64,000 nucleotides of DNA from positions 868,001 to 932,000 of the forward strand of contig OZ237758.1 in assembly GCA_965178125.1 (NCBI GenBank), in the 5' to 3' direction. The translations under genes and the position numbers were made by a program. Below the pieces are notes generated by a model. That model made no database searches, was not told the DNA's origin, and saw nothing but the letters and a program-made list of their open reading frames with translations. Below, one piece after another: positions 1 to 64,000 of this stretch. Positions within the stretch are counted from its first letter, which is position 1; each line of letters starts with the position of its first letter. Source of the stretch: Bilabrum cf. latius (lineage: Eukaryota).

Positions 1-1225
1 GTCTAGGGCACATGCCGGAGATGCAGCACAGTACAATGCAGCAGATAATCAAGGCGCACCTTCGTGTCCGCGTCCGAAGGCCACGTGCGACGATGGACCC
101 TGAAGACAACGGAGACGAAGAGTGGAAGGCCAGCGGTCAGTGCGGTCCCGAGATGCCCCCCGGCGTGGACTAGAGGAGATGCCAAGGAACAGTGCTTCTT
201 TATGCGGGAGAGCGGAACATCGAACCGCCCTCCTCTCCTGGCCTGGAACAGGTCGCTGACGCGGCGCAGAGGTGGGTGCAGTGCTTCTTGGCACACCAGC
301 GGAGCACCTGCTCCCTCCTGCCTCTCAGCGGGCGGTTCTCTCCTCTCCACTGGCACGGTCTCGTCGGGGGCGAGAGTGGCCATGATCGCCGCTGAAACAC
401 CTAGCTGCGTCAGGGCTGGGGCAAGCACCAGCGGAAGCACCGGCACTAGCGCCACCGCGGACCCGTGCATGTATGCTCGGCTGGGATTCGCGTGCGCAGG
501 CCCGCGGGTGGAGGTAGGTAGGGTAGAAGTGGTGGGGGGAGCGCGAGCGCAGGGGATGCCGAGTCAGGTGGGGGCATCGTGAGTGCGGGAAGATACTCCA
601 CGGACCCAGACTGATCCATGATGGACAGCCCACTAGCCGGGATGCGGTCAAGCGGCAGTCATCGGGCGCGCAGTGCCAAGCTGCGGCAGCAGCGAGCGGC
701 CGGACGCGAGGACGAGGACGCCGTCATCGATAGGGACATAAGGAACACGCTGTTCGACATGATGAGGGTCCAGCGCACGGCCCAGCAGCGGGCTCCGCAG
801 AAGCTCCGCAGAAGGCCAGGCGGGACGCAGCCATCGCGGCGAAGAGCGCCCGGCTGCGGACCCTGCGGGATATCAAGGAGGGGCTTGGGGCGACCGGGGG
901 GGGGGGCGTGGGTTGTGCAGGCGGGTGCAAGCAAGAGGAAGACTGGTAAGAGTCTAATTTACAATCCAATCGGATGAAGGTGGCGGGGGCGGCGATGCGC
1001 CGGCGAAGGGCGGAGGGAAGAAGGAGGATACGGATGATCTGGCAGGGCTACTTGACGAAGGGAGCTGGTGCAAAGGCGAAGGCAGGGAGTGCATCCTGTT
1101 GCCGTGGGGCTGATATCTGCTGCCAGACTCGCACAGGATCTAGCAGCACGTGAGTACGGGTACCACGAGCAACTGTGCGACCTTAAAGCTAAAAAGTAGG
1201 TTACGTTGAATTTGAATCGAATTAG

Positions 1226-1270
1226 CCGTCGCCGTGAAAGGTCGGATTTGGCCGACCGACCGGTATCGCC
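1226..1270. mobile_element. Solo copy of the right terminus of the piggyBac-like element at 5347-9250
   Basis: CCGTCGCCGTGAAAGGTCGGATTTGGCCGACCGACCGGTATCGCC matches the reverse complement of 9206-9250 at 44/45 nt. It is preceded by TTAG, and no partner end with a matching flank was found. Confidence 0.8.
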
Positions 1271-1496
1271 TGATCGCCGAGCTGAACTGTGTCAGGGTCA
1301 CTCTGCGGCAAATGCGACACAAAAAGTGCAAGAACATGCCTTGACTGACGGGATGTCTTCATCATTCAAGGTCAAGCGAATAGATCGAAAGGATGCACTG
1401 CTGCAGTGCAGGAGATGTACTCGGGCCGGAAACCATCAGGCAGGATCTACATCGGATCCCTTACCGTACATTGCCTGCCTTCTTCCTTCTGATTCC

Positions 1497-2624
1497 TCAG
1501 GATGGAGAGTCACCTTGGGAATTCGGGCCGTGTGCCGAGCTAGGGCTGGGGCTCTCGCTAGGCTCAGCGGCATCGACTCCTCTTTCCTCGCCAACAGGCT
1601 CGGCTGCATCGCGGCTTCCGACGAAAGTTGCACCAACTGTGCGCCACGTCCCCTTTGGGATCTTCTTGCCACTCGGCAACGTCACCTCGCTGAACGTGCT
1701 GTTGCGAAACATTCTGGCCATGGCAATATCTTGCGGGTCGGTCAATCGGATGATCTCTTCTTGTGGAACAGGCTCGGCTGCATCGCGGCTTCCGACGAAA
1801 GTTGCACCAACTGTGCGCCACGTCCCCTTTGGGATCTTCTTGCCACTAGGCAACGTCACCTCGCTGAACGTGCTGTTGCGAAACATTCTGGCCATGGCAA
1901 TATCTTGCGGGTCGGTCAATCGGATGATCTCTTCTCGTGGGGACGACGTACCAGTACGAAACAGCTTCAACAACGAAGTTATCTAGTCTAGGATCGACCT
2001 GATGACAATGAACGGATCTGGATACGTGGGCTTCTCACCAAAACGCTGCAATGCTTTGTTGATGCTGCTTCGCATGGCCAAATGGGAAACAAGCAGGCCA
2101 AGCACTGCCGATGCCAGGGCCACCGCAATGCCCACAATTGTGCACTCAATTGACCTAAGTACCAACACGACGAGGTGCGCAGCTACAGAACCGAGGCGAA
2201 GGCTGTGCATCGGGACGTGAAGATCAGGATCCGGTCGCCATATCGCCGAAATCACCACCAAGCAGCCGAAGACGCTGGCCAGGAGAGGCTCACCCACAAG
2301 TATCCCGTGGATAAGCAGAAGAGGGACTTCGATAGCCGTGATTGTAGGTGTTTCCACGAGTTGAAGCGAGAAGATCGCATTAACTTTCCTGATTTCATCG
2401 GGGTACTCGGCGTAGCGCCCATACTGTCTCTTGCACTTGGCCATTTTGAATTCAAACCAAGTGGGGGTTAGATCAAGGAATCCTTGCAGCACTACCAAAA
2501 GCGTAGTTCCAAGCAGCATGAGGCTGTACAAACAACCATATGCGATGCTTGGATAGTACGTGTGCGCCGTCCAGCCGAGAATTGAAACGCAGGCTATCGC
2601 AAGTATCAGCAAAGATGTAGACAT
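1497..2624 (-). CDS. Orphan multi-pass membrane protein with a C-terminal 58-aa duplication (one in-frame TAG); possibly TE cargo or degenerate
   Basis: ORFs 1983-2624 (hydrophobic segments) and 1497-1973 are in the same frame and separated only by TAG at 1983-1985. Ends at TGA. The start is uncertain and no family was recognised. Confidence 0.45.
1593..1935. repeat. Tandem duplication, period 174 bp (58 codons)
   Basis: The block starting AACAGGCTCGGCTGCATC at 1593 recurs at 1767 almost identically, preserving the minus-strand frame. Confidence 0.9.
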
Positions 2625-3693
2625 ATCGATACCTTGCTTCCACGAGCTTGAACTGTAGTATCTCGAAGGCAGATTTCGTCGCGAGTGTCGAGAACGGCGG
2701 AGGGTATTACGGATAGCACGCTATCACGAAAGTACACGTTTCCTTTCTCTTCGGCTTTGTTGGTCTGGGTTACTTTACTCAGGGCAGCACTTTGAGTGTT
2801 TCGATCACGGGGTGCTTTAAGGTCGTCTTCAATAGCCGGCAGCTCGTCCCGCTACCCGTTCTAGGCAAACAAAATGACGTTAACTACCGCAGTGCCAGTG
2901 GCAAGGCTGTTGTTTTCGGCTGACAAAGCCGTTCCGGACTGCTCTTACCTGGGTAGAGCAGCAACAGGAAGCAGCAACAGTGGCAGCTGCAGGTGAAATG
3001 GCAGATGCCGGAGCACTTGCAGCAGTAGCTGAGCAGGCCGAAGCTGAAGTCAACCGGCAGCAGGGAGTAATGCCGGTCGCACTCAACGCGCAGAGTGGAG
3101 TCAAGGGTGGAGTAGTCGCAGCTGCTGACCCTGGTGAAGCACCTCCTCAAGAGATCGAGCCCGAGGATCCACGAGCTCTAGCTGCACCACAACCCCACCG
3201 GCGGGTTATTGGTGTTGCCGGATCATCCTGAGTGATCTTGGGAGCCTCGATAAGGGTCCCGCGTGACCCGAGAGTGTGTAGTCTAGTGTGGTGCTCACGC
3301 TGTTCCCCGCGTACGTGCCAGGCACTTGCTGGGCTGTGACCGAAAGCCGAGCCTTAGTAACGGACGACCACGAGGGGTATGCATCGGCCAGACGGGTCGA
3401 AACCCGTTTGAAACCCGTCGCCCCTGGCCCTTCTGCCTCTTCTCCCGCAAGATGTGCAGGGAGCGGGCTCGGCAGGAGCACAGCAGAATCGAGGGACTCC
3501 GCAGCTGGTCTAATCTTGACCTAGTTCGACTGCTATAGGCAGAATATTCACCAAATGGGGACTGCATCTCTGTGCAGGCCTAGATTTGTCTTGGGATCAA
3601 CGACTCGAGGTCTGATTTTGGGTAACGTGCAGTATTGCAGCAAGAGCAACTGCGTTTTCCACGTGGCCCACCTCTGCGACCCGAGCTGTACAA

Positions 3694-5278
3694 ATGTTTA
3701 AAAGCGGATGCTGGAGTGCATTTAGAGCCTTTGGTGCGCTTGCGGGGACGGCTATGGCAGGAGGTGCACTGAAGAGCCAAATCGTGAGTTGCGCACCTAC
3801 GGATGAACCTTCTGCAGCTGCTGGTGGTGCGTGCGTGGACACCACTAAAGACCACTTGGTGATAACGTTTGGTGCTGGTGGATATGGATAGCTTGGCCAT
3901 GGCTCCGAGCATGATGAAGTGAGGGTTCCGGCCAATCTTAGTGTTGCCTGCTTGGCTTGTGTGTGTGCCGTGAGCGAGCGTTTCGATGAAATGTTTGTGG
4001 CAGTATTCGATTCGACCTCATTGCAGTTTACCGCAAAGCCAGTCGAAGCACTGGAAGGAAAGTCTCCGATACAGGTAGCTTCACACGGATCTGGGACCCA
4101 TTCCATCGTGTCCACATCCGACGGTGCAGTTGCCGATTTCGGCAACGGCAACGAGAGCAGGCTTGGGCACGGATATTATCCTCGCTCGTAGTACGTGCCG
4201 AATCAGGCCGTCCCGAAGTTTCTTGATCATATCGACGGCGAGGTCGTGCAGGTGGCGGCGGGCGGTGTGCACGGCGCCGCAGTGGGCAAGGGAGGCGAGC
4301 TGTGGACCTGGGGCAAGGCTTCCTAGGGTCAGCTGGGGCACAAAGATGCTCGCAAGGGGTATCCTAACCGAGTAGACGCGCTCAGTGGCGTAAAAGTGAG
4401 GCATCATTGAGCGAATGGATGGGAGTATCCTGCTTGCGTCGGCTTGCGTGCATGCTTCCAATCCTGCCGGGGGGCATCATCACCGTGCTGGCATTCCCGT
4501 CTGTCATACATCGCACCGTTCGTTCATCTCGCAGGTAGTGTTCGTGTCTTGCGGTCACAAGCACACGGTTGCGGTGGACGAGGATGGAACGGCATGGTCC
4601 TTCGGTGCCAACAGGGACGGGCAGCTGGGTCTCGGAGACGAAGGTTCCTCCAGGGGGGAGAGCGCCCCGAGGAAGGTGGAGGCACTGGTCAAAGCGGGCA
4701 AGAAAGTCGTGGGGGCTGCGTGCGGCAGCGATTTCACGCTGTTCCTCACGTCGGACGGGCAGATCTGGGCCACTGGAAGCGACTCCGACGGCCAGCTGGG
4801 CCAGGGGCAGCCCACCCCTGGACTGGAGGAGCCCAGCCTGGTGCGGGGCCTGGCCGGGCAAAAGGTGGTCAAACTGGCGGCGGGAGACACGCACGCGCTG
4901 TGCCTGACTGCCAGCGGCCACGTGTTTGCGTGGGGCTCCAACATCAACGGGCAGCTGGGCGTCGGAGACCGGGCCTCATCGGCACAGCCCCGCGAGGTGA
5001 CTGCCCTGGATGAGGGGGAGCTCGACGGCGCGGCCGTGGAGGGGATCGCGTGCGGCGGGGGGCACTCGCTGGCACTGCTCAATGACGGACGGATCCTGGC
5101 CTTCGGGCGCGGGAGGAACGGGCAGCTGGGCAGTGGGCAGCACCTGCAGAGCGTGGCAGCGTACCGCACCACGCCCACGGAGGTTGACTTGGAGCCTGCC
5201 GCAGGTGCGGGGTGCGGCAAGGTCGTGGCAGTGGCAGCCGGTGCCGAGCACTCGCTCGCTCTCTGCGAGCGCCAGTGA
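3694..5278 (+). CDS. RCC1-repeat beta-propeller protein; exons 3694-3918, 4027-4395, 4535-5278; 3 in-frame TAG
   Basis: Repeated FG/WG-x3-GQLG and H-S/T motifs. GTGAG...GCAG introns at 3919-4026 and 4396-4534 restore repeat spacing. TAG at 3889 (FGAGGYG*LGHG), 4189 and 4324. Ends TGA. Confidence 0.85.
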
Positions 5279-5346
5279 GGAGGCCGCACTGCACATGTGG
5301 ACTCGGTCGGGACCTGGGTAGCATACGGGTATCAATACCCGTATAC

Positions 5347-8300
5347 CCGGCGCCGTGAAAGGTCCGCCATTATTGGCATTCCGAGTCCCAAAATCGCGAC
5401 CATCGTGCCTTTAGGCTCCCATTGCTGAGAACTGGACCAATTTCTTGGGTAAATTTACATTGCAAAAATATCTAATGTAACATTTAAATGTAATGCAGTC
5501 CCAACGGAGCCATGCAATTCGCAGCATTAGACTGAAAACGAGTCGTGCTTGCGACCACCATTTTTGGCGACCACCCCCAGCCCAAGATTTTACTCGCTGG
5601 CGAGGGGTGCCAGATGCACGCACCGTGTGCCGCCAAAAAAGCTTTTCTTTGGTTTCTATTGGTACTTAGTAGGTAAACACATACTTTACAACATGTTATC
5701 AGGTCGCCAGGCTCATTCATTTGCAATCCAGCGAAATTTGGCTGCCATTCCAACACACGTCGGTTCAAACGGTTCCAAAATTTGCAGGGCATTTATACCT
5801 TAGCGCAATAGACTTTTAACTCACTGGCACTACTGTTGAGATAAAAGGGTATTGAATGCAATATCATGTGGAGGATTCCGTCTAAGTTTGCGAGAAGAAC
5901 GAGTGGGACGCGATAAAGTGGCTCCAGCGGCGCGTCCGAAGTTGGGTCTCGGGGTGCAAGTGCCCCTGGTGGGAGTGCCTCGTCTCGGCATCACGAGCAG
6001 AAATCCGCCAAACTCAGGCTCATCGATCAAAGTGAGTACGGTATTGTTATGGTTGATGGAATTGCATGGGCTGTAGCCGGCTATTATCGGGGTACCGTAC
6101 AATCTGCCGCAGAGGCACCGGAAGCCACGAATGTGGCACTCATTGACAGTATCCATGCATCCGTGGTATGCTTGACGAGGTGTTGGTTGAATAATCATTC
6201 CATGGTGATGTGGACGAGCTTAAATAATTATACAGAGGTATAATAGGGCCACAATCGGGCTTGCGTCCTGTGCAGAATTGGCCATGCACGGTGTTGCTGC
6301 AAGGCCACTGATATCAGCCTTCATCGCTTATTTGTGCTTAGCCTTCGCAGAAGCATCTCAGTCAATCCCAAAATTCTCATTGGAGTCTTGTAAACCTATA
6401 TCTAGCGTTTCGGTTGCTAGCAAGTAGTCAAGAAGCAGCCCGTCCCATGCGGCCAGTTCGAGCCGACGCGCTGGGTCCAAGCGTAAACGGCAAGAGGACA
6501 ATGCAAATAAATCGACAAAAGATTATGATTTACGTGATTTGTTGGGCGAAGCATAGGCCAGCGATGATGATATGGACTATGTCGGCGATTCAGACGAGGA
6601 CGAGCCGGTATCCAGTCGGTCTGCAACTTTGAGCCGGCCTCCGGTGCAGCATCGTAGGAGGTAGTAGGCTCACCAAGCAAAGCGGCGCAGAATAGAGCAA
6701 TATGAAAGTATGTTTCCTATGGACAAAATTGCATCGTTGGTTGATGAGCCTGAATATAGGTACTTCTTGAATGACCGGGTTGTGATTGGTGGTGATGGGA
6801 TCCCGATCGCTCGCACAGCGGCTACTCATGTGGCTGCTACTGAGTATGTCAATGGCTGGATGACGGCTCATCATGAACAACCAATATCTCCAATACGCAT
6901 TCTGTGCTCGCTGGTGCCTCTCGATATTGCATTTTCGTGGCGAGGCACTGCAGCGGCAGAGGTAGCTGGCCAGGCAGCCGGCCAGCCGGCAGCGACCAAC
7001 CAATGGACATGCCAGTTGCCATGATGTTCCTGGCCGTGGCATTGACTCGGTCTCTCATTCGACCCCGGATACCTTTAGAATTGCTGCAATCAAAGTAGTT
7101 CCTGGTGCGCATGAAAGACGATATCGTAGTGCAAGACTGGAATCGGTTCCATCGAAACTTGTCTTTCGCCGGGAGGTTGCAGGAGGCTCCGGCACCCCTG
7201 CTGGCGGAGGAGCGCGCCACAATGAGGCTAGGGAGTGTGGGCAGTCCTCGCGAGCGGGTACTCATAGAATATCCACCAGGCATGCTAGATGCAGTTTCAG
7301 AGTACTTTCGTGCGGCTACTTTGAGCCCAAAGAGCATCGCCGTCGATGAGATGATGGTGATGGCGTACGGCCGAAATCGGGCATGTGTCATCATGCCGAA
7401 CAAGCCCACATCGCATGGCTTTAAGCTATGGGCAGCTGCACGAAAAGACGGGTATGTGTACCATTTGGATCTAGCAACATCTGTTGCCGATGATACACGA
7501 TAGTACAGAGGGAAGGCTGAGTACTCGTATAAGGTAGCAACCGGCAGCGGCACCGCTGCCGGGTAGCTGACCCGGATGGACCTGCAAACAGCAGCTGTTG
7601 CGTCGAAGGCAATGGGCAAAAACTTGAACGGGGGCCTCCTAGCGGTGGATAACTACTTTACATCGGCTCCACTGTGTGATTGGGCCGCCAGCAAAGGCCT
7701 TCGGGTTGTTGGCACGCTTCGCCAAGGCAAAGTGAGCGGTGAGCTGTACCACGCGATTGGCTAGCTGAACAGACGAACCCCAGGCGAACGCGGGCAGGCT
7801 GTGAAGCGCGCTCTTCTTGGGTCCAGCAAAGTATCTTTATGTAATGTAACAGCTGGTGATGTTTTTGATGCGAGTGAGCTTCCTGCGGGATCGCTGCTGG
7901 CCGAAGAGGACCTTGGCAGTCGGGGCCTGTTGAGCCCTGGCCAGACACTAGCCTTTGACTCGCCAGATGATTCAGCTTATGGGATGCAATTTTTTGGATA
8001 CTGTGACCGCGCACCATTTCTTATGGCTTCTAACATTCCTACGAAGTACTTTGTTTGCTTGGTAAAGACGCTACGGAGAGATGGTGGCGACCTGAGTGTG
8101 GTGAACGCGCCCCTCGTGTCCGTCCTCTACAACAAGTACATGGGGGGTGTGGATCTAGCTGACAAGTTCCGGACGCAACTTTCGCTAACAAATTCATTCC
8201 AGAGAGAGACTAGGGCATACTTAAGAGTGTGGGAAGGTTTAATGGAGCAAGTTATCGTCAATACGTACATCATCTGGGTCAACTTGGAGGCACGTCGACT

Positions 8301-9250
8301 GCTAGATATCTACGCCACGGACCCACTCGTCGGCAAGCTGCTGGAGCTAGCAGCAAATCCGTTCAGGAACAGGTTTAGCACATGGTGCGGCATCGACAGG
8401 CTCGTGGTATGTTTGTGCAGCTGTTGTATGACGAATTGATGCGTCCTTACCGACATGCACGTGCAGGAACTCGCGGTGCTGCAACCTCAGCTGGGATGCG
8501 TGCGGAGGCGACCCCCGGGAACCTTGGATGTAGAAAGCAGCACGTGGTAGCTACGCTGCTGGGCTCGCTCCATTTGATTGGAAAGGAGTAGTTACAAGCA
8601 GGACTGATTAAATTTCTCAGTAGCGGACGATCAAAGAGCCGTCGAGTGGGGTGCAGCGCCAAGTGCAAGGGCTCCAGATGCAGCAAGCGGCAGCATCATT
8701 AGTCGGTTTCTTCCTATTAAGTGTGTTCACGCTGCTGCAAGTTCATTTTTGGGGATTGTAAAGAATCTCTGTATCATCTGGAAACAGGATTTGGCTGTGA
8801 TATAGATTAAGTTGATATAAATGCCAAGTAGATGGATGCACAAGAATCGGGTCGCGAAGCACGTAATTCATGGCAGGTCCACATTCGATTCAATATCTTG
8901 TAAACCGTTCGGTAACTTTTTTGCGCTAAGACTTATATATAATATAACCACCGATTAATTCAAAAAAGCTTGTTTATTTTGCAAGCATGCCTGCTTGGAC
9001 AAACTTCTGCAGTATCAAAGTAGCCCTTCCTGAAAATCGAGCGTTTGGTTTCATGACCACCAAATATACTATTGTCGCAAGTTTATCAATGAGTAACACT
9101 CGCAGTCGATAGTTAACTTATACAATTTTCAATATCTTGATATTATTTTAGGATTACTTGAATGGTACGCGAGAATCGGTAAGGTGAATTGAAGGTACCG
9201 ATATCGGCGATACCGGTCGGTCGGCCAAATCCGACCTTTCACGGCGCCGG
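5347..9250 (+). mobile_element. piggyBac-like DNA transposon, 3904 bp, 18-bp perfect TIRs, apparent 4-bp ATAC target-site duplication
   Basis: CCGGCGCCGTGAAAGGTC at 5347-5364 and its reverse complement at 9233-9250. ATAC at 5343-5346 and 9251-9254. AT-rich subterminal regions and an internal DDD transposase. Confidence 0.85.
6284..8810 (+). pseudogene. piggyBac-family (DDE_Tnp_1_7-like) transposase, probably frameshifted or degenerate
   Basis: Motifs IAVDEMM..YGR...MPNKP..HGFK, VDNYFTS..L, VGTLR and YNKYMGGVDLAD lie in one frame (about 6990-8380) linked through TAGs at 7096, 7501, 7564 and 7762. Frame changes near 6950-7000 and 8380. The Cys-rich tail has an in-frame TAA at 8718. Start uncertain. 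Confidence 0.8.
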
Positions 9251-9400
9251 ATACGGATGCGTGGATTGAACAGGCTGTGCATTTTGTAAAACAACCGCAC
9301 TAAAGAATACCATTGTGGGATTCCAAAACACGGCACTAGTCGTACGCGTCCATCAGAGGACCAAAACTTGAGAAACGTGGATTACTTCTCCTTGGGCACC

Positions 9401-11803
9401 TCAATCGAGGCACCCCATATCTCTCCTCTCGCCCTCGATGGCGGCCCGCACGCCAGGCAGCATGCTCGCGCGTGCCGACCGCGCCCACGCCCACCCTCGG
9501 CTCGCCACGAGTCGCCGCAGTTCAGGCCTCTCGAGGAAATGCGCCACTGCCTCTGCCATGCTCGGTGCGCTGGCCCATGCCACCGCACCCGCCCTAACCC
9601 ACGCGCGGTCCTCCCCGAGGTCCGCCGTGCTGCTCGAGTCCCACCCGCTGCTAGACCCCCGCTGTGTCTCATCTGACACTGCACCAGATTCATGCAGCCA
9701 CAGTGGCAGCTCGGTGGCATCCCCACCGGGTTCAGCCCCCTCACCCTGCAAAGCACCAGAGGTCTGTCCCGCATCCGAAGCAGTGCCGTTGCACTGTAGC
9801 ATCACCAGTGCCTTGGACCCGCCGTTCTTCTTCTTGTTCTTCTTGTTCTAGTCATCCCTTACTGCGCCTGCCCCCACCCACTTCAGACCCAGCTTGGGAA
9901 ACTTCTTTGCACCCTTCTGCCCCTAGTCCGCCACGGCCTCGGTCAGCGCCTCCCCGAAGCTCTCGTCCAGCGCAGCCTCAAGCGAAGGCGCCTCCGCTAG
10001 CACAAAGGCCCCGTCCGCCAGCAGGGGCACGATTCTAGAGGCCTTGCTCTCGTGCTGCAGCCACGAGCCCACGGAACCAGGCCACGCGGTTGCATTCCCG
10101 GGCGAGCCTGAACCTCCACTTCCGCCGGCCTTCACGCATGCCACCGAGGACCAGGTCTAGGGAACAAGGACGATCCTGCTCCTCCGCACCGCTCTCGCCA
10201 GCCTCTCACCGAACAGGCTCTCCGCCGCCACCAGCCGCAACCCCTTGATGCGCCGCTGCAGCTAACCCGTGAGACGCCGCCGGTGCGGGGTGAGTGCGCC
10301 GAAGAACAGGACGTCGATGTCGGTGTGACGAGCGCCGCGGCTGTACACCCGCCTCACACGACCCGCCCGAACCAGTGCCCCGGCCTGGTCCGACGCCCCG
10401 GACAGACCACCACTCTCCGAATCGCCCGCAAACTTTGCCCCGGGTGCCGGGCCCGAGGGGTCCTGTTCTTCTTCGCCGCCGCCTGCCTTGGGTGGGAGTG
10501 CGCCTGCGTGCCCCAGCTTGAGGGAGAGGGCACGGGTTGAGCCCTCGGAGCCTGCCACGGCCTATCCCAGCTCCGCCAGAGCGACCGACTCGGTGTGACG
10601 AGCGAGATCACCGCCCCCGAGCTGCACCGCCCACACTGGATCCACCCCGCGGGGCGGGTGCCTGCCCACTCCCTTTGGGCCGGTGCCCCGCACCGACCGC
10701 CGGATTCCCTCTTGTTCCCTGGTGGCAGCCCGGTGGCGCATCGTCAGCCACGCCGACAGCGCACCCTACGAGTCAGCCGCTGTTCCCTGGGGATCGTCCC
10801 CTTGTTCCCCCACGAGGCCCAGGAGGGGCTCCTGCCTGGCCCGCAGCTGCCTGTCCTCACCGCCAGCCGCACTCGATTCCGATGGCCACTCTCCATCGAC
10901 CAACCACTCGTCACTTGGCTGCTCCTCGTCCCCACCACTGGCACTGCCAGCAGGTCCCGTATGGCTCCGCATGGACGGAGGCACCCCCGGCCCCTCCAGC
11001 CCCACCCGCAGCGCGTCCCCCGCGAGGCCCAGAGGCACCACCCGCGCCTGCACGCCGTGCCAGCGGGCCAGCCGACGGGCGCTGATCGACGATAGGTCCC
11101 AGACGCGGAAGGCACGGAGCATCTGGGCGTACTCGGGGGAGATCCAGCCGCCGCCTCCCGGAAGCACGTGCTCCGTGTTGACGAGGATGGTGCCGGCGGG
11201 CAAATAGCCCAGAGAGGTCGCTCTCGAGGCGATCGAGGTGCTGCGGGCGGGGCGCGCCGATTCAGTGGCAGCACCGGGCTGCGACGAGGTCGAGTTTTCG
11301 TCCTATTGGGCATATACAGGCAGCATCTTGACCCTCTCTGTGGCCACCGCGTGTGCGCCGATCAGGAGCACCTGCGTGCCGTCCCACGACTGCCGGTCGC
11401 ACGCCAGCGATGCTTTGACGCGCCGAGCGAGGTCCGAGCTGTGCTCGTCCACGTACACGCATGCCTACACACTTACAGAGTCTACTTCGGGGGCTGCTGA
11501 GAGAGATCGGTGAAAAGCATTCACGATTGGCCCCAAAACATCCACCTCAGTGTCCGCACCGGCGAGCACGATCGTCCAGGCCCGAGAGCAGGCTCCAGCC
11601 GACCCGGCCAAATGATTTGCCACATACAGGCCATCCGCTTCGTGGGCACCGGCCTTGCCGATTGATAGCAGATTTTCGAGGCCAGAGGAAACGAACTGGG
11701 CTTGCGTTGGAGCGACCGCTTGGGGCAACGCCGCTTCCGCGGACAGTTCGAACAGAGAACCCGCGCAAATTAGGGAAGCAATTAGAGCAGCAATTCGGCG
11801 CAT
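9401..11803 (-). CDS. Signal-peptide-bearing glycosyltransferase-like protein, about 800 aa, 8 in-frame TAG
   Basis: Single frame from ATG 11803 (MRRIAALIASLIC) to TGA 9401, broken only by TAG. Motifs DIDVLFFGALTPHRR, LFGERLARAVRRSRIVL and SRIVPLLADGAFVLAE resemble GT-B glycosyltransferase C-terminal domains. Confidence 0.7.
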
Positions 11804-12031
11804 GGTGGCACAAATTCGAGATGAAAGTGCGCAGTGAAGAGCGAGTGAGTTGCCATTCAACGCACCGGTGGATTGGCTGCGCCAGGCTCCGAGTCACCTG
11901 CACTCGAGCGCACACAAGCACGCACGCAGCACGGCCTGCCTGCCTCGTTAATCGCCGCACGCGCGCCGCAGCTCCTGGATCCATACGCGCTGCACACTCA
12001 CACCGCAATTCCCAGACTTCACCACCACGAA

Positions 12032-14188
12032 TCAGCGCCCCTTCCCCCCCGGGTCCGCAGCCACCCCCGATCCTGCCCCGGCCCCCGAGAGCGCCGCCCC
12101 CGCCTGACCACTCTCGAGCGATTTCAGCATCTTGAAGAGGGACGCTGCCTCCCTCACCTTGGAGAATTCGATGCAGAACGCCTGGATCTCAATGAAGAGC
12201 TCGCTCACGTTGATGATCTGGTGCCGGATGAGGCTCTGCAGGAACACGCAGACGAGCCGCACAAGCCGCGTCTGCAGGAACTTGTCCTTGATGCCCTCGC
12301 AGCTGGAGATGCAGTTGCTGATGTACACGTGCAGGAACTCGGCGGGCAGGCGCTTGGCCGTGGTGAGCTGGTTGACCACCTCCATCCCGTGGAGGGACAT
12401 GTCCATGGTCACCAGCTCAGTGAGGTACTGGGGCTGCTGCGGGGTGTCCAGCAGCCGATCAAGCGCGGCGGTTGCAACCTGTGGGTTGTGTGTGACGAGT
12501 GCGGCCAGGTTCTTGGGGCTGATCCCGCTCTGGCGCACCTTGTCGGGCGAGTCTCCCAGCAGCGCCAGCAGCTTCTCCCTCTCTTCCGACTGGAGGGGTG
12601 CCTCGCACGCTCTGGCCATGAGCGCCCTGGTCCCGTCCGTCTGCGAGGCGGAGGCGCCCATGCCCACGTCCCACAGGAGGGTCGGGGGGACCACCACTCC
12701 CGCGCGCATGTACTCTTCATCTTCAAATTGCAGCACGGGGGGAGGGGGGCGGGACAGCAATGGGCGGAACCCGACCACACCGAGTGGAAGGGCCAGCGAC
12801 CCACCCGCGGCCCTGTCTGGAGCAGGCGATGTAGAAGATGAAGAAGAAGAAGAAGAAGACGAAGAAGCGCCTTTGGCCTTCTCCCCGCCGCTCTTCTTGC
12901 CCCCTTTGCTGTCCCTGTCCCTGCTGCCAGACTCCGCAGAGGAGGACGAGGACGAGGAGGAGGGGCGCCCGCTCTGCCCAGCCACCCTGCTTCCCGCCCC
13001 TCGATCCGATTGTTCCCTGGCGGGCAGGGCCAGCCCCGCGCGGCTGAGCACTGCCTCGGCCACCTCCCTGGCCGCCTCCGAGGGAACAGCGGATGGGGCA
13101 CCCGCCCTCTGGAAGGATCTCCCCGAGCCCGGCTGCATGCGCGGGAGACCCTCCACGGTCAGCGGGCCGGTGGGCAGCGAGGCCGCAACGTCGGAGGCCT
13201 GCCCGTTCGCCGCCATCGCTGCCACGCCGGCCCGCTGGGTCAGGGCTGCCTAGACCTCGGCGGCCGACGTGCCGGCGGGAGGTTCCGCAGCCAGTGCCTG
13301 CGCGGCGCCGGCGTCCATCCCGTGGAGGCCCAGGACTGCCCGTCTGCTGGCGGCGGCCGCCTCCTTGGCCTCGGCGCTGGCCCCCGGTCCGGTTGCAACC
13401 GCTGCCGCGGCCTCTCTCAGCGTCCTCGCTACTTGTTCCCTGGCGAGGAGCGCGGTCTGTCCCTCCGGATCCAGCACCACGGGGCGGACAGAGGCCGCGG
13501 CGGTGGGCATGGGCGCCGGCATGCGCTCGGCGACGGACTGCCGGAGCGGCTCAAGGTCTGGGATAGGGAGCATACTGCTGGTAGATGCCATCATGGCGTC
13601 GATAGCAACTTGGGGTGCCATGGAGGCTCCGGCGAGGGCGTCCGAGGAGGGGCCCGGTCGAAGCCAGCGGAGCAGCAGCTGGCGTTCCACCTCCGATGAC
13701 GTGCTGGTGGGTTCGAGACATCGCAGACAGAATAACGAAAACGGGTTGACCCCTCCAGGCGCATCCGCGTACATGTGAACGAGAGCATGCAGCGCCAGAA
13801 GCCGCTGCGGGGCTGACAGCAAATTGTCCTCGAGCAACGCTACGATCGCGCACCCCAGCCGAAACTTCAAAGCAAGAGACTAGCCAGCAAGTTCATTGAC
13901 TCGCTTGGATACCGCTTCAAATGATTCAGAGGTTCTCTGCGAACGGGGGCAAGCAGGGATACAGCAGGCAGGGCTGATTGGCGACAGTCTCTGCCGCACA
14001 TGCCGTGGCATGGCTGCACGGGTGCAACACGGCAGATCAGCAAAGAATCAAGGTATCGTGGGCTCGCTGCAAGGACTTACGCCAATAATCGTGACTAGCT
14101 GCTCCAGCATGGCATCGGACAGCTTTAGCTCGTCCGAGTCGTCCTGCATCCTGCCGTCATCGCGACGAGTACCGCCTCTTGATGCCAT
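12032..14188 (-). CDS. CNOT11: CCR4-NOT complex subunit 11; exons 14081-14188 and 12032-13936; 2 in-frame TAG
   Basis: C-terminal MDMSLHGMEVVNQLTT...YISNCISSCE.IKDKFLQTRLVRLVCVFLQSLIR...IEIQAFCIEFS is the CNOT11 domain. GTAAGT...CGCAG intron at 13937-14080. TAG at 13880 and 13250. Ends TGA. Confidence 0.9.
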
Positions 14189-14401
14189 ATTCGACAACTA
14201 TGTTATTACTGGTTCGAAGCTTGCCCAAAAACTGGCAGATGCGCGTAGGAAGCGAGAGGACTATAATCGTGTTGCGAACTTCTCACGAACGTTCGAAATC
14301 ATGTTACGCGCACATTTGTTAATCGGATTTGATGTGCTCCGGCGCACCAGCAGCCCCCAAGTCATTTTAGGAGGTCTTCAGCAGCACACCCGCCTGAAGT
14401 C

Positions 14402-16505
14402 ATGGGAGAGAAGAAGCACGTGAACTTGGTTGGTAAGTTTTTATGCATTTACTGGCGGCAAAATCCAAGGTGCGAGCCTGCTGGCGCAGATACGATGCTT
14501 TTCGTCTTTGCACGTGTACTTTGCTCCCACTCGCAGTGATCGGTCACGTCGACGCCGGCAAGTCGACCACCACTGGCCACCTCATCTACAAGTGCGGCGG
14601 TGTGAGTTTTCAACTCGTGCTGTTCAGGTTTGTTTGCTTTGGTATGCTGTCATTCTCGGTGTGGTTGCTGCTTGGCGCGTTGCCGGCTTGCAGTGTACCC
14701 CGACGTTTTCCAGCGATAGAGCTCGAGCATCCGCGGCCCAAACTACCTTCAATGGGTAAATGCATGCATATTTGTTTGATTGTGGGTGTGTGTTTGGTTA
14801 TAGACGCCGTTGGGGACGATGTTTTGGTCACGTTTCTGTGCGGCATCGCCACGCACGACCTCTAGCTCCAGTTTGGGCTTGGCTGCGGGGCTGGACAGGT
14901 TACAGGCGATTGCAGGCTGGTAATGTGGGTATTTGAAGCCAGTTTCTACCACTTTGAGTCGCCTGAAATTCTGTTGGGATCGGATTTGCAGATTCCGTGC
15001 GAGTGACCATGCGGTCGTTCCCTGCCCGATCGATGGCATGTCTGGGCACATGAAGACCCTTCGTGGCTTGTCAAGCGCGTAATAGGTTGCAATGTCACGT
15101 AAATATTACTATTGCGTGGCCTGATCACTCTCCCGCCCGAATTACTTGCTTCCTGAGAATCTTCGACTTGTCAACTTTTCTCTTGCAGATCGACAAGCGT
15201 ACCATCGAGAAGTTCGAGAAGGAGGCCGAGGAGATCGGCAAGTCTTCTTTCAAGTACGCATGGGTGCTGGACAAGTTGAAGGCTGAGCGCGAGCGCGGCA
15301 TCACCATCGACATCGCCCTGTGGAAGTTCGAGACCCCCAAGATCGAGTTCACCGTGATCGATGCCCCCGGCCACCGTGATTTCATCAAGAACATGATCAC
15401 CGGCACTTCCCAGGCGGACGTGGCCATGCTCATGATCTCTTCCGACCCCGGTGGGTTCGAGAAGGGTGTGTCCGCGGACGGCTCCACCAAGGAGCACGCC
15501 CTGCTGGCCAACACCCTGGGTGTGGAGCAGCTCATCTGCGCCACCAACAAGATGGATGCCACGGAGCCCAAGTACTCCAAGGACCGCTTCATGGAGATCT
15601 GCAACGAGATGGCCGTGCACGTGGCCAAGATCGGCTTCAAGCTGCCCAGCTACATCAAGGTGGACGGTAAGAAGTGCAAGATCGACGAGGACAAGTTCCT
15701 GGGCAAGGCTCAGTTCGACCTCGAGAAGGTGGAGAAGAAGGGCAAGAAGAAGGTGCTCAAGCACGTGCGCTTCGTCCCCATCTCCGGGTACGAGGGCGAC
15801 AACATGATCGAGAAGTCCGACAACCTCAAGTGGTGGAACGGCCCCACCCTGCTGCAGGTCCTCGACTCCGTGGAGCCCCCGAAGCGCCCCACCGACAAGC
15901 CCCTGCGCCTGCCCCTCCAGGACGTGTACAAGATCGGCGGCATCGGCACAGTCCCCGTGGGCCGTGTGGAGACCGGCCAGCTCAAGCCCGGCATGAGCAT
16001 CTGCTTCGGCCCCGCCGGCATCGTGACCGACTGCAAGTCTGTCGAGATGCACCACGAGTCCGTGGACTGCGCCAACCCCGGTGACAACGTCGGGTTCAAC
16101 ATCAAGGGTGTGTCTGTCAAGGAGCTCAAGCGCGGATACGTCGCTTCCGACAACTCGAACAAGCCCGCCACCCAGTGCGGCAGCTTCGAGGCCCAGGTGA
16201 TCGTGATGAACCACAAGAACATCCAGCCCGGCTACGCCCCCGTGATCGATTGCCACACTGCCCATGTGGCCTGCAAGTTCGAGTCCATCCCCGTGAAGCT
16301 GGACAAGCGTACCATGAAGAAGGTGGAGGACAACCCCAAGAGCCTCAAGTCCGGTGAGGCCGCCATGGTGAACATGGTGCCTTCCCGCCCCCTCGTGGTG
16401 GAGGGCTACAAGGAGTTCCCCCCCCTGGGACGCTTCGCCGTGCGCGACATGCGCAAGACCGTGGCTGTGGGCGTGATCCAGAAGGTGACCCCCAAGGCCA
16501 AGTAA
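14402..16505 (+). CDS. EEF1A: Translation elongation factor 1-alpha; exons 14402-14432, 14537-14601, 15189-16505; TAA stop
   Basis: Spliced product reads [45 protein letters not shown]...[20 protein letters not shown]...NKMD...[11 protein letters not shown]. Introns at 14433-14536 and 14602-15188. Strong C/G-ending codon bias and no TAG codons. Confidence 0.97.
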
Positions 16506-16779
16506 GCGCTATGTCCGCTTAGGCTCTTGTTGCTCCGTCGGTCCCCTGTTGGCCGGCGGTTTCGACATGTCGGTGTGCCCGGGTCGGGGGTGCGTCTAGC
16601 GGTTGGTTGGGTTCCACTTTGGGACTGGCTCGTGCTTGAATGCGCTCTTGGTTGGCGGCGACATACCGAAAAGAATTCGAATCATAATTGTACACTCGTT
16701 AATAAGGTAACACGAATCACCACAGGCGGACCGCCTCGGGCTAATTAATGGGCCAGAAATACCCTTGCGCTCGGCCGGT

Positions 16780-18675
16780 TCACATCATGTCGCCCTCGCC
16801 GTAGTCATCGAGCAGCTCGACTTCCTCTGCATCCTCCTCATCTTCTTCCATCTCTTCTCCAACGGAATCGTCCTCCTCGGGGTCGGCAGCCTGCGGATAG
16901 CTCGCCATGGCCTCGGCCTCCATCTGGTCCCTCACCTTTGCCTCCAGCGCCGCGCGCTGCTCCTCGGTCAGCGCCGGTTCCGCAGCCCCGTCGCTCCCCA
17001 CCTCCGCGCTGGCAGATTCACCAGCAGCCTCTCGTTCCGCCTTGCGGCGCGCGCGCTCCGCCGCCACCCCCTCTCGGTCCCAGCTGGCACCCGGCCCGCC
17101 CGTCCCGTCCCCGCCACCGGCGCCCTTGCCCTGCCCCGCCCCCGCACCTGCCCCTGCCCCCGGCGCCTTGACCCTTACCCTGTGCAGCTTTAGCGAGCCG
17201 CGCCGCAGCAGCCCGGTCACGGGTGCCAGCACGTCCCCCGTGCCACCCTCCCCTTCCCCGTCCTCTTGTTCCCCAGTGGGAAGCAGCGCCCCGTGCTGTG
17301 CCACAGGGGCGGCTACCAAAGGGCTCGAGCTATCCCGCTGTTCCCCTCCCTCCTCGTCATCCCCTTCCTTGTCCTATGAATACGACACCCGGTCGGGCGC
17401 CGTGCTCAGGGCAGCCTCGTCCCCTGCAGCGGCCTCGAGCACCTGCTCCAGCTGGCTCGCCTCCATGGGACCGCTGGCCGTGAAGGCGGTTACAACCAGA
17501 GGCTGGGCTGACCTGTCCTTGCCCTTGCCCTTCTCGCTTCCCTGCTATTTTGCCTCGTTTTCCTTCCCCGGGGCCTCTTCATTGTTCCCCAGCTTGTTCC
17601 CCAGCCCAGCGGGGGCCCTCCTGAGGAGCAGAGCGAACGTCTCGGCCGATCCCGCCGCCACCTTGGCGCGGGTGGGCACCGAGCGGGAACCAGGCATGGC
17701 CGCTCGCAGGGCAAGAGGGGCGGGCCGCAGCGCCATGGCCACCTGCTTGGTGTCCAGCAGGGCGACCTTGGTGCTGGGGTGGTCCTCCAAGAAGGCCTGC
17801 AGCTCGTCCCTGTCCTCCTTGGACCGCCGGTAGGGGGAGCCAAGCACCAGGCACTGCGCATGGGAGAGGCACCTGCCCAGGTCCTTGCTACTCTTGAGGT
17901 ACATGGGGCGGGTGCGGCCCAGGGGCCCCGCTGCCTGCACCAGTGCACCGGGGGACTTGAAGGCGGAGGGCGGCAGCAGCACGGGGCGCTTGCCGTGCGC
18001 CGCCACGAAGACCCAGGGGTCCGAGGGCCCCGGGGCTGTTCCCCGGGCGAGGACCCGGAGCCGATCGTACACGGTCTGCTGCCCGCTGCCCGGGAGGGTG
18101 CCGTCGCAGTCCATGGTTGCAACCGTGAAGCCGGCCGCTTCCAGCTTGCCCGCCGCGCGGGAGAGCCGGTCCAGACGGCGGGCGGCCACGGAGGCGCGTG
18201 CCTTGCTCGGCTTGCTGCTCCCCTTGGAGTTCCCAGAGGAGGCGCCGGCTGCTCCGGCATTGGGCAGCTCCGGCGGGATCGTTCCGTTCTGGCACAGCAC
18301 GACGTGCGGGAAGCCGCTTTGGAAGACGTTCCTTGTCTGCGCCTCGTTTTCCGTGAGGATGAGACGCACATTGGGAGCTGCCGTTGAGGTGGAGCTCATG
18401 GCAGCTCCGAGCTGCTGCAGAGCAAATGGCACCGTGTACAGCACCATCACCGCGAGCACCAGCAGGCCAGCCAGAGCGAGCATAGCGTAGGTCAATCGGT
18501 CCTAGGAGTCTGAGCTCAGCTTTTTCGGTTCTACGGGCGTGTCCGATATCTCCCTGGTCGGGGCATCAAGCTTCGAGACCTATCCAAACCCCTATTGCAC
18601 AGCATTCGCAGCCGCAGATTCCTGATCCGTCTATCCTGCCTTGTCTCGTCGGTTGTGCCTGTTTTTCTTGCCCAT
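16780..18675 (-). CDS. Single-pass membrane protein with a possible thioredoxin-like region and acidic tail, about 631 aa, 6 in-frame TAG
   Basis: Open from ATG 18675 (MGKKNRHNRRDKAG) to TGA 16780 apart from TAGs. One TM segment (MLALAGLLVLAVMVLY). The fold call from VFQSGFPHVVLC and ATMDCDGTLP is tentative. Confidence 0.7.
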
Positions 18676-20878
18676 GCTCACAATTTATTTGCTAATATAT
18701 ATAACGAAGTATACAAAGTCCGTTGAAGGGGGACGCCAAGCAAGTCGTGAAGGTGTTCGGCATGTGACGAGTGCGCATAGAGCACACAGCACAACAGCAC
18801 TGCCAGTGTTGGCAACAATTTATTGAACCCACACGACACACACTGCGCGTACAGTGGTGGCTCTTGCTCGGCTACAGGGCTGCGATTGTTTACATGCCGC
18901 TTGGAATAAATAATACCGGCTGCGTTAGCTCCTTCAGCTGTGGGGCCTACCAGTGGGCCACAGGCAGGGTTGCGGCAGGGCATTTGGCCAAGCATGCTAA
19001 TTTGGCGACAAATGCGGCCGGAGCATGCAGCAGGCCATGGCCGCATGTGCCACGATCCATAGAATGACGGTATTTTTGGTGCATTAGCCAGGGCATCCTG
19101 TGGTGCATGCGTACATCATGGGTCCACGGAGACACGCCGCCGGAGCACCTAATAATAATTCAACTATCATCACAGTGAGGCAGCGCGTGCTTACGGGTGC
19201 TGGATTCGATAGTGGGTGCCACCAGTGGTGCAGCGCACTGGCAGTGCAGGGGGCCCGTGGTGCCCACGGAGACACTGCATGGCCGTGAGAACCACGTGGT
19301 GCAAACGATACCATGAACCCTCTCCAGGCAGGGCCACCGAAATCGTTGCTAATTGCTGTGCGCTTGAATCCCGGGGCAATCCTGTTACATGTACTCGGAC
19401 ATCAGGATTGAAGCAACGGGGAGCAGAGTTGAGCCGGAAGACGAGGTGGGCGCAGGAGGACAGGTGGTGGAGAAGAACAAGAGGGAGACGCCGACACAGG
19501 CGACGATGGTGCGGTGTCAACAGGGAGAACACAACGGGAGGAGGGGGCTCCAGGTGCCATGCGTGCCATGCACATGGGAGACGCGAGTGGCAGCGGGCTG
19601 CATGGCCAGCAGCACGCAGAGGGCCAACAGGTGGGTGGACAGATGGGGCGCACGGCAGATCCGCCAGGACCGGCGCGTGCAAGCTGAGAGGATAGGGCCA
19701 AGGTCGCAATGCAGGGAGCAAAGCATACGGTCCCTAGGGTGGGGAACAGGAACAGGAAGCCATGTGGCGACGAGGCCAGTCGGGTTGCAGTCGGGTGCAT
19801 TTGGAAAGTGGCGCGTACTTTCGTAGTGCCTGCGTACTGTAGACTACGCTGTGACTCACAGGAATAGAGCCTACCGCATTCAGGTGGGCTGGTGAAGAAC
19901 CAGTCGTTCAGGGTGAAGGCCAGTGGGTACGCGGGACCGGGCAGGAATTTTTCTTGGTTCGCCTAGGTTCAATAGGATCTGGATTCCAGATTCTGGAATC
20001 CTCCCAGGTAGGTAGGTCCACGTGCCGCTTGCTGCTCTGGGTAGGCGCTCAACAACGTTCCGTTTAATCAGCAATAGGATCAAGTAACTCCATGTGTTGA
20101 CGAGCTCCAGCATCTAACAAGGTGGGATTGAAGACGTAGTACCAGGCTAGCAAATAAAGCGATACACTTCAGCTGTCGTGCGCCTACTGCGTCTTTGACA
20201 CGGCACTACGGGGACCAGGACCAGCGCTGTTACAGCTAACGAATTACGCTATATTCAGCTTGAGGTGCTTCAGGCGTCCAGTCTATAGCACCCGGACTTC
20301 TGCTTCAAAGTCAGCTGCGGGTGAATGTGCTGCGAATGGGCAACCCCTGGCAGCTCGCCATCCAGAGAGCCTTCGATCCATAAACCAAGGATTATGAGTT
20401 TAAATGATTAAAATCAATTTAGTACTTGTAGTACACAATATTTTATGGCTTAAGTGTACGTAGTTGCATAGCATGATACTGCGGTACTTTTCCGAGTCTT
20501 TCGACTCTTTCTCTGCATCTGACATCAATAACTTTCAGCGACTCAAGGCCCTGTTGCATGACTGCATTTCTTCATAGCCTTCTATCATGACATACCTGTT
20601 GCGAAGTTTTCATTTCAACTTAGGATGGGTTTGCGTGGATTCAATCCATATTGGATTCAATAGATTGGCCTATTGACCAATACCTCTAGTTGCCGCTCAC
20701 GAATTGATAGCTATAACATAGTTCAGTCGTTGTGATTGTTGAAAGCACTACTGTCTGTTTGCAATCGATGCCATGCCAGGCCAGCTGGAAGCGACCGGAT
20801 TAGGTCGTGGCTTGCTTGGTCCCAGTTGCTAGCGATCTTTCGTGCCACTTCGAGCTTACAGCTTGAAGGTGTGTCGAG

Positions 20879-23800
20879 ATGTCTGACAGTGAAAGAACGC
20901 CTAATGGTGCGGCCGCTGAATTGATCACGTAGCAGCTGAACCACGCGTACAACCCAGCGCTAGCCCACGTGCTGCAGGAGAGCTTGTCTGGGCTCCTGTA
21001 CAGGCTGCAGCAGAACGCCGTCGCTCTTTTGGTGATCGCTGGGTTCTACGCTGCGTTTATTGCGCAAGAGAGGAAAACGTGTGAATCCCTTTTTTTCTGG
21101 GGAGCAATGGTTGGAATCGGGTCGGGTGCGGCAGCCCTGGATGTGGTGGTATACTGGTGCACGGCAACGCATGCCGAACGCAACGCCCGCGGTAGTCGGT
21201 AGTTTTTCAACTGCGGCTGGGGTACCTGCCATACACTTCTATCAATCGCAGCTAATGCATGCATGTATGAGGTATGGTGTGCATGCTGGTCGAGAATCTG
21301 CCGGTTGAGACTCTGCTGCATGCGAAAGCCGGCAAGGGGCAGCTCTGGCTACAACTGTAGGAACAAATGCTGTCCTGACGCGAGAATGCAACAAGTTGAA
21401 GGTCTCCCAGTCTTCTTTTATGTGGACTGCGCTGTTATTCTTCTCCAGGATGTCGCGCTAGTCCTTGGCTCGACCACCCCGATCTGGAGCGACTGCGAGG
21501 CCGACTTGGCTGCCACGCTGCTGGGCCTGGGGGCGCTGGCCTGCGGGATTGCGCGACAGCTCATCTACCGCCAGATCCTGGGTCCGGACGGGACCCGTCC
21601 GGACCTTGGCCCCGATGCGACACACCATGCTGATGCTTCGACGCTTGAGACTGTCGTCACGCCGGTGCTATCTTGGGCGCAGAGGGCGCAGATCCGCGGG
21701 GGCATCAATGCGCAGCCAACAGATGCCGACATGTTACTGGCTGACGAACTGACCACCTTGGTTGGCGAGATCGATGCTAACGATCTGCATGCTGCCATGG
21801 ATGTCAGCCTGCACTATGTCCGGCATCTCAAAGATGCCATGAATGCGAGCATCAAGTAGCTCCAAGAGCGGGTGCGCAAGGCAGCAGAGGCTTAGATAAG
21901 AGCTGAGTCTGCAATCCTTGTATTCAGGACGAAGCACATGGCGCAAAAGTCACGGGCTGTCGGGGCAGCTTCTGCAAAGCAGTCATACCTCGAGGACCGC
22001 CCTGGAGCCAATGTAGCTGCGAATGGCGCCGGCCCAACTCTTGATGTGCCAGAGTTTGTGGTAAATGACACAGCAGCTGCTCACCAATTGCAGCTTCGGG
22101 CCGCCAGACGGCTGGCAGAGGCAGAGGCGAGTGGTGCTCAAGCGGAAGCGAGGCAAAGAACGGTGAAACGCTGGATCAGGAACGCAACGGTCGTAGACGA
22201 AAAGGTTGTAAACATAGAAGCTCAATTAATAGGAGCGGTTGATCTATTCAGGGTAGACGGTAGGATGTTGCTGTCAACAGTATGGAGAGCGGTCACGAAG
22301 CAGATCACCCAACCCATTGCTTCAGCCGGGATTGCTACTGGCTAGCAGCCAAAGAAAGCAGCAAAGGAACTTGCAAGAGTTGCCTCGATACTGGCTATCA
22401 GACTGGTGCAGAACGCATGCTACAACTCGTTCTCGGCCCTAGAGTACAACAACCTTATAGAAGAGTACAACGAAGCACTGCCTCCCCTACACCCTCTTAG
22501 ACTTCAAGTGCTTCAGCCGGTACAGCAAGCTGGGGCAGGGCCGGCGCAGCAAGCTGGGGCATGGCCGGCGCAGCAAGCTGGGGCAGGGCCGGTGCAGCAA
22601 GCTGGGGCAGGGCCGGTGCAGCAAGCTGGGGCAGGGCCGGTGCAGCAAGCTGGGGCAGGGCCGGTGCAGCAAGCTGGGGCAGGGCCGGCGCAGCAAGCTG
22701 GGGCAGGGCCGGCGCAGCAAGCTGGGGCAGGGCCGGCGCAGCAAGCTGGGGCAGGGCCGGTGCAGCAAGCTGGGGCAGGGCTGGCGCAGCAAGCTGGGGC
22801 AGGGCCGGTGCAGCAAGCTGGGGCAGGGCCGGTGCAGCAAGCTGGGGCAGGGCCGGTGCAGCAAGCCGGGGCAGGCCAGATTCAGCCCGTGATCGTCCGG
22901 CAACACCAGATTGTAGTGTCTGCCATGCGTCAAAGGCGGTCCGTGCCGATACGGTATGCTACTGCCCAGCAGAATGCATTCATAGGGGCAGGGCCGGCGC
23001 AGCAAGCTGGGGCAGGGCCGGTGCAGCAAGCTGGGGCAGGGCCGGTGCAGCAAGCTGGGGCAGGGCCGGCGCAGCAAGCTGGGGCAGGGCCGGCGCAGCA
23101 AGCTGGGGCAGGGCCGGCGCAGCAAGCTGGGGCAGGGCCGGCGCAGCAAGCTGGGGCAGGGCCGGCGCAGCAAGCTGGGGCAGGGCCGGCGCAGCAAGCT
23201 GGGGCAGGGCCGGCGCAGCAAGCTGGGGCAGGGCCGGCGCAGCAAGCTGGGGCAGGGCCGGCGCAGCAAGCTGGGGCAGGGCCGGCGCAGCAAGCTGGGG
23301 CAGGGCCGGTGCAGCAAGCTGGGGCAGGGCCGGTGCAGCAAGCTGGGGCAGGGCCGGTGCAGCAAGCTGGGGCAGGGCCGGTGCAGCAAGCTGGGGCAGG
23401 GCCGGCGCAGCAAGCTGGGGCAGGGCCGGCGCAGCAAGCTGGGGCAGGGCCGGCGCAGCAAGCTGGGGCAGGGCCGGCGCAGCAAGCTGGGGCAGGGCCG
23501 GCGCAGCAAGCTGGGGCAGGGCCGGCGCAGCAAGCTGGGGCAGGGCCGGCGCAGCAAGCTGGGGCAGGGCCGGTGCAGCAAGCTGGGGCAGGGCCGGTGC
23601 AGCAAGCTGGGGCAGGGCCGGCGCAGCAAGCTGGGGCAGGGCCGGCGCAGCAAGCTGGGGCAGGGCCGGCGCAGCAAGCTGGGGCAGGGCCGGCGCAGCA
23701 AGCTGGGGCAGGGCCGGCGCAGCAAGCTGGGGCAGGGCCGGCGCAGCAAGCTGGGGCAGGGCCGGTACAGCAAGCTGGGGCAGGGCCGGCGCAGCAAGCT

Positions 23801-25006
23801 GGGGCAGGGCCGGCGCAGCAAGCTGGGGCAGGGCCGGCGCAGCAAGCTGGGGCAGGGCCGGCGCAGCAAGCTGGGGCAGGGCCGGCGCAGCAAGCTGGGG
23901 CAGGGCCGGTGCAGCAAGCTGGGGCAGGGCCGGCGCAGCAAGCTGGGGCAGGGCCGGCGCAGCAAGCTGGGGCAGGGCCGGTGCAGCAAGCTGGGGCAGG
24001 GCCGGCGCAGCAAGCTGGGGCAGGGCCGGCGCAGCAAGCTGGGGCAGGGCCGGTACAGCAAGCTGGGGCAGGGCCGGCGCAGCAAGCTGGGGCAGGGCCG
24101 GTGCAGCAAGCTGCGGCAGGGCCGGCGCAGCAAGCTGCGGCAGGGCCGGCGCAGCAAGCTGCGGCAGGGCCGGCGCAGCAAGCTGGGGCAGGGCCGGCGC
24201 AGCAAGCTGGGGCAGGGCCGGCGCAGCAAGCTGGGGCAGGGCCGGCGCAGCAAGCTGGGGCAGGGCCGGCGCAGCAAGCTGGGGCAGGGCCGGCGCAGCA
24301 AGCTGGGGCAGGGCCGGCGCAGCAAGCTGCGGCAGGGCCGGCGCAGCAAGCTGCGGCAGGGCCGGCGCAGCAAGCTGAGTCAGGTCAAGTCGCTCCTAAC
24401 GGTCGTGTCGTCGTCCGGCTTGGTATGCCGGCACTATCCCGGGTTGCGGCAATAAGTTTTACGGCAGCTGACTATGCAAGCAATGGGGCCAAGGTCCTGT
24501 AGGAGTCCCTGTACATATTGCTCAGCTCAATTCAGCTGTTAAGTAGAGATGGGCGTGCTGTCAAGTTGAGGTCATGGTACTGGGAGTGGGCGAAACAAGC
24601 CAGCAAGGCAGCCATTACAGCGGTCCTAGATCGCATGACTGCTTTTAAGCTGCGCGGTCACCGGGACCTCATCCGCATTCGCGTGAACCGCTTCATCGGG
24701 GCAGCACCAGCCACGCGGTCTGTGTACACCTTCAACCTGAGGCCCATGCTCGAAGAGGCTTAGGGACTTGCCAATGGCATGCCGTTCGAGATCGAGTTCA
24801 AGGTGCGGGATCCTGACCTGCACGACCGCTATGTCACTTCGAAGATTCTAAGAGAGACCACTCCTGTGACAGACCACAGGCTGCGCTGCTACCTGCTCGC
24901 CCAGCCCAAGACGAGTGGCAGTCCCTTCAACGAGTGGTGGAATCCGTACGAGAAAGCTGGTGAGGAGGATGACAGTAGCGGTGACGACACTGAAGAGCCC
25001 GTCTGA
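20879..25006 (+). CDS. Orphan 1375-aa protein with N-terminal hydrophobic/Cys-rich region and a long GAGP(A/V)QQA repeat; 7 in-frame TAG
   Basis: Six tracked ORFs (20969, 21263, 21938, 22406, 24518, 24779) share one frame and are separated only by TAG. ATG 20879 follows an in-frame TGA at 20864. Ends TGA at 25004-25006. Confidence 0.7.
22517..24376 (+). repeat. Coding 24-bp minisatellite GGGGCAGGGCCGGYGCAGCAAGCT in two blocks (about 14 and about 58 units)
   Basis: Visible 24-bp periodicity at about 22517-22877 and 22985-24376, separated by about 108 bp of unique in-frame sequence. Confidence 0.95.
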
Positions 25007-25546
25007 TTAATGGACAGCCTTCTGGATCGCAGGCAGGCACGTGTTGCCGGTCATGCCGCGCGTTTGCGGCTTCCAGCGCCCGCGACCTCCGGTAGAACGG
25101 CACTCCACCTGCCGGCTTCGCTTTTGCTCTTGATGTGTTTTTGCTTCTCAGCTTGCTGGTTGTACGCAATGACGTAAACCACTCTCGCTGAGCTTTGGTG
25201 CTGCAACTGCAGTGCATTGGAGCGCCCCGTGCTGGTGGGGGCTCGCTATGCTCGGGTTGTAGCCTCCTGCGATGACTTTGCCGTTCAGCCATTGGGAGAC
25301 CATGGTTCCCCATTTGCACCTCGGCGTCGTCTAGGAGACTGGTGGCCGGCAGCAGGGCCGTCCGTTGGCTCTCGAGGATTCGAAGCCTGCAGTGCGGACT
25401 GCACCTTTCGCTGCCGTGCCTCCAGTTCCACCTCTTTGCTCGTGTGTCTCTTGATCCGGATACACAATTGCTAGCTTGTTAAGATTCTTGCAATCATCCG
25501 ATCGTACGCAATCGCATTAATCGCGGTGCAAATCCCCTCAAGGGAC

Positions 25547-27265
25547 TCAAGAGTTCGGACACACGTTCCTGGGCACGGGCCCGATGTCCTCGTGCGAGAC
25601 GACCTGCCCCTCCGCCCGCAGCCCTGCCTGCAGCCGCCCCACGTCCACGTCCTGCACCACCACTGCTCCCTCCCTCAGCCCCTCCAATCCCCTCTCCTGG
25701 TGCTCGAGGGCGAGGTGGGCCGCCAGCCCGGCCGCCTGCCCCAGCGCCATCCACGTGGGCTCCAGCCGGACAGAGGCGAAGCCCACGTGGGAGGCGCTCA
25801 GGGGAACCGGGGAGAGAAGGTTCGTCACGTGTTCCCTGCGGGGCACGATGGAACGGTAGGGGATCTCAAACCACGCGGGCAGCTTGTTCCCCGGACCCGA
25901 TTCCGGCTCCGAGTCCTCCCTCAGGTCGCAGTGCACGCCCTCGTTGTGCACCCACCCCGCCTGGCTGGAAGGCATGGCGTACCGCTGGGAGTCGTGGGAA
26001 TCCAGGGAGTAGGACCCCACAGCAATGGAGTCGTTCTTGGTGGGAGTGTCCGCGCGATCGTGCTGCGTTAGGACGTGCTCACCCACCATGCGGCGTCCCT
26101 CCCGCACGTACAGCTGTGGCGGGAATCCACCGGTGGACTCCCACTCGTCCTTGCAGTACCCGTACGTCCCTGCCTCCGCCCGCATCTCCTGGGGAACACC
26201 GGGGTCGGTCATGAGGAACCAGAGGTAGCCTCGGGTGTAGGACTGGTGGTACTGGATCACCTGCTGTCGCTGGGCCCAGGTGGCATTGGGGTAGTAGAAC
26301 GGCGGCATGCCGGGCGCGGGCCAGGTGCCCCCGATCACGTCCAGTGACACTGCATCGCCAACGTTCCAGTCGGTCTTACCCTTCGGCAGGTTGTGGATCG
26401 TGATTGCTTTCCGCAGCGAGTCCTTGCCCCAGGCGGCATAGTACCTCCTGGCCAGCTCCCACGTGTGCGGGTCGTAGTCGGCGGGTTTCGTGACGGGGAT
26501 CCTGTTGCTCGATACGTTCGTCATGCACAGCCTGTAGCACATGGACTGCACTTTGAGGTCGGCGCCGCCCACCTCTCCCGGATCGACCGCGTTGATGAGC
26601 GGCAGCAGCGTCTTGCCGTCGGACTCGAAGTGGTCCGGCACGGGGGCCTGGAACTCGTACCGGTTGCCCGGGCAAGGTGGGAGCACGCCGGCGGACGACT
26701 CGCCGTACTGGGAGGAGGACTCCCGGCCGAACACTGTCTCGGCAGGAGAGGCCGCGATCAGGTCGCCCTCGTATGTCCCGTCGATCCACACCGAGGCCTT
26801 GTACTCGTCCCCGGACTCTGTCTGGATCGAATCGATGGAGCGGCTGCCCGCCGGCCCAGCAGACGTGCTGATCCGTGCCAGCTTCGCATTTGTCTTGACC
26901 TGAAGCTTCGAGCCGCTGAGAAGGTCCTGGAATGCTTCGGATGCCACGTGCGGCTCAAAGTCCCAGCAGGCTATGTTGGATTGGTTCGAGTAGCGCTCGC
27001 CGATGGCTCGAAAGAGGTCCATGGCAAGTCCACCCGTGACATTCGGGTACCCGATGTCGGTATGAGATAGACCTCCCGTGACCATGCCCCCTACCCAGCC
27101 AGTAGGCTCGAGAATAGTCACAGAACGCCCGTGTTTCGCTGCTTCAACCGCTGCCATGAGTCCCCCCGGCGTCGCCCCATAGACGACTACATCGCTCTGT
27201 ACCGCGGCGGAGTGGCATGAAGCGATACTCAGGCATATGGCAATGCTTGCGCACGCTAGGCGCAT
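25547..27265 (-). CDS. Secreted FAD-dependent oxidoreductase (FAD_oxidored-like family), intronless
   Basis: Signal peptide, then DVVVYGATPGGLMAAVEAA (Rossmann fold), GGMVTGGL, WIDGTYEGDL, QLYVREGRRMVG, IPYRSIVP and SASHVGFASVRLEPTWM. Ends TGA. Confidence 0.9.
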   Translation of the reverse strand: MRLACASIAICLSIASCHSAAVQSDVVVYGATPGGLMAAVEAAKHGRSVTILEPTGWVGGMVTGGLSHTDIGYPNVTGGLAMDLFRAIGERYSNQSNIACWDFEPHVASEAFQDLLSGSKLQVKTNAKLARISTSAGPAGSRSIDSIQTESGDEYKASVWIDGTYEGDLIAASPAETVFGRESSSQYGESSAGVLPPCPGNRYEFQAPVPDHFESDGKTLLPLINAVDPGEVGGADLKVQSMCYRLCMTNVSSNRIPVTKPADYDPHTWELARRYYAAWGKDSLRKAITIHNLPKGKTDWNVGDAVSLDVIGGTWPAPGMPPFYYPNATWAQRQQVIQYHQSYTRGYLWFLMTDPGVPQEMRAEAGTYGYCKDEWESTGGFPPQLYVREGRRMVGEHVLTQHDRADTPTKNDSIAVGSYSLDSHDSQRYAMPSSQAGWVHNEGVHCDLREDSEPESGPGNKLPAWFEIPYRSIVPRREHVTNLLSPVPLSASHVGFASVRLEPTWMALGQAAGLAAHLALEHQERGLEGLREGAVVVQDVDVGRLQAGLRAEGQVVSHEDIGPVPRNVCPNS

Positions 27266-27472
27266 TTCTCGAAGTGGCTGTGGAGGCAATAGAAGTGCAT
27301 GGCAAGATTCAAGATGAAGATTTCAGTCCACCGAAGCGCATGAAACCGTTCGCACTTTATCCCGCGGAGCGCTCTTGTCTGCCCGCGTATTCTTCAAGCA
27401 TACGGACTTCCACACGAGACTATATAATATTCCGATCGATTCCGCCACTAAACGGCCAAGAAATCTACGTTG

Positions 27473-30400
27473 ATGGCGAAGTCTAACCTATCCGGCAAGA
27501 ATGCTGAACTGGAGGGGTTGTCGCTGCACACGCGGCTAATATTGTGCGTTATGGCGGCCATGCTCCCATTTATGATTTTACTAGTAGTCATGGTAGCAGT
27601 GACGTTGAGTACACAGTTTCCAGAATGGATCAAGGCCACCGAGGAGTACATGATAGATGCAGAGTCCGAGCACTTGGGCCGTGTTGCCGTAGAACAGTCT
27701 GCGTTCGCAGATCTGTACCTGCAGCGCGTGCGAAATGGTTTGACTGGGCTCTGTGATTTCGCGGAGGGTCTGATGGACGGCACGATCGATCGGAACGCAA
27801 ACGTCCCGCTGTACTCGTCGACAGATGAAAACCCGACTGCCAACGTGCCGCGCTGGAGCGACGGCACCGAGCGCTCCAACGAAGTCACTGCGTGGTACGT
27901 GTGTGAACCGGGCACGGGACCCCCATCTGCGTCGTGCGGCGTGCAGGACACCGTTCCCCCGAGGGCAGAGGAGAAGCTGCGCCGCGTGGCTCCTGCCGTG
28001 CTCGCCTTCCGGTCCATGCTCGTGGGGCAGCTGCCGGAGGGCAGGGGCGGCTTCTGGTCCGTCTCCTTCGAGGAGGATGGTGCCATGGCCGTGTTCCCTT
28101 ACCTGCAGCTGGCCGGGTTCAGGGACTGGGAGGGCCCCTGCTCGCCCATCGGGATCTTCCCCGCAGCGGAGCAGAGCGAGGGATACTCGGGGCCGGAGGC
28201 GAAGCGCGGGTACGATCCCCGGTGCAGGCCCTGGTACTCGCAGGCCAAGGAGGCGAACGGTAGGGTGCAGTTTACGGATCCGTATTTCTTCGCCGGGGCT
28301 CGATCAGAGGGGCCAGAGCTGGGTGTGACGGCCAGCGTGAGCATGCGGGGTCCCCGGTCGCTGCTTGACGGAACGTTCGTCGACGGCGGGATCGACGGTG
28401 GTTACAACCGGAGCGACCCCTCGTCGATGCCAGAGAACAGCTACGTGGCCTTCGAGGAGACCACGCAGACTGCCGGTGTGTGCATGGTGGACTTCTCCAT
28501 GAACGAGATCGACGTGAGGGCGAGGCAGAGGAAGCTTTCGGGGGGGTACGGCTTCATCTTCGTGGCCTCCACAGGAAACGCAGTGGTGCACCCCGCCCTG
28601 GACTGGGCCCAGGAGACGGAGGCGCGGTCCGTGGCGGGGTTCGAGTTCCCCGGGGAGGACACCGGCGGGGCGGGGTACACGGGGTTCGAGGAGGCTGTGC
28701 TGGAGCCCGCGCGGCAGTTCCGGAACGAGGAGGGTCAGGCGAGGTACACGAAAGGGGGCAAGCAGTGGCTGGCCGCCTGGGGTCCTCTGCCGTCGAGCGG
28801 GTACGTGCTGGCCGTGACAGTGCCCGAGGAGGACGTCAGGGAGCCTTTCGAGACGGCGAGGGAGGCCATCAACTTGCAGGTGCTGCTGCAGGTGATCATC
28901 TCTGCCGTGGCGGTCCTGGTGACGGGGCTCGTCAGCGCCTACTTGGGGAGCGTGGTGGCCGCTCAGGTGGTGGAGCCGGTGCTTCAGCTGAATGCGGTGG
29001 TGGACAACATCAACAACGCCAAGTTTGACGGGGAGCTGCCCCCCTTTGACCCCACCACCTCGGAGATGCAGCACCTGGAGAGCGTCTTCAGGGGGTTCTA
29101 CTCCCTCCTGCAGTTCGCCAACGCGAGGGTGTTCGAGGGAGACGCGGAGCAGGCCGAGATGGTGTTTCGCCGGGCGCTGTCCACCTTTGACCAGATCGGG
29201 AACGAGAGGGGGAAGGGCCTCTGCCTCAACAACCTGGGCGGGGTGCTGCTGCAGAAGGGCAGGGCGCACTACGACGAGGCCGTGGGGCTGTTCAGGCACG
29301 CCGTGGAGCAGGCGCAGTCTGCCACGCACCGCTTCTACCAGGCGCAGGACGCCGCCAAGCAGGCGGACAAGGAGGCCAGGGAGAGGGAGTGGATGGAGCA
29401 GCAGGCGAACCTGAATGGGATGGGGGCGGGTCTCCCCTCCCAGACGATGAGTTCCACCGGGGGCGGCCTGCCTCCCCGGATAGGCCGAGAGGAGACGGAG
29501 GAGGTGGGCTTTGGGATGCCGGGGACGAGGGCGGCGCCCGTGGCCCCGGGGCAGAGCCTCGCTGGCGTGGCCGCGGCGCAGGGCAAGGCGCTTCCCACGG
29601 GGCAGCAGGAGCTGGCCGCGGACGAGCGGGGTGGCATGTCGGACATCGAGCAGGGCGCGGGGATGGGGGGCGATTTCCAGGGGTTCCAGGGGGATTCCCC
29701 TGCGGCGCACTCCACCATGGAGCTGGCCCGGCAGGAGGCGAGGAGGAGAGCGAATCTGGCCATGGCGCTGCAGGCCCGGGCACTCATGGACAGGGCCGAT
29801 CTCGTGGAGGCGGCCGAGCAGCTGCTGCTGGCGGGGGGCATCGTGCAGTGGCTGGCGCAGCACCACGTGCCTTTGCCCACCCCCGAGGAACAGAAGCGAC
29901 TGCCTGCCGGGATCACCGCCCCCATGGCGCAGCAGGGAGTCTTCCTTGCCCTCAAGCGGTGGCAGCTAGGCCTGGCATGCAGCCGAGTGGCTGCACTCGC
30001 CCAGCACCTCTGGTACCAGGAGGACATGCCGCCCCGTGCTCGCAGCAGGAGCATGCGGGCGGGACAGGAGATGATCTACACGATGAGGCACGGGCACCCG
30101 CCCGAGCCCGGCGCGCCTTTGCCCATGCTGAGCGTGGAGCTGGTGAAAGACGCGGCCGAGATGGCCAGGTCCCTGTGGCGCGAGTTTCACCACTACACGG
30201 AGCACGCCTCCCCGCAGGTCGCCAGGGAACTGTTTGGGAGGGCCCCTGTGCACCACCTGCGGCGGCTGGTGGGGGGCGGGTCAGGGGGTGGCAAAACCGG
30301 CGGCTTTGGCCGGGTGGCAGGCGCAAGCGACACGTCCGACGACACGAGCGGGGACAGGGGTGACTATGACGACGCGAGCGTGAGCGAATCGGAGGGTGCA

Positions 30401-31264
30401 GGTGCAGGCACAGGCGCAGGGGCGGCCGCAAGGGCAGGGCAGGAGAGGTTCATCCCCGGCGTGGTGCCCGAGCTGAAGGACGCGACTCAGATGCGGGTGG
30501 TGATCATGGAGGCGTGGCTCGCCGCGGTGGAGGGACGGCTGGCGGTGACGCTGCAGCTGCTGCGGCAGTCGTTCCTGGAGCCCGAGTACATCGACCCGGG
30601 GGTGTCCAGAGAGGGCCTCAAGCTCATGGGGGCGGTGCTGGAGCGGTGCGGGGTGCAGGGGGGGAAGGACCTGTGCAGCGGCAGCGGGCCCCAGCCCAGG
30701 GACGTGGCGCTGGTGATCGACAGGTCGGGCAGCATGGCGGGGGGCAGGATGAGGAGGGTCAAGGCCGCCCTCGAGACGCTGGTGGGCGAGCACGTGAGCG
30801 ACAGGGACCACGTCGCGGTGGTGGGGTTTAACGAGAAAGTGCACGTTTCAATGCCGTACCGGCACCTGGGCAGCAGCAAGGCCCAGGTGCAGGCGGCCAT
30901 CGAGGAGGTCTGCAAGCCCGGGGGCGGCACGGCCATGTACGACGCACTGGCGCAGGTGCTGCGCGGGCTGGAGGGGGAGGACCGGACCAGGATGAACTAC
31001 GTGGTGTGTCTCACGGACGGAGAGGACTCCAATTCCAAGCAGACGGCAAACCAGGTGAGGCGCATGCTGGCGCAGCGCACGTCCACGACGCTCATCATCG
31101 TGAGCGTGGGCCGGCTGGAGACCGAGGCTAGCATCCGGTCGCTGTGCGAGGCCTCCAAGGGAGGGGCCCTGGTGACGGCGGAGAACAACGAGGCCATCGC
31201 GAGGGCCTTCAAGACGGTGAGCGAGCTGATCAACAAGCCGCAGACCACCTTCGAGGCCTACTGA
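27473..31264 (+). CDS. Membrane receptor-like protein: TM - dCache - TM - HAMP-like - TPR-like - C-terminal vWA
   Basis: Two TM helices flank YDPRCRPWY...FTDPY (Cache). VEPVLQLNAVVDNI is HAMP-like and GKGLCLNNLGGV is TPR-like. vWA MIDAS motif VIDRSGSM...GGTAMYDAL...CLTDGED. Ends TGA. Confidence 0.85.
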   Translation: MAKSNLSGKNAELEGLSLHTRLILCVMAAMLPFMILLVVMVAVTLSTQFPEWIKATEEYMIDAESEHLGRVAVEQSAFADLYLQRVRNGLTGLCDFAEGLMDGTIDRNANVPLYSSTDENPTANVPRWSDGTERSNEVTAWYVCEPGTGPPSASCGVQDTVPPRAEEKLRRVAPAVLAFRSMLVGQLPEGRGGFWSVSFEEDGAMAVFPYLQLAGFRDWEGPCSPIGIFPAAEQSEGYSGPEAKRGYDPRCRPWYSQAKEANGRVQFTDPYFFAGARSEGPELGVTASVSMRGPRSLLDGTFVDGGIDGGYNRSDPSSMPENSYVAFEETTQTAGVCMVDFSMNEIDVRARQRKLSGGYGFIFVASTGNAVVHPALDWAQETEARSVAGFEFPGEDTGGAGYTGFEEAVLEPARQFRNEEGQARYTKGGKQWLAAWGPLPSSGYVLAVTVPEEDVREPFETAREAINLQVLLQVIISAVAVLVTGLVSAYLGSVVAAQVVEPVLQLNAVVDNINNAKFDGELPPFDPTTSEMQHLESVFRGFYSLLQFANARVFEGDAEQAEMVFRRALSTFDQIGNERGKGLCLNNLGGVLLQKGRAHYDEAVGLFRHAVEQAQSATHRFYQAQDAAKQADKEAREREWMEQQANLNGMGAGLPSQTMSSTGGGLPPRIGREETEEVGFGMPGTRAAPVAPGQSLAGVAAAQGKALPTGQQELAADERGGMSDIEQGAGMGGDFQGFQGDSPAAHSTMELARQEARRRANLAMALQARALMDRADLVEAAEQLLLAGGIVQWLAQHHVPLPTPEEQKRLPAGITAPMAQQGVFLALKRWQLGLACSRVAALAQHLWYQEDMPPRARSRSMRAGQEMIYTMRHGHPPEPGAPLPMLSVELVKDAAEMARSLWREFHHYTEHASPQVARELFGRAPVHHLRRLVGGGSGGGKTGGFGRVAGASDTSDDTSGDRGDYDDASVSESEGAGAGTGAGAAARAGQERFIPGVVPELKDATQMRVVIMEAWLAAVEGRLAVTLQLLRQSFLEPEYIDPGVSREGLKLMGAVLERCGVQGGKDLCSGSGPQPRDVALVIDRSGSMAGGRMRRVKAALETLVGEHVSDRDHVAVVGFNEKVHVSMPYRHLGSSKAQVQAAIEEVCKPGGGTAMYDALAQVLRGLEGEDRTRMNYVVCLTDGEDSNSKQTANQVRRMLAQRTSTTLIIVSVGRLETEASIRSLCEASKGGALVTAENNEAIARAFKTVSELINKPQTTFEAY

Positions 31265-31783
31265 GGAGCGGGTCGTGTGTTGCGGTGTGGGGGTGGAAGG
31301 TGGGGGAGTTCCGTGGTTCGTTGGATAATGTTGCCCTTGGAGTCGAGTTGACGCAGTGACTGAGTCTTCTGGGGATGGGAGTGCGAGCCAGTCGGTTGGT
31401 TGGTCTGGCGCAAGACTGCAGGGTTGCCGACGCTTGAGTACTCTGTTTCTGTCAGCTTCGGAACTTGAAGAGGAGCGGCACAAATCTCGAGCTGGTCGGA
31501 GGATGGGCTATGACATGGCTACCGCCGCAATATCAAATGGTTAACTAGCTATTCAATGGCAACTGCTTTCAGTAGAATACACCAGACATGACAACAACTA
31601 TTCGCAGTCATTGGAGTCATCATCAGACGCACTTGCTTTTTTGTAACGATTAGTTATGACTTGAAGCAAATCCCGCTAAGACTGTGCTCACTCACTTTCG
31701 ACAGCCATTCAATGCGAACGAAAAACCTACAGCACCTCATAGCTCGCTGTAGATCAGCACGGGTATCATGCAATACTGTCTCC

Positions 31784-32617
31784 ATGCAAGGCATAGTCCG
31801 ATTGAGGCTTGTCTCCAAGGTTTCGAAGGCCGCTCGTTGTGCTCGCAGCAACAATGCTCGGGTACCTCCTGAGCCAACTGAGGACATGGAGTCTACGCAA
31901 AGCCCCAGTATTTGGGAATGGATGTATAAGTAGAAGGATGCAGTCAGCAGAGAGGCTGTGGGAACCGCTGGTGCTGTTTTAACATCAACCGTATTTGGCG
32001 TGTCGCACGCAGTCAAGGCTTGGGTGTCTCTGGCATCAAAGGAAGACTTGAATGAAGTGAAGAAAGATGCTTCGCAGAGGTTCGGCAGGCTCGAGGACAA
32101 GGTCGATAAGCTTGCATCAAAGGAAGACTTGAATGAAGTCAAGAAAGATGCTTCGCAGAGGTTAGACAGGCTCGAGGACAAGGTCGATAAGCTTGCATCA
32201 AAGGAAGACTTGAATGAAGTCAAGATGAGGTTCGGCAAGCTCGAGGACAAGGTCGACAAGCTCGAGGACAAGGTCGACAAGCTCGAGGACAAGGTCGACA
32301 AGCTTGCATCAAAGGAAGACTTGCATGAAGTCAAGAAAGATGTTTCGCAAAGGTTCGACAGCGTCAACAAGACGATGGATTCTCAGAGACTTGAAATCGA
32401 AAGCAAAATCGATCAGGTAAAAACAGACGTGCAAGGCAACATGAACCGGTGGGGGTTCATATTCCTCTTGGTCTTGGCCGTGGCTTCGAGTTGGGAATTT
32501 TGGCCAAGTCGCAGCGCGCGTCAGGCTGGTAGCAAGTCAGTCGCCGGTCTCGTATGCCATGATGGAACAGGTGAAGGGGAGATTCGTGCGGAGGTCCAGG
32601 CTGGTGGACGCACTTGA
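31784..32617 (+). CDS. Coiled-coil repeat protein with C-terminal TM (DUF1640/CCDC90-like architecture), possible mitochondrial presequence; 1 in-frame TAG
   Basis: Arg-rich N-terminus MQGIVRLRLVSKVSKAAR. TAG at 31931. 81-bp LASKEDLNEVKKD...LEDKVDK repeats and a WGFIFLLVLAVA helix. Ends TGA. Confidence 0.6.
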
Positions 32618-32865
32618 TGCGACCTGTGCAATCACGAGCTTCATGTTGCCAGGGGCCCCCGGGCGACGTTGGCCTTGTTGCAACGAATACAAAGGAAATT
32701 CATTTCAGATCGGAACGTGCGTGCAATCTAGCCTTTTATCATTCCTACCCGTGTCCCATAATGCAGTCTCGTTGTTCTTACGTAGTACTACTAGTAGGCT
32801 ACTAGAAAGGGCTTGGGCCCATCAGACCTGAGCAGACGGGGTTCGAGATTTGATCATTTTTGGAG

Positions 32866-35800
32866 CCTCGTGCCCCTTCTCGCTCGTGCCCCTCCTCGTA
32901 CCCCTCCTCGTACCCCTCCTCGCTCGTATCCCTCCTCGCTCGTACCCCTCCTCGCTCGTGCCCCTCCTCGTACCCCTCCTCGTACCCCTCCTCGTACCCC
33001 TCCTCGCTCGTACCCCTCCTCGCTCGTACCCCTCCTCGCTCGTACCCCTCCTCGCTCGTATCCCTCCTCGCTCGTACCCCTCCTCGCTCGTACCCCTCCT
33101 CGTACCCCTCCTCGTACCCCTCCTCGCTCGTACCCCTCCTCGCTCGTACCCCTCCTCGTACCCCTCGCTCGTACCCCTCCTCGCTCGTACCCCTCCTCGC
33201 TCGTACCCCTCCTCGCTCGTACCCCTCCTCGCTCGTACCCCTCCTCGCTCGTACCCCTCCTCGTACCCCTCCTCGTACCCCTCCTCGTACCCCTCCTCGC
33301 TCGTACCCCTCCTCATTCGTACCCCTCGCTCGTACCCCTCCTCGCTCGTACCCCTCCTCGCTCGTACCCCTCCTCGTTCGTACCCCTCCTCGTACCCCTC
33401 CTCGTACCCCTCCTCGCTCGTACCCCTCCTCGTACCCCTCCTCGTTCGTACCCCTCCTCGCTCGTACCCCTCCTCGCTCGTACCCCTCCTCGCTCATACC
33501 CCTTCTCGCTCTTACCCCTCCTCGCTCGTACCCCTCCTCGCTCGTACCCCTCCTCGTACCCCTCCTCGTTCGTACCCCTCCTCGCTCGTACCCCTCCTCG
33601 CTCGTATCCCTCCTCGCTCGTACCCCTCCTCGTACCCCTCCTCGTACCCCTCCTCGCTCGTACCCCTCCTCGTACCCTTCGCTCGTACCCCTCCTCGCTC
33701 GTACCCCTCCTCGTTCGTACCCCTCCTCGCTCGTATCCCTCCTCGCTCGTACCCCTCCTCGTACCCCTCCTCGCTCGTACCCCTCCTCCTCGTACCCCTC
33801 CTCGCTCGTACCCCTCCTCGCTCGTACCCCTCCTCACTCGTATCCCTCCTCGCTCGTACCCCTCCTCGTACCCCTCCTCGCTCGTACCCCTCCTCATACC
33901 CCTTCTCGCTCGTACCCCTCCTCGCTCGTACCCCTCCTCGTACCCCTCGCTCGTACCCCTCACTCGTACCCCTCGTTCGTACCCTTCGCTTGTGCCCCTC
34001 CTCGCTCGTGCCCCTCCTCGCTCGTACCCCTCCTCGTACCCCTCCTCGCTCGTACCCCTCCTCGCTCGTACCCCTCCTCGTTCGTACCCCTCCTCATACC
34101 CCTCCTCGCTCGTACCCCTCCTCGTACCCCTCCTCGCTCGTACCCCTCCTCGTTCGTACCCCTCCTCATACCCCTCCTCGCTCGTACCCCTCGCTCGTAC
34201 ACCTCATTCGTACCCCTCCTCGCTCGTACCCCTCCTCGCTCGTACCCCTCCTCATACCCCTCCTCGTTCGTACCCCTCCTCGTACCCCTCCTCGTACCCC
34301 TCCTCGCTCGTACCCCTCCTCGCTCGTACCCCTCGTTCGTACCCCTCCTCATACCCCTCCTCGCTCGTACCCCTCCTCGCTCGTACCCCTCATTCGTACC
34401 CCTCCTCGCTCGTACCCCTCCTCGCTCGTACCCCTCCTCGTACCCCTCCTCGCTCGTACCCCTCCTCGCTCGTACCCCTCCTCGTACCCTTCGCTCGTAT
34501 CCCTCCTCGCTCGTACCCCTCCTCGCTCGTATCCCTCCTCGCTGGTACCCCTCCTCGCTCGTACCCCTCCTCGCTCGTACCCCTCCTCGCTCGTACCCCT
34601 CCTCGCTCGTACCCCTCCTCGCTCGTACCCCTCCTCGTACCCTTCGCTCGTATCCCTCCTCGCTCGTACCCCTCCTCGCTCGTACCCCTCCTCGTACCCC
34701 TCCTCGCTCGTACCCCTCCTCGCTCGTACCCCTTCTCGCTCGTACCCCTCCTCGCTCGTACCCCTCCTCGTACCCCTCCTCGCTCGTACCCCTCCTCGCT
34801 CGTACCCCTCCTCGCTCGTACCCCTCCTCGCTCGTACCCCTCCTCGTTCGTACCCCTCGCTCGTACCCCTCATTCGTACCCCTCCTCGCTCGTACCCCTC
34901 CTCGCTCGTACCCCTTCTCGCTCGTACCCCTCCTCGCTCGTACCCCTCCTCGTTCGTACCCCTCCTCGTACCCCTCCTCGTACCCCTCCTCGCTCGTACC
35001 CCTTCTCGCTCGTACCCCTCGTTCGTACCCCTCCTCATACCCCTCCTCGCTCGTACCCCTCACTCGTATCCCTCCTCGCTCGTACCCCTCCTCGCTCGTA
35101 CCCCTCCTCGTACCCCTCCTCGCTCGTACCCCTCACTCGTATCCCTCCTCGCTCTTACCCCTCCTCGCTCGTACCCCTCCTCGCTCGTACCCCTCCTCGT
35201 TCGTACCCCTCCTCGTACCCCTCCTCGTACCCCTCCTCGCTCGTATCCCTCCTCGCTCGTACCCCTCGTTCGTACCCCTCCTCATACCCCTCCTCGCTCG
35301 TACCCCTCGCTCGTACCCCTCATTCGTACCCCTCCTCGCTCGTACCCCTCCTCGCTCGTACCCCTCCTCGTACCCCTCCTCGCTCGTACCCCTTCTCGCT
35401 CGTACCCCTCCTCGTTCGTACCCCTCCTCGTACCCCTCCTCGCTCGTACCCCTCCTCGCTCGTACCCCTTCTCGCTCTTACCCCTCCTCGCTCGTACCCC
35501 TCCTCGCTCGTACCCCTTCTCGCTCTTACCCCTCCTCGTTCGTACCCCTCCTCGTACCCCTCGCTCGTACCCCTCACTCGTACCCCTCCTCACTCGTGCC
35601 CCTCCTCGCTCGTACCCCTCCTCGCTCGTACCCCTCCTCGTTCGTACCCCTCCTCGTACCCCTCGCTCGTACCCCTCACTCGTACCCCTCCTCGCTCGTA
35701 CCCCTCCTCGCTCGTACCCCTCCTCGTACCCCTCCTCGTACCCCTTCTCATACCCCTTCTCGCTCGTACCCCTCCTCGTACCCCTTCTCATACCCCTCCT

Positions 35801-35901
35801 CGCTCGTACCCCTCCTCGCTCGTACCCCTCCTCGTACCCCTCCTCGTACCCCTCCTCGCTCGTACCCCTCCTCGCTCGTACCCCTCCTCGTTCGTACCCC
35901 T
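32866..35901. repeat. About 3-kb irregular satellite of 16-, 13- and 12-bp units (CCCCTCCTCGCTCGTA / CCCCTCGCTCGTA / CCCCTCCTCGTA)
   Basis: Continuous array with strong C/T versus G/A strand skew. Nearly every unit contains GTACCCC. Confidence 0.97.
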
Positions 35902-36037
35902 ACCGTGCACAGGCCGGGCGGGCCCCGGCCCGGCCCATGCCATTAGTGCCACAGTGATGCACTTGCCTCAAACTGCACTGCATTGCCACCGAACTCCGTG
36001 GCACCCAATCATTAGGATATCCATTGTCTCACAGCAT

Positions 36038-36337
36038 ATGTCAAATCGCGGAAGAGTGGTGATTGTTGCAGTTGTCGCAGGAACCCTGCTGGTATCTGCA
36101 TACGCTGCATATTTGCCCACCATGAGCCCAGAGGCACAGAAACGAAGACGGGAAAACGTGGCGAAGCGAATAAAGGCGAAACAGGAATTGTTGCGGCGCA
36201 AGCAGGCAGGACAGGATGTTGATGAAAGCAGCTTGGGACAGCCAAGACGATCAGGAGGTAGCATGTGGGGTGCAATGGGCACGCAAATGAAAAGTCAAGG
36301 GCAGTCAAGTAGTGATGAAGGTGATGGTCGCAGCTGA
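36038..36337 (+). CDS. Small single-TM protein (99 aa), unknown function
   Basis: ATG 36038 gives MSNRGRVVIVAVVAGTLLVSAYAAYL, followed by a basic region and a GGSMWGAM motif. Ends TGA. Confidence 0.55.
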   Translation: MSNRGRVVIVAVVAGTLLVSAYAAYLPTMSPEAQKRRRENVAKRIKAKQELLRRKQAGQDVDESSLGQPRRSGGSMWGAMGTQMKSQGQSSSDEGDGRS

Positions 36338-36393
36338 CACAACAGAAACCAGTCATTGGCAGAGTGCATGTACAGCGTTAAGAACTTTTCTAT

Positions 36394-39030
36394 TTACCAG
36401 CCATCGTCGTCGCCCCAGTCGTCCGTGCCAAAGTCAATATCAGCCGCTGACGCGTCAGGCTTGCTCCTTGCCCCGGTTGCGGTGGCGCTGCTCAGCACTG
36501 CCGCTTGGGCTGCTCCTTGGCTTGATCTGGTCTATGGCAACCCCAGTCTCGTTCCAACCTTCTTACTGGGGGCAAGGGCGGGTGTAGCAACCGGTGGCAG
36601 CCCGAGGTCGTCTCCTTCGTCGCCCCAGCCGTCGCCATCGCCCCAGCAGTCTGCCTCGGCCTCGTCCAGGGGATTCGGCTTGCTCCCACCGGTTGCAACG
36701 GAATGCAAGGCAGTGCTGGCCGGGGGTTTGGAGCCGTGAGCCCCATCCTTTGGGGCACCTGCGCGTGTGGCGGCCGCACCACCATGCGATGCAACGTTGG
36801 ACGCACCTGCACTTGCCCCAGCGCGCAAACGGGTGCCAGACCCACCGCTGGCCCCTTGAAGTTGTTCCCCGGCCCCATCAGACCCCCCTCCGCTGCTACC
36901 GCCGCTACTCCCCACCCATCCGAGGGCAGAGGTCAGCAGACCGCTCCCACCACCGTGAGATGCATCCTTCCCACTGCCCAATCCCTCGGCGCTCCTGGCC
37001 CTGGCCCCCGAAGCCTCCCTCGCCTTCTCCTCCGCCTATTTCACCCTCTCTCGGGCCTCCTCCTTGTCCAGCTCCCGCTCGTGCCTCGCCTGCAGCAGCC
37101 CAGAGGCGGCCTGCAGCAGGGACAGGGCGGCGCCCCGCACCTCGCCAGACCTGTCCAGTGCCAGCTGGCCGGCAGCCGTCAGGCCGTACCGCACTACCGC
37201 AGCGCCGCTCACGGGCACCGGCCCACCATCTCCCTACCCCTCCCCCTTGTCCTGCCCCTTGCCCTGCCCCTGCCCCTGCCCCTGCCTGTGCCCCTGCCCC
37301 TCCTCCTTGCCCCCCTGTTTGCCCCGGAGAAGCGCTGATGTGGCGCGGACCGCTGCGGCCCGTACCGCCAGCGACCCGTCCCGCATCGGTGTGACGAGTG
37401 CGGGGAGCACCGCCTGCCTGTGTTCCGCAGAGAGCGGCGCCGCGCACCTCCCGATGCAGATGACAGCGTTGACCCTCAGGGCGGGGACAGCATCCGAGGC
37501 GGCCACCCGTGCCAGCTTGCCCGTGCACAGCTGCTGGCGCATGGCCGGCGTGAGCCTCGGTCCGAACTGCAGGGCGGCCTTCAGCGTGGCCTCCCTCATC
37601 TTGGGCAGCGTGTCGTCCAGCCCCTCCACGGCGCGGGGCCAGACGCTCTCGCGGACAGTCCTGTCGTCGATGGCCGGCAGGTAGGCCTGCAAGTTGTCCA
37701 GCAGCTGCAGCCGAGTGGCTCGATCCGGAATCGCAAAGAGCCTGAGCAGCGGTGGCACCACCCTGGCCCTGTACTCGTCCTCAGGGAGCGCCCTCCCGAT
37801 CGACAGCAGGGGGGCCAGCACCGCCGTCCCGCCTCCCGCGGCACCCCCGAACTCGAGCGCGTGCAGCAGCAGCGGCAGCACGCGGCCCCTCTAGGCCTCT
37901 TCTGCGACGCTGGGCAGCAGCCGGGGGAGTTCCTGGAAGAAGCGGGCCTTCTCAGCCGGGTCCTTCAGAGGAAGGTTCTCTAGGAACGAGAGAACCTTCA
38001 CCGTGGGGTTCCCCAGGAGAAATCCCCCAGGGGCACCCAGGGCCTGCCCGGGCCTGCTCCTGGACCTGGGACTCGCCATCAGCAGCCTCTGCACCCCCGG
38101 GCGCATCCCAGCAGGCACTTTTCCAGCCGCTTCCCGTGCCAGAGCCACCGCTGCCTTTGGGTCCATGCACGTCTGCAGCCGCCTGCACAGTGCCCTGGGG
38201 TCGGGCGACATGGCGGTGCAGGCCAGAAGGCCGGCCGCCCATGCGTCCACACCAGCGCCGGTCCATGCCCCCCCAGCTGATCCACCGGTGGATTTCATCC
38301 GCTCCGGGGCCGCCCACGCGCCGGGCATGAGCCCGTGGACCGAGCTGCCCGCGTCCCGCAGAAGGAAGGAGGAAGCACCTCCCGCGCCGCTGCCGGGTGC
38401 CGCGCCCCCCTCCGAGCCCCCGTCGGTTTCTTTGAGGGGGGAGCAGAGGTCCAGGGCGCCGATCCGCCACTCCCCGCCGGCCGTGACGAAGACCGCGTCT
38501 GGCGAGAGGGCCCCGTGGGCCACGCCGGCGTCTCGGAAGAACTCGGCGGCCTGCAGCACCCTGCAGACACCCCAGGCCAGCAGTCCAGGGTGGGGGGCCT
38601 TCGATGACCGCTCCGCGCCTGCGTCTGCGTCCGCTTCCACCAGGCTCTCGCCTTCCAGCCACATCATGAGAGGAACGGCATCCTCGGTAACCATCGTGAT
38701 TTCCTTCTCGTCTTCGACGGCATGAATCAGCCTTAGCACGGAAGGGTGCTTCAGGGTGCGCAACTTTCGCATAGCGTTTTGTGCCATGGCCACGTCGGTT
38801 TCGCCCTTGCCTTCTTTTGGAAAGCGGAACACCAGGACGTGCTTGCCCAGAGTCGACGAATCTGTTGCTGCCGCGGCAGCCGCAGCGGCCGCCGCACCAC
38901 CCTCAGCCGGTTCTGCAATCGCTTTTCGCTTCGCTCTTGACAGCGCCCAGCCAGTCGTGTAGTACATGAATGCATTGTCCTTGCCGGCTTGCTCCTCCTC
39001 GAACGGGAGTGCAGAGGATGAGACGCCCAT
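36394..39030 (-). CDS. SCY1/SCYL1-like pseudokinase with HEAT repeats, about 878 aa, 4 in-frame TAG, TAA stop
   Basis: Motifs AQNAMRKLRTLKHPSVL, HGALSPDAVFVTAGGEWRIG, VLPLLLHALEFG, DRATRLQLL and LRVNAVICIGR. TAG at 37891, 37234, 37036 and 36532. Ends DDWGDDDGW-TAA. Confidence 0.88.
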
Positions 39031-39235
39031 TCAAGACTCAAAGAAGTACGTGCGTCAAGATATATGCCTTGTTCAACAATGAAACAATCTGCAGGTTGCA
39101 CGCACTCGTGAATTGCACGACTGGTTGAGCTAATCTGCAAGGTTTTGTGCTGCCGTTTGTGGCACTCATCACACTTCGAGAACATCCGACGAATCCGACG
39201 AACGGTTGGTCCCCTCGCACACAAAGCAAACTGGA

Positions 39236-42151
39236 TCATATCGCCACCGCAGATCCCACGGGGGCGCCGAAGCCCGACTGCCCCGTCGGCTCCACGCCAC
39301 CACCAGCCCCGCCGATCGGACCTTCCTTCCCCTTCCGTCCGGCCACACCGCTTGCATCACCACGGCCGGTGCCACCGACCGGCCCTCGCTTCGACGGCGC
39401 GCCTGCCGATGCACCACCGTTCCCTGCACCTGCAGTGCCGGATCCGGCCCCACCGGAGGACGACCCCACCTCGGGGTCTCCCAGCTGCCCCGCCTCTCTC
39501 GCCGCCTGGAACGCGGCCTCCTCCTCCTTCTCATTCAGCTCGCGCACCCACCCAGGTAGCGACAAGGCATCCAGCACCAGCCCCAGCCCAAGCAAATTCA
39601 GAGACACGAAGGCGAGGCAGAAATGGCCCCACCGACGCAGGTACAAGTGGTGCACCCCGAACAAGCCCCCGAAGGAGAGTAGCAGGATGTACGCCGTCAC
39701 CAGGTCCGTGCGATCGTCGCGAACCTTCACCTCGTGTTCCTCGGCGAGCTCCTCCCCCGCCAGCGCCGCCTCCAGTTCCGCAGTGGCCCCCGGCGCCGCG
39801 CCGCCCGCCTCCCTCCGCGCCTGGAGCGCCTCCCCGCGGCTGTACTCCCTGTTCCCCAGCACCCCGTGTTCCCTGAGGGCCACGCGGCGGCGGGCCTGGT
39901 ACGCACCGTGCAGTGCACCCAGACACAGCCCGTCCGCCAGGAAGCCCACCCCGCAGCCACCCACAGAGAGCATGTACCCCACCCCCCTCCAGCAGTTCCC
40001 CAGTAGGAAGTGGTGCGCCCCCATCCACCCGCCCACCAGCCAGAACACGATGACGTGGACCATGTGCAGCGGCTCGGGGGCACCGGAGGAGCACCAGTCC
40101 CCGGCCTGCAGTGCCCTGTGCCGCATGGCCACCACGGCCGGGTCCTCCTGCTCCTGGAAGGAGGCCCCGCTCAATCCACCGGTGGATTGGCACCCCTACT
40201 CTTGCTGCTGCAGGTGATCGTGCTGCAGCAGCTCACGGCTGTGCTTCTTGCCCCCGCCATACCCGTCCCCGGCCTCCACGTCCACGCTTACTCCCACGTC
40301 ACCCGCAGACGCAGCGGCAGCACCACCGGCAGCACCGCTCCAACCCGGCTCCGCCGCCCCTTGCTCGTCATGCTTGCCTGCTCCGAACCCAGGTACTGGT
40401 GCGGGGGCCGGGGCAGGCTCGGCCTTGCCGGCGGCAGCAGGCGCAGCCCGCAGGTCCCCAGTTGCTGCTGCTGCAGACCCGTTGTGCCCTGCAGCTGTGT
40501 GGCCACCGGCTATGCCAGACACCCGCTCCCGCCTCGAGTCCTCGACTGCGGCCATCTGCAGCAGCACCCGCTTCCTGGCACGCTGTTCCCTGGCTCCCTC
40601 GCTCCTCTGGAGGTGCAGCAGGGCCATGTCGCAGAGCCATCCCAGCCCGCACCCCCCGAAGCTGAGGAAGTAGAACAGGCCCAGGCGCACGCGGCCAGAG
40701 AAGCAGTGGTGCAGGCCCGCAAATCCACCCATGGGCAGCCAAAGCAGAAGGTCCTTCTCGGCTTCCCTGGTCGTCACGCGGGAGTGCAGCTGCTGGTGCC
40801 ACCGCACCTGCCACGGGCCGTCGGCTCGCTCTGCCAACTCCCGTGCCCTCTCCGGAAGCAGCCATGGGCCGTGGTCGTACCCGTCCCTCCACCCCTCGCA
40901 CCCGCACAACTCGCCGTTGGGACACGCCGATTCGGAGCAGGGAGTCTGTCCCTCTTCACTCGTCACACCAACGGGCTGCCCCTTCGTGGGCTACTCGGAG
41001 AGTTGGTCTGGCGGTGGCGCTGGGGCAGGTGCCAGAGCTTCTTTATTTCCTTGTTCTCGCCCTCCCGCAGCCCGCATGCTCCCATGCTGCTTGCTCTCTT
41101 TCTCGTCGCCTCGATGGGCAGCTGCCGCGAAGATTGTGTCCGCGTGCACCGGGCCATCTGCCCCCACCGCACCGACGTAGAAGCCGGCGGCAGCCCTGCC
41201 GCCTTCTCGCACACCTATAGTGGCTTGCGTCGATGCCACACTTTGTCCCTGCCCCTGCCCTTGCCCTTGCCCTTGCCCTTGCCCCTGCGCTTGCCCCTGC
41301 GCTTGCCCCTGCGCTTGCCCTTGCCCCTGCCCATGGCTGCTTCCGCCCCTCATGGACACCTTGGCCCTGCCCCTCCCCCACGGCGCGGCCTTCTCCCGGT
41401 TGCAACCGGTACAGCAGCTGGACAGGTACTGGCTGCACAGGGAACACGGCGCCATAGATCGAAGCGGGTCGTGCTGGATGCGCCACTGCGCGTGGGACAC
41501 CACCCGCGGCATGACTACGAGGTCATACAGCCAGCCCAGGCCCAAACCGCCGAAGCTGAAGAAGTAAGCGAGGCCACGCTCCCAGCTGGCGAGGTAAACA
41601 TGGTGCAGCCCAAAGATGCCGAGAGGGAAGGCCAGCTTGTACGCGTCCGAGGTGTACTTGTGCGTCGCGTGCGGACTCCGGTTGTAGTCAGCCACCATGT
41701 CGTGCAGGGAGTGAGCATCAATCAAGTGCCACAGCAGGAGGAGAAGAAGGCTCCAGAACGAAGGATCACTATTGATGCACACTACAAGAACCGCGCAGTA
41801 GAGGATGGCGTAGTTGTAATGCCGGAGGTACAGTCGGTGCGCTGCGATGAGTGGGCCGGGGAAGGCCCACAGCATGTAGGCTGTGCACGTCGATTTTTCC
41901 TCCGTGTAGCAGCAGCGGGCGAGCGTTGTATCAACACTAAGCCATCTTATACCGCTGACACACCCCATAATGCAGGATCCGATGCAGCAGCAGCACCGAA
42001 GGGGAATCGGATCACTTGATCTCGAGTCGTCGCCTGGGTTGTTCGTGGCAACGCTCGGGACGCTCTGCACAGGCTTCTCCGGCGGAAAACCGGACGAAAG
42101 GGAAGACCCATTCGAATTTATACTGGTAGATCCCTGCTATTGTTTACTCAT
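39236..42151 (-). CDS. Multi-pass membrane protein with five TM2-like domains, about 971 aa, 3 in-frame TAG
   Basis: Five TM2-like motifs: LIAAHRLYL, GIFGLHHVYL, GFAGLHHCFSG, GWMGAHHFLLG and GLFGVHHLYL. One frame through TAG at 42137, 40991 and 40196. Ends TGA. Confidence 0.8.
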
Positions 42152-42386
42152 TGCAACCGATTTCGTTTGTTTTTGCGGTTGAAATGTGAAGCTACATACC
42201 CGCACCACAAGTGCAACCGGGTGCATGGTGTGACGAGCGCAGAACTTTCCTGGAAAAAATGAAGAAGGAAAAGGCAGGGAATGTGCTTGTAGGCTCAGCG
42301 GTGCGTGAAGCTGAGCATGGCTTGCATGCAGTATTGAATCAACGTTTATTCGTTTCCATGACAGCTCACACCCACAATCCGGCTCT

Positions 42387-44077
42387 TCAAGACTCCATTC
42401 CCGGCTGCTCGGCCGACCCCGACGCACTGCCGCCCGCGCTATCTCCAGCGCCAGCCGCAGCGCCTGCCGCTGAGGGCGTGTCACTGCTGCCTGGCATGCT
42501 CACGATCCCAGCCGCTGCAGGCAATGCAGCCGCCGGGGTGCCAGCCGCAGCGGCAGGGGCCACGGGTGCACCACTGCTGTTGTTGCTGCTGCTGCTGCTG
42601 CTCATGGGGGGCTGAATCTGCCCTGCTGCTGTTGTGCTTGCCGCTGCCGCCGCGGGGGCAGGGACCTGTCCGCCTGCTGTCGCTGCGGCAGTGGGTTGCA
42701 CCTGTCCCTGCGAGGCGGGAGCACCCACTGGAGCACCAGCTGCGGCGGGTGGCGCTGTTCCCTGCGCCGTACCCTGGCCCTGCTTCTGCTGCACCGCCTT
42801 GAGATACTGTGGATACTTGGCTCTCATGTGCTCTGACACCTTGCGCAGCTGGGCGTAGAAGGCGGCCTTGGTGACCTCGCTCGAGTGCTGCAGCTCCGGG
42901 GGGAGGGGCGGAGGGGGCCCGCCCGCGCCCGACAGGTGGGACAGCAGCTCCATGGCCTTCGGGTCCGTGCGCGCGGCGGCGGCTGCGGCAGCGACGGCCT
43001 GGTTGGCGGCGTTCCCGCCGATGGTCTCCTCGTCTAGCTGCGTGGGGGGCACTCCCCCCGGGGCCTGCCCCATAGTGGGGGCCGTGGACCGGGCCGCCTG
43101 GCCCGCGGCGCCCATGGACTGGGACGTCGGGGCCATGCCGGCCGCGGTCGGAGCCAACCCACCGGTGTGGGCCAGCCCGGCGTGGGGCGCCATGCCCATC
43201 CCCGGCTGCATTCCCATGCCCATGCCCATGCCCATGGAGCCCATGCCCGGCTGCGACGGCGGGGGTACGGAGCCCGGGGGCGGGGGCGGGGGCGGTTTCC
43301 CGATGATTTCTCTGAGGAAATCGAACCAGTCCGTGTCCTGGGCGGCGGCCTGGATGTCCTCCCGCTGCAGCGTGGAGCGGCGGTGGGCCTCGCTCGTGGC
43401 GGCGCCCCATCCTCTGCGGTGGGAAAGGAACGCACGGAACAGCGAGCATTGCAAGGCTTGGGGGTAGCATCTAAAGAGCAGCCGTCTTCACGCCTGCAAC
43501 ACGAACTGCGGCTGCCTATGTTTGGACCACAGCATGTGGACGCCTTGTAGATTCAAAGCCGTGCAAAGTGTCGCATTCCCACTCACCTCATGGTTATTTC
43601 GGCAATGAAAAGCTCGCATGCTTTCGCAAACAAAACTGGGGCCTCCGCCGAGATCATCCTAACGTCCTCGTCGCTCTTCATGATCCTCTTGATCCGAGCC
43701 AGCGGAAGGTCATTGTGCTGCTTGTACTCAGACTCGGCACCAATAGGCATTCGTCGCACTTGGTTCACCTCTTGCCTGAAATATTCCACGAGCGCGGCTT
43801 CGTGGTCGAATGGTGGCATCTGCACTTGCTCTCCCATGCTGCCCATCATACCGACACCCCCCATGCCGCCAAGTCCACCGTAGCTCGTCATGTGTGACTG
43901 CTGTATAGGCTGCGAATATCCCATGCTCGCCTATGGTAGCGGCTGCACCACTCCAGGCAGAACGGCGGCAGGTGCAGCTGCCGCTGGGGTTGCCATTGGG
44001 GCTACTCCCGCTGCGGCAGGAAGGCCTGGCGCCGGCGCTGGGGCAGCAGAGCTTGGCATTGTCACGCTCGAATTCAT
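42387..44077 (-). CDS. NFYC: NF-YC/HAP5-like histone-fold transcription factor; exons 43587-44077 and 42387-43413; 1 in-frame TAG
   Basis: [44 protein letters not shown]...[10 protein letters not shown]...[10 protein letters not shown] across a GTGAGT...CGCAG intron at 43414-43586. TAG at 43931. Ends TGA. Confidence 0.9.
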
Positions 44078-44239
44078 GGGAGCCGAACCGCCGGACTGCT
44101 CCATCCCTTACGGCCTTTGCTGCAAAGAATTGATTTGGCCCCACGAGACCATTGTACCGTGCTATTTAAGCGGGCATCTAGTCGTCGAACGGCAAGTGCG
44201 GCCGGTACCAGGCCATATCGGGCCTCTCAACCTGATAGG

Positions 44240-47012
44240 ATGAGTGGTTTTGGTAGTAATACATCACAGTTCCAATCAGAAAGTGCGGGATTACCGAGGC
44301 GCAGGGCGGTCGCGGTGTATCCGCAGTGCCAAGAGGTCGTATTGATTCTTGGATACGTGTGCCTGTCGATCACTGTGCTTGCCGGCCTCATCGACGAGGA
44401 TTCTCCGCTTAGAATTGCTGCATCACCACTGGCATCGATATGCTTGGTTGCGCTACTTATCATGTGGCACTTCAGAATAGGGTGAGTTGCAGTCCGACGC
44501 CTGCACACGACGTGACCAAATAGCCATCAGTCTGAGTGTCGACAAATCGAACCGTCTCGATAGTTCTTGATTGTATCGCAGCTGGCTGTCTGTCCCGCTT
44601 GGAGCTTTTATGGTCGCCGGGATCCTGCTGCTTGCTCTTGGCGACCTGATCATATTGGAGCAGCAGCAGACCGGTTTGCACATGCTGGGTTTCCTACTGC
44701 TCGTCGCGGGCGACGCGTGCCTGGCCACGTCCCTGTGGCTCCCCACCGTGAATATAGAAGCCCTGTACGAGCACGGTGTCGACCTCACGGAGGGCGCCCC
44801 TGCCCACGCCGCCGCCCGCGTCCCGCTGCAGCCGTGGCTCGCGGTGCCCTACGCAGTCGCGGGGCTGGCGGCCCTGCTCACGTGGCGGTTGGCCTTCTGG
44901 CAGGGGTCCGCAGGCACACCAGCTAGCAACATTGGCGGTGGTGTGACGACCGGTGGTGGCGACATCGACGGCTTCACCCCCACGGACACGCTCAGGTTTC
45001 CCCCCATGGCCGCCATGGTGGTGGCGCAGGCAGTGCTCGTGTGGAGGGCGGCCGCCAGGGTGGGATACAGATCGCCCACCCCGGCCATGGCTCTGCTTGC
45101 CGTGGATCCGGCGGGCGGGACAGGCGTGGATGCGCCTGCGAGCGGCAAGGGCAAGGGGACCGGCACCGGCAGGGGCAGCTCCGGCGGGGCAGCTGGCACG
45201 CAGGACTCGGGGAGCAGCGCCACCCCGCGCAAGGCCCTCGGGCGCGGGTCCACCACCTCCCAGTAGCCCAGCCAGGGAACAACGGAGGGGTTTGACCCCT
45301 CGCCCTCCCTGAGGACGCCCAGCGGGAGGCCGGTGGCCTACGGCGCCACAGACGTGGATGCCGCCCCTACGCCGCCGTCAGGAGGTCCCCAGGGGGGCCA
45401 GGGAACACAGGAGGGCAAGGGAGGGCCGGTGCAGGTGCGGTCTAATCGAGCAGAGGCGCTGCGGCGCGGCACTGGCGATGCGTTGCTGGAGATGTACGGC
45501 AGGTCCGAGACGCTGGAGGGGCGTGGGACGCAGATCGTGGGGCTCGTGGGAGTGCTGCTGCTGTGCGCGGCACACCTGCTTGCGTGCGGGGCTCTGCTAT
45601 TCGGATGGGGCGTGTCCGGGGAGCTCTAGCTGGAGGGGCCCCCGTCCACCGTGCTTGTTCTCTACGCGCTGTGCAACTGGATGGCCCAGCTGTTGATCGT
45701 GTTCTCCGTGCCCCTGGTGCTGCCCCCGCGAGGCACGCTGGACGACCAGTACGTCAGGCCCAGGAGGTACGACGGGCCGCCGCTGCGGGTGCTCGTGCTG
45801 CTGCCCCAGAGGTTTGACGCGGGTGAGATCGCTGTTCCCTGGTTCCTGCTGCGGTCCAGGGGTCACCTGGTGGAGTTCACCACCACGAGTGGGAGGGCAC
45901 CCCCCGTGCCCGACCCCGCCTCGGTGCGAGGGGCCGGTGTGGCGGGCGTGGGCGGCGCGGGGCCTCTCGTGGCCGCTATGCTGAGCAGGCTGCTGGAGGA
46001 CCCGTCCTACCGCAAGCCGCTCCCCGTGCGGCTGGCCAAGCCGGATGCGTACGACGGTTTGCTGGTCGCGGGCGTGGGGCCGGTGCCCTCCAAGGCCGGC
46101 AGTGCCTGGCTCCGTGACGGGCGCGTGCAGGCGGCGGCGGCTGCGTTCTGGGACACGGGGCGGCCGGTGGGCGCGCTGGGCCGCGGGGTGGCTCTGCTGG
46201 GCAGGGCAAGGGAGGGCCAGGGAGACGACAGGCAGCAGCAGAGGGCCGTAGCTCCGTGGCAGAGGCAGGCACCCGGCCCCGCCGTCGTCCCCGACGTGGG
46301 GCCCTCCCTGCTGGAGGGCAGCGTGGTTACAACCGCCCCCTGGCAGCTGGAGAGGTTGGCGGCCACGGCCGACGTGTGCTGCGCCTGCAGGTGCAACGCA
46401 CTGCCGCGCGCGTGCCTGGCGGCGTGCGGGGGAACGGGCGGCACACAGTGCTAGGAAGCCTCGGTTGGGTACACTGCACGGTGCTGTGCGGGGGCGTGTT
46501 CCGGCCTGCGGCTGTGCGCGCTGGGGTGCCGCGGGTGCTGTCGGTACGGCAGGGACGCGTGCGAGTCCTGCGGGTGCCCTGGATGTGACGAGTAGAAGGG
46601 CGGGGGCTGCACGGTGTGCCTCGGGCGGTCGAGCACCGCGGCGGGCAGGCCGGGGCAGGGGCTCCTCGCGTCTGCGGGGGCCTCGTGGCAGGACGAGGAC
46701 TGCTGCGCCGGGGTGGGCTGCTGGGAGGACCCGGAGCCGCGAGGGAGTGCATCGCACGGCAGCGCGCTGGCCCTCCACGAGGTGGACAGCGAGCTGTGCC
46801 TCGCTAGCAGCGAGATCGAGGGCGCGGTGGGGGGCGAGGGGAGGTATCTCAGGGGCCCGTGGACGATGCTGTCGAGGGGCAGTCCGTGGGACGACAGCCT
46901 TGCATTCGTGGTGGAGGACGGGCGGCTGGTGACGGGGCGGTGGGCCGGGGACGCGTTCCTGCTCGGGAGGCGGTTCTTGCACAAGATCGAGGAGGTGCCG
47001 CGCATGTACTGA
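44240..47012 (+). CDS. Multi-TM protein fused to a DJ-1/PfpI (class I GATase-like) domain with a Cys-rich insert; exons 44240-44481 and 44582-47012; 4 in-frame TAG
   Basis: RVLVLLPQRFDAGEIAVPW...YDGLLVAG...AAFWDTGRPVGALGRGV and the domain end AFVVEDGRLVTGRWAGDAFLL are connected only by reading through TAG (45264, 45627, 46452, about 46593). Ends TGA. Confidence 0.78.
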
Positions 47013-47222
47013 GCCCGGTTTGGCTCGCTCGCGTGCATTGAGAGAGAGGTCTCTTATATAATTCTTGAGCACATTTGCGCGTATTGCTGCATCCAGTGAG
47101 GTCACACGGTGTCCAGCGGCTTCCGGCACTGTGGCACAGTCAGCCGGTACTAGGCTAGTTCCGGGTCTCGGTTCCTGAACACGCAAATGGGCGCGTATTT
47201 CCATACATATCGAACTTGATAG

Positions 47223-47744
47223 ATGCCTTTCTTTGCGCTGCGCGCCACTTTAGCGCTTGAAGGTATTGCTTTATTTAACATGCGGAAAGGTAGCCTGATT
47301 CGCTGCAAATTCAGGTGCAGCACCTGCGGAACGGAGACGGACGATTTTGCAGCTGTCGATCCTGAGAACGTTGTAGAGCTCGAGGGTTCTAGAGGCGAAG
47401 CAAACCATGCGCAGAGCTGTTCTGGTTGTGGATCATCGTTCAATGTGCAAGTTGGCCCGATCGCGTCGGGAATTGCTGCTGATCGCCTCGAACCGGATGG
47501 CGACGGGGCAGAGCTCGTGACGCTAGAGATTCGCGGCGCAGAGCCCGTTGATTTTGAAGCCGGGGAGGATTCATTTGAAGCCATCAGCCCCTCCGATACG
47601 TCTTTCGAAGTAGATCTTTCGGAAGGGGAGTGGGCAGACTACGATGAAGCTTCCGACACTGCCCTTTCCATTATGGAGCCATCGTTTGAGTGGACCAAAG
47701 CAGAGGCCAGCAAGAAAAAGAAGAAAGGTGCAAAGCGAAAATGA
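47223..47744 (+). CDS. DUF866 / CXXC zinc-binding protein (CZIB-like)
   Basis: MPFFALRATLALEG, KFRCSTCGTE, ELEGSRGEAN, CSGC, LEIRGAEPVDF and FEVDLSEGEWADYDE motifs. Ends TGA. Confidence 0.85.
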   Translation: MPFFALRATLALEGIALFNMRKGSLIRCKFRCSTCGTETDDFAAVDPENVVELEGSRGEANHAQSCSGCGSSFNVQVGPIASGIAADRLEPDGDGAELVTLEIRGAEPVDFEAGEDSFEAISPSDTSFEVDLSEGEWADYDEASDTALSIMEPSFEWTKAEASKKKKKGAKRK

Positions 47745-47971
47745 TGACGTGATTGAATTCGTCAACTTTTTATCGAGACTTTACCTCCTCATGATCTGGA
47801 CGTGTGCCAGTGGTTTGTTGACATGAACGCGATCTGTGTAGTACACCGTTATTCCCAGCCTCGATCAGTTGGTGGGCCTTCAACATGAAAAGCTTTGCTG
47901 GGATTTTGGATGCTCACGAGGCCAGGGCTGGTCCACCGGATGCGGCCTAGTCCGGACCGCGACCCTCCCCC

Positions 47972-49048
47972 TCAAGCAACCGCCTCGTCCTTCCCCTCTG
48001 CCTCGTCCTTCCCCTCTTCGGAAGCCCCTGCCTCCCCGCCCTCCTTCCAGTAGTCCACCGCGTCTAGCGCCACCTCGCAGCTCTCCCGCACCACCTGCTC
48101 GGGGTCCTTCATGAACGTTCGCAGCGTCTCAAGCGCCCCCTTGGTCCCCACAGCCCCCAGCGCCTCGGCTGCCTCGTGCCTCACCATCGGGTGCTCCTCT
48201 GCCTTGGACAGGCACTCTGCAAGCTAAGACTCCGCCTCCGGGGCGGCCATCTGACCCAGAACGTAGGCGCACTCGTGCCGGAACAGCGCAGAGCTGCCCT
48301 CCAGCATCCCACGGCACAGGGCGCTCACCGCCGCGGCGCCGCCCCGGTTCCGCAGCGCGAACATGGCCCTGTACCTCTCGAAAAGCGGCCTGTCTTCGTC
48401 CAGCAGCTGCGCTCCCAGCTCCTCCACGCTCGAGGAGCCCTCCGCCGACTAGGACGCTCCCGACGGTCCTGACGTGGTGGGCTTCGGGGAGGCCTCTGCG
48501 GGCACAGCAGCGGCGGTGGGGGGCGCGCTGCCGGTGCTGATGGTACCCAGATCGGCCTCTGGTAAAGGGGCGGGGTCGATGGATTGGTACGGATTCGCGG
48601 CGTCGCACCTGGACTGCGCCACCTCGCCGTGCTCGAGGCGCCACCGGACCGCTGGCACTGCGATCTGGCACGTCTCAGACACTTCCTTGGCGTCATCTTT
48701 GCAAAATTCCTCCAAAATCAGTAAGGAATCAGCAGAACCAATTGCAGCGAGCGCTTCCGCACACTCGTGTCGCACTATTGAATCGTCGGAGGTATCGCGC
48801 AGAATCGCGGCAAGGTGCTCGTCTGCGCTTGCCAGTCTCATCTGCCCTAGGCAATATGCTATCTCGTGCCTGAAAAGACAACTTCCTTTCTTGTCTGCCA
48901 AAGCTGTTGCGAGCGCGGCAGCTGCCCCTTCGCCACCGTTGGTGCGCAGGAAAAACACTGCCCGCATTCTCTCCGGCATGGGTTGCTTCGTGTCGAGCAA
49001 AACCTTCTATAGAGATGCCACATCCTGGGCCTCCTCGCAAGCTGCCAT
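47972..49048 (-). CDS. DOHH: Deoxyhypusine hydroxylase, 358 aa, 3 in-frame TAG
   Basis: Four HE motifs ([47 protein letters not shown]), SIDPAP and [16 protein letters not shown] at 49007, 48449 and 48224. Ends TGA. Confidence 0.95.
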
Positions 49049-49214
49049 CGTTCACGGGCTTTCAGCGGCGACAAAAACTCAGCTGAACTAGTAAGCGGCG
49101 GGTCGAGGGCCCATGCCGGGAACAGCAACCGGATTGCGGCTAGTAGTTCCGGTTTTGGCAACGCTGCCATCCGTTGCAGAGCGACCTCACCGGTCTCAAA
49201 CCCTGTCAAAAACG

Positions 49215-51728
49215 ATGTCTGACCCATCGCTGGCTGTGCTATGGAGTGAATTAGATGCTGTCATAGATGAGAGTCCGCGAAAATCATCTGCCTTGCACCG
49301 AATGAGGCGCAGCATGGCCCAGCCGGCTAATGGCAGCAAACGACAGCACGGCTTCCATGCGTCCTTCCACGGGAATAGGAGCGCAAAAGCAGCGTCCAAA
49401 CATTATTCGATATCATTAAACTAGCACAAAATTTCGGCAAACCACTCAAGCCAAGCGCGTCGAAGAGGGGCAGCGGGTAGCAGTCGAAAGCGGCTCACAG
49501 GCAAGGCCAGGGGCCCATCTGCCAGAGGAGGTTCTAGCTCACGCCGCCCTTTGTGGCCGCCGGTTGCCGGTGTGGCCGTACAATCTCGCCCGGACAAGCG
49601 CGCCCTCGCAAGAATCATGGCCACTGGAGCCCGCCGGCCGTTCGTCGGCACGCTGGAGGCGGCGTGGGCCGATCCTCGGGGCACCGCCGACAGCGGGAGC
49701 GGATTGGGAACAGCATCAGGGGGCCGCCGCTCTGTGCACTCTCGGGACACAGCTGGGCGAGAGACCGGCAAGCCCTTCCAGCTTGTTTCCAGCGAAGGAC
49801 CAACCGCAGCTCCATTCCAGGACCTGAGGGCGGGGGCTCGTGCGATGCACTCGCCCGGAGCAGCGAGCGGCAGGCACGCCGGGCAGCTGAGGCCGCCGGA
49901 GCTGTGCGCCGTGCACTCCACCCCGCTCGACGTGCCGTTTCATGCTCCTAGAATCAAGGCCGCCCGCAAGCAGAGGGTGCGGTAGCCAGCTGGGGCACCA
50001 GTACCAGTGGGCATGGGCAAGACATCTGCCGCGCCCATGCAGGCTGCAAGCGTCCCGGTTGCAACCGCAAACGTGAGCCCACAGCCGGCTAGCGCGAGCG
50101 ATAACTCGGGCAAATCAGCTCAGATATAGTCGCCTGCCCACGGCGTAGCAACCGCTGGGCTGCCTCCGGTAGACGGACAGGCCGCCGAGCACGACCAGTC
50201 GCGTGTCCGAGCCGCTGCAGAGGACCAGGGCGAGGGCCAGAAGCATCTCCCACGCGCCTCCATCACATGTGTTGCCGCCCCTGTGATGGGTCTTTGGTGC
50301 GAGACCGCCACGAGGCATAGGTAGCCTTCGAGCGAGGGAACAAGCAGCGAGGACGGCGAGGCGGAGCCTGCCCCTGCCCCGCCCACGGCCCGCGGGTCGC
50401 CAAGGGAATCGGCGGCAGGCGGCAGTGCACTGCACCCGCACCGTTAGGCGCTTGATTAGCAAGACGTGGAAGCGAGCGATGCATCTGAGCTGTCGGATGA
50501 TGCCCTCCTTGACCTGGTGCTCGGGGCACTCGGGCACGCCGGCCAGCCTCATCAGCAGGAGCCGCAAGGTCAGCCGCAGCTGCGGTGGCACCGGCGCGCC
50601 CCAACAGCCGATGAGATCAGAAGGACCGTGCGACCCGACCTGCTGGCAGCCGGCAGCGCTGGAATGTAGGCTACAGGACGAGCACACGCGGATCTGGCGG
50701 CGCGGATCGACAGGCTGTCGAGGGCCCATGGCGCGGGGGAGGCATCGGCCCGCGTGGAGAGGGCGGGGGCGCGCGCATGGCGGGAGCGGCTGCAGGGCGA
50801 GGTGCAGGAGGGGAGAAAGGAGGCAGCCGAGGGGGTGCAGAGGGTGTTGGAGGCTATCAGCGGGCTGGGGCGGGGCTAGGGAACAAGGGCAAATGCGGGG
50901 GATGGCGTAGGGCGGAAACCAGTCAAGGCTGTGCTTGCCGCAGAGACACCAGGGGCGGCTGTGGCATCACGGGTGCCGGAGGTGCCGCCGGTTGCAACTG
51001 CAGATGGACCGATTCAGGCTCCGAGTAGCCTGGGGCAGGTCACGGTGCGTGTATCGCTGCCTGAGCCGGCCAAAGAGCAGGAGGAGGAAGAGGAGGACCC
51101 CAGCGGATCGGCAGCTGATGCAGCCGCTGCAGCAGCTCGATCCGCCGGAGCCTGGGCCCGTGTGGCATTCTCCCGGGCACTGGCCATGCCTCTGGGGCGA
51201 GCTGCTGGAGAAGATGATGATGAGAAGGAGGAGGAGTCGTCTTTGGGGACAGAGAGCACCCTGGGGAATGTGGGGCTGGAAGACTCGGGGCAGAGCAGCG
51301 CGGGTGGGGCCCTGCTGGGGCGGCTTGACGAGAGCGGTGCTTCGGGTGTGACGAGTGCAAGCGGCAGCACGCTGAGCGAGGGCGAGATCAGATGGGGCAA
51401 GGGGGGCGCACAGCCGTAGGATGCGGCATGGGCCAACGGCATGGATATGGGCATGGCAAGCAGTGGCCTGTCCAGCCCCAGCGATGACAGCAGCAGCAGC
51501 AACGGGCGCTATGTGCGCGAGCGTTGGAGCTCCGGCAAAGGGGGTCGCACAGGGGGCAGCCGGTCGAATGAGTAGCGTGCCATGGGGATCCGTACGGGCA
51601 TGGGTAAGGGGGGACACTCTGCCAACGCGGAAGAATAGGAGGAGGAGGAGGAGGACAGCTTCAGCCTTGGAGAGATAGTGGAGGCGGAGCAGGGGGGCCT
51701 CAGGATCGGAGGGGTATCGGGCGAGTGA
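49215..51728 (+). CDS. Low-complexity, probably disordered protein, about 837 aa, about 11 in-frame TAG
   Basis: Frame from ATG 49215 to TGA 51726 contains no TAA or TGA but about 11 TAG. It is divergent from DOHH and no domain was recognised. Confidence 0.65.
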
Positions 51729-52981
51729 CTTGATTAGTCGATCAGGAAACATTCGGATGCAGGCAGTACGAGACAAGTGCCCAACCCTGCAAGGATTTAC
51801 TCGCTTTATAGAGGCCATCGCTTCACTTGCTCTCCTGCGGGAGGATTGGGAGACGATCCAGGCTGCAGTGGATACGGGTGCTGCAGCAGAGTGCAGCAGC
51901 CTCGAGTTTTGCTGGTGGCGGCAGTAGCAAATAGGACCTGCACCTTCGCCTGCCAATGGCACTTGTATTGCTAGTGTACTGCATGATGGCATGGTAGCCG
52001 CTCCTCGAGGGGCGGCGGCAGGGGCAACCGGTGACGTCGTAATCCGTGTATCTATTGGGTCATTTCAATGCCACTCTATGAAGACGACTTACGCGGACAC
52101 ACCTAGAGTTTTTAACCTTGACCTTAAACGCAAAAATCAGAAAGCATGACTCAACTTGAACAACGCTCAGAATGCAATCGCCACTTTTGCCGCCCAGTAG
52201 CACCATACCCCCGTGATGGACTCCCACCCGGCTGGACCAAAATGTCACCTACATTATGATGCATCACTTCTTTGAGCCACCTCTGCCCCCCGCTGCCCCC
52301 TTTTCGGGTGCTGGTGCGGGCTGTGCCCCGCCTTGCCACCTGGATCCGGATCCGCCCTCTGTACCAGCCGCTTCTTCTCCCGTGTAGCCTTCAGCGCCAA
52401 TAGCGATCATCACTGGAACGAAACAGCGAAAGAAGCACACGCCTACGCACATGAACAAGAATGCCACGTAGAAGAGCGTCTCCGAGTAGCGGCGCACCGT
52501 CCCGTCGCAGGCTAGAGCCCGAGCATTGTTCTGCCAGGTGCCCTTGCTTGCCGCCCGAAGACGGCATACGACACTAGAAGATCAGTAAAATTCGGAGTGC
52601 TCCACCTCGCTCCCTTGTCGCCTACCGCTGTAACGCCGCTCCCGACTTATCTGTGACTGCCGATCCTTCCGACGACGGCATCTGGACGGGGGGGTTGCCA
52701 CCCCTCCTATCCCCCAGCCTAACCCTGAACCCCTCGCCGGGGCCCTCGGGCCCCACCGCCCCCTTCCACATTCCTGCACTGTCCGTGTCCCTCGCTTCAT
52801 CCACCCCGTCCACCTTTTCTCCATTCCACCCACACCCCTTTTCCTTCACCTCAATCACGGCCCACGACATGTCGACTCGCCCAAGCGCTGCGCCCAGCGC
52901 ACGACCTCAGCCTTAGAGGTGCAAGCCTAGATGTGCAAGCCCCTCATGCAATTAGTATGCAAAGATTAAGAAGCCATCATT

Positions 52982-55368
52982 TCACTTTTCCCCCTTGCCA
53001 CCGTCCGCCTCTTTTCCCTCCTTCTCCTGAGGGGGTACCACGGCTCCCAAAGGCTCAGAGTCTCCGATGGCAGCATAGTAAGCGCCATAGTACGCCGCGT
53101 AGTAGTGCGCCTGGGCTAGCTGCGCGCTAGTTGCCGCCCCTTGCACCCAGCCGGCTCCCTCGGGCGGGTCCTTGGCCCCTGGGCTGCCCTCCGGCGCGGC
53201 GGGGCACTGGCTGCAGTACTCCCCCGTGGATGCGCACAGGGAACAAAACCAGTCCTCCTCGGGCTACCGCCGCAGGGCCAGGGTCAGTGCTGGCACAGTG
53301 GCCTGCGTGACCGACCGCACCAGGGTGTGCTGCAGCGTGCGGGCCAGGGGAACAGCCACCGCCTCGGACACCTCTGCCGTGAGTCGGGCAGCTGCCTCGG
53401 GGATGATTGCGGCTGCCGCTTCCCTTGCGATGCGGTCGGCTGCAGGCTCCGCCACTCGCTCGGAGACCATCTGCTCGATGAGCCTCGCGCTCGACTCGGA
53501 TACCGCCTCGCCCGCGGTCTCGCCCAGGGGCGCAGCCACCTGTTCGGCCAGACTCCCAGCCAGCGAGTGCGTGAGCAGCGCATTCACCTCGCTGACCAGC
53601 CCCGGGTCCGCCCCCTGACCCAGATTCTCGTCCAGCGCGCCCCCAAGAGCAGACCCCATCACACCTCCGATGATCGAGGTCACCGGCTCCAGCAAAGTGT
53701 CCATCACCGGCTTCAGCAGACCCGCCAGACCCGCAAACCCGTGGGAAGCGAGGTGCTGAGACCGGGACAAGGACCTCGCCGCCGCTCGCGCCGCCACTGC
53801 CGCCCTGGATCTCGCGTGCAGGCCGCCCTGTGCCCCCGACTGCAGCATGGAAACTTCCTCCGCGAAGCTGGTCCCGCCCTACGTACCACTAACCCAATCG
53901 GTGCCCACCGGCTGCGCCCCGCCCGACCCGATCGCATGCTAGACCCCGTGTGCCCCCGGGGCTCCCTTCACCGGCCAGGGGGCCCTGTTCCCTGAGTCCC
54001 CCTTGCCCCCTTCCACTTCCAGGCAGGACCTGGCGGCGGCATCGGCCGACCGATGCATGGCCAGCGCCCTGCCATGCCCCTCATCTTGCGACCAGTGCGT
54101 GTCCCCATCATGTCCCTATTGTGGGCTGCTCTCTTTGAGGTCTTGCCCGTGGCTAGTTCCCCGCGGGGCGGTACGCTCTCGCCACAACGGCGCGCCCGTG
54201 TCTGCGAGCACCGCAGAGCAGTGCATCACTGGATCGTCCCCGGTCGTAAAGTGCGCCGCAGCTCCTGCCGCCCTCGCCCACTCCACCGGTGGACTCTCCG
54301 GCTGACTGCCCCCACTCACCGACGGCCCCTTCACGCCCGCGCCACACCTTGGCCTCACTTCCACCTGCACGCCCTCCCGCTTGACGGCACTGCTCCACTC
54401 GGCGCCCCCATCCTCCCCCTGGTCCTAGTCCTGGTTGTGGTCCTGGTCGTGGTCCTGGTCCTGGCTGCCGAGGCCCCGTTGCTGCCCGGAGCTGATGGCA
54501 GCTGGCAGCAGCAGCGCCACCACTCTGGGGTGGGAGGCCAGCGCGGGCCCCATGCCTCTGGCCGTCGTGCGCCAGCTGGCAGGCAGTCTGCAGCAAGAGA
54601 GTTACTCCAAGCATGAAATGCGAATATAGTGGACAGCATGCACGCGAGCGGGAGAGGAGGGGCGATGCGGCGTGCATCTATACAAAGGCCAGGGGCGTTG
54701 TTCCTCACGATGAGTGCAGCACCTCCAGTGCGCGTGCATCCACAGGGACAGGGTCAGCTTCGCCCACCGAGGCAGGCTCTCCACCTGGTTGCTGATCCTG
54801 CCGCGAGCCTGGTGGACCCAGTGCCTGCACGGTGCCATGCGAGGCGTGTGCGGCTGCCACGCGGAACACGGAGGGGGCACCGTCCGTGATGACTGGGAGA
54901 ACGGCCGGTCGGACGGTCCATGATGCTCTCTTGACGGCGTCACGACCCTGGTGCGCGCTACCGTTGGTGCTAGTCGGCAGCTCGCACTGCAGCCGCCACG
55001 GCCGGCTCGCTGCAGACGGCTCCATGCACGGCGCCTGCGGCCGGGCCGTGACTTTCGTATTGCATGGCTGTGGCAGATGTATGAACAGCGCCCTGCAGTG
55101 TAATAGGAATTTGCACGAGCGTGTGACAGTCCATGTCGCACATTATCAGTAGTCAGGTGCACACGCTCGTCTGCGACGCAACTCACTCTAGCCAGAGCCT
55201 TAGCGTGGAATTATCCGCACCAGACCAGAATACGGAGGGATTTCGAATCGAAAGCGACGCATGTGCGATTTCATAGGAAGAAACTGGAAATGGCGCCGGC
55301 TCGATCGGAATCGCACGCGATACTACACAAAGCAAGCCCACAATGAGAGCAAGTCGAACACTCTGCAT
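52982..55368 (-). CDS. Secreted protein with a helical region, CxxC...CxxC and Tyr-rich C-terminal motif; exons 55187-55368, 54709-55092, 52982-54587; 5 in-frame TAG
   Basis: Signal peptide MQSVRLALIVGLLCVVSRA. Phase-consistent GTGAG...TGCAG introns at 55093-55186 and 54588-54708. C-terminus WFCSLCASTGEYCSQC...HYYAAYYGAYYAA. Ends TGA. Confidence 0.6.
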
Positions 55369-55581
55369 GATGAATACGCCTGTCTGAATCTGGTTGCGGC
55401 AATCTATCACCTCAATCGAATCTCGGGCATGATTTGGCGGCAGTTGCACCAGACATGATGTTCCGTATTTCTCGCTCGCCGCGCATTGGCGCCGCAAGCA
55501 CCTTGGTGTTGCGGAACCTTGCAACAGGACGGTCGAGCTGCTGGCAAAGAAAGCGCTAGTGCGCCCGTTTTAGAGTTGGAA

Positions 55582-58500
55582 ATGTCCTCCAGCCGGCGAG
55601 CTCCGGGTGTAGATGAGGGTAAGGCACGTACATCTCGATACGAGTGATACTGTATCCGGCAGTATCTGCAAAACTCTGGCTTTTATGCTCTTACACGCCA
55701 GTTTGCGATGCCTCCCGCTAGTCACCACATCTGTGCGCCTACGTCGCTAATTGTGCGCCGCAGAGACAATACGATAGGCAAAGGAAGATGTTGAAAAGCT
55801 GATAGACGAGCGACGAATGCTAAAGGACGGCAGCCACCCGACCTTGATCGCTCGCTCCCAGCTGTTTCAGGCGCAACTCGACAAGAGAGTGCAACAAGCG
55901 GAGTCATATCTGGCTTTCTAGAAGCAGAGCGCCGAGTTGCAGTGTAGGTACGAGCAGTGGGAAGCCAAGCAGCTGTATCGGCAGGCGTACGAGGACGCTC
56001 GCGCAGATCTTGACCGTATGGTTGCCGACAAATTGGAAGAAGCCAGGGCGTTTGCCTCCGGTAGAGGTGAGAACAATTAATCATACGGATGGTCTCTGCG
56101 CGGTTTCACGCGATATGCGTCCCTTACGCCCCAGCCGTCCCGTACGCTCCAGCACCCCTCGTGCACCGACATACGTGCTCTCCCTCGCAGGTCGGCTGTC
56201 CGCCCGCTCCCGTCGGTCAAGGCGGGGGGCTGCCTCAGAAGGGGGCCAGCTTGGGGCATCGTCATCCGCAGGGGCGTCGGGGCCTGGGGCAGCAGCCGCG
56301 GGAGCTGCCGCATCGGGAAGCGCGGGTGGGGTCGCCGCCGGAATCGGGGCCGCTGGCGCCGCGGGCGATGAAGTTCCGCAGGTGCGCATGCCAGGGGAAG
56401 GAGGCATCCACGGGCAGGAGGCCACGCAGGCCGCCGTGCAGAGAGCCGCTGCTGACGCGGTGAGGCACGGTGCCACCGCTGGTGCCCTCCCCGGCCCCCA
56501 GCCCCTGGACCTCCTCCTGGCGGGGGAGACGCCTCTGCCCATGAGTCTGACGAGGGCAGAGGTCATGGACGACATGAGGGCTGTGTTCCTCGACTACAAG
56601 ACGGCGGCCCAGAGGTACGCCAAGGCCACGAGCCACCGCCTGCTGCCCGTGAGGGTGGACAAGGGCGTGCTGTATTGCGGCTCCGAATCCTTCCAGTCCG
56701 GCGAGGCCGTGGTGGTGGTCAGCGAGCTCTCGGCTCAGGCATTCCCCGGCACCCTCATCGGAGCCAACGCGGTGGAGGCGGCCTGCGAGCTAGCAGACGG
56801 GACGAGGGCGAGGCTCCCGCTGGCCTACCTGCGTGCGGGGCGGCTGGTGATCCGCAAGGCGGCGGGGGCGCGGGGCGGGCTGCAGGACCTGGACGCTGAC
56901 CCCCTGCTCAACGGACATGCGTCCAGGGCGCGGGTGCAGGCGGCCACTAGGGCGGTGCAGCGCGCGGCGGCGGTCGCCTCTGAGATTGTGAGGCGGGAGC
57001 GGGAGGCGCTGCCCGTGCGGGAGGCGCTGGAGGAGAGGAGGAGGCTGGAGGCAGAGGCTGCCAGGGAGGCGCTGGAGGCAAAGGCACAGGCCAGAGAGGC
57101 GGCTGCTGCGGCTGCCTCCTCTTCCTCCTACTCCGCGTCTTCCTCCACTCCATCGGGCGCTGCTGCCGGCGCGGGGGCAGGAGAGGGCACCCACGGAAGC
57201 AGCGGTGGGGGTGCAGCTGCTGCTGCTGGCTCTGGCGCTCCCCCCTCGGGCGGTCGGAGGTCGAGGGGGCGGCCGGCGGGGAGCGGTGGAGGGGCCGGGG
57301 GCAGGAGGAAGGGCCGAAACGGTGGGCAGGCCGGGGGATAGCAGCAGCAGCAGCAGCAGCGGCAGGTGATGGGAGCTGCAGGTGCAGGCGAAAGTGAAGA
57401 TGGCCACATGGAGGAACAGGGGCTTGGTAATGCCTCTGGCCAACAACCCATGGAGGGGGGCGATGACGGGGGCAAAGGAGCCCTGGAGGCGCTCAACGAC
57501 GCCGTGGGTGCCGTGGCGGAGGCGGAGCTCGTGGCGGGCGGGGGTGTGGCGCAGGCCCGTGGGGAGTACAGTGGAGGTGGTGTGACGAGTGAGGTGCGGC
57601 AGCCCCCAGCGGTTGAGCCACAGGTGCAAGCACAGCCACAGGCGCAGGCACATGCTCAGCCACAGCCCGGCATGGATGGGGCGCATGGCGAGGGCCCGGT
57701 CGAGTCGTCGGAATCGGGTGCTGCACCGGGGCAGGCCCAGGGAACAGACGGGGATTAGGCCCAGGGAACAGGCGGGGATTAGGCCCAGGGAACAGGCGGG
57801 GATTAGGCCCAGGGAACAGACGGGGAGCAGACCAGTGGTGAGCCGGCGGCCGGGTCAGGAGCTGCAGTCGCGGGCGGCGATGATTTGGCGGGGCAGCCTG
57901 CCCCTGCCCCTTCAGCGGTGCCTGGGCAAGAGGAGCGAGGAGCGGGAGGGCATGGGCGGGGGGCACAGCGGACTGGGTCTTTGTTGACAGGTGCGGGTGC
58001 GGGCGAACAAGGCAAGGAGCAGGAGCAGGGACAGGGGTCCATGGGTGGTGCAGGAGCCTAGGCAGAGGCGGGCGAGGCACAGCTTGTGGCTGCAGGCCGA
58101 GGCCCGGCTGGGTCTGGGCCAGTAGCCGAGAGGACAGTGGTGCCGGCAGCATCTCAGCCAGCGAGCGCAGGTGCAGTGCACGGTGCAGCAGCAGGGCAGA
58201 CCTCTCCTATCCAGTAGCAGTAGGAGTAGGAGGGTGATGATGATGGAAATGCCGAGGTGAAGCATGCGGGGGGGGCTGCGCCTGGCCAGGCCGATGCAAT
58301 GCAAGAAGAGGTGGCTCCTGTGAGCCAGGGCCAGGCACTCGGTGGGTCAGGACCAGCGGCTGTCGCTGCATCGCCTGCTCCATCAGCCTAGGCACCTGCA
58401 TCAGCAGCCTCCACCTCGTCATCCTCGACCGCACAGGCAATGCCTGCACCGCACAGATCCGCGCCATCAGTCCAGCCGATCGAACATGCCAGCGGGGAGC

Positions 58501-58997
58501 AAGAGGGTAGCGGCGCGGGATTGGGACCGGTGGTGCCTCCTACTCTGCCTGGGACACAGACTGCCATTGGGTATGAAGGGGGGGCGCTGGCACTGGCAGG
58601 AACGGGGCAATCGGCAATGAGCGGGAGCAGCAGCAGCAGCAGCAGTGCAGAGGTAGGAGCAGGAGCGGGGGCGGGCGCGTCGACTGGCGGTTCGTCGCAG
58701 CCATCCGGAGCGGGTCCAGTCCTTGGGAGCAAGAGGGCGAGGGGTGACGATGACGATGACGGGGCGGGAGGCGGGTCTGGGGAGGGCGCTGAAGGGGCGC
58801 CCGAGAGAGGGGGGGGCAGCAGCAGCGGTAGTGGGGGGGCAGGGGCAGCAGTAGGGGGGGACGCTGCAACGGTGGTACGACTTGGCGGGGCACCCGTCGG
58901 CGGCAGTGCAGGAGGGTAGGGGGAGGGCGGCGGTGAGGGCGGCGAGCGGCCTGGCAAGGTGAGGGTGGTAGACGGCGAGGGAGAGGGGGAAGGGTGA
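55582..58997 (+). CDS. Sds3/SUDS3-like Sin3-HDAC subunit with a long low-complexity tail; exons 55582-55618, 55764-56066, 56191-58997; about 12 in-frame TAG
   Basis: Coiled coil with LKDGSHPTL. C-terminal module LTRAEVMDDM...VRVDKGVLYCG...DGTRARLPLAYLRAGRLVIRK resembles SUDS3. Phase-consistent introns at 55619-55763 and 56067-56190. Ends TGA. Confidence 0.75.
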
Positions 58998-59117
58998 TTC
59001 GGTCATTGGCGTTGCGTAAGTGCCCAATGTTGATGCATTGAAACCGCTGGCTAAGTTTGGTGAATCTACATCTAATACACTATGTTCCCATGACAAACGC
59101 GAGCTCGGTTTGCGGCC

Positions 59118-59576
59118 TTACTGCCGCGACAGTGATTCTCGTGCCGCTGCCACTGCCTATGAGTCCGCGGCTGGTCCTACGGCGTTGCCTAACTCCTCGT
59201 GCTGTTTCATCCACGAGGCATCCGGGTCATCACGAGGAATAAAAGATGGAGAACCAGCTCGTATCTGTGGCAGCAGATCCATCAAACCCTCCCATCGGTC
59301 CTTTCGTCGAGGCTGCTCTCCTGTTCGCAGCCACTTGATGCCACCTGCACCAGCCCCAGCCACCGTAAGCCTGCAAAATAAATTGTGTAGAAAAGTGCCT
59401 CCACGCTTCCGCTAGACGCGGGTACCACGACCAAATACCGAATGATATGCTTGCTAGTGCCAGACACACTTCACGAGTACGGGACACAGACTCTACCACG
59501 TCACTCACGTCACAATAATTGCAGCATAGGCTGGAAATATTTGAATAGCCGTCTTGAATGATGGGCCCATCTGCAT
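59118..59576 (-). CDS. Small single-TM protein resembling complex I subunit NDUFA1 (MWFE); exons 59509-59576 and 59118-59370; 1 TAG, TAA stop
   Basis: Spliced sequence IQIFPAYAAIIVTLTVAGAGAGGIKWLRTGEQPRRKDRWEGLMD resembles NDUFA1-type proteins. GTGAGT...TGCAG intron at 59371-59508. Confidence 0.5.
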
Positions 59577-59710
59577 GATTGGCCGTGCAGCCGAAATGTG
59601 GCTTCTGCTGCGACACTATACCAGACAAATTGAGGCTATTGTTGCGTTCGATCAAAGAGGCGAACAACTGCAACTTCCGCTGTAGCTACGCACTAGACTC
59701 AAACAACGCT

Positions 59711-60736
59711 ATGGAGCTGCACTATAGTGCTATAGAAGCCATTCATCCACGTGCATTTCAGGAAGAAGCTTTGAAAAGGGGTTTGCGATGCGACGGACGC
59801 AAGCTACTGGAATGCAGGAGAGTTGGTGTTGAAGTTTTACCCCGGGCAGACTATGGCAACTCTGTTCTGGCATCTATTGGATCGACCCAAGTCATTTGTG
59901 GCCTAAGAATATCTAGAGTGGACTGTGGCCCTGTGGCCACCCCAAGTCCTGTTGTTCCGGAGGATGTGCCTGAGCCCATGGAGCCTGATTCAAGCGCTAG
60001 GGCTGCACCATCAAGCGAGGCAGCAGCCCACGAAGCGCACTTTGAGGTCCAGTATTCTGCATTGTGCGGCCAGCATAGTGCTAGGGCCGGTTCGAGCGGC
60101 GTTGGAGCAAGCTCAGTAGGAACAAGACAGCCAAGAGAAGCCATGAGGATATCTCGTCTTCTGCAACGTGTGTTCCAAACAAGCAAATGCCTAGATCTAG
60201 CCAAGTTTCCTTCGGTTCCTTCGGATGATGAGGCTTCAGGCACCGCTAAAGCACAAGCGTGGAAATTGGAAGTAACGTGTATCGTTGTAGTTGACGACGG
60301 GGCGACAGACGCCGCGTGTGTAACCGCTGCCGCAGCGTGCTTATCAGCTGTCACTTTTCCAACTAGCAATGACTCCATTGGCTCCAGCTGTAACCTATTG
60401 GGTCGCGTGCCAGTGGCGCTGTCTCTCGCTATCGTCGCCACAAAATCAACCGTAGACGGCACGTAGCTATTGCCCGATGCAGAAGCTCGGGAAGAGGCTC
60501 TTGCCGAGACTGCAGGTTCAGTGGTTGTGGAAGTTAGCGGATCCCAACCATAGATTCTTGCGATCGATTTTGCTGTGGGCTCTGGATCATTTGCTAGAAG
60601 CGCTGAAGCAACTAGTGTGGCGAAAAAAGCAATAACGTTTATTGCAAGTAATGCAGAAGGTTTGACGTATACTTCCCAAGTCATGTCTGCGATTCGATCT
60701 GTAAGAGAGTGTGCTACAGCACGATCACTCTCGTGA
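59711..60736 (+). CDS. RNA exosome RNase PH-like subunit, most like RRP43; 2 in-frame TAG
   Basis: IHPRAFQEEALKRGLRCDGRKLLECR, NSVLASIGSTQVICG, AWKLEVTCIVVVDDGATDA. The LLPDAEAREE motif lies beyond the TAG at 60464. Second TAG at 60551. Ends TGA. Confidence 0.82.
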
Positions 60737-61382
60737 CAATGAACTATGCTTTGATCGATTAGATTCATAGTGACAAAAAACGCTCTTGATCGTGCTCGGA
60801 CACTATATCACACAATCAGTCAACGTTTGATAAGTCTTTGTAATATTTTTTTGGGCGCTCCATGATATAATTAATTATACTTTCTGCTAGTTTGTTTCTC
60901 ATGCGGTGTTTCAAATACTTCTGAACGGAGTGAATTGTAGTCGATGTGCAAGGTGTTTCAATTCATGATTTTACGTATTTGAGCCCAGGAACAGTTTCAG
61001 ATCCCAACCACAACCACTAATCGTTTTGGGGCCCGCCCGCCGGCGAGTGTATGCCAACTCTCCGTTTACAATAGTAAAAATAAGACTCTTCATATTATTC
61101 AGGTCGCAATTTAATTTGATTGTTTACAATTTGCATGCTGGTACTGCGCTAATTTCCGATAGAATTCCTAAAGGTACAAGTTTTCCTATCATCTTCTCAT
61201 GGGCTGAGGCTTTCGACCCGGCTATATCAAATGTCTGCTAGTATCCAATTTGGTCAAAATTTCTTAATGATCGTTACTTTTTCTTTGTAGTCGACATGAT
61301 TACGATGCAATGTATCTTAACTGTGATTCAAATGTTGCAAATTTCAAAATCCCTTTCTTGCCAAAGGCAAACAAAGGCGTTC

Positions 61383-61741
61383 ATCCTTGCGATCGATTTT
61401 GCTGTGGGCTCTGGATCATTTGCTGAAGCAACTTATGTGGCGAAAAAAGCAATAACGTTTATTGCAAGTAATGCAGAAGGTTTGACGTATACTTCCCAAG
61501 TCATGTCTGCGATTCGATCTGTAAGAGAGTGTGCTACAGCACGATCACTCTCGTGACAATGAACTATCCGGATGCTTTGATCGATTAGATTCAAAGTCAC
61601 AAAAGACCATCCGAATCGTGAGAGTATGCTCTTAGCAACATAATTACACAATCTGTCTACGTTTGATAAGTCTTTGTATTATTTTTGGCGCTCCATGATT
61701 TAATTTCTTTCTGCTAGTTTGTTTCGCATGCGGTGTTTCAA
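61383..61741 (+). pseudogene. Diverged partial duplicate of the RRP43-like 3' end and 3' flank (source about 60554-60914)
   Basis: Near-identical CTTGCGATCGATTTTGCTGTGGG...CGATCACTCTCGTGACAATGAACTAT...ATGCGGTGTTTCAA, with small indels and no 5' part of the gene. Confidence 0.85.
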
Positions 61742-62101
61742 CTGTTTTAGATCCACGGTAGTTGAGTTGTGATTCCAATTTGTCAATTTCTTAATCCCTT
61801 GCTTGTCGAAATTAGTGTGACGCACTGTTATCACATTATCCCATATTTACAACCGATGCTCAATTGCATGACATTGCATCGAACATGTCCACGTGTAATT
61901 GTGCTACAAGTAAGTGAGACTGCTTCGGCATATTGCAGGCAGATGCAGTACACATGCTCACCAAACATAGCATGCAGTATGGAACGGGCTTGATCAGCAA
62001 AAGGTGATCAAGAGTTACTGACAAGAAATAATATTGATCATTGTATGGCAACATGGATACAGTTAATCTAACTGGAGCATGATAAGAAAAATTGTATAGA
62101 T

Positions 62102-63637
62102 TCAATCAATTGCATTCAGAATTGACGTTGTAGTTGTCGCGAAAAGTGAGAACACCCCAAACAGCATCAGAGCTGCACTCGGTAGAATCTCTTGTAGCAC
62201 AGTGGAGCATGACGTAGGGGCATCCTCACCCCGCCAAATGACTAGGCGAAGGGCACCTGGCATAATAAAACCAATGATCGTTGCACTCACCCCTCCTGTA
62301 AGCTCTAATACTATTCCTAAATCCTCGACGACCATTGCAATCCCAACAGTTGATGCCCAAATCAACAGAGATACAGCTACATGAGACCACATGCTCAACT
62401 CAAGCTTAGTCCTGACTGCTTGCTAAACTGCAACCCGAGATGGTTCAATATCTTCTGCAGCAGGTGCTGATGCGCTACTTTCGTCGTCAACAAGGGAGGG
62501 TTGGTGACCACCCTGTTCATCCTCCACTTCCATGTAAAGACCAAAAAGAGAGCCAATACAATGCCGAACAACGAACACTTCCATTGGATAAGTGAGTATC
62601 ATAGTAGCTGCATACCCAACACGAGTTAAATTGGCCCACTCGTCGGAGTCCTGATAGTTGTTAAGTACATTTGCCATTGTGACTCCCCCAAACGTAACAT
62701 AGCCAACGACACCAAGGCAAATCGAAGCCAGAAATGCAACTATGAGGCTTAGTCGAGCAGTGTGTCGCCAAAGATCCAACGAAGGCTCGTCAAGACTATG
62801 GAAAACCAAAAAGCTGTTATGGTGGCAGACGTATGCAAATGCAAACACTCCTATCGATGGTAACGCGTCCTTTCCAAAAAGCACAACGCCATCGCTTTCA
62901 TCTTGCGCATCAGATGCTGAATCGGTTTCCCCGGCGCCCGTTGCTAAACGAGCGATCGTAAAAGCCAATATCCATGCGACTGCGGCCAGAGAAATTCCCG
63001 AAGACCAAGACAGGGTTGACATGTTTCCAACCATCGAAAGCGGCAAAACAACAACAAATGCAACACCCCCTAGAATGACTCGCCGCAACCAGCTAGGAGG
63101 ATCATCATCGTCTCCTATAGCCCAGTGGGCCACAACTGTGCTCAAGGTATCTGTCATGATAATCAGGTACGCGCAGCAAGCACCATAGCCGAATAGGGCG
63201 TTGGCAATGTTCACAGTGGCCCACCCATAGTTACCAAACACCCTGCCTGCCAGTGATTCGTAGTCTTTCTCGTGCAGAAGTACGCCTAGGCGTATGATCA
63301 AGGTCACGCCAAAGTACGTCGCAAGCGCGATTCCAAGCAAGAGAATAGTTCCCAGAACGATCCCAGCCTCCTACATTGCGAAAGGCAGCCCAATGATCCC
63401 GGCACCAATAATTGAGTTAATGAAATTTGAGCTCGCACCAAGCATAGTTGATCCGTTTTGCTGCTACTAACGCTACTCCGCGCTGTCCTACTGCTTGACA
63501 GGGGCAAAGACAGCCGTTTGTTCCTGATGGGTCTGCCCCGCACTGGTGTCCCGACTGGTGGCACCACCCTCCTCAACCGGCACAGAGGGAGTACTCCTGA
63601 CACCAGATAGTTCTATTTCTTCCAACTCGTCAGCCAT
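62102..63637 (-). CDS. Amino acid transporter, Aa_trans/SLC38A11-like, 511 aa, 6 in-frame TAG
   Basis: NFINSIIGAGIIGLPFAM*EAG, FAFAYVCHHNSFLVF, ILTYPMEVFVVR and DLGIVLELTGGVSA motifs, with multiple TMs. Ends TGA. Confidence 0.9.
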
Positions 63638-64000
63638 GATGAGACCTTTGCAGCAGTCTCAAGATGAGGTGAGATGCCATGGTGGTGGGTTCAATTTGTG
63701 GTTCGATTCGGAGTCCACGAGAAATTGGACCATCACGGTACTAGTAGCCGAAGGTGTTAGATAAGTCCGGCATAGAACCGCGCAGATTCGTTCGATGGCA
63801 AGCATTAAGTCTGAGTCTGTCCTCTTCCGAGACAGGGACGTGGCTTTGTCACTTTTAACATAGATTGGGAGCACTGCAACGAAGGCAGCTGCCAGGCAAG
63901 ATGCTGTCGCAAAGCTCGGGGCAACTGTGAGCCGCTAAATTTATCTGTGTTGACTATTCATGCGCTCTTGCTGATCTGCATACGTTCGTTTGGCGCTGTT

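Follow-up and report, generated by a model that had tools for sequence, protein, structure and literature searches.

Introduction

Few nuclear genetic codes give UAG and UAA different meanings; the accounts in PMC5304391 and PMC11687900 place them in a single fornicate, a single rhizarian, one genus of green algae and a small number of ciliate lineages. For the fornicate Iotanema spirale, Panek et al. (2017, PMC5304391) give a nuclear code in which UAG encodes glutamine while UAA and UGA are stops, together with a predicted mechanism that combines a tRNA-Gln(CUA) with an altered eRF1, whose GTS motif is reported to carry T32G. The same change of UAG alone to glutamine is attributed to the ciliate Protocruzia tuzeti and to two phyllopharyngean ciliate lineages (McGowan et al. 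2024, PMC11687900), and other uncoupled UAG codes are listed for Rhizaria sp. exLh (leucine), Scotinosphaera (serine) and Oligohymenophorea sp. PL0344 (UAG glutamate, UAA lysine) (PMC5304391, PMC11687900, PMC10553269). Reassignment of both UAR codons to glutamine is given for many ciliates, ulvophycean green algae, Hexamita, Streblomastix and Amoeboaphelidium (PMC11687900). In a further group of codes, described for Condylostoma, karyorelicts and UAA in Blastocrithidia, a codon is stop or sense depending on its context, and the same codon that is read through also ends genes.

The window analysed here is a 64-kb stretch of DNA in which TAG occurs within genes as a sense codon, TAA and TGA act as stops, and UAG is very probably read as glutamine. 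On that assignment its codon table, with UAG alone changed to glutamine and UAA kept as a stop, is identical to the one described for Iotanema. The form in which only UAG becomes glutamine is NCBI table 15. Iotanema is described as an anaerobic metamonad known by its transcriptome, whereas the window organism has GC-rich DNA (62%) and is marine, its habitat being judged by the sequencing runs that contain it. The window also resembles what is described for Protocruzia and the phyllopharyngeans, where UAG is glutamine and UAA was not reassigned, and the code would have arisen independently in each. The window differs in carrying, on a single 64-kb contig, several genes of multi-kilobase size on each of its strands and GT..AG introns of 94–145 nt; the genomes of ciliates usually have a high AT content. 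With the UAR codes it would share a change from stop to glutamine by a single base in a tRNA-Gln anticodon (predicted here), but in those codes UAA and UAG are both sense, while in the window TAA terminates and occurs 0 times in frame. As in exLh, Scotinosphaera and PL0344, UAG changed independently of UAA, but the amino acid differs, glutamine being found at 9 of 11 comparable sites here. In-frame "stop" codons in ordinary genes are likewise a feature of Condylostoma, karyorelicts and Blastocrithidia; unlike in those organisms, the codon was not seen ending genes in the 64 kb of the window. The change of UAG alone to glutamine is already a known kind of code, of which the window lineage looks like a further case.

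Gene content and in-frame TAG codons

Genes were modelled with only TAA and TGA as stops, and 16 ORFs were accepted as genes. Together they hold 79 in-frame TAGs, distributed over both strands of the 64-kb window, which agrees with the 75–80 TAGs in 17 genes counted in the original prediction. Four ORFs have no TAG: EF-1alpha, an FAD oxidoreductase, a VWA gene and the second RCC1 piece. Neither tRNA genes of any kind nor Rfam matches were found in the 64-kb window. The features between 3616 and 44107 are as follows.

3616–5275, plus strand: RCC1-repeat gene (Pfam RCC1, WD40_RLD); TAG at 3889, 4189 and 4324
3616–4407 and 4400–5275, plus strand: pieces of the RCC1-repeat gene, with an inferred intron between them
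6877–8436, plus strand: piggyBac-type transposase ORF; TAG at 7096, 7501, 7564 and 7762
9404–11893, minus strand: conserved gene of 830 codons, no assigned family, matched by the relative's fragments P0213, P0212 and P0211; 8 TAGs, starting at 11467, 11305, 10768, 10564, 10264, 10159, 9925 and 9850
12035–14047, minus strand: CNOT11 gene (Pfam CNOT11, E 6.5e-47); TAG at 13882 and 13252; TGA end
15054–16505, plus strand: EF-1alpha main exon; 0 TAG; TAA stop at 16503–16505; GC3 0.89
16783–18684, minus strand: 634-codon ORF, no assigned family; TAG at 18633, 18594, 18582, 18504, 17547 and 17376; GC3 0.80
20867–25003, plus strand: long tandem-repeat ORF (24-nt x 78 repeat, PAQQAGAG units); 7 TAGs, all outside the repeat
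36394–39030, minus strand: kinase-like plus HEAT gene; TAG at 37893, 37236, 37038 and 36534; TAA stop at 36394–36396
39239–42499, minus strand: four-TM2-domain protein (Pfam TM2, E 2.9e-29, 4 stretches); TAG at 42139, 40993 and 40198
43586–44107, minus strand: exon of an NF-Y/histone-fold gene (Pfam CBFD_NFYB_HMF, E 5.8e-12); TAG at 43933

Most of the gene identities proposed earlier were borne out: CNOT11, RCC1 and the SLC38-like transporter (Aa_trans) by Pfam matches, deoxyhypusine hydroxylase (DOHH) by a match to PDB 4d4z (E 2e-71), and the RRP43-like gene by Pfam RNase_PH together with PDB RRP43. Two were not confirmed, namely "SCY1-like" for the gene at 36394–39030, where Pkinase (E 0.003) and HEAT (E 0.0015) are both sub-threshold, and "NDUFA1-like" for a small gene at 59118–59369, for which Pfam gave no match. 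PDB alignments to HERC2/UVR8 extend across the TAGs of the RCC1-repeat gene, and three TAGs of the transposase ORF lie within its DDE_Tnp_1_7 domain (Pfam, E 3.5e-13, residues 139–304). Pfam resolves EF-1alpha into GTP_EFTU plus the D2, D3 and C-terminal domains, and also identifies CXXC_Zn-b_euk in the window. The ORFs at 16783–18684 and 20867–25003 have no match in Pfam, and the strand of the former was picked by ORF content alone, its region lying outside the RNA comparison.

Stop triplets in frames fixed by homology

ORF length was rejected as a discriminator between codes: ORFs of at least 300 codons numbered 86 with TGA as sense and 71 with TAG as sense. Since ORF length does not discriminate in such GC-rich DNA, counting was moved to frames fixed by homology, and, because ORFs delimited by TAA and TGA cannot hold either codon, a non-circular test was obtained by counting these stretches only. 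The set comprises 10 stretches with 3867 codons, in which the frame is set by Pfam, PDB or relatives' proteins. In frame they contain 20 TAG, 0 TAA and 0 TGA, whereas the two other frames of the same stretches contain 47 TAG, 24 TAA and 140 TGA; given the off-frame TAG share of 0.223, the probability that all 20 in-frame triplets are TAG is 9e-14. Within these stretches the earlier statements that the genes lack internal TAA and TGA and that conserved domains run on past TAG both hold, the latter for 20 TAGs.

Gene ends had been predicted to be mostly TGA, with TAA at 16503, 36394 and 59118. Among the 16 ORFs checked, 13 end in TGA, and all three TAA stops were seen (16503–16505, 36394–36396, and 59118–59120 on the minus strand), the TAA of EF-1alpha closing it at the usual C-terminus. 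No gene demonstrably ending at TAG was seen in the 64-kb window.

TAG codons in transcripts

Transcript evidence came from assembled contigs of runs X5, X6 and X7 (studies P2 and P3), with DNA run X1 for contrast. Automatic labels call X5 "probably DNA" and mark X6 and X7 only as "RNA?"; the assignment to RNA rests on splice joints and a poly(A) end: six GT..AG or CT..AC joints were found in X5, X6 and X7 and none of them in X1, and a loose end of 24 T at 59065 in the transcript contigs marks a poly(A) end. The intron lengths given above are those of the joints. The comparison covered seven genes between 44001 and 64000, within the following features.

44581–47009, plus strand: exon of a weak DJ-1/PfpI-like gene, after intron 44481–44580 (Pfam sub-threshold); TAG at 45264, 45627, 46452 and 46593
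47975–49051, minus strand: DOHH, single exon (PDB 4d4z); TAG at 49009, 48451 and 48226
49095–51725, plus strand: ORF, no assigned family; 11 in-frame TAGs
52985–54587, minus strand: gene, no assigned family; 5 TAGs; introns 54588–54708 and 55092–55185 upstream
55848–58994, plus strand: low-complexity gene; 10 TAGs; introns 55618–55762 and 56065–56188
59118–59369, minus strand: 3' exon of the small gene; TAA stop at 59118–59120; intron 59370–59507
59579–60733, plus strand: RRP43-like RNase PH gene (Pfam RNase_PH, E 1.7e-10; PDB RRP43); TAG at 60464 and 60551
62105–63658, minus strand: Aa_trans (SLC38-like) transporter (Pfam Aa_trans, E 1.4e-61); TAG at 63490, 63475, 63469, 63466, 63373 and 62425

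In the DJ-1/PfpI-like gene an X5 contig crosses the GT..AG joint from 44480 to 44581 and runs on to 46821 with 0 differences, and DOHH is matched by colinear RNA contigs from X5, X6 and X7, again with 0 differences. An X5 contig is colinear from 49198 to 51198 with 0 differences and spans 8 of the 11 TAGs of the ORF at 49095–51725, for which a homolog search of the near-length class came back empty, candidates having probably been swamped by low-complexity words. X5, X6 and X7, but not X1, show CT..AC joints for the gene at 52985–54587, and its contigs span 5 of 5 TAGs, while X6 and X7 contigs span 5 of the TAGs in the gene at 55848–58994. In X5, X6 and X7 the small gene shows a CT..AC joint as well as the poly-T loose end, both TAGs of the RRP43-like gene lie within RNA contigs of the same three runs, and the transporter is covered by an X5 contig, colinear from 62111 to 63649 with 0 differences. 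By hand tally, the transcript contigs are colinear with 0 differing letters over 33 of 41 TAGs; the remaining 8 lie in parts without listed RNA cover and are left out of the conclusion.

TAG is thus present in contigs of spliced, polyadenylated RNA, and introns, editing, assembly error and pseudogenes are therefore excluded as its source. What little probability could still be granted to an unchanged code, in which the TAGs would come from any of these, is close to nil: the genome does have introns, of the size given above, but real introns are removed from the contigs of three runs that retain the TAGs, the in-frame triplet is only TAG and never the commoner TGA, and the same pattern occurs on an independent DNA contig (L001, below).

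Amino acid read at UAG

Proteins of a relative that are 88–95% identical to those of the window could be aligned to 11 TAG sites, of which 9 are glutamine and 2 lysine; at a glutamine frequency of 0.043, the probability of at least 9 is 3e-11. The relative's DOHH (P0001, 95% identity) has Q, K and Q at the three TAG sites, Q also stands opposite TAG-96 in its Aa_trans protein P0121, and P0213, P0212 and P0211 (88–92% identical, spanning residues 92–830 of the gene at 9404–11893) have Q six times and K once. Both lysine sites lie in poorly conserved stretches. Glutamine is also the residue of human DOHH at TAG-276 and of a distant homolog, P0215, at TAG-579.

Within the window itself, a 24-nt repeat at 57733–57826 has CAG (57732) and TAG (57756, 57780 and 57804) at the same repeat position, and TAG 3889 falls within the G-x-L-G of an RCC1 repeat, where the gene's 6 other repeats read GQLG in 5 cases. 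Q is the residue most enriched beside TAG (2.7-fold). A neighbour-profile likelihood was ambiguous on the residue, with E, G, D and K slightly above Q. Columns drawn from 120 DOHH and 90 Aa_trans distant homologs were mostly uninformative: the DOHH-276 column (A 56, Q 34 among 120) is too variable to name a residue, and the Aa_trans-96 column has R 30 and K 30 of 84, Q not being among the listed residues.

TAG makes up about 13% of glutamine codons. Its share falls as GC3 rises (Spearman -0.71, P 0.001), and the most codon-biased genes, EF-1alpha, the VWA gene and the FAD oxidoreductase, have 0 TAG. Pyrrolysine decoding of UAG was rejected, since it would be expected in a few specific genes, as against 79 TAGs over 16 unrelated genes at sites that align with glutamine.

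I conclude that TAG is a sense codon, because it is found in spliced polyadenylated transcripts, is the sole in-frame "stop" in homology-fixed frames and corresponds to glutamine at 9 of 11 sites in the relative, while TAA and TGA act as stops; the central claim of the original prediction is upheld by these three lines. Judged from the sequence comparisons, there is high confidence that the nuclear code reads UAG as glutamine and that translation continues to terminate at UAA and, chiefly, at UGA.

Relatives and placement

The relative's database proteins are fragments ending or starting at TAG sites: P0213 stops exactly before window TAG-197, P0212 ends at the position of window CAG-503, and P0121 begins just past a window TAG cluster. 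A second relative is represented by a metagenome ortholog of the Aa_trans gene (L001, 60–68% identity) on an independent DNA contig, found with a three-sequence alignment as the query after the Aa_trans protein alone had given no confirmed locus. It has four internal TAGs and no TAA or TGA, ends in ...ML-TAG-TAA, and one of its TAGs aligns to E in the window. With ORFs broken at or next to window TAGs in one relative and in-frame TAGs in the other, the trait is therefore shared by a clade, and being common to at least two relatives it originated in their common ancestor.

In a single-gene FastTree of DOHH, built from the best 120 matches, the window and five other sequences fall within a 57-sequence group with oomycetes and ochrophytes (support 0.99); in this tree the window sits with stramenopile and alveolate sequences. 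There were no ciliates among the best DOHH or Aa_trans matches bearing a name, an ESM Atlas search with EF-1alpha gave generic eukaryote clusters only, and a full-text literature search did not find a description of such a lineage. A further, possibly undescribed, independent lineage of UAG-only change, as originally suggested, is plausible. That it is an undescribed independent origin of UAG-only glutamine, in a clade of GC-rich, aerobic, intron-bearing marine protists outside ciliates and metamonads with at least three members (the window organism, the 88–95% relative and the 60–68% metagenome relative), has roughly an even chance.

Alternative readings of the code

It is unlikely that the code is ambiguous, with UAG as glutamine inside genes yet terminating some of them by context, much as in Condylostoma, the karyorelict ciliates or Blastocrithidia with its UAA. 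The terminal TAG-TAA of L001 would fit, as would several window ORFs with the last TAG just 25–45 codons ahead of TGA or TAA and the small gene of unconfirmed identity at 59118–59369, where TAG stands 12 codons before TAA (hand count). On the other side, in four TAG-free ORFs no stop triplet of any kind precedes the terminal TAA or TGA, the RRP43 coding frame continues past its last TAG and is duplicated along with it, and up to 11 TAGs per gene need efficient decoding. Smaller still is the probability that both UAR codons are glutamine, as in the ciliate, dasyclad and hexamitid code, and that TAA is too rare in this GC-rich genome to appear in 64 kb. TAA is indeed the rarest trinucleotide of the three (239, against 451 TAG and 717 TGA), and UAA and UAG usually change jointly (PMC5304391, PMC11687900), but homology-fixed codons include 0 in-frame TAA against 20 TAG, CAA is in use (85 CAA against 71 TAG, hand sum over 18 ORFs), and TAA stands at the expected C-terminus of EF-1alpha and also ends two further genes, one with poly(A) about 55 nt downstream.

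Very improbable, too, are readings in which UAG stands for Lys, Glu or Leu instead of glutamine, or in which several near-cognate tRNAs all decode it. They could account for K at 2 of 11 sites in the relative, the L001 TAG opposite E in the window and the mainly K and R composition of the Aa_trans-96 column in distant homologs, and UAG is known as Leu, Ser or Glu elsewhere (PMC11687900); yet Q stands at the other nine sites at 88–95% overall identity, CAG and TAG alternate within one repeat, and the GQLG motif and Q-run contexts favour Q. Glutamine for UAG alone is accordingly the preferred reading.

Mechanism and significance

Decoding would be expected to use a tRNA-Gln cognate to UAG, whose CUA anticodon differs by one base from that of tRNA-Gln(CUG); such an anticodon would pair with UAG and not with UAA. 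Recognition of UAG by eRF1 may have been lost or weakened at the same time, and a GC-rich genome with TGA-dominated termination could have made TAG stops rare enough for capture.

Each uncoupled case tests how eRF1 discriminates UAG from UAA, and tests stop-codon capture. A GC-rich lineage with TGA as the main terminator and TAG at the above share of glutamine codons is a contrast to the ciliate cases. Standard gene callers shatter such genes, as the fragments of the relative illustrate, and under the wrong table the clade's annotations, BUSCO-type scores and metagenome protein catalogues are therefore wrong. A genome assembly and several transcriptomes exist, so if the present reading is true the suppressor tRNA, eRF1 and the codon-capture route in a GC-rich, TGA-terminating genome could be studied directly, for the first time in a UAG-only lineage.

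Gene content of the window

Reading the window with TAG as a sense codon gave about 20 genes on both strands, and family and structure searches identified the following products:

CNOT11
EF-1alpha (14437-16505)
FAD-dependent oxidoreductase
VWA/TPR protein
protein with four TM2 domains
Aa_trans (SLC38-like) transporter
piggyBac-type transposase (region 6224-8436)
RCC1-repeat protein
deoxyhypusine hydroxylase (DOHH; PDB 4d4z, E 2e-71)
RRP43-like RNase PH protein
NF-Y histone-fold protein
CXXC zinc-binding protein

The gene labels of the original prediction were borne out for DOHH, CNOT11, RRP43-like, SLC38-like and RCC1. 'SCY1-like' was not confirmed, with kinase and HEAT scores below threshold only, nor was 'NDUFA1-like', for which the Pfam search returned no match. 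Neither tRNA genes nor Rfam families were found in the 64-kb window. Its GC content is 62%, dropping to 46% across the last 4 kb; the transporter locus (60001-64000) has 46% GC vs 62-65% for most of the window and a gene GC3 of 0.45-0.47, and a metagenome contig with the orthologous locus (L001) likewise has 46% GC.

Several features of the window are recorded here in their own right. EF-1alpha has an intron after the exon encoding GHLIYKCGG, and a lysine-rich stretch of ~35 residues upstream of the VRFVPISG motif that is additional to the usual protein. Two tandem arrays are both very large: a 24-nt unit repeated 78 times (22516-24384), read in frame as PAQQAGAG units within ORF 20867-25003, and a 16-nt unit repeated 208 times (32867-35901), which is strongly strand-asymmetric (GC skew -0.5 over 32-36 kb), gives PRTPPRSYPSS-like text in an open frame and is probably non-coding. 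A direct duplication of ~300 bp (60554-60850 and 61383-61686; 84-99% identity in four blocks) comprises the 3' end of the RRP43-like gene and downstream sequence, its second copy falling in 61343-62009, where RNA contigs give no cover. A tandem duplication of 174 bp (1593-1940; 2.0 copies, 98% identity) lies in the lower-GC left end.

TAG is the only stop-type codon found within homology-fixed frames

In-frame TAGs numbered 79 across 16 ORFs, which agrees with the 75-80 originally predicted, albeit for 17 genes. Reading TGA as sense yields more long ORFs than reading TAG as sense; the length of an ORF says little where GC is high, and ORFs bounded by TAA or TGA cannot hold these codons, so counts were restricted to stretches whose frame and extent were set independently by Pfam domains, PDB alignments or relatives' proteins. 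Ten such stretches (3867 codons) contained 20 TAG, 0 TAA and 0 TGA in frame, vs 47 TAG, 24 TAA and 140 TGA in the other two frames (P = 9e-14 for 20 of 20 TAG, were in-frame stops drawn from the off-frame mix). Decay or sequence error was rejected as the source of the TAGs, since TGA would then have predominated. The predicted absence of internal TAA and TGA held in all ten stretches.

The same absence argues against a joint reassignment of both UAR codons, in that TAA never occurs in frame although CAA is in use. TAA and TGA are kept as stops, as predicted: TGA terminates 13 of the 16 ORFs checked, and TAA closes EF-1alpha at its usual C-terminus, the kinase-like gene, and a small gene with a poly(A) site ~55 nt downstream.

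Glutamine-type codons summed over 18 ORFs came to 71 TAG, 390 CAG and 85 CAA, which makes TAG ~13% of them and almost as frequent as CAA. The TAG share declines with higher GC3 (Spearman -0.71, P 0.001), being highest in GC-poor genes, where it reaches at most one third (in the GC3-poor transporter), and zero in EF-1alpha, the VWA gene and the FAD oxidoreductase. TAG therefore behaves as a minor synonymous codon and not as a leaky stop. TAG is also the sole interrupting codon in the transposase region, with four in ORF 6877-8436 and four more in frame 6224-7021, which overlaps the ORF start. The element seems to follow the variant code of its host, which would make it resident and possibly still active.

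TAG is retained in mature mRNA

All sampled words of the window were present in four runs of one sample (X1-X4), and 59-78% in three runs of two other studies (X5-X7). X1, a DNA run, and X5-X7 were compared with window 44001-64000. X5-X7 showed six joints, each leaving out 94-145 nt bounded by GT..AG or CT..AC; X1 had none of them (0/6) over that interval. X5-X7 also showed a loose 24-T end at 59065; depth was gene-dependent in X5-X7 and even in X1. X5-X7 were read as transcriptomes, the automatic labels being only 'RNA?' and, for X5, 'probably DNA'. Their contigs were colinear with the genome over seven genes of 44001-64000:

DOHH (covered in X5, X6 and X7)
transporter
RRP43-like gene
genes of unknown function at 44581, 49095, 52985 and 55848

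By a hand tally of the listed pieces, the contigs of the three runs retained TAG at 33 of the 41 positions in these genes with 0 differing letters; the remaining eight fall where no contig piece is listed and are uninformative. With real introns spliced out nearby, the TAGs are therefore neither intronic nor edited, bearing in mind that assembled contigs could miss a rare edited form.

TAG corresponds to glutamine

A close relative is known from database ORF fragments, which are prokaryote-style calls that end at stops and have a GTG start read as M. Opposite the three TAGs of the window's DOHH gene, its unbroken copy (95% identity) reads Q, K and Q; its transporter (95% identity) has Q where the first transmembrane region of the window gene has TAG; and three fragments of gene 9404-11893 (P0211, P0212 and P0213; 88-92% identity) span seven TAG sites with Q at six and K, within a poorly conserved lysine-rich stretch, at one. 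Overall, Q was found at nine and K at two of 11 sites (P = 3e-11 given Q as 4.3% of residues). TAG-276 of DOHH is Q in human DOHH, and TAG-579 of gene 9404-11893 is Q in a homolog of 36% identity. Within the window, one TAG occupies the Q position of a G-Q-L-G motif in the RCC1 gene, where five of the six other repeats have GQLG; at one position of a 24-nt repeat (57733-57826), the first unit reads CAG and the three units after it TAG; and TAGs occur within Q runs. Alignment columns of distant homologs were variable at TAG sites, and a likelihood from flanking residues left Q indistinguishable from E, G, D and K. The alignments with the relative show UAG to correspond to glutamine.

Relatives of the window lineage

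One fragment of the relative's 9404-11893 gene (P0213) ends directly before the window's TAG-197, another (P0212) at the site of CAG-503, and its transporter (P0121) starts just past a cluster of four window TAGs. The relative's genes therefore likewise carry stops in frame, at Gln positions or close to them. P0211 and P0212 derive from equally long contigs. The metagenome contig L001 (3836 nt, 46% GC) carries a transporter ortholog (60-68% identity) that is interrupted four times by TAG, never by TAA or TGA, and closes with TAG-TAA; the segment between two of these internal TAGs is the database protein P0122. In public protein catalogues, the genes of this clade (P0121, P0122, P0211-P0214) appear as TAG-cut fragments with GTG starts as M, and annotation by standard callers is therefore systematically wrong for this clade.

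The best named DOHH matches were oomycetes (47-48%), then other stramenopiles. In a FastTree phylogeny of the 120 best matches, the window sequence first joined five sequences without a taxon name, and then nested in a group of 57 containing oomycetes and ochrophytes. This placement, from one gene, is only a lead. Near-identical shares about the size of EF-1alpha turned up in marine metatranscriptomes and are left out of the evidence. Runs X1-X7 carry the window sequence at 99-100% identity under three organism labels from three studies, which reflects either one organism labelled differently or one living with other cultured organisms.

Discussion

Retention in spliced transcripts, exclusive occurrence in homology-fixed frames and Q at nine of 11 sites in the relative uphold the prediction that TAG is a sense codon, and indicate that UAG is decoded efficiently as such. 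As set out in Panek et al. 2017 (PMC5304391), CUA is the only anticodon pairing with UAG but not UAA, a single mutation converts tRNA-Gln(CUG) to tRNA-Gln(CUA), and Iotanema eRF1 was proposed to carry T32G in its GTS motif. From such established knowledge, UAG would be read by tRNA-Gln(CUA), and eRF1 domain 1 must presumably have lost affinity for UAG. In my view, heavy TGA termination in a GC-rich genome may have eased the capture of TAG.

Reassignment of UAG alone to Gln is described in PMC11687900 and PMC5304391 for Iotanema spirale, Protocruzia tuzeti and two phyllopharyngean ciliate lineages, and reassignment of UAG to Leu for a rhizarian, to Ser for Scotinosphaera and to Glu for one oligohymenophorean. 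The window code has the same form as the UAG-only Gln group, so this kind of code is already known. The window lineage does not resemble any of those listed: its DNA is GC-rich, its contigs are long and hold many genes with ordinary introns, and its best matches are stramenopile-like. A search of full texts, mainly from outside subscription journals, returned no fitting description of the lineage, which may already be described. The evidence supports a code that reads UAG as Gln and keeps UGA and UAA for termination, in a clade comprising three or more taxa, and a lineage with this code is of high interest for research on genetic-code evolution.

Follow-up and report, generated by a model that had tools for sequence, protein, structure and literature searches.

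Probable reading of UAG as glutamine, with UAA and UGA as stops, in the nuclear genome of an apparent bicosoecid stramenopile

Many ciliates, ulvophytes, diplomonads and Amoeboaphelidium read both UAA and UAG as glutamine. UAG codes for leucine in exLh, a rhizarian, and in certain phyllopharyngean ciliates, and the meaning of stop codons depends on context in Condylostoma and Blastocrithidia. Only a handful of nuclear lineages are described as giving UAG and UAA different meanings, and where UAG alone stands for glutamine the responsible tRNA was merely predicted or went undetected in the accounts available (PMC11687900; PMC5304391). The fornicate Iotanema spirale has such a code, with UAG and UAA uncoupled in a narrow lineage (PMC5304391; PMC9161772); it is known from a transcriptome, its tRNA was only predicted, as derived from tRNA-Gln(CUG), and its eRF1 carries T32G (PMC5304391). 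UAG alone is likewise glutamine in the phyllopharyngean ciliates Hartmannula sinica and T. petrani, for which the suppressor tRNA is described as undetected, and in Protocruzia tuzeti (PMC11687900). The crAss-like phages that use code 15 read TAG as glutamine and keep the other stops (PMC9523058), in the setting of bacterial translation with separate RF1 and RF2 (PMC5304391).

Here, a window of 64,000 nucleotides (G000:C24:868001-932000; positions without a contig name refer to this window) from a eukaryotic assembly of 48.6 Mb in 111 contigs was analysed. Its in-frame TAGs, together with those sampled across the genome, are best explained by a nuclear variant code of the table-15 type, in which UAG would be glutamine and UAA and UGA stops; we put the probability of this reading at roughly 93%, and the meaning of UAG as glutamine, taken by itself, appears nearly certain from the sequences compared. 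That TAA remains a stop while TAG means glutamine is the rarer feature of such a code, and most genes of the genome would come out broken if it were annotated under the standard code.

The RCC1-repeat gene and its neighbors

The gene with which the analysis began lies on the plus strand and encodes an RCC1-repeat protein of 425 aa in three exons. Exon 1 spans 3754..3918, with an inferred start ATG and an X5 contig covering 3685-3918 with 0 other letters; exon 2 (4027..4395) and exon 3 (4535..5278) are given by spliced contigs and, for exon 3, also by the Pfam RCC1 match. Both introns are of the GT..AG type, intron 1 (3919..4026, 108 nt) being joined across in contigs of X5, X6 and X12, and intron 2 (4396..4534, 139 nt) being absent from spliced contigs. 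The Pfam RCC1 repeats score 69 and 177 bits against a cut-off of 21.7, which identifies the product as an RCC1 repeat protein, and no TAA or TGA occurs in frame upstream of the terminal TGA at 5276-5278. Both introns are skipped in contigs from two studies (X5 and X6), which carry 0 other letters wherever they overlap the exons. X5, X6 and X12 were taken as RNA-derived on the sole basis that their contigs skip GT..AG introns, since none is recorded as RNA; runs X9-X11 and X13-X16, a small share, were left out. The gene is therefore spliced and its three TAGs are unedited.

The first of these TAGs (3889..3891, codon 46) falls in the G-x-LG motif of repeat 1, where the frame reads FGAGGYG-TAG-LGHG, and it stands unedited in the spliced contigs of X5 and X6. 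It is retained in X12, a relative about 94% alike: none of its 13 differences in this exon affects the TAG, and 68 further differences lie elsewhere. The second TAG (4189..4191) sits within a variable insertion and its column is uninformative, and the third (4324..4326) corresponds to glutamine in P0121, a protein 93% identical. The N-terminus of P0121 lies just past the 4189 site, as would be expected had its gene caller taken that TAG for a stop. A preliminary description of this DNA had placed the first TAG at the glutamine position of the RCC1 GQLG motif; we found it there, in frame in repeat 1, and its quoted readings of the motif in the other repeats recur in the translated gene. The step from motif to glutamine was upheld by the genome-wide analysis below, but the argument from one motif is weaker than was stated: over 576 repeats of 119 homologues the G-x-LG column holds glutamine in 393 cases, with Arg at 14%, Asn at 6% and Glu at 5%, and because it is just 68% Gln this TAG alone is suggestive only. 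In the repeat-1 column of orthologue-like proteins (ten selected, two without the repeat), Gln occurs in 6 of 8, with one Glu and one Ala. Directly after the gene, a short element at 5347-5401 is matched by other contigs at high depth and is possibly a small repeat or a transposon end.

Several other frames of the window contain TAG. On the plus strand, a DDE_Tnp_1_7 transposase frame (6877..8439) is open only through 4 TAGs, which suggests a piggyBac-like mobile element dependent on the host code, or drifted into it. On the minus strand, a CNOT11-domain frame (12032..14047) that may include intron sequence has 2 in-frame TAGs, and two frames from the open-reading-frame list with Pfam matches have 3 and 6, namely a HEAT-repeat frame (47972..49051), which we take to be deoxyhypusine-hydroxylase-like, and an amino-acid transporter (Aa_trans) frame (62102..63658). 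The main exon of EF1-alpha (15189..16505, plus strand) ends in TAA and has 0 TAG among its 10 glutamine codons. A tandem peptide repeat of the QQAGAGP type occupies 22346-24502 inside a 1,379-codon frame with 7 TAGs, and 32762-35957 is a 3-kb low-complexity array with strong skew and long tandem repeats.

TAG inside genes and at their ends

Pfam searches of the genome with dynein AAA_6 gave 28 matches, and all 20 internal stops in them were TAG. In 65 matches to the Ras family, 48 internal TAGs were accompanied by 2 TGAs and 1 TAA, exceptions that may come from overlap with introns. Read in 10-kb stretches, 19 dynein genes yielded 20 open frames with 62,925 codons, among which were 273 TAGs, 0 TAA and 0 TGA; single dyneins carry up to 48 TAGs. 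TAGs are also found in the single-copy essential genes for eRF1 and GluRS, and the genes with TAG in frame are spread over many contigs. In a blind sample of 20 stretches of 10 kb, 33 of 2,735 TAGs lay between coding-like, stop-free flanks of 40 codons, as against 0 of 1,330 TAAs and 0 of 5,135 TGAs, the coding model having been trained on the dyneins. TAG made up 103 of 919 glutamine codons in this sample, and 22 of 31 long coding-like frames, taken without a Pfam check, contained it.

The residue encoded by TAG was read from one protein family, the dyneins, with eRF1 and RCC1 in addition. The frames were aligned to 149 of 150 representative dyneins, omitting P0265 (99% identical); of the 273 TAGs, 115 could be read against columns containing 10 or more well-aligned rows. 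In columns at least 70% conserved, TAG stood at Gln in 21 cases, Glu in 4, Arg in 1 and Val in 1 (n = 27), compared with Gln for 265 of 313 CAG and 24 of 31 CAA; at 90% conservation or more, 12 of 13 TAG columns were Gln. The single valine column, which counts against the reading, is invariant among the dyneins. Summed log-odds at TAG were +123.7 for Gln and -56.2 for Glu, the next residue, and both residue methods recovered 61 of 61 sense codons in a control. Mean column composition at TAG (Gln 29.9%, Glu 13.4%) was near that at CAA (25.7% and 13.5%), and the glutamate consensus at 4 of the 27 columns exceeded that at CAG (Fisher p 0.04) but not that at CAA (p 0.70). The preliminary description had argued against leucine and tyrosine, and neither was the consensus at any column with at least 70% conservation; nor were the TAG columns led by Arg, Glu or Leu, the pattern which it had named as speaking against glutamine.

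The closest dynein in the tree (L154, support 0.998) is free of in-frame stops over 3,140 codons. It carries CAG at 11 of 21 aligned TAG sites (52%), and at CAA and CAG sites its share of Gln is equally 52% (n = 127). Across 20 frames, the TAG share of glutamine codons dropped with rising GC at fourfold sites (rho -0.84), TAG behaving in this like the minor codon CAA.

Gene ends gave the complementary result. Dynein C-termini, counted for the 16 of 25 dynein-C matches that reach the end of the profile, ended at the homologous place in 16 of 16 cases, with 3 TAA and 13 TGA; Rab/Ras genes ended after the Cys box in 20 of 20 (4 TAA, 16 TGA), out of 30 Ras loci, the rest being without a usable end. 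With RCC1, EF1-alpha and eRF1 this makes 39 ends, 9 in TAA, 30 in TGA and 0 in TAG, for which the upper 95% bound is 7%, so that low-level use is compatible with this small sample. Two loci (L150 and L121) read through TAG 12 and 21 codons ahead of their true ends. TGA is the main stop in this GC-rich genome, and the genes gave no indication that it is read through. A table-6 code, with both UAA and UAG as glutamine, was rejected, as TAA never occurred in frame in the coding samples and ends genes.

The CUA tRNA, GlnRS, eRF1 and a proposed mechanism

A single tRNA gene with the anticodon CUA was found (G000:C23:907607-907679, minus strand); it forms a perfect cloverleaf and has a 69.8-bit Rfam score. 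Two pattern searches and a DNA search found no nuclear UUA tRNA, in a survey that is incomplete: it scored 63 of 780 candidates, and tRNA-His and tRNA-Leu are absent from the recovered set. Two identical tRNA-Gln(CUG) genes are present. A second 'CUA' call, made in L264 at a relaxed threshold, was discarded because its cloverleaf is not canonical. Pyrrolysine was rejected as well, the aligned columns being Gln and the ARAGORN label 'tRNA-Pyl' reflecting the anticodon only. Two observations concern other tRNAs: in tRNA-Trp(CCA) (G000:C40, L298:94-166, minus strand) the anticodon stem is mismatched at its base (A31.C39), and at least five near-identical copies of a tRNA(CAU) have a body like that of tRNA-Pro, with 8 of 12 stem pairs in common, possibly a second isotype switch in this genome.

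Across its acceptor and anticodon stems, the CUA tRNA has 10 of 12 pairs in common with tRNA-Tyr, 6 with tRNA-Gln(CUG) and 3 with tRNA-Gln(UUG). The maximum among 314 unrelated tRNA pairs was 8 of 12; the comparison covered 26 other nuclear tRNAs, the pair of arms was picked after looking, and Arg(UCU) is mis-registered in the null. Both stem pairs that differ from tRNA-Tyr are compensatory, one change leads from GUA to CUA, and among the 26 other tRNAs C1-G72 occurs in tRNA-Tyr only, both Gln tRNAs having G1-C72. Likeness over the whole molecule is unexceptional: 39 of 57 fixed positions match tRNA-Tyr, against 34 and 32 for the Gln tRNAs, and 10 of the 314 unrelated pairs reach 39. What matches tRNA-Gln(UUG) is the D stem (4/4) and G73 only, and similar D arms occur in the Glu and Trp tRNAs too. 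The CUA tRNA further carries A37, has no long variable arm, and ends its anticodon loop as does the tRNA-Glu of this genome. Derivation from a tRNA-Gln, the Tetrahymena route, was rejected on the stem counts. Older su3 mutants of E. coli are reportedly amber tRNA-Tyr derivatives that accept glutamine. C1-G72, whose retention speaks against a Gln charge, and A73 are eukaryotic Tyr identity elements (PMC9976931), and in E. coli G73, A37, G2-C71 and a pyrimidine at 34 are Gln determinants, with amber variants of tRNA-Tyr able to take traces of Gln (PMC1483225). Tyr ancestry of the CUA tRNA is thus probable, and we infer a tRNA-Tyr descendant, or a Tyr/Gln mosaic, that carries Gln.

The GlnRS gene (G000:C33, L152:1015-3267, minus strand) has F-F-G-L in the loop that reads G36, where five solved GlnRS (1gsg-type, 4ye6-type, 4h3s, 2hz7 and 5zdk) have K-R-L or F-R-L, so that Gly replaces Arg. 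We take the 1gsg-type chain to be from E. coli, and the 4ye6-type and 4h3s chains to be the human and yeast enzymes that serve as eukaryotic controls. The glycine would fit tolerance of A36 and is a lead only, because plant GlnRS may also have Gly at this place. A scan of viral contigs found no GlnRS relatives. In E. coli the residues of this loop are Lys401 and Arg402 (PMC2978374).

One eRF1 gene was identified, with four exons inferred from splice signals, a product of 439 aa and a TAA end; the other two matches of the search are presumably Pelota-like. It contains TAG at human position 44, where 116 of 117 homologues have Gln, and at position 69, where 115 of 117 have Leu, a column that speaks against glutamine. 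The homologue set leaves out 3 of 120 hits with duplicated domains, two of which are plant proteins with Gln69, and because plant eRF1s have Gln69 (also 8IP8) this residue alone cannot explain the code. Residues present in none of the homologues include G29A, N30D, I35V, S60V (by which TASNIKS becomes TAVNIKS) and K130H, and R28K is present in 3 of 108; GTS, NIKS, S70 and YxCxxxF are retained. S60V and the loop before GTS may be the better candidates for a change in UAG recognition. In yeast eRF1 assays, L69A is described as raising readthrough a little more strongly at UAG and N30A as having no effect (PMC4381064). Two UAGs among 16 glutamine codons of eRF1 are what chance gives at about 10% and therefore no evidence of selected autoregulation; if the reading is right, a gene that needs two UAG read-throughs for its own product, one at residue 69, would lock the change in.

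In the mechanism that we propose, the single CUA tRNA would read UAG and not UAA, which is very probable. It would be charged with Gln despite its Tyr-like stems, A73 having changed to G73 and G37 to A37 and the D arm being of Gln/Glu/Trp type. More doubtful is the step by which GlnRS would tolerate A36, the G36-reading Arg being Gly here. Substitutions near the GTS loop, TASNIKS and position 69 would have deprived eRF1 of most of its ability to recognise UAG, which is likely in outline, and TAG would have spread as a minor synonymous codon, at about 9-11% of glutamine codons, mostly where codon bias is weak. The complete scheme, a first stramenopile nuclear code change with an amber tRNA born from tRNA-Tyr and turned to Gln, a GlnRS without the G36-reading Arg and an eRF1 blind to UAG with GTS intact, is put forward tentatively.

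The Tyr-like body of the CUA tRNA and its C1-G72 would also suit a Tyr-type relic or inactive gene, with tRNA-Gln(CUG) reading UAG as Gln by first-position wobble and a weakened eRF1 as its competitor. Two copies of that tRNA are at hand and near-cognate readthrough by tRNA-Gln is described (PMC13192750), but the CUA gene is intact and high-scoring, A73, the conserved Tyr discriminator, is gone from it, and the TAG load of the richest dynein would demand near-complete readthrough; we consider this route unlikely. A CUA tRNA delivering Tyr would give Tyr columns, and there are 0 among the 41 at 50% conservation or more. The same absence of a Tyr signal, together with column composition that mirrors CAA, counts against ambiguous decoding, in which UAG would mostly be Gln and at times Glu or Tyr; the glutamate columns (p 0.04 against CAG), the Glu-like end of the anticodon loop and the Tyr-like stems speak for it, and we hold it to be quite improbable.

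A dual meaning, Gln inside genes and stop near the 3' end of the mRNA, draws on the fact that just 39 ends were counted and that usable ends were lacking for 10 of the 30 Ras loci and for 9 of the 25 dynein-C matches. None of those 39 is TAG, however, two TAGs are passed shortly before conserved ends, and TAA and TGA are still available as stops, which makes this possibility more improbable again. Nonsense mutation, whether in pseudogenes or by C-to-T decay, would be helped by CAG to TAG being a single transition and by TAG being commonest in low-GC genes; against it, TAG occurs in eRF1 and GluRS, and in 19 of 19 dyneins without TAA or TGA. Since the spliced contigs of two studies carry identical TAGs and the one at 3889 is kept in the relative about 94% alike, assembly error or RNA editing fares no better, and we give this whole group of explanations next to no weight. 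Hardly any falls to leucine either: position 69 of eRF1 is Leu in most homologues, as are 2 of the 41 TAG columns at 50% conservation or more, but Leu is found at 0 of 27 at 70% or more and the CUA tRNA is without a long variable arm.

Lineage and comparison with known codes

By EF1-alpha the closest named protein is that of Cafeteria roenbergensis (68% identity). A 45-row tree places the protein with the Cafeteria clade (98/94), outside Cafeteria itself and on a long branch, and it has in common with Cafeteria and a few unnamed proteins an insertion of about 38 residues (41-45 between anchors, versus 6 in most). For eRF1, identity to the protein from Bicosoecida sp. CB-2014 is 74%, an undistinctive value next to 73-76% for unnamed and yeast hits. 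The organism is thus apparently, on EF1-alpha only, a single-celled flagellate akin to Cafeteria, a bicosoecid stramenopile. Its mitochondrial contig (G000:C111; 38,401 bp, 24.4% GC) carries almost all of its long frames on a single strand and uses TGA for Trp, as is also described for Cafeteria (PMC6972860) and Cafileria (PMC6723347), consistent with this placement and not diagnostic of it. ARAGORN finds 10 tRNAs there, far below the number in Cafileria (PMC6723347), which implies heavy tRNA import. Cafeteria genomes have 34-36 Mb and 70% GC, with a variant code annotated for mtDNA only (PMC6972860); this is therefore probably a different bicosoecid, and the change a narrow one. The assembly also holds a second eukaryotic 18S (G000:C95:6099-7900, on a 17.9-kb contig), which shares only 77-83% identity with the main array of C12. 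It is presumably diatom-like and probably comes from a co-cultured organism.

Among 80 metagenome dynein loci we found no other carrier of this code. TAA and TAG are both in frame in many of them, seen with the same pipeline, and four TAG-only loci (2-6 sites) group among these, far from the organism, as placed by FastTree from 46 loci out of the 80 plus five genes of its own. An unrelated metagenome dynein (L225:5001-7736) has 6 TAG and 0 TAA in 1,437 codons and perhaps represents another UAG-only code. In two more (L196 and L209) the frames contain all three of TAA, TAG and TGA, each 20-25 times, and the frequent Arg opposite these stops in the organism's dynein suggests a further variant code there.

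The open-access texts searched, among them passages of the reviews PMC11412368 and PMC13768787, showed no nuclear reassignment in stramenopiles, and likewise no natural Tyr-derived Gln suppressor; because subscription journals and genome notes lie outside the literature search, we estimate a probability of about 30% that an earlier report exists. With the codes that assign both UAA and UAG to glutamine, the present one has UAG in common, and TAA is here only a stop. It has the same table as Iotanema, equally uncoupled and narrow, and differs in an intact GTS of eRF1, in other eRF1 residues that have changed and in a CUA tRNA with two stems like those of tRNA-Tyr. Hartmannula, T. petrani and Protocruzia agree in the reading of UAG alone as glutamine, whereas here, unlike in the first two, a CUA tRNA was found, and the host is a stramenopile. 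Code-15 phages also agree in keeping the other stops, but a eukaryote, having no separate RF1 and RF2 as in bacteria, must retune its one eRF1.

For the tRNA, the nearest parallel is experimental: laboratory amber derivatives of tRNA-Tyr also combine a Tyr body and a CUA anticodon into a GlnRS substrate, as proposed here, yet they are engineered, weak and charged by a bacterial GlnRS (PMC1483225), and a natural and complete switch would be needed. At all four E. coli Gln elements the CUA tRNA departs from tRNA-Tyr in the direction of Gln, although G2-C71 is not a shared local determinant, because the organism's own Gln tRNAs have C2-G71. In the ciliate PL0344, each of the ten CUA tRNAs is described as similar to its own isotype, Glu (PMC10553269). 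The tRNA, eRF1 and GlnRS are available together here from an assembly that is largely chromosome-scale, and the kinship to Cafeteria, whose nuclear genes are annotated without a variant code, makes swaps directly testable. Both an eRF1 that overlooks UAG only and a switch from Tyr to Gln identity in nature would bear on genetic code expansion. Compared with the known systems, this is apparently a known but rare type of code in a new supergroup, with a tRNA ancestry that contradicts the published expectation.

Follow-up and report, generated by a model that had tools for sequence, protein, structure and literature searches.

RESULTS

An Sds3-like gene with an in-frame 24-bp array

The stretch of DNA analysed here (the window; 64,000 nucleotides, GC content 61%) contains a predicted gene related to the Sds3 family, and a 24-bp tandem array lies in its long open reading frame. 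The features of this gene, all on the plus strand, are as follows.

55751..56066, plus strand: putative upstream exon, weakly similar to Sds3 (PF08598, E=6e-4, 20.3 bits where the cut-off is 25.4)
56067..56190, plus strand: intron inferred from sequence only, 124 nt, GT..AG, GC 0.60
56191..58997, plus strand: large exon with 10 in-frame TAG, 0 TAA and 0 TGA codons before its TGA stop at 58995-58997
56517..56861, plus strand: conserved C-terminal domain of the Sds3-like family, anchoring 45 homologues (E<=1e-3)
57339..57359, plus strand: TAG at the head of six CAG codons, seven Gln in a row if TAG encodes Gln
57474..57692, plus strand: tail segment matched by P0254, an ORF fragment of a relative (56 of 87 aligned columns identical)
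57732..57827, plus strand: in-frame tandem array made of four 24-bp units, each encoding QAQGT[D/G]G[D/E]
57828..57830, plus strand: CAG codon just 3' of the array, rejected as the start of a fifth unit
58731..58760, plus strand: basic-acidic motif KRARGDDDDD, common to the tails of four of the five closest homologues

Among known proteins, the Sds3 and BRMS1-like subunits of the Sin3-HDAC co-repressor (PF08598) come closest to the window gene. Its C-terminal domain has 45 homologues, and in a scan of 12 of them Sds3 scored above the Pfam cut-off in five and below it in one. The match in the window gene itself (55751-56080), the single hit when tail, core and upstream exon were compared with Pfam, falls short of the gathering score; it may be truncated, since neither the N-terminal part of the gene nor its true 5' end and start codon could be located. 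The phase of the putative intron links the frames of the two exons, of which the first has in-frame TAGs at 55775 and 55919 and the second at 57339, 57756, 57780, 57804, 58059, 58215, 58221, 58227, 58389 and 58917. Under the standard code, the first TAG of the large exon (57339-57341) would be the end of the protein. Read through to the TGA, the gene extends for about 760 residues past the conserved motif, whereas typical members of the family have no such tail, and tails of 380-520 residues occur in the closest homologues only. The gene is predicted to encode an Sds3-like chromatin regulator with a long low-complexity C-terminal tail.

Tandem Repeats Finder reported one array at 57733-57826 (period 24, 3.9 copies, 97% match, score 174), with statistics far beyond chance, and its period of eight codons runs in frame with the long ORF 55848-58994. 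The in-frame 24-bp repeat claimed in the preliminary description is therefore real, and the codons it had listed were all confirmed (CAG at 57732, TAG at 57756, 57780 and 57804, CAG at 57828). It had counted five units, however, and we found four: the stretch from 57828 (CAG ACC AGT GGT GAG CCG GCG GCC) matches the unit only in the first codon and two of the three bases of the second, and is flank rather than a fifth unit. Unit 1 starts with CAG and units 2-4 with TAG, so that CAG at the unit-start position is confined to the first unit and the 3' flank. Because the three TAGs, each with its preceding GAT, are identical copies spread by duplication, the contrast between CAG and TAG amounts to roughly one C/T change and is weak by itself. 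Both codons do occur, as had been claimed, but their interchange reduces to roughly a single inferred C/T transition, visible at both edges of the array, rather than several independent exchanges. The remaining differences between units are non-synonymous, GAC/GGC (D/G) and GAT/GAG (D/E). By itself, the array cannot tell whether the change was synonymous within coding DNA or neutral within a 3' UTR; the conclusion once drawn from it, that TAG encodes Gln, is supported, though chiefly by observations made outside the array.

In-frame stop codons and terminators across the window

Stop codons were counted in the ten long TGA-delimited ORFs of the 64-kb window, and two further sites served as controls.

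16503..16505, plus strand: TAA terminator of EF-1alpha, coinciding with the C-terminal end of 8 of 8 aligned homologues
63371..63373, minus strand: TAG in the conserved motif GLPFAM-TAG-EAG of an Aa_trans transporter gene (62105-63637), Gln in a 95%-identical relative

The ten ORFs (7843 codons) contain 46 TAG, 0 TAA and 0 TGA codons in frame, the absence of TGA holding by construction since the ORFs are delimited by TGA; off frame, 99 TAG, 52 TAA and 232 TGA were counted in 15666 codons. TAG is as frequent in frame (0.59%) as off frame (0.63%), which gives no hint of selection against it, whereas the off-frame rate predicts about 26 in-frame TAA codons and none was observed. Thirteen TAGs lie in the seven Pfam-supported coding sequences (4801 codons).

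Homology anchors two C-termini in the window: EF-1alpha ends at its TAA, and the TGA of the transporter coincides with the C-termini of its homologues. TAG terminates neither. TAA thus keeps its function as a stop codon and is unreassigned, as indicated by its absence in frame together with the EF-1alpha terminator, a point that the preliminary description had left unstated. UGA likewise keeps its role as a stop, as supported by the transporter terminator and by the abundance of TGA off frame. As for the decoding machinery, ARAGORN found no tRNA genes in the window, Rfam gave no matches there, and eRF1 was absent among the genes found in the 64 kb.

The amino acid probably encoded by TAG

The Aa_trans domain of the transporter spans residues 69-511 of the ORF, with TAGs inside it at residues 96 and 412, and the first of these (63373) is aligned with Q in P0121, a relative of 95% identity whose flanking residues are identical; comparison with a near-identical relative covers this one TAG site. 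The neighbourhood of TAG points in the same direction. CAG or CAA adjoins 9 of 39 TAGs, compared with 25 of 259 Gln codons and a fraction no higher than 0.108 for each of the other residues. When the three residues on either side of 50 TAG sites were scored, Gln was the best of the 20 amino acids for neighbour composition, with a log likelihood ratio of +13.0, followed by Glu (+7.4), while Ser (-8.3), Leu (-10.0) and Tyr (-18.1) were disfavoured. Together, the ORF counts, the transporter site and the 50-site context support the claim that TAG encodes Gln.

Several other comparisons were made. In PDB searches, the TAG at 60464 in an RRP43-like gene lay opposite a Leu of the human RRP43 protein, the alignment being weak (domain i-Evalue 22); the searches also gave no matches for a piggyBac-like ORF and one match for an SCY1-like gene, which covered no TAG site. 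Comparing the window with itself by BLAST, to find paralogous TAG/CAG pairs, yielded four TAG mismatches (TCG three times, AAG once), none of them informative. A 78-copy array of 24-bp units at 22516-24384 has no TAG among 74 first-position CAG codons; it is too homogenised to be informative, and we regard it as neutral.

It is very unlikely that TAG is a sense codon for a residue other than Gln, with Glu as the runner-up and Leu, Ser, Tyr or Lys either having a precedent or lying one mutational step away. Codes in which UAG specifies Leu, Ser or Glu are described in other eukaryotes (PMC11687900), Glu ranks second in the context score, one TAG faces the Leu of RRP43, and at the transporter column many distant homologues have K, R or E (among 14 others with a residue there, K in 4, R in 3, E in 2, and H, A, G, N and S in 1 each). 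However, the sole site that can be compared at 95% identity has Q, the RRP43 alignment falls short of significance for that domain, the context scores run against Leu, Ser and Tyr, and TAG adjoins CAG or CAA more often than any residue class does. In addition, a run of six CAG codons is headed by TAG at 57339, CAG stands at the edges of the array, and CAG becomes TAG by a single transition.

Evidence for translation of the tail

Over its 1049 codons, the frame 55848-58994 contains 10 TAG, 0 TAA and 0 TGA; it is closed by the TGA at 58995, while the other two plus-strand frames contain 16 and 19 TGA codons. Beyond 57341, the 551 codons of the tail (57342-58994) include 9 TAG and neither TGA nor TAA, compared with 7 and 15 TGA codons in the other two plus-strand frames, at whose mean rate the chance of finding no TGA in the tail is 1.7e-5. 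Base composition is continuous across 57341: throughout 56100-58999 the GC content is 0.63-0.77 with an excess of G over C, and the purine skew is unbroken past 57341. The sharp break comes after the TGA at 58995-58997, beyond which GC content drops to 0.48-0.58 and the skew is reversed. The tail also has a three-base periodicity (GC1/2/3 = 0.80/0.64/0.62).

Among 5.8 billion proteins, one matched the tail: P0254, whose alignment gaps of 14, 2 and 6 residues are all whole codons. It was the sole match in a word-indexed search of the tail against shorter proteins, which gave no fragment over the repeat or over any TAG of the gene. The pattern KR[APQV]R with acidic residues after it recurs in the tails of four of the five closest homologues, and the copy in the window, at 58731, is placed downstream of 9 of the 10 TAGs of the large exon; it resembles a nuclear localisation signal.

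Codon usage favours the proposed frame only weakly. The score in the tail is +0.045 per codon for the proposed frame against -0.040 for the next plus-strand frame, and over 57831-58388 a different frame outscores the proposed one; since this log-likelihood barely separates the frames, we give it no weight. DNA of 69% GC makes open frames cheap, and one antisense frame of the tail has 1 TGA and 0 TAA.

A second reading, also very unlikely in our view, accepts TAG as Gln genome-wide and leaves the tail untranslated or partly translated, either because TAG is context-dependent (sense inside genes, stop near their 3' ends) or because unrecognised introns take out parts of it. Codes with ambiguous stop and sense codons have been described in some ciliates and in Blastocrithidia, and GC3 is lower in the tail (0.62) than in the core (0.82). 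Against this, neither of the two anchored termini uses TAG, its frequency in frame shows no selection against it, and the frame stays free of TGA and TAA for the 551 codons beyond 57341; moreover, the sequence just ahead of the TAGs is rich in purines, whereas the acceptor of the putative intron is rich in pyrimidines. Finally, it is extremely unlikely that the standard code applies, with the Sds3-like protein ending at 57339-57341, the repeat a duplication in the 3' UTR and the open frame a product of high GC: most Sds3-family homologues do end about 10 residues past the conserved domain (P0261, P0263, P0266, P0280), codon usage lends the tail frame little support, antisense frames are nearly open too and a Pfam scan of the tail matched no family, but TAGs interrupt homology-supported genes such as the transporter (residues 96 and 412, the former Q in a relative), 46 TAGs stand against 0 TAA and 0 TGA in frame over 7843 codons, composition breaks at 58997 and not at 57341, the P0254 match is gapped in whole codons only, the motif shared with homologues sits beyond nine TAGs, and the closest homologues carry tails themselves. 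The preliminary description had named this outcome as the one that would overturn its claim, and the composition, the P0254 gaps and the shared motif speak against it.

DISCUSSION

Our data make it probable that the array is translated within the tail of an Sds3-like protein and that its TAGs are sense codons, with UAG most probably read as Gln and UAA and UGA still as stops. The assignment for the code as a whole follows from the ORF counts, the Gln at the transporter site, the context of TAG and the EF-1alpha TAA. On this assignment, the gene would consist of the exons 55751-56066 and 56191-58997 with its stop at the TGA at 58995, the array would be read as (QAQGT[D/G]G[D/E])x4, and its three TAGs, together with the seven others of the large exon, would be decoded as sense codons. 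We propose that one CAG-to-TAG transition arose at a unit junction, together with a change of GAG to GAT, that it was tolerated because it was synonymous, and that duplication of the unit then carried TAG to three junctions. By analogy with other UAG-only reassignments, UAG would be decoded by a tRNA-Gln with the anticodon CUA, which pairs with UAG and not with UAA, and eRF1 would no longer recognise UAG.

The closest named relatives of the window sequences come from Cafeteria roenbergensis, a stramenopile, a placement that rests on two matches to this species. The window is not from a ciliate, as indicated by its GC-rich composition and by an insertion of about 40 residues that its EF-1alpha shares with Cafeteria. 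A code in which UAG specifies Gln while UAA and UGA remain stops is the one that NCBI numbered 15. The nuclear code of Iotanema spirale (Fornicata) is described as being of this kind (Panek et al. 2017, PMC5304391), and it resembles the one proposed for the window in the assignment of UAG alone to Gln, the retention of UAA as a terminator, UGA as a stop and the lack of UAG terminators among those seen. The two lineages are unrelated, however, the window being closest to Cafeteria roenbergensis, and the genome here is GC-rich. UAA is reported to be predominant among the terminators of Iotanema, whereas TGA is the commoner among the few genes seen here, and the evidence for Iotanema comprises 126-730 transcripts as reported, compared with one 64-kb window in this study. 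UAG alone is also described as Gln in the ciliate Protocruzia tuzeti and in two phyllopharyngean ciliate lineages, where the reading of UAG and not UAA by a CUA-anticodon tRNA serves as the mechanistic argument (McGowan et al. 2024, PMC11687900). The code table is identical to that proposed for the window and the same tRNA argument applies, although those organisms are ciliates and ours is a GC-rich non-ciliate. Codes of the NCBI table 6 type, with both UAA and UAG as Gln, are described in many ciliates, in hexamitin diplomonads and in others (PMC5304391); they share with the window the reassignment of a stop codon to Gln but differ from it in that TAA is unreassigned here.

A search of open-access papers and bioRxiv found no nuclear reassignment of UAG in a stramenopile or bicosoecid, and no stramenopile nuclear code variant. 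We tentatively suggest that the code could be the first nuclear variant recorded for stramenopiles, in a GC-rich organism, related to the bicosoecid Cafeteria, that reassigned UAG alone to Gln independently of Iotanema and the ciliates. As parts of the same tentative reading, TAG may be a minor Gln codon, absent from the high-GC3 genes of the window, and may be concentrated in Q-rich disordered tails, in which CAG-to-TAG transitions accumulate freely.

Nuclear code changes are rare outside ciliates, and changes of UAG with UAA kept as a stop are rarer. In addition to Iotanema, Protocruzia and the two phyllopharyngean lineages, the UAG-only cases described include a rhizarian in which UAG specifies Leu and Scotinosphaera, in which it specifies Ser (PMC11687900). 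With 46 TAGs in ten ORFs, gene prediction under the standard code would truncate or split a large share of the proteins of this genome, and the ORF calls of its relatives, P0121 and P0254, are truncated in just this way. If the proposed code is correct, a GC-rich stramenopile would be a further independent case in which UAG was decoupled from UAA, and it would provide a free-living lineage in which the accompanying changes in tRNA and eRF1 could be studied.

The 24-bp repeat and its gene

The preliminary description took CAG and TAG, alternating at the starts of five units of a coding 24-bp repeat in the Sds3-like gene, as internal evidence that TAG specifies glutamine; its alternative was a protein ending at 57341 with the repeat in a 3' UTR. 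Our reading of 56400-58800, together with a listing of the units, recovered the codons as described (CAG at 57732, TAG at 57756, 57780 and 57804, CAG at 57828) but not the fifth unit. Tandem Repeats Finder gave a single array at 57733-57826 (period 24, 3.9 copies, 97% matches, score 174), the pattern x-GCC-CAG-GGA-ACA-GRC-GGG-GAK fits four units, and the sequence from 57828 onward (CAG ACC AGT GGT ...) is flank. The three array TAGs are identical copies, each preceded by GAT, and CAG is confined to unit 1 and the 3' flank. The simplest history would be a change at one junction from GAG-CAG to GAT-TAG that was then duplicated, so that the interchange would amount to about one C/T transition, and its weight as evidence had been overstated. 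Taken alone, this contrast cannot separate a synonymous change from a neutral UTR change, and the eight-codon period and in-frame place of the array are consistent with coding sequence without being proof of it.

A second in-frame 24-bp tandem array lies at 22516-24384 (78 copies, 92% match) and encodes (QQAGAGP[A/V])n. Within it, Gln is encoded 74 times by CAG, 73 times by CAA and never by TAG, and GCG/GTG accounts for almost all of its variation; the surrounding ORF (20867-25003, 1379 codons) has 7 TAGs, all outside the array.

With TAG taken as sense, the frame of the Sds3-like gene at 55848-58994 is open for 1049 codons up to a TGA at 58995-58997, and it contains 10 TAG, 0 TAA and 0 TGA against 16 and 19 TGA in the other two forward frames. 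Two features stand at its 5' side, and no start codon was found for the gene.

Features at the 5' side of the Sds3-like gene
55751-56080, + strand, upstream ORF with a weak Sds3-like match (PF08598, E=6e-4, 20.3 bits, under the cut-off of 25.4)
56067-56190, + strand, putative GT..AG intron (124 nt, GC 0.60) whose removal would connect the upstream ORF and the long frame in phase

An exhaustive HMMER search with the conserved domain (56517-56861) found 45 homologues at E<=1e-3; among 12 that were scanned, Pfam Sds3 scored above its cut-off in five and below it in one. Typical Sds3-like homologues end about 10 residues past this domain, and the closest ones (P0243, P0244, P0245 and P0249) carry low-complexity tails of 380-520 residues.

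TAG, TAA and TGA across the window

The stronger evidence comes from outside the repeat. Ten TGA-delimited ORFs (7843 codons) contain 46 TAG, 0 TAA and 0 TGA in frame, and 99 TAG, 52 TAA and 232 TGA off frame (15666 codons). TAG is thus equally common in both (0.59% versus 0.63%). The absence of in-frame TGA follows from how the ORFs were delimited, but that of TAA does not: about 26 were expected at the off-frame rate (P of none = 5e-12). The stop of EF-1alpha is a TAA exactly at the end point of all eight aligned homologues, and the SCY1-like ORF also meets a TAA, after ...DDWGDDDGW. The in-frame counts and these ends therefore indicate a code in which TAG is sense and TAA and TGA are stops.

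Genes identified in the window, from Pfam matches
6877-8436, + strand, piggyBac-like transposase (PF13843, E=3.5e-13)
12035-14047, - strand, CNOT11
15189-16502, + strand, EF-1alpha
25550-27322, - strand, FAD oxidoreductase (PF12831, E=1e-89)
27473-31261, + strand, VWA protein
36397-39030, - strand, SCY1-like pseudokinase
39239-42151, - strand, protein with four TM2 domains
59579-60733, + strand, RRP43-like RNase PH protein
62105-63637, - strand, Aa_trans transporter

Several of these loci have features of their own. The piggyBac-like ORF, which had no match among PDB sequences, has TAG at 4 in-frame positions and neither TAA nor TGA; the element is either adapted to the host code or decaying. 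The FAD-dependent oxidoreductase is encoded by one ORF with no introns and a very high GC3; members of its family (PF12831) are found mostly in bacteria, a distribution that may point to horizontal transfer. The first exon of EF-1alpha, with the G1 motif region, lies outside the ORF, and at least one intron is therefore present upstream. The sequence just 3' of the RRP43-like gene (60768-61594) repeats the 3' part of that gene with 86% identity across 377 bp, and the two copies encode almost the same C-terminus. Elsewhere, a satellite of about 3 kb (32867-35901, period 16, about 208 copies, 83% match) shows extreme strand asymmetry (at 34-36 kb the GC skew is near -0.64) and several open frames with no family match, and a 174-bp unit at 1593-1940 is tandemly duplicated (98% match) within overlapping ORFs of both strands.

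Glutamine as the probable residue at TAG

The transporter contains six TAGs, and the one at 63373 falls within the conserved motif GLPFAM-TAG-EAG. P0121, a 95% identical protein from a relative whose ORF was called through this site, has Q opposite it with identical flanks; the 14 other homologues with a residue in this column have K (4), R (3), E (2) and H, A, G, N and S (1 each). A CAG or CAA neighbours 9 of 39 TAGs (0.23), against 25 of 259 Gln codons (0.097), with no other residue above 0.108. Six CAG codons directly follow the TAG at 57339, and the codons at 58212-58229 switch between TAG, CAG and GAG. In a likelihood test on the context of three residues either side of 50 in-frame TAGs, which include the three non-independent sites of the repeat, Gln ranked first (+13.0), ahead of Glu (+7.4), Gly (+5.3), Ser (-8.3), Leu (-10.0) and Tyr (-18.1). 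Counting against Gln, the TAG at 60464 lies opposite a Leu of human RRP43, in a non-significant alignment domain (i-Evalue 22).

TAG is used much as the minor codon CAA is, and looks like a non-preferred Gln codon. Both are common in low-GC3 genes and essentially absent from three high-GC3 genes: EF-1alpha, the VWA protein and the FAD oxidoreductase (2252 codons) together use 97 CAG, 1 CAA and 0 TAG, and the transporter uses six of each. What these data establish is a pattern of codon use. By the argument in PMC11687900 and PMC5304391, we infer that UAG, but not UAA, would be decoded by a tRNA-Gln with anticodon CUA and that eRF1 would lack UAG recognition; the window contained no tRNA genes or Rfam matches, and eRF1 was not among the genes found in it.

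Probable translation past 57341

If the protein ended at the TAG of 57339-57341, the remainder would be 3' UTR. The tail (57342-58994, 551 codons) contains 9 TAG, 0 TAA and 0 TGA in frame 0, against 7 and 15 TGA in the other forward frames (P of no TGA = 1.7e-5 at their mean rate). GC of 0.63-0.77 and an excess of G over C run unbroken across 56100-58999 with no change at 57341, and an abrupt shift comes only after 59000 (GC 0.48-0.58, skew reversed); the 193 codons past the TGA contain 4 TAA, 1 TAG and 6 TGA in frame 0. Three-base periodicity is strong in the tail (GC1/2/3 = 0.80/0.64/0.62). P0254, a fragmentary ORF of 96 residues that comes from a relative and was the only match when shorter proteins were searched with the tail, aligns to 57474-57692 with identity in 56 of 87 columns and three gaps (14, 2 and 6 residues), each of whole codons. 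In addition, four of the five closest homologues (all but P0245) carry a tail motif of KR[APQV]R and then acidic residues; the window has it once, as SKRARGDDDDD at 58731, 3' of nine of the ten TAGs.

Other observations weigh little or point the other way. Codon usage barely prefers frame 0 (+0.045 versus -0.040) and favours another frame at 57831-58388, GC3 is lower in the tail (0.62) than in the core (0.82), and Pfam found no family match in the tail. On the antisense strand of the tail, one frame contains a single TGA and no TAA, and open frames are therefore cheap in this DNA. On balance, independent lines of sequence evidence give good support to TAG as a glutamine codon here and to an Sds3-like protein that would continue past 57341 to the TGA at 58995, rather than to a 3' UTR.

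Relatives and known codes

Among homologues with a species name, those of Cafeteria roenbergensis are the closest (EF-1alpha 68% identical, transporter 43-45%). The EF-1alpha of the window also has an insertion of about 40 residues that it shares with seven of the eight aligned homologues, including that of C. roenbergensis. The source is therefore probably a bicosoecid-related stramenopile, distinct from Cafeteria itself. The ORF calls of P0121 and P0254 start at the first Met past the TAG positions of the window and end early, which is what standard-code prediction would produce on a genome with TAG as Gln, and this suggests that the relatives behind them share the code. The same code table is given for Iotanema spirale (PMC5304391) and for Protocruzia tuzeti and two phyllopharyngean ciliate lineages (PMC11687900). 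A search of open-access papers and bioRxiv found no report of a nuclear code variant in stramenopiles or bicosoecids, and the available text on Cafileria marina concerns the mitochondrial code only (PMC6723347). Reassignment of UAG alone to glutamine is thus a known kind of code variant, and the present case is possibly the first in stramenopiles.
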